Source: Octopus vulgaris (lineage: Eukaryota). From it: DNA of 64,000 nt. Each line of letters opens with the position of its first letter. Position 1 is the first letter of the stretch. The notes below the pieces were generated by a model. It was not told where the DNA came from, did no database searches, and worked only from the letters and a program-made list of their open reading frames with translations. The position numbers and the translations under genes were made by a program. This document shows, piece after piece, positions 1 through 64,000 of the stretch. The stretch spans positions 60,760,001 to 60,824,000 of the forward strand of contig OX597822.1 in the NCBI GenBank assembly GCA_951406725.2, read 5' to 3'.

Positions 1-517
1 CACACTAGCAGGCTATCCAATGCTACATAGCTCATTCAGCACCCCAAACGTCTAGATATAGCAATATACAAGAGCATTATGGACTAACAAGGGAGCTTCT
101 CTGTGATCATTCAACATACTAGAAACAGCAGCCATATTTCCCTCAAACCTCAAATTATCTTAAAAAAGAAGTGCACATTGGATAATGTAATATTGAATAT
201 GTTGTCTGAAAATAATATTGGATGGCTATGTTTGGAACATCACTGCACGTAGCTCTGCATAATTGAGAGTTACTCTGTGATACACAGTAATAACAACAAG
301 ACCTCCAACTCTATACTCAAAAGGCTGGCATCAAGTATTTGAAATAGATATGACAAATTTAATTTCTGTCAATACTGTTTGATATATAAATGAATAACAC
401 AACACCCTCTTCTTCTGATCAATTAATTGGTATTTCTAGTCATCAAATATCAAACAGTTGACTCTAGTTAGCCACTACTACACAAAAATATCTGTCATTA
501 TATTTAGAGATATTTAA

Positions 518-965
518 GGCTGCAAGCTGGAAGTGTCATTAGCGCGCTGTGTAAAATGTTTTGCGGTATTTCGTCTGCTTCCACGTTCTAAGTTCAAATT
601 CTGCTAAGGTTGATTTTGCCTTTCATCCTTTCAGGGTCGATGAAATAAGAACCAGTTACATACTGGGGTCGATGTAATCAACTAGCTCCCTTCCCCAAAA
701 AATTTTCATGGCCTTGTGCCTAGAGTAGAAATAATATATTTAGAGATATTTAGCTTGGCAAGCTGATAGAATCATTAGAGTGTCAGAAAAAAGATACCTT
801 GTGGTGTTTGTTCCAGCTCTTTATATTATGAGTTCAAATCCCACTGTGTTTAAATTTCCTTTCATCTTTTCAGGGTTGATAAAATAAAGTATCAATCAAG
901 TACTGGTGTCAATGGTATTGACTTAAACTTTTCCCTCAAAATTACTGAGTTTGTACTTAAATCCG
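518..965 (+). mobile_element. Two adjacent copies of tRNA-derived SINE family 2
   Basis: GAGTTCAAATT B-box-like motif followed by the ttgcctttcatcctttcagggtcgat...aagtaccagt core. Other copies at about 1665-1840(-), 12000-12130, 31545-31670, 32185-32580, 36935-37145(-), 37800-38225(-), 51922-52260. Confidence 0.75.
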
Positions 966-1452
966 AAACATTTATGAATTTACAGATAATACCTTGTGTG
1001 TACACAAATAGATGTACAACTGCTACTATTGTACTTAGAGTTCCATGTAGTTTATCATATTCCAGTCTGCTACCAGTATGGTAGTTAGGTAATTACTGCC
1101 TCTCCATCTATCCATCTCTTGACATTAGTTCACTGTAACAATGTAATAAAGTTCCTTGATGATCCATTCTGGTTAAGCATCCATATGTGCTTGGAATGCA
1201 GGTTCCAAGCAACCATAATAGTGAAATGTACATAAGAACTAATATGTAAACCTGTCTTTATTTTTATTTCTCCTACATTTAGTGATATAAAAAATTTACT
1301 TGTCCAACTTATTCAAATAATATTTTAGGAGAGAGAATTTGTTTTTATAATAAATGATTCTATGTGTGAATGGAATGGTTTGAAACTTCATGAGATATAT
1401 ATTTAATTTTTCTCACTTTTGTCTTTTGTTGCCTATGTTGAAATAACCACAG

Positions 1453-1518
1453 GAATGACTTGAACCCAGAACAATCAGAAACACTTATGAAAGCTCCAAC
1501 ACTGAAAAAAGTAAAAGA
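1453..1518 (+). CDS. CFAP119: CFAP119 paralog A exon 3
   Basis: cag|GAATGAC...GTAAAAGA|gtaagt, 66 bp; homologous to 36303-36368. Confidence 0.88.
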
Positions 1519-4500
1519 GTAAGTATCTTTTGTTGAAAACTGGAATTCATCATACTAGCATTTCTGCAGATTCACCCTTTGCAGTGGAACCAGGTATAGT
1601 GTTTATTTTCTGTCCTTCATAGTTTTCAGTTTAAAGGAGAGTTGCTTTAGCATCTATAAATGAACAATGCCAGAAATTTGTGGGGAGGGTTTGATTAAAT
1701 CAACCCTAGTTTTATCAACCCTGGAAAGATAAAAGACAGAGCTGACCATGGCAGGATTTGAACTCAGAATGTGAACAGCCATAAAAAATATCACTGTGTA
1801 TTTTTATTTTCTGATGCTTTAACTATTTTGCCACCTTGTGCCTCTATAAATAATGGAATCTCTTCTGTATTAGATAATATTTCCACTTCCATCTAACTCT
1901 ATCCTCTGCTTCTTTTAATCTTACTGTAACAAACTCTATTTAAGCCAACACAGAAACTTCTACACATAATCCAAGTACAGATCCCTTGTATGCTTACATG
2001 TCTTGCTAGAAATAGTAGCCAAATATTCATTAAATCATATTACAAAATCTTAGATAATGACAAACATAATGGAAAATGTGATCCTAGACAGACTATGTTT
2101 AAATAATGAGCATTTAATCATATGTCTGAGTATTTGATAATCTATCTGCTTGGGGAAAGCTGAACTGAGGTTAAACAACAACCATAGCACTGCTTTTCAT
2201 GAACCAGTTAGCTGCATCATACTTTGGCTTAAGGGCACTTAGCACACAAACAGTTCTGTTACCTGGTCATCTTAACTCTGTCATAGTAAACTTCAGCAAG
2301 AAGTAATCTGAGAACATTTTAATTTTTATTCTAAAGAACCTTCTCTTTAACCCACACTTCACCAATGCCCTCACACTTTTTCTCTTGCACATCATGTCTA
2401 GCAACACTCAGTTTTGAACAGATGAGACCATCCTTCATTCTTCCCTAACTTTCCTCACTCATGCACTATCCTCGCAAACCATGACACCTCATGCTAAATC
2501 TTTACTGATTCATGAACAGAGAGGCCTTAAAATTATCTTCCAAAAGTAACAAACCATTATTGTCTTCATAACAGAAAAACAAAAGAAAATACCATTGCTT
2601 GTATCAAGTAAATATCATTGCACTTCATAACCTTGTAAAATGAGTAGAACACACTGAGGGCTTTCATGATAATTCTAAATGCTAGGTATTGCTATTACTG
2701 AGGATTTCTTATAGTGAACATACATCCTCAACATAGCTGGTACTGCATCACAAAGGTTAACCCTCCTCTTTAGAGTGGGAAAAACACTCCATCCTCCAAA
2801 AATTACTGAACTTCTACAAAGCTCAGGTAGGACTCACAATTAGCTACTTCTCTCACATTTTGGACTGAGCTGCTGCTGGATACATAGACATCCTAGACCC
2901 CATCCAGAAAAAGATTGATTGACAGACATTCCTACTTGAAGACATTCTTCAGCCTTTAACCTGCAGATATAGTCTTTTCACTCAGCCTTTTCTATTGCTA
3001 CAGCAATGGCTTGCCAATACCACCTAGGCACTCCCAACTCATTCATTTTTTCCCTTCCCATCACCCATAATGTGTCCATCCCCTAAGTCCTGTACAAACT
3101 ATTATGTCCAGTCCTTCTTTCCCAGAATGTTAGCTCTTTGGAATTCTCTCCTTGTGCATATCTTCCCTACAGTCATCAATGTTATTAATCTTATACATCT
3201 CAGAACACATGGAAGAGTTATGGGCATGACACTTTCTTCCCAGACTTGGCAAATAAAAAAAATATTTCTGAATAATCCATTATTAGGTTGGTATTTCGAC
3301 ATAGCAAAAGGTTCTTAGATTAAACTAAGAAGATTCAATTTAAATATAAATATTTTAAAATTGACAGTTTTGTATCATACCTCCAATGACAAACACAGGT
3401 GGGTCGGTATTAAAAGTTTTAAATAATTGAGCTTATTTTGGTCCCAAACTGTTCCCAAAACTTGTTCCTGATAAACTGAGGCTGTAATATATTTAAGTTA
3501 CCCAACTGGTAACTGGCATTCCATCAGTTACAACAACAAGGGTTCCAGTTGATCCGATCAATGGAACAGCCTGCTCATGAAATTAATGTGCAAGTGGCTG
3601 AGTGCTCCACAAACACGCGTACCCTTAACGTAGTTCTTAGGGAGATTCAGCATGTCATAGAATGTGACAAGGCTAGCCCTTTGAAATACAAGTATTACTC
3701 ATTTTTGCCAGCTGAGTGGACTGGAGCAACGTGAAGTAAAGTGTCTTGCTCAATGCACCACTGGGAATCAAACTCATGACCTTACAGTTGTGAGCTGAAT
3801 ACCCTAAGTACTGAACCACACACCTTCATCCATTCCTACTGTGTTTACATTTTACATCATTTTCATAAAATGTTCTCCTTCCCTTAAAATTCTTTGGTTG
3901 TATATGTCTGAATAGGGTGGTGGATCTCCACCATCTGATGATGACGATTCAGTTATTTGATCAACTGAATTAACATGTAAGCATCTGAGCATTCCTCAAA
4001 CACGTGTGCCCTTTAATATAATTCTCAGGCAGAGTCAGTGTGACACGATATGTTACAAGGTTGTACCTTCTAAATTTCAGATACAATTCATCTGACAGGC
4101 TTTTGTGCAGTTTCCATCTACCAAATTTCACTCACAAGACATGGGTTTACTCAAGGCTATAGAAAATGACATTTGCCCAGGATTCCATTCTGTGAGATAG
4201 AACCCAGGACTTTGTCATTCTTAACCATTCAGCCACACTGTACCTACATGGATTAGATTATAAACAACCATACCAAGGTACTTTCCTGGAGACTTTTCAG
4301 CAGTTTTAACAAACCTCAAATAAAATTTGAGATACATTTTTAAGATTATAAAATTTCATTTTGAAAAATAATCTGATAGTGTATATTATATATTTTTTTT
4401 CAATTCTACTTTCTACCTGTTTTTTAGTATTCTTGCTGAAATCTTTAAACTCACTAATTATGCAACAGTATATAAAGAAAAGATTCTACTCAACCTTTAC

Positions 4501-4866
4501 ACATATTCTATACAATTTGCAAAGGAAGAAAAATTCAAATCTGAGCAGTTATCTGCCTATTTTTCAATTGTAAAAAGAGTTCATGAAGTCTGTACTGGTA
4601 AGTCTTTGAAGGTGTGGTTATTTGGTTTTTCATTCATTTAACATTTGTTTTTCCATGTTGGCATGAGTTAGACAGGGATGTATTTGGGGAAGAATTTTAT
4701 AGTTCCATGCTCTTCCTATTACTTCCACTTGTTTTTCAGGTAAGAGATTTTACCTTATTCCATATATCTTTAAAACTTCAGAGCAACTGGTCATAATGTC
4801 AATGAAGAATGTAATATTATTCACCATTTCACACAAGCAAAACTATGGAATGTCAACATTCTCACA

Positions 4867-4930
<64 letters not shown>

Positions 4931-7900
4931 CACACAAAGGCTTACTATAGTTTTCATCTCCAAAATTCCTTTAAAAGCATTGATTATAGATACATACTGC
5001 AAGCTGCAGAGTACTATAAATTTGATGGGTGTCTAATTAGCTTCCAGTGTTAATTTTATGTAAAAATAAAGACACATGCATTAGACTAGTATGCTATCCA
5101 GGAGATGATTTATTTTTCATCTGCGTAGCATCATGAGAACCTGTTGGCCATAGTGGTCTGTGAAATAATATCTATTCCTCTAACATGCATTACTCTCTTA
5201 CAACAACAGTGTTATCACCAAAGACAACTAATCTGGTAAGTAAACCTGCAAGGAATCATTTATATAGTTACTTGGCATGCTAGAAACTGAAACCAATATC
5301 TCTCAAATTGCACATTACCATTTGAGAAGAGAACATATTAAATAATATGAATCTGTATAGACAAAAGATTGGTGGGTTATGATTGAAACACCTTTGGTCA
5401 CAGACCTTCTTGATCAGGGCTGTCTTTGGGCTAAACAACAAAAGCAACTGATCTAGTTGAGACAACTACAGTGAACACTTAAAATTTAAACTAAACAATA
5501 CAGTTTCTTTAACAATGTCTATATCAGACAAAACAACCAATACTTAAATTCTAAATTGAACAATTTCATTAACAATGTTTAGTGACTTTTTCCTTACTAA
5601 TTGTCTATTTATCCAGAGATATCCCAACATCAGTCCAACTTTCACATTATCAACAACATTCACAACAATAATAGTAGAAACCACATTTATTTTTCAGTAT
5701 ACCTATATAAATTTGTTTTTTTGTTTTTTGAGGGTTTTTTATTACTTTCCCAAAAGATTGTGTTTGATGCAAACTCTATTTTTATGCTTTTCAGAAAGTC
5801 CCTTTGGTAACTTGGATGACACATTTAACTTTTTCAAAGATATACTCCTACATCATAGCGTCAGTGTAAGTTAAACTCACCCTTACGTTTGTCATACTGT
5901 GACGTTTTCTCTAATACATGTCATGACATACCTTGAATATTTCTTGCACTGTTTGTGGCACACACACAAATACATGTCATAGTGACTGTAACACTCCCTT
6001 TATGACATACTGTTTCTGTAATTTTCACATATATGTTACAATGCTCTTATATTGGGTCATCCCATAAATAATATTTTTCTACCATGCTCTTCCATCTATC
6101 TGGTAGACTTGCAAGGCCCCTCTTCCAAAATTCACTTGTCTGTGATGAAAAATACTCCTCCAGTACTAGTCTGACCTCGTCTATAGAATTCATATTTTTT
6201 CCATCCAAATGATTTTGAAGACTAAGCAGAGTAAATGATAATCAGATGAAGCAATGTTTGGCTAATATGGTGAGTGGGGCATCATTTCCCATTCAAATTA
6301 CTCCAGCCTTTGGAATGTTATCCTCACTGTATGTGGCTGAACGTCATCCTTATGGAAGAACACCTTTTGTCTTAAAATCAAAGAGTCATTTTTCTTATAG
6401 CATTGACTTAAGCTGCTCACAGTAGATCTCCTTTGTTATCATTTGGTTTGGGTTTAAAAGTTCAAAGTGGACTAAACCTTTCATATCCCACCAAACAGAT
6501 AACAACACCTTACATGGATGAAAACCTTCTTTAGCCTGGGGTGCTGGTATTTTTCCTTTCCCTACCCACTGTCTTTAGCACTTGACATTTTTATGGAGAA
6601 CCCATTTCTCATCACCAGTCACTATTCCAAAAAAAGGTTCATTCATGAGACGTGGCTACAAAAAAGAGCACACGTTCACTCTCTGCACATGATTAGACTC
6701 GGAAAGTTTGTGAGGAACCCATTGACCCAATTTGCTGACTTTTCTGATTGCACGCAGGTGTTGATAAATGGTTGAATGACCAAATCCAACCTTCTCTGCT
6801 AGTTCCTCAACAGTTACGATGGGATTTCGTTCCACCAAGGTTTGCAGGACATCCTTGTCAAGCTCTACAGATTTTCCGAGACAAGGCTCATCTTCTAAGC
6901 TGTAGTTTCTAAGCTGGGAATTTCTAGAACCACCATTGACACTGGCTTACATTTATTATCTGATCCCCATATACTGCATTAATATTCCTCACACATTCCA
7001 TTGCATTGTTGTCTTTATTGAACTCATAAAGCAAAATATGCTGAATATGCTCCTTTGTCACTTCCATTATAGCTTTGAAAAAATAACTCTTAAAATCGAA
7101 CTGCACTCTTCAAAACTTTCACTAAGAATAAGGACAAGGTAAAATGACTACCTGCTTTTATAACAAGTTGATGCAGATAGTTTATCCCATCCCCCTCTGA
7201 CTTTTAGTTAATGCAATTGAAAAAACTGCATCATTTATGGGATGACCCAATAAATTACTTTGTGTATTGCAGTCCCACTAATATATGTCTTACTGTCTGT
7301 ATTAGTTCTGGTAACCTATATCTCACCACCTGTCTCAATTACTTTATGACACATATCCCTCTAAGATGTGTCACTGTCTTGTTCTTCCATTAAATGAAAC
7401 AGTATCTACATTAATTTTTCCGTATGTAATTTTCCTTACATGTATCACACTGTCTCTCACTCTGCCGGTTCCCTTTGTTAATGTCACATTGTCTACAACA
7501 GTACAAGTCCTTTATATTTCTTCAATGTTTGTAAGTATGTGCATTTATTTACACTTCTGTGTGTATGTATGCATGGTCATATTTATACTACATATTAGAG
7601 GCAATGACGAAAGACCGAGATCTCTGGAGATATGCTGTGACTGCGAAGACCCGACAAATAACGTGAGTTCATGGTTGTTTCCTGCACCAGCTTCACATAG
7701 CAGCCCCAGCCCATCCAAAGTACCTTGGATCTCAGGACGGCCTGCTGTGCTTACCTTGGATCGTAGGGCAACGTGTTGTTCTTGAGGAGACCTACTGAGT
7801 CAACTACATCAACATCAAAATAAAAATCAAATGGAAATTATAGTTGTGACACCCGTGCTGGTGGCATATAAAAAGCACCATCCAAACGTGGCCAATGCTA

Positions 7901-10900
7901 GCCCTGCCTTGACTGGCTTCCGTGCCAGTGGCATGTAAAAAGCACCAACCGATCATGGCCATTGCCAGCCTCCCCCGGCACCTGTGACAGAAGCACATAA
8001 AAAGCACCCACTACACTCACAGAGTTGGCATTAGGAAGGGCATCCAGCTGTAGAAACACTGCCAGATCAGACTGGGGCCTGGTGCAGCCTCCTGGCTTCC
8101 CAGATCCCAGTTGAACCGTCCAACCCATGCCAGCATGAAAAATGGATATTAAACGACGTCGACGACGACTACTACAATGACTATTACTACTACTACTACT
8201 ACTACTACTATTACTATTACTATTACTATTATTATTATTAGCCTCCACACAAATCATGAAGTTCCTTTCTGTGATCAATATTAAGTCAAAGTATCAGTAA
8301 GGCACTCCAGTTTTTCCTATTCCCAAACTGGAAAATGCTTGATATAAATACTTTTGCTCTGTTACTGTTTGATTCTTATGCTGAGTAATGTATGCAATTG
8401 TTATGATGGTTGTTGTTTAACCCCAGGTAAACATTGCTCCAGTAGACACTTGATCAAAGGTGTATTAATTATTTAATCAATGTATCTATAACTATATTAT
8501 CCAGTGTGTTCTTCACTTGCTAAGATGGTGGAGTAGAATATGAGGAGCATTTAGTTTCTGTGGAAACTTCCTTGTTTTAATAAAAGAAATGCATATTGGA
8601 TAATGTGACCCAATAGTAATAGACAAGATGGTTGCAGATGAAATATCTTTAATCATAGGCATAGGAGTGGTTGTTTGGTAAGTAGCTTGCTTACCAACCA
8701 CATGGTTCCGGGTTCAGTCCCACTGCGTGGCACCTTGGGCAAGTGTCTTCTACTATAGCCTTGGAGCGACCAAAGCCTTGTGTGTGGATTTGGTAGAAGG
8801 AAACTGAAAGAAGCCCGTCGTATGTGTGTGTGTGTGTGTTTGTGTTTGTCCTCCTAACATCGCTTGACAACTAATGCTGGTGTGTTTACGTCCCTGTAAC
8901 TTAGCGGTTTGGCAAAAGAGACCAATAGAATAAGTACTAGGCTTACAAAGAATAAGTCCTGGGGTCAATTTGCTAGACAAAAGGCGGTGCTCCAGCATGG
9001 CCACAGTCAAATGACTGAAACAAGTAAAAGAGTAAAAGTGTATATGTCTGCTGAATTAGATCTAACCTGAACTAAACAACAACAACAAATGAGTGGCCAC
9101 CACTCATTTATTACTTTCTCTTTCTAGCGTCCACCATACAGCAGTGAACTGTTTTCAATAAGTGAAGTAAGGAAGATATCCTATCATATGATTAACACAT
9201 ATTTTAGACACTTTAAACTATACAAGTATGCATTCACTCCACAGGTAAATCTATTGCTTTATCTATATGTAAGCTCTTCTTTATCTATGTATGTTCTTTA
9301 CATTCTGCTCCCATATGAAGCCCTCATATATGTTCAATACCATGGCAAGATATGAACAGTTGTCCAGTTGGCCTTTAGGATGATAAATGTAACAGCTTGA
9401 CCATCAATGACAATGCAAAGGTCTGCAAGAGAAATCAGCTTTGATAGTGTCCAGGAAATTAGTCTGTTATTCTTTTTTGGCTCTAGGTCAGCCCTAATCC
9501 CACATATTTTTAATTAAATGTAACCAACTCTTATTTTTTATGTGATATAGTCTACATAGTATTACATTATTTACTGTGATTGTATCTTTCATCTTTTAAA
9601 AGTTGGGTATAATTTAGGGGATATTTGGTTGTTGCCTGTAATAGAATGAGTGACTATGTAAGAGCTCCATGGCAGTGTTGAATTCTACAGACAGTATTTA
9701 ATTAGTGTTAACATATCTGTAAGACTGGGTAAAAAGATTTACTCTTGTGACATTCCTAGTAATTTTTACTTTTATGTTATACTTGGGGATGGTCATATTT
9801 TTTGCCAATTAACCGCACACCTTATATACTTGGTTTTTACTTCAGCTTTATTATTATTCTTATTTTAGTGTTCTTTGTCTGAAATCTTTCGTCATACATC
9901 CTGTGACTTCTTCAGTGACTCTCTATCCCACATGTCTCCTCCTGTTCTGTTTAGTCCATTCTGTTTTTCTTTAATGTATAGTTTTTTCCTTTTTCTGTTA
10001 GTCATTAGGTTAGTTGGCTCACTACTGAAGCATTCTGTTTTATGAAGCATCTGTCTAGTGGAAGGTTTAAGTCAAATCTAGTATTATGTTTGATAAAGTA
10101 TATATTAAGAGTAATGTATATCTGGAGAGTGCGTATGGGGATGTGTATGTGTGTGTGTGTGTGGTGCCACGTTAAAAGCATCCAGTCCATACTGTAACAT
10201 GGCTGGCGTTTAGAAACATCCAGCTGTAAAAGTCATGCCAAAACTAACCTTGCCTGTGCTAGTACCACATAAAAAGTATTGAGTCCACTCTACGGAGTGG
10301 TTAGTGTTAGGAAGGGTATCCAGCTGTAAAATCAATGCAAACACAGTAGCCTAGGGTAGTTTTTCTACCTGGCTAGCTCCTGTCAACAACTGTCCTACTC
10401 ATGCATGCATGGAAGATGGATGTTAAACAATGGTGATGATGATGATAATAGATATATACATATATATAGAGAGAGATTTATATATATATAAAGCTTCTGT
10501 GTTTCTAGTACATACTTCGCCTTTTAATGTACTTATATATGAATAATATATGGCCTGTGCTAGAAACACCAGCGATAATAATTAATTTTATTTTATCGCA
10601 CTTCGACTTTGTTTACATATTTCTCGATAAATTTTGAGCGTTAGACAATATACCAGAAATCCCTAGTTTGTCGGGTACGTTCTGCGTCTGCGCAGTGATC
10701 TGATTAGTTAGAGAGAGCAAATTATTAGACGCACATGTTTCTAGTGAGGTGCGATTTCACAATAACAGGGCTCTTACCGATGAATTCTCCCTGAGTAATT
10801 AAATTATTTTTATTACTGAAAAGAACGAAACTGCAGTCTAAGAGGAACCGAGTTAGTAAACGTTTTTATTTTCATTTCACTAAATTTATCAAGCTTCTGT

Positions 10901-11013
10901 GTTTCTAGTACATACTTCGCCTTTTAATGTACTTATATATGAATAATATATGGCCTGTGCTAGAAACACCAGCGATAATAATTAATTTTATTTTATCGCA
11001 CTTCGACTTTGTT

Positions 11014-11059
<46 letters not shown>

Positions 11060-12321
11060 TGCACCAAATATACACTCTACATTAGATGTACACAGCAACA
11101 GATATGTGCTATATTAGATATTTACAGGGTAGTGTATATTCAGTAATAAAGAAAGCATTTTGTAACCATCTGAGCATCATTTGACCTGACAACTATGAGA
11201 TCAAGTAAGATTTTTATAAAAGTAATGAGATTTTATTTGGTAGATCAAATTGAACGTCACTTCTTGATTTAAATGGAAAAAAATGAAAGAAATAAAAGGA
11301 ATGCAACATGAAAGATGATATGAATGAGCTTGCTATATACCTTCTTCATCCCACCTGATTCATTTGACATCAAAATCTTTAATGTAACTACAAGGTGGTA
11401 TCAAAAAGTTCCCAGACTTGTTATGTTTAATAAAAAATAACTTATTTACCTAAGATTTTAACATCATCTCCTTTGAAATAGTCACCTTGTGCAACAATGC
11501 ATTGGTCTCAGTGTTTCTGCAACTTTTAGAATTTGGCCTGGACATTGTTTACCTTCTGCAATTTGCTGTTGATCTCGACAATGGTGTTAAAACGGTGACC
11601 TTTGAGCTGCCTTTTCATCTTGAGGAAAAGCTGGAAGTCTGTAGGTGATAAATCTGGCAAATAGGGCAGGTGTGGAAACAATTCAATGTTGTTCTGGGTA
11701 AGAAACAGTAGTAATGCGCTTTGTTTATTTACAGCAGTATATAAATGAAAATCCCACCTTATTTTGTCTTTATTTTCTTTTAATGATTCTTTTTAAGTTT
11801 CAAGATTACAAATTAACCATTTCTAAGTAACTCCTGTTAAGTCTTATAACTCGTCTGTGAATGGTCATTTATGTCTCTTGTTAATTTATATAGAGAATTT
11901 CATGTGGCTACAACAACAAAACACCTTATGAGAGTAAATGCTTGTTAGGTAGGTGTATGATGTATATATTTGTGTGCGTGCATGCGTGTGTGTGTCAATT
12001 GACAGATTCATTAGAGCATCAGACAAAATGCAGCATGGTACTAGTCTAGCTCTCTGCAGTCTGAATTCCAATCCCACCAAGGTTAACTTTGCATTTCATC
12101 TTTTCAAGGCTGGTAAAAAAAGTACCATTGCAGCCTTTGCAGGATATGACAACTAGGGATAAGCATGAGAGATGAGAAGGTGCATCTGTATCTACTCATA
12201 ACTATAAAGGAACCAAAAAGAATTAGGGAAAAACCTACATGCTACCCAGTCATTCTCAGTTGTGAGTGACAGCCATAGTAGTTTATTATCCATACACACA
12301 CACACATACACACACACACAT

Positions 12322-12390
<69 letters not shown>

Positions 12391-15300
12391 GAGATGGACA
12401 CACAAACATAATAAATAAACATAAACATAAATAAAATTTATTTATTTTACTGTGAACTATTAATCATTTTACCAATGTCAGGTGCAGCTTGATTTAGCTT
12501 TAAACTACATTGGAGAATCTGAATCCATGACAAGCCAAGGTAAGGAGCAATTGTTTATGTTTCCACCATAGTAAATATGTATTGGCTGATTCTAAAAATT
12601 GCAAAAATTGTTACAACCTTTATAGTTAACTTTGTAGTTGACTATGAAATGATAGTGATTCATGAGTATTTTTTCTTTATACAAGGCCTCTCTTATACAA
12701 CTTAGAACTCACCGCTCCTCATGATACATAGATTTATGTCATTTTATAAATTTTATCAATTTTGTTTTAGCAAATACAAACCATCATTAGTTTCCTCAGA
12801 TACTTTTTTTTATCAAAGATATTTTAAGGGTCAGTGTCTTTGTGTATTCAAGATTGATCAATGGACTGCTTCTGTTTTTTTTATGATTTAATCAGAGGAT
12901 GAAGAGTAGCACATATAACAGTAATAGGGCTTCTAAGAACATTGGATCATGATAAAAGAAACCATGTCACATTCACTATTTTAGGAAAGAGCATAATATA
13001 GAGAGATGAAGGGCAGAACACATAACAGTTATATGGCTTCTAAGAATGTTAGGTAAGGGTGGAAGAAATCATGACACACAGTCACTATTATAGGAAGGTG
13101 CATAATATAGAGAGACCTGCTCTAAATGTTTATAACAGAGTAGACTCTATCAAAATATGACTTACAGGTTGTGACAGTAAGAAGGATCACAACAGTATAT
13201 TGAGATTGACCGAATGTTTACAACAATATGGACTCTGCTACAATATGACACATGTATTGTTGCTGCAGGAAGGACTAAATATCATACTGAGATCTGCTCT
13301 AAACATTTACAACAGTATGAACTCTGCTACAATATCCAAGGTTATGGTAGTGATATCAAACTGGTTAATGGGTTAAGTGTACGGAATAAGAACAAGTAGT
13401 TTTTTTTTTGACAAAATTCCACAGTTTCTGTCCAGTTTATCTCAAAAACACTGTGTTATTTTGATGTTATGGTAGAATCACATGACCAGTGTGTTCTGTG
13501 CTGAGATAGAAATCTGTATCAAAGTGATGAGGAAGTGCAGCCAAGTTTGTATCTCTTTATCTTTTACTCTTTTACTTGTTTCAGTCATTTGACTGCGGCC
13601 ATGCTGGAGCACCGCCTTTAGTCAAGCAAATCGACCCCGGAACTTATTCTTTGTAAGCCCAGTACTTATTCTATCGGTCTCTTTTGCCGAACCGCTAAGT
13701 GACGGGGACGTAAACACACCAGCATCGGTTGTCAAGCAATGCGAGGGGGACAAACACAGACACACAAACATATACACACACATACATACATATATATATA
13801 TACATATATACGACAGGCTTCTTTCAGTTTCCATCTACCAAATCCACTCACAAGGCATTGGTTGGCCCGGGGCTATAGCAGAAGACACTTGCCCAAGATG
13901 CCACGCAGTGGGACTGAACCCGGAACCATGTGGTTGGTAAGCAAGCTACTTACCACACAGCCACTCCTGCGCCTATGTAGATTTGACTAGTGATATCTGA
14001 CTTTATGATTTTTGTGATTTAATATGGTATTAACCTTCAGGTAATTGATAGCTGAGTTGTACTCATTCCAACTATTGACTAGGACATGAAGTTAGAAGAA
14101 AACCCTTCATTACAATCGTTCACAAATTTCATAATTTACTACTTTGAACCTTTATATACAGTAATACTGCCATTATACAACGTCAAGTTATTCCTTCTAG
14201 CACATGACAATGGTGTCAGTTTATAAGAACACAAAAACAGGCATAAATAAATGAAAACGAAATTGAGACTAGGTTAAATTTTGCTGAAGCCTGGAATAAA
14301 CTACCTGCATCAGTTATCTGTCAGGATATTGCATCCTTCAAAACTTCCATGATTCCTGAAATTCACCAACAGTACACCTGATGCCCACTGAGCCCGATTA
14401 TTTTTTTTTCTGTTAAGATTTATTTACTGTTCACTTCTTGTGCATATTCTATGTACTGTTCATGCAGTTTTGGTTACTTTTTCTGGTGAGTTGTAGTGCA
14501 TTTGAGCACTGTATACAATACGTTCATTATTATTATTAATAATATTCATTTGAAAGTTGTTCACTTGGAGAAAACAGATGTAAATGAGATGTAAGCCAAC
14601 TGTCTTCATGACAATTTTTACCATGTTCCTTTTTCTTTTTCAAATGAAGAAATACAAGTTGATTCGCTAAAAGAGAAGAAAGTGAAAAGTGAAACTGAAA
14701 CTGCACTGTCAGTGGCTGAAAGCATTGACGAAAAGGAGATGGCCTTGATTTCTGAGAAAGGTATGTTATCAACACCTTGAATAGATTCAGAAGTAATTTT
14801 TCTGACTGTTGACCCTATATTTAAATTATATATAATTATATTATTCATATGTATCTGAGGCTTTATATAGCTATGGTGCAGCCTCACCTGGAATTTGCAT
14901 CACCGGTCTGGAACCCCTATCCTGCCCAAGATATTAATTGTCTGGAAACCGTTCAGCAACATGCAACCAAGAGAATACCCTCCATCAGGCATTTGCCATA
15001 TTCTGAATGCCTTACTTCCTTGGGCATGGATACATTGAAACTCCAACATCTGGCAGCTGACTTGGTAGATACCCATAAAATTATTAACCATCTTACTAAC
15101 AATAACTCTGAGCATCTTTTCAAACTCCACCTGTCTAACACCCGTGAACATGTTTACAAAGTCAGAAAACAGCACAGCTCCCATGACTTCAGGAAATATT
15201 TTTTCATGCTATGAGTTGCTGAAGTATGGAACAAACTACCGGCATCAGTTGTTAGTTGTCGGAGCACTGCATCCTTCAAAACTTCCATGCTTCCTGAGAT

Positions 15301-16069
15301 TCGCCAACACTACACCTGATTTTCTCCCCTCCATACACATGCAAACATGTATCTGACTCATACACTGTTCTCTTCCCAGACGTTTGTACATTACTGCATA
15401 TGCCTTATACACACTTTTGACAAGTTGTGGTGCACCTGAGCACTGTATTCAATAATTTCATTATTATTATCATTATTATTATATTTAAACTACATTTTGA
15501 TTGGTTTCATTTCCTGTCATTATCAAGTGTCTTAATCTTGAGATATGTACATGACCCCCAAACTAAATTTGAACAAGAAAGTTATTTCTACAGTAAGGAT
15601 AGTAATGTTCATATTCACTAAGCCACTACTGTTAGTTTATCAATGAAAACATAACATATTATTAAAATTGTAACTACACATTCTAAAAGGTTAATACTCT
15701 GGTGCATTATAATCTTAATAACAACTCATGTCACGTATTTAAACAATCTATAAAATAGATGTTTCATGTAAAGTCTAGAAAGACTGATTTCTTTTAGTTT
15801 TCACTTTATATATATATACCAATTAAGGACTGAACACGAAAAAGTGGACAGTCAACATGCTAGATATAGACGTCAAATCGCCATTCTCCACATAGACTTT
15901 TTGTGGAGAATGGTGATTTGACGTCTATATCTAGCATGTTGACTGTCCACTTTTTCGTGTTCAGTCCTTAATTGGTATATATAAATATTTTAATCTTCGG
16001 ATTCTTTCTTTAATATGCTAGACCACTGGTTCTAATTGATAAATATCAATTTTTACCCTAAATTTAATG

Positions 16070-16107
<38 letters not shown>

Positions 16108-16292
16108 CAGAGATGTACTTGCATAGCGAGTGACTTGATCTGAGATCGTGTGCTGGAACAAAAACAATTGCAACGTGGAAGATGTTTATAAGCCATTTAA
16201 GAAACACACAAAAACCGTTAAATGTTGAAGTGAATCTAACGGTTTTTGTGTGTTTCTTAAATGGCTTATAAACACCTTCCACACTGCAATTG

Positions 16293-16338
<46 letters not shown>

Positions 16339-16832
16339 CCGAAGACTGTTTGATTTCATTATTTTCCTTCTTTTTTTGCCTGTGTGAGTTACAGAGAGGG
16401 TTGTCTGTGGAGTCATATTTTGTAGCGAAAAGAAATAACGGTCTTTTGGCTGCTATTTCTAAATTTTTCAGTATGTGGTCAAGCAACTTGTTGCTAAACC
16501 CTTAATTATTGTTATAATTATATATAAAACTTTTTGTATAAGTTTTTACCGAATATGGTTCCTTTCCATACCGAAACTACTTGGTGAAATTTATTAATTA
16601 TAAATTAATAATTTAACCCACAAGAGTAAACAAGAGAGACAGAGACAGGCAGAAACAAGGAAAATACCACTTGTATTTGAACACTATACAAATATCCTTT
16701 TAAAAAACTTTTCTTTGAATTTTTCTAAATTTAATTATTTAATTGTTACAATTGAAAAAGTCTCAATGACTGAAACCGGTACTGAAATGTTCTTTATAAA
16801 ATTATTTTAGCATTTTCTATCCTGACTTGCTT

Positions 16833-16870
<38 letters not shown>

Positions 16871-19552
16871 ATAAACGGTAAGATAACAAAAGGAAGAAAG
16901 AGACCTCAATATTATGTAAATAGAGGAAATTTATCTATACAATATGTTACATTACTCGGTAGTCAAGATAAAACTCTGAGTTTCAGATGCCGAAGTGGAA
17001 ATCCACAACACCATCTCTTCGGTTATCTGGCTATTTGAAAACGTTATGAAAAAATACCGTTAAAAATGAAGGGAAATTACTCTGTTATAACTCTGCTTTG
17101 CCTGCGTACTTATACATCGCTCGCATTTTTCGTCATAAAAATTATATAAAAATACATAAAAATATATAAAAATATATAAAAATATATAAAATCTTCTTGG
17201 GACATTACACAGAAAGCATGTTCTATCCGTTTTCTTTAGGGGACCAAAAACGTAACAGAAATTTAGTCACATGTGGGCATGATCCGAAAAGCTCTGTCCT
17301 TGTATTTAGACATGTGGTAGGGTCTAAGCTGCTTTTCCAGATAAGCCATCTCTCCATGTCGCATAAACCGCACCTTCCGCTGCCGTTAGTATAGGGCTTA
17401 CATCTGGCCAAAATCTTCCATTGTATGTTATAATCGACACCTTTATCTCTTAAAGACCAAATATGATTGGATAATTGTGTCGCTTTTCTTTTGTTCCAGT
17501 GCCTAAAGCTCAAAGTGTGGTTATTGAACCTGGCCTTGAAATTACCCTCTGTCAGGCCCACGTATTTCTTTGTCGAAACGGTGTCTTTAGTGGTTATAGA
17601 GTTTACGGTAGCTTCATATATGATGGTCTTGGACATGCAAGCTCCATTTAGCGGGCACAATTCTTTATTCCTGCATGAACAGCTGTTTTCTTCTTGTGTT
17701 TTTTGTATGTTATGATTGATTATGTTTTTAAAATTGGTAGTTGAACTAAAACTAATTTTTAAATTGTGTCTATTGAAGAGTTTCCTATAAGCATGGTTAA
17801 CTGGAAAATGTCTATCTATCAGTGCTAGGAAATATTTACCTATATTGAAGGCCACCTCGGGTGAGTAAGGGGCGTAAACCAGATGACCTTCCTATTTCTA
17901 TTATTCCTTTTCCTTATTGTTGGGCTGGTGATAGGTGTATATTTTATTTTTTCGCTAAAACCACTATCTTTTAAAGCTTTATTATAAACTGGGGCAACGC
18001 TATTGAAGATGTCCTCATTAGATGAGAGGCTAGAAATCCTCTTACTAATATTTTTAACTAAATTTTTGAATACTATAGGGGGATGGCATGAACCTACATT
18101 AATATAACTTAGTCTATCATTGGGCTTCCTATAAGGCTTATAAATATTATTATTAAGATCTAAGGAAACGTCTAAGAAATTGACAACCGTCAGGTTAGTG
18201 TCTATAGTTATACTAAGTCCGAAGTGTTTCATTAACTGGATAATATCCTTCCTAAAACGATCTTGTGCTGGACTTAGTATAACTATAGACACTAACCTGA
18301 CGGTTGTCAATTTCTTAGACGTTTCCTTAGATCTTAATAATAATATTTATAAGCCTTATAGGAAGCCCAATGATAGACTAAGTTATATTAATGTAGGTTC
18401 ATGCCATCCCCCTATAGTATTCAAAAATTTAGTTAAAAATATTAGTAAGAGGATTTCTAGCCTCTCATCTAATGAGGACATCTTCAATAGCGTTGCCCCA
18501 GTTTATAATAAAGCTTTAAAAGATAGTGGTTTTAGCGAAAAAATAAAATATACACCTATCACCAGCCCAACAATAAGGAAAAGGAATAATAGAAATAGGA
18601 AGGTCATCTGGTTTACGCCCCTTACTCACCCGAGGTGGCCTTCAATATAGGTAAATATTTCCTAGCACTGATAGATAGACATTTTCCAGTTAACCATGCT
18701 TATAGGAAACTCTTCAATAGACACAATTTAAAAATTAGTTTTAGTTCAACTACCAATTTTAAAACATAATCAATCATAACATACAAAAAACACAAGAAGA
18801 AAACAGCTGTTCATGCAGGAATAAAGAATTGTGCCCGCTAAATGGAGCTTGCATGTCCAAGACCATCATATATGAAGCTACCGTAAACTCTATAACCACT
18901 AAAGACACCGTTTCGACAAAGAAATACGTGGGCCTGACAGAGGGTAATTTCAAGGCCAGGTTCAATAACCACACTTTGAGCTTTAGGCACTGGAACAAAA
19001 GAAAAGCGACACAATTATCCAATCATATTTGGTCTTTAAGAGATAAAGGTGTCGATTATAACATACAATGGAAGATTTTGGCCAGATGTAAGCCCTATAC
19101 TAACGGCAGCGGAAGGTGCGGTTTATGCGACATGGAGAGATGGCTTATCTGGAAAAGCAGCTTAGACCCTACCACATGTCTAAATACAAGGACAGAGCTT
19201 TTCGGATCATGCCCACATGTGACTAAATTTCTGTTACGTTTTTGGTCCCCTAAAGAAAACGGATAGAACATGCTTTCTGTGTAATGTCCCAAGAAGATTT
19301 TATATATTTTTATATATTTTTATATATTTTTATGTATTTTTATATAATTTTTATGACGAAAAATGCGAGCGATGTATAAGTACGCAGGCAAAGCAGAGTT
19401 ATAACAGAGTAATTTCCCTTCATTTTTAACGGTATTTTTTCATAACGTTTTCAAATAGCCAGATAACCGAAGAGATGGTGTTGTGGATTTCCACTTCGGC
19501 ATCTGAAACTCAGAGTTTTATCTTGACTACCGAGTAATGTAACATATTGTAT

Positions 19553-19620
<68 letters not shown>

Positions 19621-21442
19621 TTATGGCCTGTTCGTAAGGTTACCCAAGATTTCGTATTCATTAAGCGTCCATTCACATACATCTCGTTAGACCCTAATGG
19701 GCGGTGGCCTATAACCTCTCTCCTAAATGGAGGGGAAACGGTCTCATTGCTAGTTTTTGTACACACAAAAAAGATCAAGCGCAGTGCAAAGGATTATCTC
19801 CCTTAGACCACTACCCAGTAAGGTCCTATATAGAATAGCTGGAGCCAACTTTGGAGTTATTGTATGGTCATTGAGAACAATGGGTGAGTTTCAGTTTAGT
19901 GACTGGGAGACCTAACAAGGTCTACCAGTGTCATTAGATCGAACAAGGGAGTTTCTATGTAGTTACAGGAACCAACCAGGGAGTCAATGTAACCACTGCG
20001 ACTAAGCTAGGAAATCTCTTTATGGTCACTGGAGCCTTTTCATTGTCAATGGATTCAACAAGGGAGCTTGTATGAGACTATTGGAGGGAAGAAGGAAGCT
20101 TCTTTGACAGAAAGGTATAAACATGATATATTCCCTGTGCCTTTTCATGAGTTTTCTTTTTCTATATTTTGTTACATTATTTCCTATTTGAAAATGGTTT
20201 CCTTTTATGGTACTAATGGCTTGGGGAAAAACATAAATATCACATATTCCTTTTGTGTTTGCATTAGATATTGTACTTTTTTTTATCTTGTTACTGTAAT
20301 AGGAAACTTCTACTACAAGTCAACAAAGAAGCTTCTGCATGACTTGCAAAGGCTCAAGAGGAACATTAAAGGCATTGGTCCTACCACTCTGTGAGAGCTT
20401 GCAATGGCTATGGGCACTGTCCTTCCTTCAGACCTACTAAATTAAAAATTATGATGTTTTGTAAATATTATACAGTGTAAAATAGAAAAGTGAATATTGT
20501 TATGTACTGGGTATATATATTTACTAGGCATCAGAAACTAAGCAACTTTTACGAAATTTTGTTTAGCTGTGGTTTTATAGTGCTATATGCATTTCAGAGA
20601 TATTTATCCACCTGGACAGGATGGCAATCTATTTTAGGTAATACTCCCAGCTGATTTCTTATCTATTTCTTCTATCAGCCAAATACTCTGAAGGGATGTA
20701 AGAAGTGTTCTGTACTTGAAACATCAACCGGGAATAGATGAGCCAATAGTTCATCCACTCAGCTAGCTCACCTCTGTCCCAGTTAGGTAGTGATTAACTA
20801 GATTTACTAGGATTAATTGAATTTAAATATCAACAGAAGAATTTCTTACATATTTTGTCTGTGATTTATTAGTCAAAATACTGAGAATGTTTGAGAACTT
20901 GTTGACTGTTTTTATTGGCCAGAATACTGAAATTATTTAACCACTTATTGATTATGTCATACTGGTCAGAATACTAAGATCATTTATTTATTGAATGTGA
21001 CACCTGAGACCAGAGAGACTGACATAGTTGGTAATCTGTTTAAATATGTGTAAATCAATGTATGTGGTAAAAATTGTTTGTGTGATGGTCTAAATGTAAG
21101 ATCAATTGATTTCTAACTTCTCAAGGACAACTAAATAATTATTTCTTTTCTTACCGTTCTATCATTTAATTGTCTCTTTCACATATCCTAGAGGAAGCTA
21201 AAAAATACTTGAGAAAAATCATCACAGAATTCTTACAAGCTAAAATCAATGAGCTGAAAATTACAGTAAACACAAAGTTAAAGGAATCTGAAGTGATGTT
21301 GAATAATAAACTGGAAATTGCTGGCTACAATGAATATCTTAAAAGACATACAACAAGAAAATTTCTCAAATTAGGGAGAAGAATAACAACCATTGAAGGA
21401 TGTTTCAAAACAAAAGACAAAGACAAAAGTTCATACTACTAA
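1453..21442 (+). CDS. CFAP119: CFAP119/CCDC189-like gene, paralog A (5' partial; join 1453-1518,4428-4597,5795-5865,9128-9244,12482-12539,14650-14760,21192-21442)
   Basis: All exons have AG/GT boundaries and compatible phases, giving an open frame: (W)NDLNPEQSETLMKAPTLKKVKD ILAEIFKL...[51 protein letters not shown]...[28 protein letters not shown]...[11 protein letters not shown]...NNKLE...[22 protein letters not shown] matches the human CCDC189/CFAP119 CLAMP domain as recalled from memory. Confidence 0.9.
2840..3200 (+). mobile_element. Degenerate CR1/L2-group LINE ORF2 3' fragment
   Basis: YYVQSFFPRMLALWNSLLVHIFP resembles the terminal SFFPRT..LWN.LP motif of CR1-group ORF2. Confidence 0.55.
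3512..3828 (-). mobile_element. tRNA-headed SINE with Meta-like central domain
   Basis: The minus strand has A/B-box-like head, then TTGAGCAAGACACTTTACTTCACGTTGCTCCAGTCCACTCAGCTG..AAATGAGTA; the same domain occurs at 46844-47195. Confidence 0.65.
4428..4597 (+). CDS. CFAP119: CFAP119 paralog A exon 4
   Basis: tttttag|TATTCTTGCT...TGTACTG|gtaagt, 170 bp, ILAEIFKL...HEVCT. Confidence 0.92.
5795..5865 (+). CDS. CFAP119: CFAP119 paralog A exon 5
   Basis: ttttcag|AAAGTCCC...GTCAGT|gtaagt, 71 bp, SPFGNLDDTFNFFKDILLHHSVS. Confidence 0.92.
6052..7250 (-). mobile_element. Mariner (DD34D) transposon, degenerate
   Basis: TIRs TTGGGTCATCCCATAAAT, TA duplications (6050-51, 7251-52); transposase remnants [18 protein letters not shown] and WVPHKL; same family as 56210-57481. 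Confidence 0.92.
7598..8240 (+). mobile_element. RTE-type LINE 3' end with trinucleotide tail
   Basis: Terminal peptide EAMTKDRDLWRYAVTAKTRQIT*, 3' UTR with repeated gtggcacgtaaaaagcacc units, tail (GAC/TAC/TAT)n. Related copies at 10160-10447, 33566-34080(-), 39815-40156, 52260-52365, 52507-52790. Confidence 0.75.
8658..9038 (+). mobile_element. tRNA-derived SINE family 1
   Basis: Head ggcataggagtggttgtttggtaagtagc, B box GGTTCAGTCCC, internal (TG)n, tail (GTAAAAGA)n; at least nine near-full copies in the window. Confidence 0.88.
9128..9244 (+). CDS. CFAP119: CFAP119 paralog A exon 6
   Basis: tttctag|CGTCCACCA...CCACAG|gtaaat, 117 bp, RPPYSSELF...[15 protein letters not shown]. Confidence 0.93.
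9690..10130 (-). mobile_element. Penelope-like pLTR/3' remnant with hammerhead (9876-9920)
   Basis: Minus strand GTCA-CTGAAGA-A-GTCAC-AGGATGT-ATGAC-GAAA-GATTTC-AGAC; 9780-9850 resembles 53645-53720 of the PLE at 53.6-56.2 kb. Confidence 0.6.
10491..11015 (+). mobile_element. Non-coding retrozyme-like / partial tandem pLTR element in (TA)n
   Basis: Perfect 125-bp direct repeats (10491-10615, 10891-11015; period 400), internal hammerhead, TA tracts on both sides. Confidence 0.75.
10771..10844 (+). ncRNA. Type I hammerhead ribozyme (CCGAUGA core variant)
   Basis: Stem I CTCTTA/TAAGAG; core CCGATGA; stem II TTCT..AGTAAT..ATTACT..AGAAC; GAAA; palindromic stem III ACTGCAGT; GUC site, predicted cut after 10838. 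Confidence 0.8.
11391..11710 (-). mobile_element. Mariner-type transposase C-terminal fragment with one TIR
   Basis: Minus strand HLPYLPDLSPTDFQLF..MK..LKGHRF and DQCIVAQGDYFKGDD; TIR caaggtggtatcaaaaagttccc. Confidence 0.65.
12482..12539 (+). CDS. CFAP119: CFAP119 paralog A exon 7
   Basis: tcag|GTGCAGCTT...AGCCAAG|gtaagg, 58 bp, VQLDLALNYIGESESMTSQ. Confidence 0.9.
13561..13973 (-). mobile_element. SINE family 1
   Basis: Full-length reverse copy with many CpGs intact (young). Confidence 0.88.
14281..14538 (+). mobile_element. CR1-type LINE 3' UTR fragment
   Basis: Similar to 15216-15480; ends in (ATT)n. Confidence 0.65.
14650..14760 (+). CDS. CFAP119: CFAP119 paralog A exon 8 (alternative in-frame acceptor at 14659)
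   Basis: Pyrimidine tract, aag| acceptor, donor GAAAG|gtatgt; E/K-rich linker homologous to 58594-58683. Confidence 0.75.
14850..15480 (+). mobile_element. CR1-type LINE, 5'-truncated (RT C-terminus + 3' UTR)
   Basis: LYIAMVQPHLEFASPVWNPY...DINCLETVQQHATKRIPSIRHLPYSECL is a CR1-type motif; (ATT)n tail; absent from the paralog B intron. Confidence 0.88.
15811..16070 (+). mobile_element. Mini fold-back insertion (82-bp inverted arms + 87-bp tail) in (TA)n
   Basis: Arms 15811-15892 and 15902-15983 with one mismatch; unpaired tail to 16070; TA flanks. Confidence 0.7.
16105..16294 (-). mobile_element. Mini fold-back insertion (58-bp inverted arms + about 58-bp tail) in (TA)n
   Basis: Arms 16163-16220 and 16237-16294; tail 16105-16162; TA flanks. 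Confidence 0.7.
16333..16836 (+). mobile_element. Probable pLTR remnant with degenerate hammerhead (16749-16784)
   Basis: TTGAAAA-A-GTC-TCAAT-GAC-T-GAAA-CCGGT-A with palindromic stem III ACCGGT; TA flanks. Confidence 0.45.
16868..19557 (-). mobile_element. Penelope-like retroelement, 5'-truncated, as a 2.6 kb palindrome
   Basis: RT thumb (VNFLDVSLDL..YKPYRKPND..YINVGSCHPP), Cys linker, C-terminal GIY-YIG (IIYEATV..YVGLTEGNFKARFNNH). Arms 16932-18220 and 18270-19557, 49-bp spacer, 64-bp tail, TA flanks. Confidence 0.95.
19456..19529 (+). ncRNA. Type I hammerhead in the PLE pLTR (CCGAAGA core); mirror copy 16960-17033 on minus strand
   Basis: Stem I AGATAA/TTATCT; core CCGAAGA; stem II GATG..GTGGA-TT-TCCAC..CATC; GAAA; stem III ACTC-A-GAGT; GUU site. 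Confidence 0.72.
21192..21442 (+). CDS. CFAP119: CFAP119 paralog A exon 9 (terminal, coiled coil)
   Basis: cctag|AGGAAGCT...TACTAA; [42 protein letters not shown]; homologous to 60234-60421. Confidence 0.9.
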
Positions 21443-21709
21443 GGTGACAGGATATTTTTTGTTTGTGACAGTTAAATATATAAGAAAAAGAATAGTAATG
21501 AGAAAAAAATTAACAAGGAAAGAAACTTATTTTCTGTTCAAAAATATTTACTAATATACTCCAATTTCTAACATTGTAACAAGGGTTGATGGCGAATAGA
21601 ATCAGCATCAGTCAATGACTAGAAGGTATCTATTGACCCTGGAAAGATGAAATACAAAATTGACCTTGGTAGAATTATTACAGGGGGAAAATAATGCATC
21701 ATGCAACAC

Positions 21710-21715
21710 AATAAA
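21710..21715 (+). terminator. Putative polyadenylation signal, paralog A
   Basis: AATAAA about 270 bp after the stop, at a position homologous to AATAAA at 60666 in paralog B. Confidence 0.5.
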
Positions 21716-21944
21716 AATAAAGGTTTAGTTTTATGACAAAAATGAAAAGATTATAATGATTTACTTTTTTGATACTAACTTTATGTAAAATAAAATTTAA
21801 ACAAAATTATGAAAAGTCTTCAGCTTTTAAATCTATGGTTAAATCTGTTTCCATTATTTACAAAAACTATATATTGAACTTATATTTCATAGATCATACA
21901 TTTTTCTAGTGCCATCAGATATGACCTGTCATTTCTGTCTCTTT

Positions 21945-22005
<61 letters not shown>

Positions 22006-22544
22006 CATCCATCCATCCATCCATCCATCCATCCATCCTTTCTATTCTTCTAACTCTCTCTATGTTTAAATTTGCTATGAGGCTGTCTTTTCCTTCTTCC
22101 ATATATTTCCCATTCAAAGCTTGTTTGTTAATCTTCCTTCACTCTGTTCTCAAATGATGATCTTTATATTTTCATTATCTTTTCTTAATTATTGGTGATA
22201 TTATGGTTCACCAAACAGACCTCAGTTTCAACAATAATTTTATATTTTCAATTTCAGCAAGCTTGTGCTTTAAACTCCTTTAAATGCAGTTGAAGTATTT
22301 ATTTTTAAATGAGGCTAATTGTTCTCAAATTACTTGATCATTTTTGACTGTTCCAAGGACATTATTAATTAGATATAACATCTTAAACTGAATTTAAATT
22401 TGTAATTTTATGCTTCAGCTATAAATATAGATTTAACTCTATTATGTGCATATTTTTAGAATCTTTTATATATCTATTTTCAATATTCCCATTTGTCAAC
22501 CAATTACAACAATTTCTTATATGGTCCAACCACAATATGCAGAT

Positions 22545-23160
22545 CAATTTGTAGGTGTAGCTGATAGCCTTTGTTGCCTTGGTGCCCTAATTAGCAGTGG
22601 AGATAGGTGTTCTGAAAGTATAATAGCCTAAGTAAGAATGAGTTGGAAAAAACTTGGAGAGCTATTACCTCTTCTAGCAACAAAAGATTTCTCTCTTTTA
22701 GTGAAGTGCATGTTGTATAGTACTTGTGTATGAAGTATGATATTGCATGATCAATAAATGTGGGTCCTGAATTTGCAGGATTTGCACAAGCTGAGAATAA
22801 CCGAGGCTGAATGTGTAATGCTGGTGTGCAGAAACAAAGTGAATAAATGAACTGATAGAAAAGGTGGATATAAGAGGAGTCAGATGTAGTATGCATGAAG
22901 AAGACTGCACTGATGTGGATGTGTGATGGAGATGGAGGATATTTAAAGATGTGGCCAGCATTCTAAGTTGTTGAAGTTATGAGTTGAAGTGATAATTATC
23001 AAATTCAAAAAACCGTATTGTAGTATTGAATGGATGTCTATGTAAGTTGCAACATGTAGGAAAATGTAGGAAAAGTTGAGTGCTCCAAGAAAAGGAAAAC
23101 ATTAACATGAAATACATGCAATGAAAAACAAAGTGTAATGTGATGACATTATGGATTGTA
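22545..23160 (+). mobile_element. Degenerate RTE-type LINE ORF fragment
   Basis: VADSLCCLGALISSGDRCSESIIA..SWKKLGELLPLL resembles the RTE RT C-terminal region; many stops. Confidence 0.6.
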
Positions 23161-23167
23161 TGTAAAA

Positions 23168-23596
23168 GGCATAGGAGTGGCTGTGTGGTAAGTAGCTTGC
23201 TTACCAACCACATGGCTCCAGGTTCAGTCCCACTGCATGGCACCTTGGGCAAGTGTCTTCTGCTATAGCCTCAGGCTGACCAAAGCCTTGTGAGTGGATT
23301 TGGTAGACGGAAACTGAAAGAAGCCCGTCATATATATGTATTTATATATATATATATGTGTGTGTGTGTGTATGTTTGTGTGCTTGTGTTTCCCCCCCCC
23401 CCAACATCGCTTGACAACCGATGCTAGTATGTTTACATCCCCGTAACTTAGCGGTGCAGCAAACGCGACCAATAGAATAAGTACTAGGCTTACAAAGAAT
23501 AAGTCCTGGGGTCGATTTGCTCGACTAAAGGTGGTGCTCCAGCACGGCCACAGTCACATGACTGAAACAAGTAAAAGAGCAAAAAGAGAAAAGAGC
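23168..23596 (+). mobile_element. SINE family 1
   Basis: Full-length copy; forms an inverted pair with 23881-24265. Confidence 0.88.
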
Positions 23597-23880
23597 AGCA
23601 TGAAAACGTGTATGCACATAGATCAAACATCAGGTGCATGTGAAACTGCAGGTTATGAATGAGTTTATGCACAAGGTGGACTGCAAAAAGTTGAAAATTG
23701 CTGTGCAGTAAGATGCTCCAAGTGGTCAACATGAAATTTGCAGAGAGAAAATTGCTGTCATCAGTATGAATGAAAAAACAAGCTGGTATTATATACAAGC
23801 ATTTGAAGTGTGCATGTGAATGCATATGAGATAAAAAGCAGAGAGGACATGTTAATATGTATGTGAAAAAGAGCATTTAT

Positions 23881-24265
23881 ACTCTTTACTCTTTTACTTG
23901 TTTCAGTCATTTGATTGTGGCCATACTGGGTCACTGCCTTTAGTCGAGCAAATTGACCCCAGGACTTATTCTTTGTAAGCCTAGTACTTATTCTATTGGA
24001 TCTCTTTTGCCGAACCACTAAGTTACGGGGATGTAAACACACCAGCATCGGTTGTCAAGCAATGTTAGGGGCACAGACACAGACACACAAACATATACAC
24101 ACTCATACATATATACGATGGGCTTCTTTCAGTTTCCGTCTACCAAATCCACTCACAAGGCTTTGGTCGGTCCGAGGCTATAGTAGAAGACACTTGCCCA
24201 AGGTACCACGCAGTGGGACTGAACCCAGAACCATGTGGTTGATAAGCAAGCTACTTACCAAACAG
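23881..24265 (-). mobile_element. SINE family 1
   Basis: Reverse copy. Confidence 0.88.
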
Positions 24266-25034
24266 AACAAAATTAAAGTGTTGCATGCCCAAGTAAAACA
24301 AAATATTATAATGCAAAATGAAAATGCAAGCAATCTAAACAAATGAAATAAGAAAGACAAAATTGTCCTTATATGCATAGTTTGTTGGACGCTTGTCCTG
24401 AAAGATATGTGAAAAGGTTATAAAAAGTGTATGGAAGCCAGATAAGCAAGTGTCTGTGTGGAATCCAAGCATGGAAAGCTGATTATGTGCTTTTTGGCAG
24501 GAGGTACACTTTGTGTGCCTAATTTTCAATAGTTTTCCATGTCAGGTTTCCATATTTTTGGCAGTGTAATCCTTATGAATGAAAACAATTCATTGCAGGA
24601 CTTTGGCACAATCATAAACTTGCAGTGTTTGAAAAAATGAGGGGCACATGCTGTAAATGTGTTTGTTGATTGTCACCATTTAAAATATTTATACGCTGTA
24701 TATTTTTTCTGTTCCAAGTAATGGCAGAGTAAGGCTGCATAGGCTTGTTTCATCTTCAAGGGTCATTAATTTAATCTGAAAATGACATCATCACTACGTT
24801 AATGATGGGAAATGAATATGTTCCCACATTAACAATGAGAGGAATAAAAAGGTAGTTATCTTTGATTCATCATGTGTTGACTGTTAAAAGACTATATTGG
24901 ATGTGATAGTCCAATACAGGAAGTTCTTTTCAGGTAATGGCTGGGCAGAACAGCTTCTGTGGTTATGAGTAGAAGAGAGAAATATAGAACAAATTTATAT
25001 GAAACATCACCTAATTGCCTAACTTCGTCCATCC

Positions 25035-25071
<37 letters not shown>

Positions 25072-26210
25072 TTTGTCTCTGAAAAAGAAACACTCTCTAA
25101 AGCATTAGAGCTGTAATGTACTTTTGTTTAAGAAGTTAAGAGTTATGGCCAGTCATAGAGTGACCATTAATTTTGCACCTATAAAATGCTTAGCAGTAAA
25201 GGCAACACATCAAACTCAAATGGCTGAAGGTGCATAACCTCTCTGCAGCTGATGGAAGAAATGCATAACAGTCAGTCGGTTTTGTAAGCAAAAAATAATT
25301 GTCCATACTGCAGGCATGACAGTGTTACCCTACTTCATCAATGACCTTATTAAAAAAACATTTCCTGCTTCAACTTGGAATTCCCCATTTGTTGAATAGT
25401 CCTTCCACAACTCCTCCGAATATCACCATTGCTAGATTTAATGTAAGGGGGATAACCCTGTCCCATCTGCAGCACTGATTACTTTTTTTGTTTGCAAAAC
25501 CGACTGGTCCTTCTATGTATATATACCAAATGGGTCTGAATTGCTAGAATCACACCATCAGCATATAACTTGAAGTGAAAATAAAATTTAAATCTGAGAA
25601 CTTGTGGACCCTCTTACATCACCTGACGAGGCTCTTTTGCACTGTGTGTTTCATCTGGTGTTATGACATCATTCCATGCCCACTAGGGAGCAGAGCAAAA
25701 TGAAGCCAAAATGATTATTGTGCTAATAAATGTTTCTTGTTACACTCCATCTTCTGTATTAATCTTTTAAAATATACCCGACATGCTCCTCAGAATTTCA
25801 GGCATAGATCTAACAACGAATCCATAGTATCGCTGATGATGCTTGGTAGCCATAAGTGGTGAACATGCTCTATAGGTACACTACCTGGGATTTACCCTGA
25901 AACAAAGTTTGGATACTGCATTTAATGCCTACTTTCTAAACCTTCAGTCTTTAATTGTGAATTTGATATGTGTGTAATTGTCAGTAAATCATAAATCCGA
26001 AAGAGAAGCACACTCTGAGTTATAGAGCAGTAGAGTAAGTAGATAAAGATAGTTATCGCTGGTCTATGGGGTTACCCTAGGTTTAATGTCCATAAGCCAC
26101 TTAGCTTTATAGCATCTCTTCAGATCCTAATGGCCAGTGACCTATAACCACTCTTCAAAGTGGAGGAAAAAAAGACCTCATGGCTATATATATATATATA
26201 TATATATATA

Positions 26211-27183
26211 GGGAGAATTCACTAAAAAACAAAAGATGAAGACAGGTGGTGTAGACAAAAAGCAGATGTATTAGTTTAACACTTGGGAAGTGAAAAAGTC
26301 TTTAATGTTTCAAGCCTACGCGCATCCACAGAAAGAAACAAAGAAAGGAAATAAAGAATGCGTAGTGGCTAGCGATCTATCATGGCAAATACCAGACAGA
26401 AGGGTCACACAGGAGACCTAGGAAAAAGGGGAGATAATAAAGAAGTGGTTATCTCAAAATGAAGGTGTGTGTGCATGTGTATAAGAGAGTATGTATGTGT
26501 GTGTGGAAGAGGGCTGGTGACTTTGACATGTGTATGTGTAGGTGTGAAGATGTGGGGCTGGGAAGTGGTCAGTGTTAGTGTGTACGTGGTGGTGTGATGT
26601 AATGTGATGTGGTGTTGTGTGATATGATGGTGTAGTGGTATGATGGTGTTGGGAAGTGGTGGAGGCAAGAGTGGGGAAAGCAAAGGTGGGGTGTGGGTTA
26701 GGCTGAGGGTTGGATATGAGGGTGGGGTGTAAAGGATGGGGTGGGGTTGGATGGGAAGGTGGGGTTAGAATGTGTAGGGGTGGGCTGGTGTTACGAGGGA
26801 GGGCTGACGATGAAGGGGGAAGGAGAAGGTGGGTAGGAGTGAAGAGAAGAGAGAAGGAGAATAGGAGTTAAGAGAAGAAGTAGGAGTCGGAGCAAGAGAG
26901 GAGAGGTGGGTGGAAGGAAGTAGATGTGAGGAGTGGGAGGCGAGGGGGAGGAGAGTTGAGCCCATGTGGCGCAAAGGAGCGAAGAGAGAAGATTAATCCC
27001 TGTTCACGGCACAAATGGGAGTCCAGATGGCCCCTGTGCAAGGACAATCCAAGCATGGACAGGTGTTGCAGAGAGTGACCAGTAGAGTGGAAATGGCACA
27101 AGATCGGGGTGTCATTGCCAAGTTGGATGTCTCGGGCATGTTCTGCGAACTGGTCAGCCAAGCAGCATCCCGTTTTCCCGATG

Positions 27184-27185
<2 letters not shown>
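26211..27185 (-). mobile_element. Penelope-like 3' fragment (GIY-YIG endonuclease + 3' UTR)
   Basis: YIGKTGCCLADQFAEHARDI...HFHSTGHSL...REQGLIFSLRSFAPHGLN; degenerate minimal hammerhead near 26298-26335; TA flanks. Confidence 0.8.
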
Positions 27186-27239
<54 letters not shown>

Positions 27240-28639
27240 TATATTTATGAGTTTCACATTCCCATTCGTTGGACAGTTTTGTTAAAATAGAGCAGAAATA
27301 ACAATATGATCAAAACTTGTTAAAGGATACACCTTTAAAAATGGATTTGTTTCATTGGTCCTTTCAAATAACAGTCTTAATCATGCGATAAACAAAATAA
27401 ATAAAATAAACAAAATCAATGAATTCAATATAAATTCATCCTATTATAAAAAATTTAGGAAAATCCTTAAATCGAAGAGCAGATTCAAAATACATATTGT
27501 CATTAATTATATATGAAATATAATTCGATTAATACAATTAATGCATTAAAAATTTAAATATTTCACAATAGTGTATACGCATACTAAACCATCAATATAC
27601 ATATATACATCAAAATACACAGATGGATATACACAGACCACATATATATGCAGACATATATATGTAAGACGTAAATATACACACAAATATATATATATAT
27701 ATACATATGTATACGCAATCTTGCCCACATGCAAAAATCACTTGATGTATACATATAGACTAGAAGTAAAATGCAGAGAGGGGGAAGAAAAAGAAAAAGA
27801 AAAGGTAACGATCTTATAAGCAACAGTTAACTAAAGAAGTGAGTAAGAGAAGGAGAGGGGGCGTAAAGTAACGAATAGGGGGAGAAAAAATATTTTTCCG
27901 TAACGAAAGAAAGGAAGAAAGAAAGAAGTCTGAATATGCGTAATGAACGTACACAAAATAAAATCAAATTACCTATACATGTGTATAAAAAAGTGTATAT
28001 TAGCAGTAAATACACATATAAGAACACATATATAAATATATAGAGATAAGTACGTAAATACACATCCACACAACATACAAATACATCCATGTATGTATGT
28101 GCATAAGTATAAACATACATGCTTACTTACACATATACATAGGCGCATACACATATATATATGTATATATATATATATATATACACATATGCCTCGATAC
28201 CCTCACCACACATACCACTATACAAATGCCCATACACACTGTTCAACTCATTACTCACTTCACACACCATTACATACACCCACAAACACCTTCCCACTCT
28301 ATACACACTAGCACCAACCACTTCAGAGCACCTACACCTCACACCTACACACAATCTTCAATAGCATCACTACACATTCTACTATACGAACAGCCATACA
28401 CACTGGTTAACTCAGTATACACACCACGCACCATCATGCACACTCCCACACCCACACAAGCACATAATACCTGAACACAGACAATATATACACAACATGC
28501 AACACATAAACACATCCAACACACACAAAGATAACTTTAGCTCACAAACATACACTGACACACACACACATGGTAGACTCACTTGCTCCCATTCGCACAT
28601 ACACTCACACACACCATTCTCATATATACACACACACTT

Positions 28640-28911
28640 GTGCACCTTAGTTCATTGGTGTCACTATTACTGTTATTATTATCTCCCTTTCATTCAGCCT
28701 TTTTTGTTCCAATCATCTCACCATTTTGGACCATAGAATTCTGCACATTTTTTCATTCTTTCTCCATTTTTTTTTTACCTATTAACCCTTTCTATCGAAG
28801 AGTATAGGCTTGAAACAAAAGACTTTTCCATTTTTCTTGAGTGTTAAACTAATACACCTACATGTTGTTCCTATACCTGTCTTCATCTTTTGTTTTCTGT
28901 AAATTTTAACT
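28640..28911 (+). mobile_element. pLTR remnant related to 26211-26360
   Basis: ctttctatcgaagagtataggcttgaaacaaaagacttttcc...aaactaatacacct...cctgtcttcatcttttgtt matches the reverse complement of 26225-26340. Confidence 0.6.
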
Positions 28912-29613
28912 ATATATATAGAGAGAGACAGACAGACAGACAGAGAGACTCAATATTATCACAACTGTCTGAGTAATAGTTTGTGAAGATTCTTTCAGCT
29001 GTAATAAAACAGTATATCACTCCACCAAAATATCATTGGATAATCTATACTCTTAAGCTAAAATCAAATTGTGTTCAATTTTTTTGTTTTTCATCTTTTT
29101 AGGCCCAATAAATATAGTACTGGTCAATAGTTCTTTTTCTCTCTTTATGTAATGGTTTTGTATGATTTCCCATGTGACTTCTGTGTTGTTTCTTTGTGGT
29201 TTCTAAGAAATTTTTAAAATCCTTTTGATACCATTCTACATGTAACTGGCCCCTTGTTCCATGGGTCTAATTTCCTGTTTTAATATTATCTAAATTAAAA
29301 CTTTCCTCCAAAATTCCACACCCCCCCAACTCCAGTTTAATAATGGCAGTTATTTTACTAAAGTCATCATTTCAAAAAAATTAATTGAAACCAATGTAGT
29401 ATATTCAACAGAAATATGGTATCAAAAGAAATAAATATATTCAATGGACAAACCGGTGGTATACTGTAACATCTTTTATTACCTTCTTATATGAGTTGAA
29501 GTCTGTTTCAGTTTTTGTTTTTTTCTTCATATATACAAAAGGAGAGGGTGAAACTTGACATGCAAAGTAATACCATTAAGGTTTACCAGACAAATTCATT
29601 GTCACAGGCTTAA

Positions 29614-30175
29614 CCCTTTCATTATGAACCCGGCTGAAACTGGTTCTGGCTCTGAGTACAAATGTCCTGTTTTCATAAGTTTTGAATTAAAATCTTCCAC
29701 CAAACCATAGTCACAATTTATGTTCCTAACTCTAGCTAAATGATAACTGAGTGGGGGAATTTCAACTGTGTTTCGTGGTCTGCTACCACAACAGCTCCTT
29801 TATAGGATCCAGATAGCTCAAAACATCATCAGGAGGAACCACATCCGGTTTCGGCCCCTACTCCTCTACCATTTTGACGTGACGGAGCACCCCCTTTCGG
29901 AGGTGCCTTCAGCTCTGGTGTTGGGTGCATGTCTTCTTTCTTCTTCTTTCTTCTGTTCCCTGGCTTCTTCAATGTAGCATCAACGAGTGTCAGCGGGCGA
30001 CTGACTGCCTTGTCAAATTTTTTCCCTTTAAATACCTGCTGTAAGGCTCCAGCAGGCAGCCCCAGCAAGTTGTCACGTGACACTGTCTCAACTTTAACTG
30101 ACCAATGAAGGCGTGTAGTCTTAGCCCAAGCGTTCTCTAACCGAGCATCTCAAAATAAATACGGTAACAAAAGGG
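29614..30175 (-). mobile_element. piggyBac-type MITE carrying a foreign 390-bp insert
   Basis: ttaa|CCCTTTC...AAAGGG|tttaa; ends match the 220-bp MITE at 30657-30876 in reverse. Confidence 0.7.
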
Positions 30176-30656
30176 TTTAAAGGACACTTCACCAGTCTAC
30201 AAGGGAGTCTCTACTTAGTCGCTCGTTTTTGTTTTTGTTTTGTTTTGTTTTTAGAAACAGTAGCCAAATCTTCTTCAAGTCACACCCTACTATCTTGAAA
30301 AAAGAAGGACATGATGAACAATGTTGCCCTGGCTTCTCTATACGTAAGAAAAGACTGTATGGTCATGTCTGGAATGTCTTTCATCATAGGTCTGCCATAT
30401 CAGAGAGGCTAGACAAGAAAACTATCCTTGTCCAAATTGTTTTCATATCTACTGTCTCTCAGAGAGACGGTGACATGTACAGCTGCCACTCGCCATTCCC
30501 GGTCCTCGTTTCTGCTGAATACGATGGGTCAGTCGCTGCCTCAGCCATTTTACAGCTAGTGAAAGTTGTTCCGTTCATCCCCGTGGTGGTGCTGGCGGCG
30601 GCAGCGACAACAATGACGACCACGAGGACGACGACTTAAAATGGTTCTAATTGCAA

Positions 30657-30876
30657 CCCTTTCGTTACTGTATTTATTTTGAGATGCTCTGTGTTTCTTT
30701 CAATTACTTTAAATATAATAAAGAATTTAGTAAAATAACTTAGTTATCATTAAGCGAGTGTTACAAACATAAATTGTGACAAAGGTTTGATGGAAGATTT
30801 TAAGTCAAAACTTATGAAAATAAGATATTTGAACTCAGAGCCAGAGCCGGTTTTGGCCGGGTTGGTAACGAAAGGG
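30657..30876 (+). mobile_element. piggyBac-type MITE inside the paralog B promoter region
   Basis: TIRs CCCTTTCGTTAC / GTAACGAAAGGG; flanks are not a perfect TTAA. Confidence 0.7.
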
Positions 30877-30895
30877 TTGGTATGTGGAACGCTTT

Positions 30896-30950
30896 GTTGT
30901 TAATAGCAACAAATGTAAGGGAAATAACTTTGTAACCCAATATATAAAAG
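30896..30950 (+). promoter_or_regulatory. Putative promoter of paralog B: RFX X-box-like motif and TATA-like motif
   Basis: GTTGTTAATAGCAAC (30896-30910; AGCAAC half-site, quasi-palindromic) and TATATAAAAG (30941-30950), upstream of the ATG at 30976. RFX X-boxes typify ciliary gene promoters. Confidence 0.5.
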
Positions 30951-30975
30951 CGTTGTTCGTTTTAAAGTGTAAACG

Positions 30976-31017
30976 ATGATTCGCTGGAAAAAACTTGCGA
31001 CTTTGCAACGAATATTC
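30976..31017 (+). CDS. CFAP119: CFAP119 paralog B exon 1 (start codon)
   Basis: ATGATTCGC...ATATTC|gtaagt; phase 0 fits exon 2; lies in a CpG-richer region just downstream of an X-box-like motif. Confidence 0.65.
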
Positions 31018-33560
31018 GTAAGTACAAAAATTTCATCAGGTGTAATAAGTTAGTTGCTGTGAGGAATACAAAAAGATTAATTGATATTGAAAGAACTTGA
31101 GGTATATAGGCCTACCCGATCAGGTGATAAACAAGAACAGCAATTATCTTTACACAGATCTTTCCATTACCACCAGTTCTGAGAGTGATGCGTATATAGC
31201 AACGACGTGTACAGGTGCCGGTTACCATTCATAGTTCTCGACACAGTAAACAGGTCTCCTTCTAAAAATAGGAGCAAGGTAACATTTAGTTTAAGAACAA
31301 AACAATTTTCATAGTTTGAAATCATCATCGTCATCGTCGTCTTCACATGCACAATTTCTAGTCAAAAGTCAAAAGAGCGGAATTTCAGATTAGGAAGCCT
31401 ACCCAACAAAAGTTGGATTTTCTCCGTTTTGACGGGAATTTTCGCAATTCTTTTTTACCACGGACTCGGAAATGACGGTAGACGTCATTCTTATGAAAAA
31501 TAAATTTGAAGATTTGATTTATTTTAACTTACCGCCCCCACCACTGAGGTTGAATTTGCCTTTCATCCTTTCAGGGTCAATAAAATATGTGCCATTTGAA
31601 CACTGGGGTCAGTGTAATCAACTAACCCTCCTTCAGGTTTTCAGGCCTTGAGCCTTGAGTAGAAAGGATTATTATTATTGAGTGAGAGAGCAGTGCATGC
31701 CATCAAAGTGACACTGGGGTAAAATATACAAAGCGCAGTATACCCATCATGACTACCCGTCTGATAAGGGTACACCAGGCACATGCATCACAACCATATG
31801 TGCGCGACATAGTGATCTCATATCGAGATAAACAGGCACATGACCTTGCAGGTGGGGCCCTGTTAGAATTTTCTTCTGATCGAGTAGCCCATCCCGCTCA
31901 AAAGGTCCTTGAATAAGGATGTTGAACGAACTACCCATGTTTCCAAAGGTGAATTATCCAAACCTCCAAAAATTCCTTTCAACACACGGCTATGATGCCC
32001 CCCCCCCCCACCCACTACTACTGTTCATGATCAGAGATGCACATATCGTCAGCCACTAAGGGACATGCTCAACTGGTTAAGGTCTAACAACTGACAAGCA
32101 AATCTGTGATATTGAGCAGAATATTTACTGTAGCCCATCTTTTATACCATTATTATTATTATTATTAAGAAGAAGAAGAAGAAGCAGGCAGAATGCTTAG
32201 CAGCATTTTGTCCATCTTTACATTCTGAGTTCAAATTCCTCTGAGATCCACTTTGTCATTTCTCCTTTCAGGGTCAATGAAACAAGTACCAATTGAGCAC
32301 CAAGGTCAAAATAACTGACTAGCCCCCTCCCCCAAAAATTTCATGCTTTGAGCCCATTGTAGAAAGAATTATTAATATTAAAGCAGCAAGCTGGCAGAAT
32401 CATTAGCACACTGGATAAAATGCCCAGTGGCATCTTTCTTTTGAGTTCAAATTCCACCAAGGTTTATTTTGTCTTTCTTTCTTTTTGTGGTCGATAAAAT
32501 AAGTACCAGTTGAGCACTGTGGTTGATGTAATTAAGTATACCCTTCCCCAACATTTCAGACCTTGTGCCTATATTAGAAAGTATTATTATTATTCCTTCA
32601 TAACACAGTGTAGGTAAAAATTCACCAGAGTCTTTGCCAGCCCTGTAGTGTCTAGTTTTGTCTCATTACATTCATCCATCTTCATCAATCCAGGAGTCAA
32701 CAAGTTAAACACCAATAGTGTATTGTTTATCAATCATTTAAGTATTCACCTCACTCTTTATAAAATTTTGGCATTATGCCAATGTAAAAATCTATTGCAA
32801 TGAATGAATTTCCCTCAGACTGATAGCTGTTTCACCTTTGTTGCTGTCAACTATATTAGAATATTTGTTAATTCTTGGAATATTGGTATTATGAATGATA
32901 CATTGTGATTCTTGATAATAATGGTTAACTTTGCTGATGACTAAGAAAGCATGAATGTCATAATATTACTGCTGATATTGGGATTCATATAAATGGTATA
33001 TGTATTTGTGTCTACAAACATGCACATATGAGGGGTTGCTGAAAAGTTTCTGGCCTTATGAGTATTGCAAAAGGCCTGATTGGAGGCCCAGCCATCTGAG
33101 TTCTTCTAGAGGGCTTAGAAAAATTGAAGGACTGCTGCAATAACTGTGTGAATTTGAGAGGGGAATATGTCGAATAAAATCATAGTTAACAATCCAAAGC
33201 CCGGAACTTTTCAGCCCCCCCCCCCCCAGTATTTTCATCATATTAGTTCATCAGACAGATTAAGAAAGATTCACTTACCAGTAGGTTACAGCTAACAGAC
33301 CTTAGATGTGATAACTGTTCCATTTCTGTCCTCCATCAGGATATAGTTTATGTCTCTGAACTGACAGATTATGTAGCAATGATCATCCGTCTGTCATTAT
33401 TCATATTACATTTCTCTCCACTAATACTAATCACACTAGATAATTTCAGTCAATCCTTCTACTACAAACCTATATTTTCTTTATCAACATGCAGATGTTT
33501 ATTGTATCAATGAGAAGGTACATGGATGAATGTTGTCATTCTTCCTCTAAATACATTATT

Positions 33561-33605
<45 letters not shown>

Positions 33606-36603
33606 TTTGTTTAACATCCACTATCCATGCTGGCATGGGTTGGATAGTTTGTCATGAAGCTGGCCAACTGGGAGCTGCCCAGACTCCAATTGTCTATTGT
33701 ACCACAGTTCCTGTGACTGGATGCCCTTCCTAATGCCAACCACTCAACAGTGCACTGGATGCTGTTTATGTGTCAGCAGTATGGGGGCATTTATGCAGCA
33801 CCAGCACAGGTACATTTATGCAGCACCAGCACAGATGCTTTTTATGTGGCACCAGTATCTGAAAGGACAAGCCTGTATGTGTGTAAGACAACAATTTTAC
33901 TTAGCTTGAGGTGTCTTATCAAGTACAGCAAATCACTACATTTCCCAGTCCCTTGTCATTTCCTCTGTGAGGCCCAGCATCTGAAGATCCTTTCTCACCA
34001 CTTCATCCCATGTTTTTCTGGATCTACCCCTTCCACAGGTACCCTCCACAATTAGAGCTTCTTTATTCAGCCGTCTTCATCCATATGCATGTTATTTATA
34101 AATGTCATCTCTAAAACGTTATTCTTAGATACTCAAATAATTAAAATAATACATTAATTATTTCTTTTTCTCTAGCCTCCAAAACTGGGGATCAAGATAG
34201 TACTTTGGTAAGTAAGATGATATCAGCATCTAATTCTAAAAAGGTTCTATTATTCTAACCAAACAGACTGTCATAGTAACACCTCAGTCACATCTAAAGA
34301 CATCAACAATGCAGGAAAACATAGCTACCACACCAACTACCCATACACATCACCTATATACTAACCGGAGCACAACTATAGCAACAATACACGCATCCAC
34401 TACAACACTCATAAACAGCCCCTACATCACTAATGCACACAGTCATTACTTGACCAAGACCAATAGACAGATATTACACCAACAAAACACAACATCCACC
34501 AGTACATACATCACAACAACAGTAATACATACGACAATACACACTCTCGCTACAACAAAACACACAGACACTAAAATGCCAATACACACTGTCACAACAC
34601 CCACAAGTGTAACCAGTGGTAGTGGGGACAAATTCATTAGGTTCAGCCTCTTGTGGGATCCATGTGATGCAAATGAGAAACATTTTAGATGAAAATTTTT
34701 TTTTAAATTATATTCACAAATGCATACACATATTTTTATTATTTTATTTTCAGTATCATCACCACCAACATAACCGCTATTTTTCACTCCTGCCATTAGT
34801 TATTACCATCACAATTGATACTATTACCAACCTTTACTCTCTTTTACTTGTTTCAGTCATTTGATTGCGGCCATTATGGAACACCACCTTTACTCGCGCT
34901 AATCGACCCCAGGACTTATTCTTTGTAAGCCTAGTACTTATGCTATCAGTCTTTTTTGCTGAAACCGCTAAGTTATGGGGATGTAAACACACCAGCATCG
35001 GTTGTCAAGCGATGTTGGGGAGACAAACACAGACACACAAACATATACACACACATACATATACATATATATACAACGGGCTTCTTTTAGTTTCCGTTTA
35101 CCAAATATACTCACAAGGCTTTGGTCGGCCCGAGGCTATAGTAGCAGACACTTGCCTAAGGTACCACGCAGTGGGACTGAGCCCAGAACCATGTGGTTGG
35201 TATGTATTTATTTATCATCAGTACTTTTGTGCATGTGAGAAGGGTGAAGGTTGCATGCACAGGCACGTTTGTGATGTCTTTCCCTTTGAAGCTTCCTCAT
35301 CATCTTTCTGACAGTTGGTCATTTGTCTTTCTACGGAGGTACCTATCGCCAATCTATTATCACCATCATACTAAGCATCATCACTAACACCTACAAGTCC
35401 ACACTCATTCCTATGTCAGCTGAAAATGTTAAGTCATGCTGTTTTTCTTTTTGGCATTGTAAAAGATTCTAGCATAAATCTTCAAGTCATCTATGTATGG
35501 ATGGATGTACATATGTATGTATACATGTATGTTCATATGTATTTATTTACAAAGGTGGGCACCGTTAATCAAAACATTAACTTCATTAACCATTAATCCA
35601 TTAACCAAAAAGTTAATTTTGATAACCGTTAATCAGTTAATTCTTTAGAAATGTAACGTAAGTTATCAATAAACCCTTAACATTAATTTTTATAATAAAA
35701 AAAAACAAAAAATAAGTTTTTACTCTAAAACCACCTAAAAACACCTTTAAAAACAAACCTGGGTACCAAACTGTTAATCTGTTAATCATTAATTAATGAA
35801 GTTAACATTCGTTAATGATTTAACTTTTAAGTTAACTTTGGAAATCATTATTGGACTAATTAACTTTTGTTACATTTAACTTCCATTAAATTAAGTTGCA
35901 ATTTTTTTTCTATAATTAAAATTAATGTTAAGTGTTTAGAATATCTCTGAACATACATCCTACAAAATCTACCTCTACATTTAACAGGACAGCATTAAGT
36001 ATGTATCTGAAATAGATTTGACGAATAAATTTCTGTTGATAATCTTGGTACGTGAATGAACACCACAACACCTTCTGATTTGACTCCCTTTATGCCACTA
36101 CAATTCAGAAGAAATAAGTTGTCATACTTAAAGATTTAGAAGTAATTTATATAAAAAAAATATATTACCTTCATAATTTATTCAAATAATATTTAAATAG
36201 AGAATTTAGTTTTATAGAAAAAAATTCATATGAAAGTGAAATGGTTTGAAGATTGTTGAATAATATATTTGTCTTTTGTTGTTTATAATGAAATAACTAC
36301 AGGAAACACTTGGACCCAGACCAATCACAAGCACTTAAGGATGCCCTAACACTGCAAAATGTGAAAGTGTAAGTATCTGTTACTCTTTTACTTGTTTCAG
36401 TCATTTGACTGTGGCCATGCTGGAGCACCCGCTTTAGTTGATCGAGCAAATCAACTCCAGGACTTATTCTTTGTAAGCCTAGTACTTATTCTATTGGCCT
36501 CTTTTGCCGAACCGCTAAGTTACGGGGGAATGTAAACACACCAGCATCGGTTGTCAAGCGATGTTGGGAGGACAAACACAGACACACAAACATATACACA
36601 CAC

Positions 36604-36656
<53 letters not shown>

Positions 36657-39600
36657 TACAATGGGCTTCTTTCAGTTTCCGTCTACCAAATCCACTCACA
36701 AGGCTTTGGTCGGCCTGAGGCTATAGTAGAAGACACTTGCCCAAGGTGTCACACAGTGGGACTGAACCCAGAACCATGTGGTTCGCAAGCAAGCTACTTA
36801 CCACAGAGCCACTGTTGAAAATTATATCTCATCATATTGGCATTTCTGCAGATTCATCTTGGCATATTGTTTCATCTCAGTATTTCATAGTTTTCAGTTT
36901 AAAGAGGAGCTGCTTTGATATCCATAATAATTCTTTCTACTATAGGCACAAGGCCAGCAACTTTGCAGTGATTGGAGCTAGTAAATTGCATCAACCCCAG
37001 CACTCAACTGGTACTTCCTTTCTCAACCTCAAAAGGCTGAAAGATAAAGTCAACCTCAGCAGTATTTGAACTCAGAACATAAAGTGCTAGAAGAAATGCC
37101 ACTAAGCATTTTGTTCAGCTTACTACTGATTCTGCTACCTCACTTCCTTATTAGTGTCAGTACTAATGATTCCTTTTTTAGTAATAAGGATTTCTTTTAT
37201 TCATTCCTTTAAACAAGTCATTTCTACATGAGAATATTTCTGTTTCCATCATTGCTCTCTAACTCTTGTGGCTGTGTGGTAAGTAACTTGCTTGCGAACC
37301 ACATGGTTCCAGGTTCAGTCCCACTGACAGTTTCCACATATCACATGTGGGGCCCATGGTTTGTCCTAGTCACCCATGGGCATTCTGAAATAGTCTGTAC
37401 CCTATCCACAATTTGGCACCTTTCACAATCTTATGTAATACCTGCTTTTTTCCAATATGATAACTACACACATAGCAAAATATATCTGGAGAATTTTTAC
37501 ATACTCTAGTAGCCATCCTGAAAGCAGCAGAACTTAGTAATTGGTCTGAAAGAGAAAATTAGACATACATTTAGTAGCGGAACATTATAACAATACTAAA
37601 TACATAATAATATTGAAAGTCGACATATTTTCTTAACTGTTGATGATACACAAAAAATAATTTCATTTTTGGAATCAGCAGGAAAAATGGATTGATAAAC
37701 AATAAAAAGATATAATAAACATTTTTTTTTTGAAAATTGTTACGTTGTGTAATCCTAGTGTAACAAGATGGGGTTGCTTTAGTATCTATAAACAATGGTT
37801 TCAAGTTTTGCCACAAGAACAACAATTTTGAGAAGGGGCAAGCCAATTAATGGGCTCCAGTACTTGACTGGTACTTATTTTATCAACCTTGATAGGATGA
37901 AAGGCGAAGTTCACCTCTGCTGGATTTGAACTCAGAACATAAAGAGCTGGAAGATACTCCTCTAAGCATTTTGTTCTATTTTACAACAATTCTGCCAGCT
38001 CACCTAAATAATCCTTTCTACTATAGGCACAATGCCTTAAATTTTGTAGGAGGGGCCTATTCAATTACATTGACCTAACTACTTGACTGGTAATTATTTT
38101 ATCAACCTGAAAGAATGAAAGATAAAGTCAACCTCAATGGAATTTAAACTCAGAATGTGAAGACACACAAAATGCTGCTAAGCATTTTGCCTGGTCTGCT
38201 AACAATTCCACAAACTTTCCACCTTAAGCTCATCTAAATAATGTGAGCCTTTCTGAATTATACAAAATATTTCTACTTCCATCATTGCTATCTAATTATA
38301 ATTATGCTATAATAAACTGTAATTTACATGGGCCAACAAAGGAACATCTGTGTGTAAGCTGATGAAGGAGCCTTTATACACTCACTGACTTGCTTTAAAT
38401 AGTAACCAAATCTTTCTCAAATCATGCCTCAAGTCTGAAATAATGAGGAGGCACATTGGGTAATGTAATCCTAGATACACTGTCTGAATAAAAGGCAGGA
38501 TGTTCATAACTGGAACATTTGTGAACATATGTCTGTTTGATAAACTCTGAGTTGAGGCTAAACAACAGTAACTCTACTTTTCATGAACCAGTGAACTACA
38601 CCAAGTTGTATACACATTCATGTTATCTGTTGAACTTACTGTTTCTTTTGTTGAACTTAACTAATTTCTCCATTATTAAACTGATATTTGAAACATAACA
38701 AAAGCTTATTACATAAAATTATGACAGAAGAATTTAATTTAGATATAAACAGTGTTAAACAGACCATATAGTATCATTGCACCAACAACAGGCACAAATG
38801 GGTTTGTATCAAAAGGTTTAAACAGTTGAAATTCTTTCAATCCTAAATTGTTCCAAAAAACTTTCCTTCATAAACTGAGTCTGACATAATTTCTATACCC
38901 AACCATACATTGTTTACATTTTATACCATTTCTAGAAAATTCTCTTAAGACTCTTAGATCATAAATGCATCTGAATAAAATAAAATAATAGGTTACCATG
39001 GCATGTTACTCTGCAAGAGACTTCATAACGCTGTTAGTTAGTAAACTCCAAATAGAACTAAAGATATATTTTTGAGATTATAAAATTTCTTTTCAAAGTT
39101 ATTTTAATAATATTTTCTTCTTCAATTCTGCTTTCTGTGTGGTTTTAGTATCCTTGCTGAAATCTTCAATCTTACCAATGTAGAAGATCTCAGAGAAGCA
39201 ATTCTGCTCAACTTATATACATATACACTACAATATGCAAGGGATGAAGACTTCACAATTGAAAAGTTGTCTGCCTACTTTTCCATTGTGAAAGACTCTC
39301 ACGAATACTGTACAGGTAAGTCTACCGTGCATGATCCTGGCTAAATAATCAGTATTCAAGATATAGACAGATTCACCTTTGATTTTTAACAACTTGTATC
39401 TTTTTTATAGATTTTGTTTATGATATTATTTTTGTTGTTAATTATTCTTGGTCAAACATCAAAATGGACAAGGTTGGACAGTAATATATATTACAGTCCC
39501 AGCACTGGAGACAAACACTACACATATACAGTTCCAGTACTACAGATATATTAATGACAACTATATACACATATGGCCCCAGGATCACATGACTATTTGG

Positions 39601-39754
39601 GATGATCACACACTTAAAAATAGTCTTATAAATACCAGATACTCCAGATATATTCACAGTGTTCCAGACACACACAGTCCCAATATCAAAGATGCATTTG
39701 GGACCATCACACAAACACACATAGTGACCAGTACCATAAATCCCAATACCAGAC

Positions 39755-39805
<51 letters not shown>

Positions 39806-42800
39806 TATATAAATATGGAAATTGTAGTTGTGATACCTGTGCTGGTGGCACGTAAAAAGCACCACCCGAACATGGCCGAGGCCAGAGCCTCCATGACTGG
39901 CTTCCATGCCGGTGGCACGTGAAAAGCACCAACCAATGTGGCCACTGCCAGCCTCCCCTGGCACCTGTGCTGGTGGCATGTAAAAAGCACCCACTACACT
40001 CACAGTGGTTGGTGTTAGAAAGGGCATCCAGCTGTAGAAACACTGCCAGATCAGACTGGAGCCTGGTGCAGTCTCCTGGCTTCCCAGACCCCTGTCGAAC
40101 CATCCAACCCATGCTAGCATGGAAAACGGACGGTAAACGATGATGATGATGATGATATATATAGTTGAAAAACTTGGGGTCTACAAGGAGTACAGTTGGA
40201 CATTTATTTTTTAATCACTAAAATTGTTTCCACACAATGTAGTTCTCCAGGTGTGCAGGTACTTGATTATGCAACCGCTTCCCTGCATTATGAGATCTAG
40301 TTGTGTTTTCTCAGGTGATATGTAGATATTGTCTCCATAAGTTCAAAATCTTAGCTTTTTTTATTGTTGTATTTGTATATGTAGTACTCCATGTCGTTGG
40401 ATGTGGCGTTTGATACTTTCACTGTAGGGTTGTATTTCTGAATATATGTACATGTGCCTGTCCGTGTGTTTAGTATGCATGAATGTATGTATTTACATAA
40501 GTGTGTGTGTATACATACCAGTATCTTTGTATGCATATGCATGTGTGTGTATGTATGTACATATATTTGTATATGTGTATTATGTGAGTGCACATACATA
40601 TCTGTATATGTATGTGTGTAAGTGCATATATGCATATATATGTATATATATATGAATATATATATATGTATGTGTATGCACATATGTGTATGTGTGTGTG
40701 CACATGTGTATGTGTCTGTGCATTAGTACATATATAGATGTATATGTGAACCAACATGTATGTGTATGTTTAGGCCGAATCTTAAAGGTCAGCTAGGGAC
40801 ACTCGCATGGGTAACCAACCATGAAGAACAAATCAACAGTACAAAGAAATCAAATGCCAATCCCTATAAAACGGCATCCACTTTAACAGTAGTAGAATCA
40901 CTATCCCACTGCATCTACACATTCAAAGCAGTTTGCCAATGGTTCTTCAGCAACAACACACCCTAAAATAAACCCAGTCACTACTACTAAATTCAGGCCA
41001 TGACAGACAGAAAGAATGATCTTGAAGCCAAGATTTTGAACTTATAAAGATAATATTTACATTCAGCCTGAGGAAGTGCAATTCAATTTCATAATGCAGA
41101 GAAGCGGTTGCATAATCAAGTACCTGCACAGCTGGAGAACTATGTCGCATGGGAATAATTGTAGTGATTAAAAAATAAATGTCCAATCATATTCCTTGTT
41201 GTTGATTCCAATTTTTTCAACTATTTTGTCACACACGACAGATGCAAACCTGAGATTAGAGGTTTCAATTCTCACCTTGATGAATTTTCTGTTCATTGTA
41301 CAAACTTTTTTCTCTGATGACAATTTATTTTTTCTTGTTTAGTTCAAATTTTCATTATTTTAGTTCTGCAGTGCTATTTAATGTGTCCTGTGTTCTCACA
41401 ACAAAAACAATTTGCTTTTTTGAATGGACACTCTTTTCTCAGGTGCCTACCACCACATGCCATACATCGGTTTATCTCCTGATGTACATTGTGTTTTTTG
41501 TGAAACACTTTACCTCTCTTCTGACTCTTCCACATTGGTTTTATTTGTAAACAATCTTTGCATTAAATTTCTTCTGTGTCATGCCTTACTTTTAATATCA
41601 TATCACACTCTTCTGACAGGATATAAATCTCCAGAAACTGTCAGACCAAATAGTTTCAAATACAGTATAAGTTTGTGAATTAGTTAATCATTCAATATTT
41701 GATAGTGCCAATATCTTTTTATACAAATAGCTCTCAAAGACAAACTGTCAGGTAAGCAAGCCAACAAGGGATCTTTTATGCAGTTACTTGGGTTTGCAAT
41801 AACTAGAAACCAGTTCTTCCTCCAACTGCACCCCAGCATCTCACAATTGGATACATTGAATAATGTGAACTTACATACACTCTGTGTCAAGGAAAAAGGA
41901 CGGATGATCATGGCTAGAATATCCTGATCTGGTCTGGTATGAGACAGTCATTTGGTCAGCTGGAAATAGCAGCCAAATCTACTTCAACACCCTACTGTTT
42001 AAAAAGAAAATGGGCTGACCACTTTTGGAATGTCTTTGGTCACAGACCTTGGGCTATCTAAGGGCTAAGCACACAGTCTAGTTTAGAGAAAAACAGCCAA
42101 TGCAAAGCAAAACATTTTCACTAACAATGTCTAGTTTATGGTTCCAACCTAAATTTGTAATTTTTCCTCACTAATGATTCATTTGACAAGAGATAACCCA
42201 GCATCAATCCCACCTTTGCATTAACAATATTAGTAATACAATAGTAACAACATTTATTATTCAATACACCGAAGTAAATATGTCTTTTTTTCTCAGCCAA
42301 CACATGATATTTCATACAAAGTCTATTTTATCCTTTTCAGAAACCTCTTTTATGAACTTAGACGAAACATTTGCATTTTTCAAGGATCTACTCTTGTGTC
42401 ATAGTGTCTATGTAAGTTACAGTACCTCAAATATTTGTTGCACTGTCAAAGAAGCTCCCACTAATGCATGTCATACTGTACATGACACTCTCTATTTCAT
42501 GTTACATCACTATAACAGTCCCTTTAATATATGATATACTCCCTACGTAATTTACTCAAAATCTAATATATCTCAGAGTGACCATATTACAGGGCGGTCA
42601 AGTGAAATTTAACAGTTTGCATAAAAGGAAAAGAAAATAACAATATTCCATCAGAAAATAAAAGTATTTTAATAAATTAAAAATCAGCTTATTCAAAGTA
42701 GCTACCCTCAGCTTCTACTACAGCCTCAAGATGGCTCTGGAACCTGGCACATTCATTCCTCACTGTGACATTGGGGAGAAGCTCAAGCACCTCCTTGATC

Positions 42801-43440
42801 TTAGCCACCAGCTTGGCCTTGGTGTTGTTGGCAGAATAGTTGGCGTCTTTCTCAACCATGCTCCTCATATAGTAATCCATGGGATTATAATTAGCAGAAT
42901 TAAGAGACTAGAAATTGGGGCTAGTGAAGTCATAGAAATTCTGAATCTTTCCAGATATATGGCAAGAAGCTGAATCCTGCTGCCACACATATGGCCTTCC
43001 AGCAGCAACCCTCTCCAGCCAAGGTTTGACCACAGTCTCCAACAGCTAAACATAGCCATCTGAATTGAACCTAAAGCCCTATTCATCAGTTGTTGGATGA
43101 ATTCCAGCATGCACACTCAGTCAGAATACTTGCTGGCTATGACTTCATAGTCTCTGTTGCAGCTGTCCATGTCACATTTTAGTCTTTACAGTGTTCACAG
43201 AACATCAAGCAGCAGTCATGATACAAATAACTCTTTTCCAATATTCAAATGGTTTCCAGTTCTCCATGTCGGCTAAGCTTTTCTCTGCTACAACTTTAAT
43301 CATTATGCTCTCCAATAACTGTTCACCAATGCATCAAACTGTTTTTATAAAAAGGAGATATAAAATATTTTCAAATTTAGCCTGAACACCATGTGTGTGC
43401 ATGGGAATATGTATATATATATGTATTTATGTATGTATAA

Positions 43441-43521
<81 letters not shown>

Positions 43522-45045
43522 TATATATATATATACTGACATGCAGGAAGTAAGTCGACACCTTTAATTTTCAAAATCTTTTATTTAATACGCAAAGTGG
43601 AGCAATTGAAATATAATCGATAAGTAGGACTGCATAGTTTAGTATTTAGTTGACATTCCCTTTGCAGTTTTTAATTCAGAAACTCTTTTTGGCATTGAAC
43701 TGATGAGCTTTGTAATTGTCTCTTGTGGAATTTCTGTCCACTTTTCATGTAACAGTCGAAACAATTCATCTTTAGATTTAGGTTTCTGTCGAGTTTTTCT
43801 TATAGCTCTATCTAGTATGCTCTAAAGATTTTCAATTGGGTTCTTGTCAGGAGATTGGCTCAGCCAAGGAAGCTTTTTCTGATCCTATTTTCAGTCAGCC
43901 ATTGTTGATTCCTTTTCGCTGTGTGGCATGGAGCCCCATCTTCCATGAATAAAACCTCATTTTTCATTATATTATCATGTGAATACATCGGAATTAGTCC
44001 TTGCTTAAGTATTTCGATGTATTTTTCAGAGTTTATGGTTCCAACACATTCGATCAGCTCAGAACGACCATTGCTGGTGACAGTTCCCCATACCATGACA
44101 AAGATACTGCCATATTTCACAGTTGGTTGGAGTCATTTCAAATCAAATTCTTGATTGGGAAGCCTCCAGACCCAAACACATCCACTGTCTGAAAATAATG
44201 CAAATCTGGATTCATCTGAGAAAATCACTCTGTCCCAAAATGAACTGGATTTTTCTGACATCTCCTTAGCCTATTTCTTTCTTTACATGATATTAATTGG
44301 TTGAAGGAGAGGTTTTCTTCTAGCTGCTCGTCCATAATACCCAAGCTTATGCAGATATGTAACACACATTCTTGGACTAACTTCTAGCTGTTTTGCAATG
44401 TCAGAAGTCTTCAAACGGGATTCGTTTTCCACAATTCTCTTCAAACTAGCAAAGCTTCCTTTCCAAGGGCCCAGATCAGCCAGGACGAGAATCTGTTGAT
44501 TCTTTTCCTTGGCTTTTGAATTGCACTATGATTCTATTAACAGCAGCAAGGGGAATCTGAAGATTTTTAGCAATTTTTCACTGGCTAATATCAGCCTCAG
44601 ATTGCCCAACAATATGACCACTTTGAAAATCTGACAATTCTGCTGAATTTTTTGTGTGTGGCATGGTTACTCTTTGCAAATGTTTAATATAATAGCACCT
44701 GGAATGAAAAAGAATAATTACATTGTAAATTCTACACTGATGAAAACATATTAACCCTTTAGTGTTCAGATTACTCTGTTAAATGTAATACTTTTTCACT
44801 CAACTTGTTTTGAATTAATCATGCATTATCTCATAGCTTTGAGGTTTCAATGATGTGATTGTTTATATTTAGAATGACATTGTAGGTTAGGAGTGAGAAG
44901 CTAGATATCGCCAGTTTGAATATAAAACATGTAGAATATATTGGGCCGGATTTGGCCGGTTTAAACACTAAAGGGTTAAGACGCTTAGATCATAAATTTT
45001 GAAAATTAAAGGTGTCTATTCATTTCCTGCATGTCTGTGTGTGTA

Positions 45046-45086
<41 letters not shown>

Positions 45087-48000
45087 CTGTAAATGTAATA
45101 TTTGACAATCATTCGGTAGCCATGGCAAAACTCCAAGTTTCGGATGCCGAGGTGGAAATCCACGCCGCCATCGGAAAAATCTTTTTCCAATAGCCGGATA
45201 ACTGAAGAGATGGCGGCGTGGATTTCCACCTTGGCATCCGAAACTCGGAATTTTATCATGGCTACCTAATAATTGTCACATATTACATTTACAGATAAAT
45301 TCCTCTATTTATATAATATCGAGGTCTCTTTCATTCTTTTGTTATCTTACCATTTTTATCAATATATATATAGATAGATATAGATATAGATATAGATATA
45401 TATGCATACATACATACACACACACACAAATTTTAATCTCTCATTACCTAGCATAAATCCATATCCCTCAGTACTACTCCCCATCTCAGTTGAGGAGTCT
45501 TATTTTGGGTGTCATATATAAATATACATACACACACACATACACACACACACGCATGCACGCACGCACACATATATGTGGTCTGATTAATTAGTATCAG
45601 AACTATTGCCATAGTAACGAAGCTAAAGCATACAGAGTGAAGCTGCTTGGCACAGATTGACCTTGAACTCTGCTGTGCATTCACACTAAGTTTTAATGTT
45701 CTAGCTCACTTCAACTGTTTACAGCAGTGCTTGGAAGTAACATATGTAATGTGTGACCATTGCATTGAACATGACAAAGAAAGCTGAGCAGAGAATCTGC
45801 ATCAAATTTTGCCAAAAGCTTGGCAATATCTGCTGAGATGCCTACACATAGTTTTCAAAAAGTTTTCATCGTTCTTGATACAATCAAGGAGATCTTGTGC
45901 AACTGAAATCCAAGTGCTTTTTTGGTCAGCTGAAAGCAGTTTTGGCACAAACTTGGCAGACACACGTATCATACCCAAATCGTCAGTGATGATGGACTGA
46001 ACTGAACTGTAACTAATCTGCACATCCTCTGATAACTCACATATGGTGATTCAATGATTTCCCCTCACAGCTGCAAGCACATCTGCAATGTTTTTCTCAG
46101 TTCTGCTGGTTGCAGGTGTCCCAGAACATTCGTTGCTATTATTATTTTTCAGCTATCTTGGAAATGTCTGAACCACTTGTACACTTGTGTGTGACTCATA
46201 CATTTTCTGCAACTTTGCATAGGCCTCTGAGCAGATATCGCCATGACAACTTTTTCTGTCATGGTCAATGCGACAATCACACATTACACACATTACTTCC
46301 AAGCACTGCTGTAAACAGGAGAAGTGAGCTAGAATGTTAAAACTTAGTGTGCATGCACAGCAGAGGTCAAGGTTAATCTAATCTGTGCCAAGCAGTTTCA
46401 CACTGTGTGCTTTAGCTTTGTTACAATGGCAACAGTCTGGATACTTATTGATCAGACCTCATATATATATATATGATTCAAAATGTGACCGCATGTGTAC
46501 CATTGGCGATTTTTTTTCCTCCATCTTCCCTTCTCTGGATCTTTCCTTTTCCTATGTTTCTGACAAAGAGCTCTGCTTGAAACGTAAAACCCTCCTTCTT
46601 CCCTTCCTTACTGAGCGTCCAATAATACTATATTTGTTCTACATCCTCGCGTTGTGTTTTCTCTTTGTGTTTTCATGTTTGGATTAATTATATATATATA
46701 TATATATATATAGTAAATATGTATGTATTTACACCACTATGTATTTATGTGCATATATCTTAGTGGATGTATGAGTATGTAGGAATCTTATATTTACTTC
46801 ATTTTGAATCCCACACGAGTCATCAGGTTACTTTCAGTGATTAAAAAGGATAAAAAGACACCCTTCGGTCATTCATGACCGAAGGGTGTCTTTTTATCCA
46901 GAAAGTTCCCCTCTAAAGCACACTCTGGGCAGGGCTACCTATAGAAGACCAGCTGTTGCCCATACATACCCAGCTTCCCCCTCTCCAATCCATCGATGTT
47001 GTTCAAGGGATAAGTAAAGCCCTATACAGCTTGGCACCAGTGATGTCGCAACTCATTTCTACAGCTGAGTGAATTGGAGCAACACAAAATAATGTGACGT
47101 GCTCAAGAACACATTACACAGCCCAGTCCAGGAAGCAAACTCACTGCCTCATGATTGCAAGTCTGATGCTCTAACCACTGAGCCATGCACCTTCACAGTG
47201 ATTATAATTTAGTCAAAGGATGGGGAAAGTTCCTCAATTTTCCTTATTTCTAAACTGGAAAATAGGGTCAACTAGATAAGATTGATGTTTCAAAATGTTG
47301 ACCGTTGTTCTGTTACAATTTAGTTGTGATACTGAGTAATTCATGCAATTGTTGTAGTTGTTGTTTAAACTCATGTAAACATTGATCCATTGATGTAACC
47401 AATATTCCAGTTATTTAGATGTAGTGTTTCAATGGCAATTTTTCCAATGAATCCATTTTCTAAGATGGTAGTATGGAATCTGAGGAATATTTGGCAACTA
47501 TTTCTAGTAATTTTTGTGACACTATAAAGACTTCCCTTACCATTTTAAAGAAAACTGAACACATTGGATAACACTGTATAACAAAATTTTTTATTGTTTT
47601 TGGTTTTTGGTCAGTAAGTGTTATTTCCTATTTGTTTCTATCTAGAAATCAAAGGAAATGACTACTACTCCCTTGCTTTTGTGTCCTGAACAGCAATGTT
47701 TTGAAACTGACCTATATTCCATTACATCTCAGGCAGATTCAGTGCTGGGCTGCTGAAGCAGAAATTTCACTATAGTAAATATTCTGCTCAATACCACAGA
47801 TTTGCTTATCAGTTGCTTGACCATAACCACTTGAGCATGTCCCGTAGTGGCTGGTAATATGTGCATCTCTGATCATGAACAGGAGTAGTAGGGGAGTATC
47901 ATAGCCATGTCTTCGGAGGGATTCTCTGGTTTGAATAAATGTAAGAAAAGCCAAGTTTGAAGGAAATATTAGTAATCTTTTGCATACTTTCTAGGGGTAA

Positions 48001-48617
48001 GCAAATAGGAAATAACAGTTGATACTCAAGGACAAAAATCGTGTTACACAGTGTAATGTACCCCTAAATGCACTCTCACTAAAATAATAATTAGAGTGGT
48101 TATAGCTAGAATGCCTCTGATTATTGGTTTGCTAAACAACAACTGGCCATGACATATTTATTTGTTCATATTTTTAGTGTCCCCCGCATAGTGCAGAATT
48201 GTTTACACTGAATGAAGTAAGGAAGATGTCTTTCCATATGATTAATACATATTTTAGACACTTTAAACTCTACAAGTATGCATTTACTCCACATGTAAGT
48301 CTATTTCATTATCCATATTTAATCTTTCTCTTTAAATGCTAAGTCCATTAAATATGCTTCCTACCATATCATGATAAAAACAATTGTAATCATCTTTTCT
48401 TTATTAACCACAAGAGATCTAAGAGTTACAAAAACTAAGAAAGTTTTACCAGGGGTTACCAAAAAGAAAGGATAATGTGGAGCATGAAATAAACACATTT
48501 ACAAGATACAAAGGGGGTGGGTAAGAGATGTTATACAATATTTGAAAGGAAGTATTAAGAATTTTGAAGGTGAGTACACACACACACACACACACATACA
48601 CACACACACACACGCAT

Positions 48618-48665
<48 letters not shown>

Positions 48666-50797
48666 AGATTTTCTGAGTTGAGTATTCCATCACCTTGTTC
48701 ACTTAATTACTTTTCAAACTGTGACTGAGTAGAACCAAATGCACTACTAAGCATTTTTGTTATTGCTTTTGTAGTTTTTTAGGTATTTAATGTTGGAACA
48801 TACCCACACCCAAGGATATTCTATTTTTAGTGCAGTAGTCTATCTTTTACATATTGTTTCTATTCTGAACTTGTGACATTCATATTTCTTCAGAGAATCA
48901 ATTACACCTGTTAATGCGTAATTTTGACTATCAACTATTTGAGAAATTTTGTCATTCAGAAGAAACTATTCTTTCTCACTTGTTTCCCTTGTTTCATATT
49001 GTCTTTTATTCTGTGATTTTTATCATCTTTTTTCCTTTCATACTTCCTTCTGTAATAATTTCTTCCTCATCACATAATGAAAGTGTAGTACTACAGATTA
49101 ATACTGTTAAGCAATGAGCTACTCACTCATCTGTGTAATACTGGACTTAAAGATATTTCCACTGCCATCTCCAGAAATTTAGCTGATGCTGCTCTGGAAA
49201 GTGGTGTTTGTGGTTCTTTTTGCTGTTGCTCTTCATTACTTTTTCTCTCCTTGTTTTTGCCTAATCTTCTTAATTTTTCAAGGCATTCAGCTCTGAGGTG
49301 TGTTTTACTACAACAAATATATAAACTAGGTTTTCCACTTGGTATCATCAAAGTCATACCCTTTGTCCTGGCACCTTTAATTGGTTGCAGTTTTGGTATT
49401 GCTCTGTGGCCTTTGGATGTCATTTGGACTCTCAAGTCCTTTTTAACATCTTCTGACAACAGTTCACTTTTCATTAAGCCTACTTTGACTACCCTCTCAT
49501 ACTGCAACACAAATGTCATTACCAGCCAAGGGTCTACATTGTGTCCAATGTCCCTTATAGTGACTATATTTCTTTGTCCCTTTTCTATAGCAGAAATGTT
49601 TAGTCAGAAGTATGTCTGGGTATTTCAGTCTGTGTTTTGGCTGTGTTCCCAGTTTTAAAAATACAGGAAATAGTGCCTTGTTCATTTTAGACAATTTGTC
49701 CCAATCTGTCTCAGAGCATTTGTTGCACTACTTGGCATGAGGAGAAATTTAATTTGCTTCTGCCTTTCTGTTGGGCAGAGATATATTATTATTTTTTCTT
49801 TACTCTCTCCTGGATTTACTCATGTTACAAAATTCTCCCATTTATATTTTATTTCTTATAATTTTGATAGGCCTTAAGACCAAATATTTTGTCTGTTCAT
49901 TTAGTGTTGAGGGAAGGTTTCTTACGTAGCTGCTTTATGAACAGGCCATAGTACTTGATTTGTGTAAGAGTTGATGTAGCATTAAAAAAAAAATACAGTA
50001 ATATTTTCTGTTTCTTAAATAAACACAGTTTTTAAAACATTTTTTTATATTCTAAAATAGTTATTTTTATGTTGCATAATATTAATCACTTTACCAATAC
50101 CAGGTGCAACTTGATTTAGTTTTAGACTACATTGGAGAACCTGAATCCATGACAGACCTAGGTAAGTAGTACCTATTATTTATGCTTACACCGTAGTTAT
50201 ATGTATTGGCTGATTCTTAAAATTGGTTCATTTGCACAAATCATAAACCTTTATACTGCTTTGTAGTTAACAAGCAAATCAATAGAACTCATGCATATTT
50301 TTTCTTTATTCAGTGACTCTAGCAGAAATCTCAGAACTCTCATCACACAACACAGATTTATGTTCTTTTGTAAATTCTGTTGACTTTGATTTTGTCAATA
50401 CAAACTTTGTTAATTTCCTCAGATTCTAGTTCGTTTTTATTTAATTTTTTATTAGTTTTTCTTTCAATTAAATGATAAAAAGAGTTTTATCAATAAAATG
50501 ATAAAATTGTGAACAAGTCTCTATATGATGGCAATCACAAATAAAAGAGTCTCGGTATAATTGCTGGAACCAATGAGGAACTTTCTATATGGTCTTTACT
50601 CTTTTACTTATTTCTGTCATTTGACTGCAGCCATGCTGGAGCACCGCCTTTAGTTGAGCAAATCGACCCCAGGACGTATTCTTTGTAAGCCTAGTACTTA
50701 TTCTATCGGTCTCTTTTGCTGAACTGCTAAGTTACAGGGACACAAACACACCAACATCGGTTGTCAAGTAATGTTGGGGGAACAAACATAAACACAT

Positions 50798-50828
<31 letters not shown>

Positions 50829-52455
50829 CATATATACAACGGGCTTCTTTCAGTTTCCATCTACCAAATCCACTCACAAGGCTTTGGTTGGCCTGAGGCT
50901 ATAGTAGAAGACACTTGCCCAAGGTGCCATGCAGTGGAACTGAACCCAGAACCATGTGGTTAGTAAGCATGCTACTCTATATGTTGTATTTGTAAAATAT
51001 ATCAGAGTTGTAAGAATGGTCAATGTGATGGTTCCTTCATTATAGCTTCATCAAAAGATGAAAGCCAGCACACATGACTAATTGTATGGCCTCTAAGAAA
51101 GAAGAGGAAGAAACCATGATTCATGGGTTGCTCTAGTAGCAAGAATCACAATACACTGAGATCTCTTCTAAATGTTTACAACAGTACGAACACTGCTAAA
51201 CTCATATCTATAGCAGAGTGAACTCTGCTAAAATATCCAGGGGCTAGATGGGGATATTAAACTGGGTGATGGACTAGATACTGAATAAATCCTGTTTGAA
51301 AACTTCTCCACAGTTTCTTTCTCAAAAACTGGAACATCCTGATGCTATGGTAGAAGACACTTGACTAAAGTGCTGTACCCTGAAATTAAACTTATAGCCA
51401 ACCAAATGATTGAGAAGTGAACTTCTTAAACACATTACCACAAATTTGTGTATAATAGGCATAGGAGTGGCTGTGTGGTAAGTAGCTTGCTTACCAACCA
51501 CATGGTTCCGGGTTCAGTCCTACTGCGTGGTACCTTGGGCAAGTGTCTTCTACTGTAGCCTCAGGCTGACCAAAGCCTTGTGAGTGGATTTGGTTGACAG
51601 AAACTGAAAGAAGCCTGTTGTATATATGTATGTGTGTATATATGTTTATGTGTCTGTGTTTGTCCCCCCAACATCACTTAACAACTGATGCTGGTGTGTT
51701 TACATCCTTGTAACTGAGCGGTTCAGCAAAAGAGACCGATAGAATAAGTACCAGGCTTACAAAGAATACATCCTGGAGTCAATTTGTTCAACTAAAGGCA
51801 GTGCTCCAGCATGGCCACAGTCAAATGACTGAAACAAGTAAAAGAGTAAAAGAAGATACACAAATTTGACTTATGGTATTTGCCTTAATGATTTTGTAAT
51901 TTATTATTATATTTACCTTTAAGGCGGCAAGCCAGCAGAATTGTTAGCAGTCCATGTGAAATGCTTAGCAGCATTTTCTCTGTCTTTACATTCTGAGTTC
52001 AAATTCTGCCAAAGTTAACTTTGTCTGTCATCCTTTTGGAGCCAGCAAAAAAAGTAGCAGTTGAGCACTAAGGTTGCTCCTCCAAAATTGCAGAACTTGT
52101 GCTGAAATTTGAAACTGAAGGGCAGTGCACTGGTAGAGTTGTTAGCTCACCAGGTAAAATGCATAGTGGCATTTCATCCATCTTCATTTTCTGAGTTCAA
52201 GTTCCACCTAGGTCAACTTCACCTTTCATCCTTTCAGGGTCAATAAAATAAGTATCACTGACTGGGCCTGATGAAGCCTTCCAGCTTCACAGACCCCAGT
52301 TGAACCGTCCAACCCATGCTAGCATGGAGAACGGACGCTAAATGATGATGATGATGATGATGATGATATTCCAGCGCAGGGGTTCCTAACCTGGGGTCTG
52401 CAGACCACTGTTCGTCTGTAAAGGTCGTATTGAGAGTCCATGAACTAAATTCAGA

Positions 52456-52504
<49 letters not shown>

Positions 52505-53297
52505 AAGCGCCGCCTTGACTGGCTTCCGTGCCGGTGGCACGTAAAATACACCAATCCGACCGTGGCCGTTGCCAGCCTTGCCTGGCACCTGTGCAGGTGG
52601 CACGTAAAAAGCACCCACTACACTCATGGAGTGGTTGGCGTTAGGAAGGGCATCCAGCTGTAGAAACATTGCCAGATAAGACTGGAGCCTGGTGCAGCCT
52701 TCTGGCTTCCCAGATCTCCGGTCGAACCGTCCAACCCATGCTAGCATGGAGAACAGACGTTAAACGATGATGATGATGATGATGATGATGGGGTCGAAGT
52801 AATCAACTGACTCCCTTCCCGAAATTGCTGGCCTTATGCCAAAATTTGAAATAAACATTATATTTACCATCAGCTAACTGTTGGTTAGGATATAAAGTTA
52901 GAACCCCTTCAATTTATTTTGTTAATATTACAATTACCGTCTACCTTTTTTACCTTGTATTTGTTTCAGTCCTTTGACAGGGGCACTGCCTTGAAGGGTT
53001 TTAGCCAAACAAATCGACCCCCAAGACTTATTTTTTTGAAGCCTAGTACTTATTCTATCGGTATCATTTTACTGAACTGTTAAGTTGCAAGGATGTAAAC
53101 AAACCAGCACCAGTTGTCAAGTAGCAAGGAGGACAAGCAAAGACACACACACACGCACACACATAGAAACTACGCCACAATGGACAGTTAGACTCTGGAC
53201 AGCTCCCTGATAGCCAGCTCCATGTCAAACCATCCAACCCATGGCAGCATGGAAAGAGGATGCTAAACAATGATGATGATGATGATGACGATGATAT

Positions 53298-53338
<41 letters not shown>

Positions 53339-53437
53339 CTATCAGTTTAATAAATAAATAAGTTAACATTTTAATGTCCAAAAGTTAATGAACCACCTAT
53401 TGTTCTCTTCCATTTTCTTATTTGCGATATATATGTT

Positions 53438-53474
<37 letters not shown>

Positions 53475-53505
53475 GTACATATACATATATGTATATATAT
53501 ATATA

Positions 53506-53582
<77 letters not shown>

Positions 53583-56148
53583 GTTTAAATATTTGTTGTG
53601 CAAGATTTTTTATGTAAAGTCGTGTGTTGAAACAGATATTGTTATATTTCGGAATGGTCATATTGCCAGTTTAGCCAATAAAAACACACGCACTATATAT
53701 TTGGTGTTATTTTGCTTCAGTGATATTTATTTTTTACATTAATCTTAATCTTATTTCGGCCAAAGTTCTTTCGTCACACTCCTGTGACCGCATCAGTGGT
53801 CCTTTGTTTTCTTCTCACTTACTTGTGTCTCTCCTTACTAACCGTCAGCCATTTTGTATTTCTATTGTATGTCTTCATTTGCGCATGCTTATATCTCTAT
53901 GTGCGTCTATGTTTATTTAGTGTGTGTGTGGGGGGGGATGCCTGTAATATTTGTATCTTCTGGTTATATACATTCTTGTAATTTGTATTTTGTTTTTGTT
54001 GTTGTTGCTTTTGTTCTAATTTTGTTCATGTGTTTACATCCACCCATTATTATCATTACATATGCTTGTATGTATGTATAACAACAATATTAGTAATAAT
54101 AATAATAAATCTAATCGAAAAAAAAAAAAAAAAAAAGAATATACATATACATATATATATATACATACATATACATATACATATATATATATATACATAT
54201 ATACACACATATATACACATATACATATACATATATATACACATATACATATATATAGATATTCATTTCTATTTCTTTAATTACCTGTGTATTTATTATG
54301 TTTGCAGGATCCACTATTGTCATATGTTGTGGTGTGCGCTATTGCTCCATTCTAGTTTTCTATTCAGGCTAGGTTTATTTTCTATTATATGTGTAGCTTC
54401 TGTAATTTGTCTAATTGTTGCATCTGTTCTATGTGTGGACAATATCTTAATCTCTATGTTATTGATTGATCCCCCGTGTTCTTGTTTGGCGTGTTGGTAC
54501 AGAATCGATGAGCTTTTACCTTCCTTGAGTTGTCTCCAATGTTCATTCACCCGCTCACCAATGCTTCTTGCAGTTTCCCCTACGTATGTTACTGTCTTGT
54601 TACTGCATCGTCCCTCTATACATCTTATACTATAGACCACATTTCTGGCTTTACAGTTCGTTTGTGGGCTAAATCTACATACAGTGCAATAGTTATCCGT
54701 ACAGAGAGTTCTACTAAAAGGATAGGTTCTACCAATTATAGATCTGATAGGGTTGCCTGGCTTTTCAACAACCTTAATTCTTAGTTTAAGTTTATCTAGG
54801 GTCCTTCTAAAGCGGTACGCTAGTTCACCTCCAGGGGTGGTGTCAACGAACATGACACTCTGGTATTTATGGCTATCATACCAAGAGTTGGCCTTCCTTA
54901 TTTTCTTTTTTGTCCTTTCTATAGTGTTCCATGACTTGTTCCTATAGAGTGGGCAAATCCCATTCCTATCATTACATAATATATTATCAAATTTCTTCAT
55001 GGCTCCTTTGTATACTCTGATCCTTTCTTTATGGCTGTAACCTGAGAACTGCATGCAGTGAATGAAATACTGTATGTGTCTCTTTAATTCTGTAGGCTCG
55101 CACATGCGTGACACATTTCTCATTATTCTGACGAGGTCTGCCATCAAAATATTGAATTTGGCATTGCCCGCAATGGCTGAGTTCCGGTGGATCAGGTATT
55201 TTGAGGCCATAGGTTTTGCATAGTATGAATGAAGGATTTGGGTTTGGGTTTGGGTTTTATTTTTCACAATTTCTAGCCAGAGTTCAGTGTCTAGTACTGG
55301 TAGTCTATGGTTGGGGTGTTTAGTGGGGTAGTCTATTGTGAACTTAATACTCTGGTGGATGGAGTTAGCTATTTGCTGGATGCTCTCCATAGTATTAGTT
55401 TCTATTACTATATCAACAGTACTCTCTTGTGGGGGTGCCTTTACTACTATATTGATATCATCAACATAGCGAGAGTACATGTTTACGAGTATGGATTTCT
55501 GCAGTAGGCATTCTTTAAGCCTTCTGTCCCACCATACCATGAAGAGGTTGGCCACATCACCAGCGATACTAACACCGATGGCTGCCCCCTCGTCCTGGGC
55601 ATATATTTTATTATTAAATTTTATTATTAAATTTTATTATTAAATTTAAATTTAAATGTGTGGCCTTTTTTTTTTCGATTAGATTTATTATTATTATTGC
55701 TAATATTGTTGTTATACATACATACAAGCATATGTAATGATAATAATGGGTGGATGTAAACACATGAACAAAATTAGAACAAAAGCAACAACAACAAAAA
55801 CAAAATACAAATTACAAGAATGTATATAACCAGAAGATACAAATATTACAGGCATCCCCCCCACACACACACTAAATAAACATAGACGCACATAGAGATA
55901 TAAGCATGCGCAAATGAAGACATACAATAGAAATACAAAATGGCTGACGGTTAGTAAGGAGAGACACAAGTAAGTGAGAAGAAAACAAAGGACCACTGAT
56001 GCGGTCACAGGAGTGTGACGAAAGAACTTTGGCCGAAATAAGATTAAGATTAATGTAAAAAATAAATATCACTGAAGCAAAATAACACCAAATATATAGT
56101 GCGTGTGTTTTTATTGGCTAAACTGGCAATATGACCATTCCGAAATAT

Positions 56149-56213
<65 letters not shown>

Positions 56214-59200
56214 GTCATCCATAAATAATGCAGACTTTTTAATTGCATGAATTATAAGTCAGAGGGGGACAGGATAAACTACCTGCATCAACTTTCTATA
56301 AAAGCAGGTAGTAATTTTACCATGTCCTTGTTCTTAGTGCAAGTTTTGAAGAGTGTAGGTCGATTTTAGTAGTTACTTTTTCAAAGCTATAATGGATGTG
56401 ACAAAGGAGCAGATTTGGCAAATTTTGCTTTATGAGTTCAATAAAGGCAACAGCACAACAGAAAGTGCGAGAAATATTAATGCAGTATATGAGGATCGGA
56501 AAATAAGTGTAAGCCAGTGTCAACAGCGATTCCAGAAATTCCAAGCCAGAAACTACAGACTAGAAGATGAGCCTCATCCTAGAAGATCTGTAGAGCTCAA
56601 CAAGGACATCTTGCACACCCAGGTGGCACAAAATCCCATTGTAACTGTTGAAAAAGCTTGGATTTGGTCATTCAACCATTCATCGATATCTGCATGCCAT
56701 TGGAAAAGTCAGCAAATTGGGTCAATGGGTTCCTCACAAACTTTCCTAGTCTAATTGCATACAGCGAGTGAATATGTGCTCTTCTCTGCTGTCATGTCTC
56801 ACATATGAACCTTTTTTGGACCAAATATTGACTAATGACAAGAAATGGGTTCTCTATAAAAATGTCAAGCACCGTAGAAGTTGGTAGGGAAAGAAGAAAT
56901 ACCGCCACTCCAGGCTAAAGAAGGTCTTCACCCATGTAAGATGTTGTTATCTGTTTGGTGGGATATGAAAGTTTTAGTCCACTTTGAACTTTTAAACCCA
57001 AACCAAATGATAACAGAGGAGATCTACTGTGAGTAGCTTCAGTGGCTTAAGACAACACTAGAAGAAAAATGACCATCTTTGGTTTCAAGATGAAAGGTGA
57101 TCTTTCATCAGGATAATGCTCAGCCACATACAGCGAGAATGACATTCCAAAGGCTAGAGTAATTTGAATGGGAAATGATGCCCCATCCACCATATTTGCC
57201 AGGCATTGCCCCATCTAATTATCATTCATTCTGCAGTCTTTGAAATCATTTGGATGAAAAAATATGAATTCTGTAGATGAGGTCAGAATAGTACTGGAGG
57301 AGCAGTTTTCATCACAGACAGGTGAATTTTGGAAGAGGGGCCTTGGAAGTCTACCAGATAGATGGAAGAGCATTGTAGAAAATGAAGGAGAGTATATTTT
57401 AGATTAAGAAAAAACTTTGTTTATCTTAATTTTGAAAAATAAATTAGTATAAAAAAATGCATTATTTATGGGATGACCCAAATATGTATGACAGACTTCT
57501 TTCAGTTTCTGCCTGCCAAGTTCACTCACAAAGCTTTGGTTAACATGAGGCTATAGTAGAAGACATTTGCCCAAATTACTACACATGCTCAGAAATTTCA
57601 CATTTCATTATTTCATGCTTATATAAGCCAGTAATAATAATATTATTATAACATCTACAATGTTAAGTTATATCTTCTGGCACATAATGAGGATGATAGG
57701 TTATAAGAAACAAAAAAAAATAAATAGTTTGAAAGCTAAAATGAGGTTAGGTTAAGGTTAAATATTTGTTTGTAAAGCATATCTTTGGAGAAAATAGGTG
57801 TGAAATAGATATAAAGCAGATGCTTCCCCCAAAAATTCATTTTGGAAAATACTTCAATAGAATACTGCTTTACACACAGCATATAACACTACTTTAGAAA
57901 TTTTCAGAAAATTTTTTGCAAATTTGTGTTCGATACTATAGAAAAACAAAATAAAATTTTTTTGTGATTTCAGCTGTTATTTTTAGCATATCACAGCCGC
58001 CTCATACTGTCCTTGTTTGTTTGATACTCTGGCATATTGATGTTTTATAATAGCTTTCTCCCCATAAATACATTTAATGGTTTATTGTTGGGATTTAGCC
58101 AAAAATTCAGACTGCCCATATATTAAACTGTGATTTTAAAGAAATGTTTGAAAAATTTAAAAAAATTTTTTTTTAATTAAGAAAAAAATCAAAATAAAAA
58201 TTTTTGCATAATTGTATGATTTCTCACGTGCAGAACACAAATTTGCAAAAGTTTTCCAAAAATTCAAAAAAATCAAAAAGTTATGAGGGGTTATATGCTT
58301 TGTGTAAAGCAGAATTCCACCACTGCTTCAATGGTGAAACTTGAACCATCTAAAGCTATAAATAATAGTGTATAAATATTGGGTTAAAAGGCCAAACGTT
58401 GTCTTTGACTTTTCCTATCCAAATGTTTTTTTTTGTTTTTTTGTTTAATCCAGTATTTACACACTATTATTTATAGATTTATCTGCTTTGATTTTCACTG
58501 CTCTAAAATGAATTATTTCATGTTATCTTGAAGTTTATAAATTCTAATAACATCAACAACTTCAATATGTATTTTTATTTTTATTTTTCAAAGTTGATCC
58601 TCGGATATCTGAAACTAAAGGTTCCCAAGTAACAGATGAATGCATTGACAAAGAAAATGAGCTGGTCAAGATTACTGAAAAAGGTTTGTTAGCAACGTCT
58701 TAAGTAGATTCAGAAGATAATTTTCCAGACTATTAACCTCATATTTACACTGTATATTTACAATAATCATATCTACACAGTATTTTGGTTAGTTTAATCT
58801 CCAGTCAAGTGTCTTGATAATCCTGAGATATGTTCAGTGTCCCAAACTAGTTTTGAAGTAGAAATTTTTATTTCTAAACTAAGGATAGTAATGTTCATAC
58901 CCACTAAGCCACTGCTAACATAGCATATATAAACATAATGTAACTACACACTCTAAAAGGTTAACATCAAGGTGTAAATTTTCAGAGTGTGTATAGATTG
59001 TTGCATATGATATATGTAACAGATTCTTGCACAGTTTCCCTACCAGTCTTCAACGTGCTGCTCTTAAAAAGACAGTAATGTTGTGGAAAGTTCTTTGTGA
59101 ACTGAATCTGCCATCTGGATTTGCTTCCAATTTGAAATTGTTTTTTATTTTTTTTTATATTTTGGTAGTAATGGTTTTGGAAAAGGCATAAGTACCATAC

Positions 59201-60421
59201 ATTCCCTTTGTGTTTCCATTAGAAATTATATTTTTATCTTCTACCATGTTAGTATATAGTTAAGAAACTGACACTAGTATTAATACTTTCACTATAAGTC
59301 AACAAGGGAGCTTCTGTATGGACCATTAACGACATTGGTCTCACAGTCTGTGAAAGCTTCCAAAGGTTATGGGCACCGTTCTTCCTTCAACCCTAGTAAA
59401 TTAAAAAATATGATGTTTTACTTATATTATACAGTGTAAAACAGAAAAGTGAATAATGTTATGTATTGTGTATATAGATTTCCTCGGAAACAGGAATAAA
59501 GCAGTTCATCTGTGATTTTATGGCATTATTGTGCTTCAGAGATTTCTATCCACCTGGATAGGATGGCAGCCTATTTTAGGTAACACTCCTAGTTGATATC
59601 TTACCTATTTCTTCTATCAGCCAAATACTCTGAAGGAATGTTCTGCACATGAAACATCAACTTGGATTTGAACTCCTCATCTATGAGCAGGAATAGATAA
59701 GCCAATAGTCCATTCACTCAGCCATCTCACCTCTGTAATAGCGATGTACTGAGATTAACTAGATTTACTGGGAGTAATTGAATTTAAACACAAGGCTTTG
59801 TATCAATAGAAGAATTTTTTACTTATTTTGTCTGTGATTTATTACTGAGAATGTTTGACAATTTATTGACTGTGTTTATTGGTTAGGATACTGATATTAC
59901 TTAACCACTTATTATATCATACTGGTCAGAATACTAAGATCATTTGAGCATCTATTTATTGAATATGGTATCTTTTAACTATTATGTTTTTGCCAAGATG
60001 GAGGGGCAGTGCTCCCATAAACTCTGAAACTGGACAAATTGATACAGCTGATATCAGTTTAAATACCTGTAGGAAATTTTATGTGGCTATTGTGAACAAT
60101 GTATGAAATTAATTGATTATAATCAATTAATTTCATACCTTGTTCACCATACCTACAATAACCTCTCACAGTTAACTAATTAATTATTTCTTTTATTACT
60201 GTTTCATCATTTAATTTCTCTCACATATTGCAGAGGAAGCTAAGAAATACTTGAGAAAGATTATCATAAACGTGTTACAAGAAAAAATCAGGGAAATAAA
60301 ATTGTCAGTTAAAGAAAAGCTGAAACAATCTGAAGAGATGGTGAATAATAAACTGGGGAGTGCTGGCTATCGTGACGATAGGAAAAAGTCATTAAAAATG
60401 AATAAACACCACAGGAAATAA
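30976..60421 (+). CDS. CFAP119: CFAP119/CCDC189-like gene, paralog B, complete (join 30976-31017,34176-34207,36303-36368,39149-39315,42341-42411,48178-48294,50104-50161,58594-58683,60234-60421; 831 nt, 276 aa)
   Basis: Nine GT-AG exons sum to 831 nt with no stop: [55 protein letters not shown]...[38 protein letters not shown]...[28 protein letters not shown]...[11 protein letters not shown]...HHRK*. Intron positions and phases are the same as in paralog A. Confidence 0.9.
31680..32149. repeat. Unclassified interspersed repeat between (ATT)n tracts
   Basis: 31945-32135 recurs inverted at about 47770-47940. Confidence 0.55.
33027..33226 (+). mobile_element. Mariner-derived MITE
   Basis: TIRs gaggggttgctgaaaagtttctggc / gcccggaacttttcagcccc. 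Confidence 0.55.
34176..34207 (+). CDS. CFAP119: CFAP119 paralog B exon 2
   Basis: tttctttttctctag|CCTCCAAAA...CTTTG|gtaagt, 32 bp, [10 protein letters not shown](W); supplies the TG of the split Trp codon. Confidence 0.82.
34831..35201 (-). mobile_element. SINE family 1 (head truncated)
   Basis: Reverse copy. Confidence 0.85.
36303..36368 (+). CDS. CFAP119: CFAP119 paralog B exon 3
   Basis: cag|GAAACAC...GAAAGT|gtaagt, 66 bp. Confidence 0.88.
36380..36812 (-). mobile_element. SINE family 1
   Basis: Reverse copy about 12 bp from the exon 3 donor; absent in paralog A. Confidence 0.88.
39149..39315 (+). CDS. CFAP119: CFAP119 paralog B exon 4
   Basis: ttttag|TATCCTTGCT...TGTACAG|gtaagt, 167 bp (one codon shorter than in A). 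Confidence 0.92.
40162..41680 (+). mobile_element. Older Penelope-like remnant with diverged inverted arms
   Basis: 40162-40355 is an imperfect inverted copy of 41027-41223; degenerate hammerhead TCTTCTGACAGGATATAAATCTCCAGAAACTGTCAGA near 41606-41645. Confidence 0.5.
42341..42411 (+). CDS. CFAP119: CFAP119 paralog B exon 5
   Basis: ttttcag|AAACCTCT...GTCTAT|gtaagt, 71 bp. Confidence 0.92.
42590..43393 (-). mobile_element. Tc1/mariner element, maT (DD37D)-like, internally deleted
   Basis: [39 protein letters not shown]; imperfect TIR cagggcggtcaagtgaaattt; TA at the left end. Confidence 0.7.
43536..45037 (-). mobile_element. Tc1-like (DD34E) transposon, degenerate
   Basis: About 40-bp TIRs (gacatgcaggaa...gacacctttaattttcaaaat); [33 protein letters not shown]. 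Confidence 0.9.
44755..44975. mobile_element. piggyBac-type MITE nested in the Tc1 element
   Basis: TTAA|CCCTTTAGTGTT...AACACTAAAGGG|TTAA. Confidence 0.85.
45084..45362 (+). mobile_element. Miniature fold-back copy of the 16.9-19.6 kb PLE family
   Basis: Arms 45084-45172 and 45209-45297; 65-bp tail homologous to 16868-16931; TA flanks. Confidence 0.85.
45191..45264 (+). ncRNA. Type I hammerhead (CUGAAGA core)
   Basis: TAGCC.GATAA-CTGAAGA-GATG..GTGGATTTCCAC..CATCC-GAAA-CTCGGAAT-T-TTATC..GGCTA. Confidence 0.7.
45577..46461 (-). mobile_element. Mariner derivative with two inverted 5' ends
   Basis: About 210-bp inverted ends (45577-45785, 46250-46461); internal [24 protein letters not shown]. 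Confidence 0.8.
46556..46590 (+). ncRNA. Minimal hammerhead remnant in a pLTR fragment (46473-46688, TA-flanked)
   Basis: GTTT-CTGACAA-A-GAGC-TCT-GCTT-GAAA-CGT-A-AAAC; two CpG-type transitions away from the canonical CTGACGA...GCTCGAAA. Confidence 0.6.
46844..47195 (-). mobile_element. tRNA-headed Meta-like SINE with 9-bp target-site duplication
   Basis: TSD CAGTGATTA at 46835-46843 and 47196-47204; central domain shared with 3512-3828. Confidence 0.75.
48178..48294 (+). CDS. CFAP119: CFAP119 paralog B exon 6
   Basis: tttttag|TGTCCCCCG...CCACAT|gtaagt, 117 bp. Confidence 0.93.
49100..49760 (-). pseudogene. Degenerate gag/ORF1-like fragment with zinc-knuckle remnant
   Basis: Frameshifted ORFs; [14 protein letters not shown] resembles CX2CX4HX4C and is followed by a K/E-rich stretch. 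Confidence 0.45.
50104..50161 (+). CDS. CFAP119: CFAP119 paralog B exon 7
   Basis: ccag|GTGCAACTT...GACCTAG|gtaagt, 58 bp. Confidence 0.9.
50594..50975 (-). mobile_element. SINE family 1
   Basis: Reverse copy. Confidence 0.85.
51458..51852 (+). mobile_element. SINE family 1
   Basis: Full-length copy. Confidence 0.88.
53581..56156 (-). mobile_element. Penelope-like retroelement, 5'-truncated, with inverted pLTR
   Basis: ORF 54320-55555 plus upstream QDEGAAIG (motif B), RYVDD, LPVLD, and [30 protein letters not shown]. Arms 53636-54127 and 55666-56156; about 55-bp tail; long TA tracts on both sides. Confidence 0.95.
55990..56034 (+). ncRNA. Minimal type I hammerhead variant in the pLTR (mirror 53758-53802 on minus strand)
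   Basis: GACCA-CTGATGC-G-GTCAC-AGGAGT-GTGAC-GAAA-GAACT-T-TGGCC; A9 is replaced by C in both arms. Confidence 0.6.
56210..57481 (+). mobile_element. Mariner (DD34D) transposon, full length but degenerate
   Basis: TIRs TTGGGTCATCC(C)ATAAATAATGC; [43 protein letters not shown], with stops and frameshifts. Confidence 0.93.
57860..58317. mobile_element. Unclassified MITE
   Basis: 28-bp TIRs gaatactgctttacacacagcatataac / gttatatgctttgtgtaaagcagaattc. Confidence 0.65.
58594..58683 (+). CDS. CFAP119: CFAP119 paralog B exon 8
   Basis: tttttcaaag|TTGATCCT...GAAAAAG|gtttgt, 90 bp, [30 protein letters not shown]. Confidence 0.8.
60234..60421 (+). CDS. CFAP119: CFAP119 paralog B exon 9 (terminal)
   Basis: tgcag|AGGAAGCT...AGGAAATAA; coiled-coil-like [41 protein letters not shown]. 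Confidence 0.9.
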
Positions 60422-60665
60422 TGAGACCAAACATAGAAATATACTCATACAACAAGACAACATTTATTTTTTACTGCCATTAATTATATAAAATGATAAG
60501 AGAAATAGTGAGAACAAACAATGGAAATTCAGTTTCCTAGAAATTTAGCTTCTGTTCCATGGTATTTGCCAACATCAATGAATGATGTGAACTTAGTTTA
60601 TCAACCCTAGAAAGATGAAATACAAAATTGACTCTGATGGAAGTTAGAATATATAATGTAAGAGA

Positions 60666-60671
60666 AATAAA
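60666..60671 (+). terminator. Putative polyadenylation signal, paralog B
   Basis: AATAAA cluster about 245 bp after the stop; homologous position to paralog A. Confidence 0.5.
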
Positions 60672-60909
60672 TAAAATAAATTTACATTTTTTATGTTTAG
60701 TTTCATGATGAATATATCAATAATAAAATGATTTATTACACTGATACTAACTTCATGTTAAATATCATTACTGGGAATTTATGAATTCATGTTTTCCCAA
60801 AGTCATCAACTTTTGAATCTTTGGTTAAATCAGTTTCCATTATTTATGCAAACCATGTATTGAACTTAACTTCCTTAGATTTTACATATTTCTAATACCA
60901 TTATATATC

Positions 60910-60944
<35 letters not shown>

Positions 60945-61237
60945 ACTCTCTCTCACTCTCACTCTCTCTCTCTCACTCTCTCCCAGAAAAAAATTAACTG
61001 TTGTTAGAACTGGAAAAGGGTGGACTCCACCAGTTTTAGAATACTATGAGATACTATATGTCATGCTGAGTACTATCTTAAAGTGGGTGCTAAAGGCACT
61101 GCAGCGCCAGGACTCAGAAGGCATAAAGGCCCCTTAATATGATCTAATTACATATTGATGGAAGTGGGGCTCAGTTCTTCAGTACAGTGCATAAACTTGA
61201 AAGCATGTGTATGAAGTTCTATATAGATATTTACATA

Positions 61238-61627
61238 GGTGCAGGAGTGGCTGTGTAGTAAGTAGCTTGCTTACCAACCACATGGTTCCGGGTTCATTCC
61301 CACTGCATGGCACTGTGAGCAAGTGTCTTCTACTATAGCCTCAGGCCGACCAAAGCCTTGTAAGTGGATTTGGTAGACGGAAACTGAAAGAAGCCCGTCG
61401 TATATATGTATGTGTGTATATATTTGTGTGTCTGTGCTTGCCCCCCAACATCGCTTGACAACCGATGCTGTGTGTTTATGTCCCCGTGACTTAGCGGTTT
61501 GGCAAATGAGACTGATAAGATAAGTACTAGGCTTCCAAAGAATAAGTCCTGGGGTTGATTTGCTCGGTTAATGGCGGTGCTCAAACATGGCAACAGTCAA
61601 ATGACTGAAACAAGTAAAAGAGTAAAG
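61238..61627 (+). mobile_element. SINE family 1
   Basis: Full-length copy. Confidence 0.88.
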
Positions 61628-61637
61628 GCAAAAAGTA

Positions 61638-62149
61638 CTGTAAATCCTCAAGTATAATCCACATTTTTTTCCCAAAATTTAAAGGTCAAAATCCCTAGTG
61701 CGTACCATATATGAGGTTAAAAATGAAAATTATTTTCTAAGCAATGTCTGAGTCTCTACTTGCTGTCTCGCTATGTGTATTCAGATGCATTTTGTGATGT
61801 GGGGCGCAAAAATACCTTAAGCTAAGCCTGAAAGAAATGAAGTCATAAAATGATCATCCATAACTTGCAGTAAGCAACATTTATTAAACGTTATTACTGT
61901 TATTTCTTTATTTTCTGCAAACAAAATGCACAAAAAAGCTACACGTTTGCATTATGTTATATATACAGTAATAATAAAGAACATTAGCGTATACGTTTTT
62001 ACAAACCAAGGACATTATATAGACCTCCTTGACTCAAGTTAGAGAAGAGGTGTGTATTATACACAAGGTTTAGGTTTTTCAGAGGTACAGCCCCTTAAAA
62101 ATCCTCTGCGTATTATACTCAAGGGCAGACTATACTCGAGGATTTACAG
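61638..62149. mobile_element. Tc2/pogo-type MITE
   Basis: TA|CTGTAAATCCTCAAGTATA...TATACTCGAGGATTTACAG|TA with subterminal gcgtattatac repeats. Confidence 0.7.
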
Positions 62150-62523
62150 TAATTATTATTATAATTTCTGTGAACTCTGTAACATAACTTCTGGTTTAAT
62201 TCACAACTCCCCCACTCTCTTATCTTCCCTTTCTCTCTCTCTCTCTCTCTCACTCTGTTTTCTCTCTTTTTGTCTCTCTCTCTCTCACTTTGTATAAATG
62301 TATATATGAATTTACACAGACACATACATATATTTCTCAACACTATCACTAAAGACAGATTTTTTTTCATGGTACTCTTTCTTAACATGTCCATGTTCCA
62401 GAAGAATACTTTTCACTTGTACTCCTTGATGTTTCAGTATAAACATCACCACTGCCACTACAACTATTTACCATTATCATCTTCTAGAAGATAGTTTTTT
62501 AAAATAAAGAAATTGGTTATTTT

Positions 62524-62911
62524 ATCTATATATAAAAGACAGGATGCCGGTGTGTGTAATATGTATGCATTTCTACAGTTTTCAACTGATTTTCCCCAAA
62601 CTGTACACACATATTACTTATGTGACAAGGATGATCATGTACTATAATTTTTTGCCCAGAAAGCAAGAAATCAAGTAAAAAGGTGTTTTACATGGGTTTT
62701 TCTCTAAAAACAACCGTTTTCAACTGATTCTCTCCCTTTTCTCATTCTCTATTTCTCTTGCTTATATTCTCTCTCACCCTCTGTAATAGTGCCTCTCTTT
62801 TAGTCTGTCTTCTTTCCTTCTTTCTTCTTCCCTCTTTCTTTCTTTCGTTGTTTCCTTCTTTCATCCTTTCTTTCTTTCTCCCTCCAGCACTACTTATTTA
62901 TCTTTCACTCA

Positions 62912-62977
<66 letters not shown>

Positions 62978-63339
62978 ATTTCTCTCAACAACTTTTTCTC
63001 CTCCCTCTCTATGCAAAGTGAAAGCCTTTTTAAAAGTCTGTGTTGCCTTCCCTTTATGTTGTAAGACACATAAACACACATGCAAACAACCAAAAAATAA
63101 CTATGTGAATATACAGTCGCTTTTGTCTTTTTTGAAGTATGTGTTGTTGTGTTGTATTGTGTTGTGTTGTGTTGTGTTGACAGATTTGCACTTTTAATAC
63201 TTCACATGTTTTTAATCTCCACTTGTTAGTTGCTATGGTGACAACCCTACCTAAGTATCTGTCTTTCACTCCCTCTCTCTAATAGATGTTGTGATGGGCA
63301 GACAAACAGGAGATCGGCTTTTCTGTTATAATATAAGAT
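62524..63339. repeat. Possible Helentron/HINE-like non-autonomous fragments
   Basis: ATCTATATATAAAA start at 62524 and a reverse ATCTTATATTATAA start at 63339, with internal microsatellites. Confidence 0.3.
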
Positions 63340-63710
63340 TTGAAAAGTTTTCTACTTCTTTAAACCACAGTCTTTGATCAGATTCTCAAAATCAATCTTA
63401 TGTAACTCATCTGTTTCTATACTTAGTAGAGTTAAAGCATTCAGCCTACTTTGTTGCATAATTGCTCTGATGGGATTCATAATGTACTTCAGTGGAGAAA
63501 ATGAATGCTCAGCTGAGTAATTTGTGACCATTAATGTTAATTTACGAATGGCAACGTCTACATTTGGAAAGTCTCACTCAATATTTATTTTAGCAAGTTC
63601 AAAATGATTTATTTTGTCCCATAAACCATTTACCATTTCTGTGGTGCTTCTCCTTCCCTTGGTGTCCAAGAGACATGCTTATTTTGCTTAATGGTTAATC
63701 CAGTGTTGAC

Positions 63711-64000
63711 CACATCATACCAACAACACTCTGCCTTGACATAGTGATCTCAAATTTCTCTCAGCAGATAATCATGTAGAAACTGACTGTACTCTGGGAA
63801 GAACATGTCAAGAAGGCTTTTTACCATTGGCTGGTAAAACAATGCAGAAACCAGAGCAGATAGACACTTTACAAGGCAACTGAGGTGGATTGCTGATGTT
63901 CTGTGCAGCATTCACTCTGTGAAACTCTGACTGGGCTTGGAGTTACTGGTGCAGCAAAGAGGAAGACCATAAATTCTATTACTGAAGTTGCAGACAAAGC
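63711..64000 (+). mobile_element. HERO-like (R2 group) non-LTR retrotransposon RLE endonuclease remnant, running off the window
   Basis: HIIPTTLCLDIVIS..QIIM*KLTVLWEEHV...LVKQCR...EVDC*C...SLCETLTGLGVTGAAKRKTINSITEVADK corresponds to the TTLRPD..ELTVPWEE..EVGCRG RLE motif; in-frame stops. Confidence 0.75.

Follow-up and report, generated by a model that had tools for sequence, protein, structure and literature searches.

The window analysed here, a 64,000-nt stretch of the Octopus vulgaris genome (GCA_951406725.2, contig OX597822.1, positions 60,760,001 to 60,824,000), contains five insertions (E1 to E5) with the same order of parts: TA tract, tail, arm, junction, inverted arm and TA tract. 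Both outer ends of every insertion are 3' parts of the element, i.e., the arms lie head-to-head. The end with the tail is designated site A and the end without it site B. By their sequence motifs, E3 and E4 were assigned to Hydra-clade PLEs, E5 to Neptune-type PLEs and E1 to a 512-bp hammerhead-bearing, retrozyme-like repeat, and E2 represents a non-coding family of about 205 bp. An earlier sequence-only reading had described a mirror layout for five insertions of four families between 15811 and 56156, with unpaired tails of 87, 58, 64, 65 and 55 nt in E1 to E5, respectively; all five insertions and all five tail lengths were confirmed. The tailed arm is the longer one in four of the five elements, E2 being the exception. 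Target-site duplications are unreadable within the TA tracts, and none was clear in the E2 flanks. Two short palindromes (46848-46899 and 60079-60161) lie outside TA tracts and are separate from this arrangement.

Elements in the window

E1 follows a left (TA)n target (15807-15818). Its tail-less arm (15819-15892, minus strand) extends 74 nt from site B and is a truncated copy of a hammerhead-bearing tandem repeat of about 512 bp; the tailed arm (86 nt, 15890-15975, plus strand) overlaps it by 3 nt and is followed by the 95 nt between site B and site A (15976-16070, plus strand), the first 8 of which are TA-like and match the tract, leaving 87 unpaired (15984-16070). The element (15819-16070) is a fragment of a non-coding tandem repeat with units of 506-512 bp. 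A hammerhead core with stems that fold was found in each tandem unit of two E1 subfamilies, and no pattern match was obtained in subfamily c; the copy in the window breaks off short of the ribozyme. The Rfam search of the family gave no hammerhead match, and only microRNA-hairpin and simple-repeat matches below the gathering score were obtained; a microRNA reading of these was rejected as generic palindrome scoring. At least two tandem units, each carrying a type I hammerhead, are present in the two subfamilies. Metazoan non-LTR retrozymes are described, in the passages available, as non-coding tandem units of 150-450 bp with a hammerhead (PMC7229834; 10.64898/2026.07.22.740005). The E1 family, known here from DNA, is similar to them in its non-coding tandem units of about 510 bp with a hammerhead core each, but its units are slightly longer, and inverted two-site ends are absent from those retrozyme passages. 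On these motifs the E1 family is classed as retrozyme-like. At another locus (L057, about 950-1060), 31 nt of host flank are duplicated in inverted orientation across the TA tract beside an E1-family insertion, an arrangement that looks like genuine fold-back of the target.

E1 and E2 share one (TA)n tract (16071-16104), and such pile-ups recur elsewhere, for example an E2 tail beside an E3 copy at L344. E2 consists of a 58-nt tail (16105-16162, minus strand), a tailed arm of about 56 nt, here the shorter arm (16163-16219, minus strand), and a tail-less arm of about 74 nt, which carries the apparent spacer (16220-16294, plus strand). The longest arms of the family share one 5' terminus, and the lengths measured for E2 arms carry noise, as the references differ from the subfamilies. 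Many tail-anchored E2 copies (L061-L090) have no inverted arm, and some of these lie in (AAT)n or plain AT-rich DNA.

E3 comprises a 64-nt tail (16868-16931, minus strand), a tailed arm of 1340 nt (16932-18271, minus strand) with the 3' UTR including a hammerhead-like motif, the GIY-YIG endonuclease and the RT thumb region, and a tail-less arm of 1288 nt (18270-19557, plus strand), with a 2-nt overlap at the junction. Its older relative E4 comprises a tail-less arm of 89 nt (45084-45172, minus strand), a snap-back-like junction insert that is a short inverted copy of the adjacent tailed-arm end (45173-45181), a tailed arm with a hammerhead-like motif (45182-45297, plus strand) and a 65-nt tail (45298-45362, plus strand). 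E3 (16868-19557) and E4 (45084-45362) belong to one family, and the inverted arms of both stop at AGATA, followed by TATA, at 19557 and 45084, just as the sequence-only reading had noticed. The hammerhead-like core and stems of E3 and E4 were recognized by eye and by folding, the core being a variant in E3; Rfam returned no hammerhead match for them.

A complete tandem copy of the E3 family (L358) has 2590-bp units with a 708-aa ORF, in which RT, C-terminal GIY-YIG, RWK, DKT instead of DKG and a CxCx5C linker were identified by eye, together with CxxC and CxH near the C terminus; CCHH is absent. Pfam gave no match for this ORF. Section 11 of PMC8557442, as far as available, defines Hydra-clade PLEs by a short unit, RWK, DKT, the CxCx5C linker and the lack of CCHH. 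The E3/E4 family agrees with that clade in its unit of less than 3 kb, C-terminal GIY-YIG, RWK, DKT, CxCx5C, absence of CCHH and (TA)n target, and no defining difference was found; on these motifs the family is assigned to the Hydra clade. The 3' part of the window element (16870-17700) showed a word share of 0.81-0.96 in sequencing runs under ten organism codes, with no RNA run among the matches listed; these may reflect close relatives, mislabels or horizontal transfer. A GIY-YIG-like fragment, labelled by eye, is split by a TA tract at 26868-27281.

E5 comprises a 55-nt tail (53581-53635, minus strand), a tailed arm of about 2.0 kb (53636-55668, minus strand) with the 3' UTR, GIY-YIG and the 3' part of RT (ORF 54320-55633), and a tail-less arm of 491 nt (55666-56156, plus strand). 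A 13-nt stutter of 3.3 repeats (55605-55647) directly precedes the junction and looks like repeated re-priming. It is missing in another copy (L369), which has a tail-less arm of 2446 nt and a tailed arm of 480 nt and is the mirror image of the window element in this respect. Pfam gave no match for the partial ORFs of the window, and the E5-family ORF matched RVT_1 (E=1.8e-4) and GIY-YIG (E=2.3e-3), both below the gathering score. Searching PDB sequences returned nothing significant for the PLE protein of either the E3 or the E5 family. The E5 ORF has a C-terminal EN, a CX2-5CxxC linker and two Cys between GIY and YIG, the features by which the available text of PMC8557442 marks the Neptune clade; E5 is Neptune-type by these motifs, with the N terminus not recovered. 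No tandem copy of this family was seen. A repeat with an ORF occurs at 56219-56754 and at 6913-7240, the former copy directly following the right TA tract of E5; we take this ORF to resemble the N terminus of a mariner transposase.

Fixed ends and their pairing in the genome

The PLE type of insertion had been recognized correctly by the sequence-only reading; an inverted copy plus a tail is a known layout. Insertions of EN-bearing PLEs are described as complex, with an inverted 5'-truncated copy and an optional tail of 30-40 bp at one end (PMC3846280; PMC8557442, Fig. 2 legend; available passages). The present insertions agree with them in head-to-head arms, a one-ended tail, (TA)n or AT-rich targets, tandem units and hammerhead motifs. 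They show an inverted 5'-truncated copy adjoining the 5' end, a tail at one end only, partial tandem units (2590 bp at L358; 506-512 bp in E1) and a single ORF with RT and GIY-YIG, seen in E5 as sub-threshold Pfam matches and in E3 by eye. They differ in that tails here measure 55-95 nt against the 30-40 bp described, and in the passages available the tail is called optional and counts of end-pairing and relative arm length are absent. The inverted-copy-plus-tail layout is a real, genome-wide and already described PLE architecture.

Exact patterns of a TA tract joined to site B were searched in the 2.8-Gb genome and gave 677, 376, 556 and 2387 matches for the four families (677 for E1), and the reversed control of each of the four patterns gave none. 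The site-B ending is far beyond chance. An A-anchored sample of 87 loci (27 of 27 E1 sites, 30 of 1727 E5 sites and 30 of 1270 E3 sites) contained 50 inverted partners with their end in view over the three families. Thirty-nine of these partners stop exactly at B, the remainder lie within about 10 nt of it (L196 being ambiguous) and none ends at A. The sharp single end point per family that the sequence-only reading had proposed to look for is consequently borne out.

In the B-anchored E1 sample (89 of 677 sites; 11 single-arm, 7 running out of view and 82 resolved), 71 site-B ends have an inverted partner, and the end of this partner is tailed in 67 cases and tail-less in 4. The conditional rates of A pairing with B and of B pairing with A sum to about 1.9, where independent choice of sites would give 1. 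Both samples were the first rows of the exact-pattern lists, and they overlap. Site B was used without a tailed arm in 15 of 82 E1 cases, 11 with a single arm and 4 tail-less on both sides. Two further loci (L419 and L425, about 1500-1580) are tail-only insertions, consisting of a TA tract, a 64-nt tail ending at B and a TA tract. Tailed arms stopping at B formed a weak pile-up in E1 (9 of 62 within 20 nt, versus 5 further inside the tail).

Sites A and B are both internal to the tandem units in the families with tandem copies (E1 and E3), and in both families each site lies within an ATAAAT word. Because the unit continues past A, this site does not mark the 3' end of an RNA in these families, and the label "3' end" that the sequence-only reading had attached to the tail end does not hold for either of them. 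The TA-like microhomology that it had placed at the inverted-arm end held for E1 (15811-16070; 8 nt) and, at 3-4 nt, for the two coding families, but amounted to only about 1 nt in E2 (16105-16294).

The close agreement of the E3 arms, which show zero substitutions and one 1-nt gap over 1.3 kb, is the kind of pattern that an assembly artefact from fold-back reads would leave, and among four contig sets aligned to the E3 junction none spans it, a comparison that confirmed the native continuation and is uninformative on the insertion. Hundreds to thousands of copies, however, end at one family-specific base, and arms bear separate later mutations, so an artefact is scarcely credible.

A published alternative for the fixed ends is that a long double-stranded intermediate is cut at A or B by the GIY-YIG of the element and that the ends are then joined to the target. 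This is given as the likely origin of the tail in the available text of PMC8557442, recognition by the D. virilis EN depends on the tail (work cited in PMC11167929), and A and B carry the same AT-rich word. Later in vitro work, however, places the tail between two RT start sites (PMC11167929), and if the intermediate were a single folded cDNA, one arm would still have to contain the other; resolution by the endonuclease is accordingly improbable.

The in vitro work concerns the purified anole Poseidon PAc (Frangieh et al. 2024, PMC11167929), which cuts and extends both strands at AT-rich targets. It starts RT at two internal sites that bound the tail; no start-site difference between top and bottom strands and no homology of the start site to the target were observed (PMC11167929). 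The octopus insertions are alike in the AT-rich targets and would be alike in the two start sites bounding the tail and the use of both strands. They differ in that A pairs with B here, whereas no strand-to-site coupling or target homology was reported for the anole enzyme, and inverted products are unmodelled in the main text of that study. The anole work accounts for the tail and leaves the inversion unexplained.

Template and length of the two arms

A template test was applied to 40 E1 insertions with an arm overlap of at least 60 nt. As a result, 130 of 134 shared minor alleles in the tail-less arm recurred in the tailed arm of the same insertion (0.27 expected), and the arms diverged by 1.5% within an insertion versus 3.6% between insertions, the former value being inflated by L211, which is internally rearranged. 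Both arms of one insertion derive from one template, although one RNA and two RNAs from one source locus cannot be told apart by arm alleles. Arms differing at subfamily-diagnostic sites, which the sequence-only reading had named as evidence against itself, were not found.

Arm lengths were compared in 179 B-anchored loci (89 of the 677 sites of E1 plus, for E2, E3 and E5, the first 30 each), of which 114 simple two-arm insertions were kept after those without a partner, with ends out of view or with junction gaps over 25 nt were dropped; partner detection missed some visible partners, e.g., at L272, L299, L303 and L317. The tail-less arm was longer by more than 15 nt in 52 insertions, equal in 38 and shorter in 24; the corresponding numbers in the A-anchored sample were 24, 23 and 8 (n=55; another 14 long tailed arms ran beyond the 1.5-kb view and were left out). 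Neither arm contained the other in 48 of 114 insertions after allowing for E1 tandem units (20 of 62 in E1, 9 in E2, 5 in E3 and 14 in E5). In 13 of the 114 insertions the tailed side ends within the tail itself, which leaves no tailed arm to be copied.

These lengths bear on the fold-back route favored by the sequence-only reading, in which priming happens at the tail end alone and the resulting cDNA folds back, serves as its own template and is resolved at B to reach the second TA end. Longer tail-less arms would on this route be products of later deletions at the palindrome center. The sharp B end, the same-template arms and the excess of equal lengths agree with it, and self-priming has been proposed for palindromic PLE junctions, but on an antisense template (PMC3846280, available passages). 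The fold-back of a tail-primed cDNA is nevertheless unsupported, because on that route the tail-less arm must be copied from some part of the tailed one; a single folded cDNA cannot by itself give the 48 non-contained cases, because it makes one arm part of the other. Rescue by later deletion finds no detectable age trend in E1 (non-containment in 9 of 31 younger versus 11 of 31 older insertions, p=0.67). Insertions that are tail-less only or tail-less on both sides, the longer tail-less arm of E2 in the window (74 versus 56 nt) and the fact that RT starts at B in vitro in another PLE (PMC11167929) also stand against it. Pure fold-back is largely refuted and unlikely as the sole mechanism, and the route as a whole, later deletions included, is very improbable.

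Equal-length arms were observed in 38 insertions versus 14.6 by permutation (maximum 26 in 20,000), and several E1 arm pairs match in length once one unit is added (L162 and L163). The junction overlap averaged 2.5 nt in 76 insert-free junctions versus 0.7 nt in simulation, mismatch-tolerant alignment inflating the former somewhat, and 38 of 114 junctions carried inserts. Snap-back-like inserts were seen in E4 and in the E1-family loci L157, L158, L209 and L221. These three features favor a hybrid route, in which the ends are primed at A and B and the junction is usually made when either cDNA folds back and copies itself and this sense copy anneals to the other cDNA. In 13 of 38 near-equal cases, however, the apparent loop is shorter than 3 nt. 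Of the six exact palindromes without an insert, five center on a native self-complementary word, where 25-30% would be expected by chance (small numbers); this fits two identical ends annealing. The hybrid also cannot produce the 13 cases with a tailed side stopping inside the tail. It is the main rival to the reading preferred below and on balance unlikely.

Probable priming at two fixed sites

The Penelope-type insertions probably arise when the two cut ends of the TA tract both prime RT on the same RNA, using the different sites A and B. This reading draws on the genomic counts together with the anole in vitro precedent. The enzyme would nick both strands of the TA tract; one target end would prime RT at the distal site A, and priming from the second end would take place 55-95 nt upstream at site B, with both primers on one RNA within one complex. 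The A-primed cDNA would pass through the tail and then either stop near B or displace the B-primed cDNA, and both cDNAs may often halt at the same roadblock or at the RNA 5' end. Microhomology-type end joining or template jumping would then connect the two cDNA ends, in some cases adding short snap-back copies, and yield the order of tail, arm, spacer and inverted arm. We infer the use of one RNA rather than two, the order of events and the strand displacement.

Under priming at both sites, the excess of equal-length arms would follow if the two cDNAs halt at a shared roadblock or RNA end, although equalized arms could also come from later arm-to-arm conversion, and fold-back also predicts both this excess and the snap-back-like inserts. 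Self-priming may act in the joining step, because some inserts, as in E4, repeat a short piece of the adjacent end in inverted orientation. Several observations weigh against the two-site reading: no start-site difference between strands was seen with the anole enzyme, yet pairing is near-strict here; no target homology was seen at its start site, whereas 1-8 nt match the tract here; four of the five window elements have the longer arm on the tailed side; and the pile-up of tailed arms stopping at B is weak.

A related known process is L1 twin priming, or "dual priming", in which the second target end primes inside the RNA and the inverted segment is joined by short homology (PMC2837659; 10.1101/2024.12.14.628481; available passages). 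Internal priming from the second target end would be common to both. As L1 is described there, the second site is variable and an inversion with deletion results, whereas here the site is fixed, the arms usually overlap and an inverted duplication results. The PLE insertions work like L1-type twin priming but are not members of it.

A broader version, in which twin priming is programmed in PLEs of at least two clades and in their non-coding passengers, one complex using two fixed RNA sites and copying the same stretch twice by strand displacement, is put forward tentatively, at slightly less than an even chance. If it were true, tail length would be the spacing of two active sites, and the inverted duplication would be the normal product and not an accident. 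The origin of tandem and inverted PLE insertions is named an open question in the available text of PMC8557442. The thousands of young copies give countable constraints on it, namely that A pairs with B, that there is one template and that either arm may be longer and many are equal; these counts turn the question into specific assays and exclude pure fold-back. The value is limited by the fact that the layout and the two start sites are already published. The near-strict pairing of tailed with tail-less ends and the equal-length excess are possibly unpublished: twin priming in PLEs, an end-pairing rule or arm-length symmetry was not found in the literature consulted, coverage of which was incomplete; relevant material may lie in Fig. 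S2 of PMC11167929 and in the family files that accompany PMC8557442.

Junctions in the E3 family cluster at a distance of about 98-115 nt from site B, a short way past the 5' boundary of the hammerhead-like motif; E1 junctions cluster at a similar length, but no ribozyme is located there.
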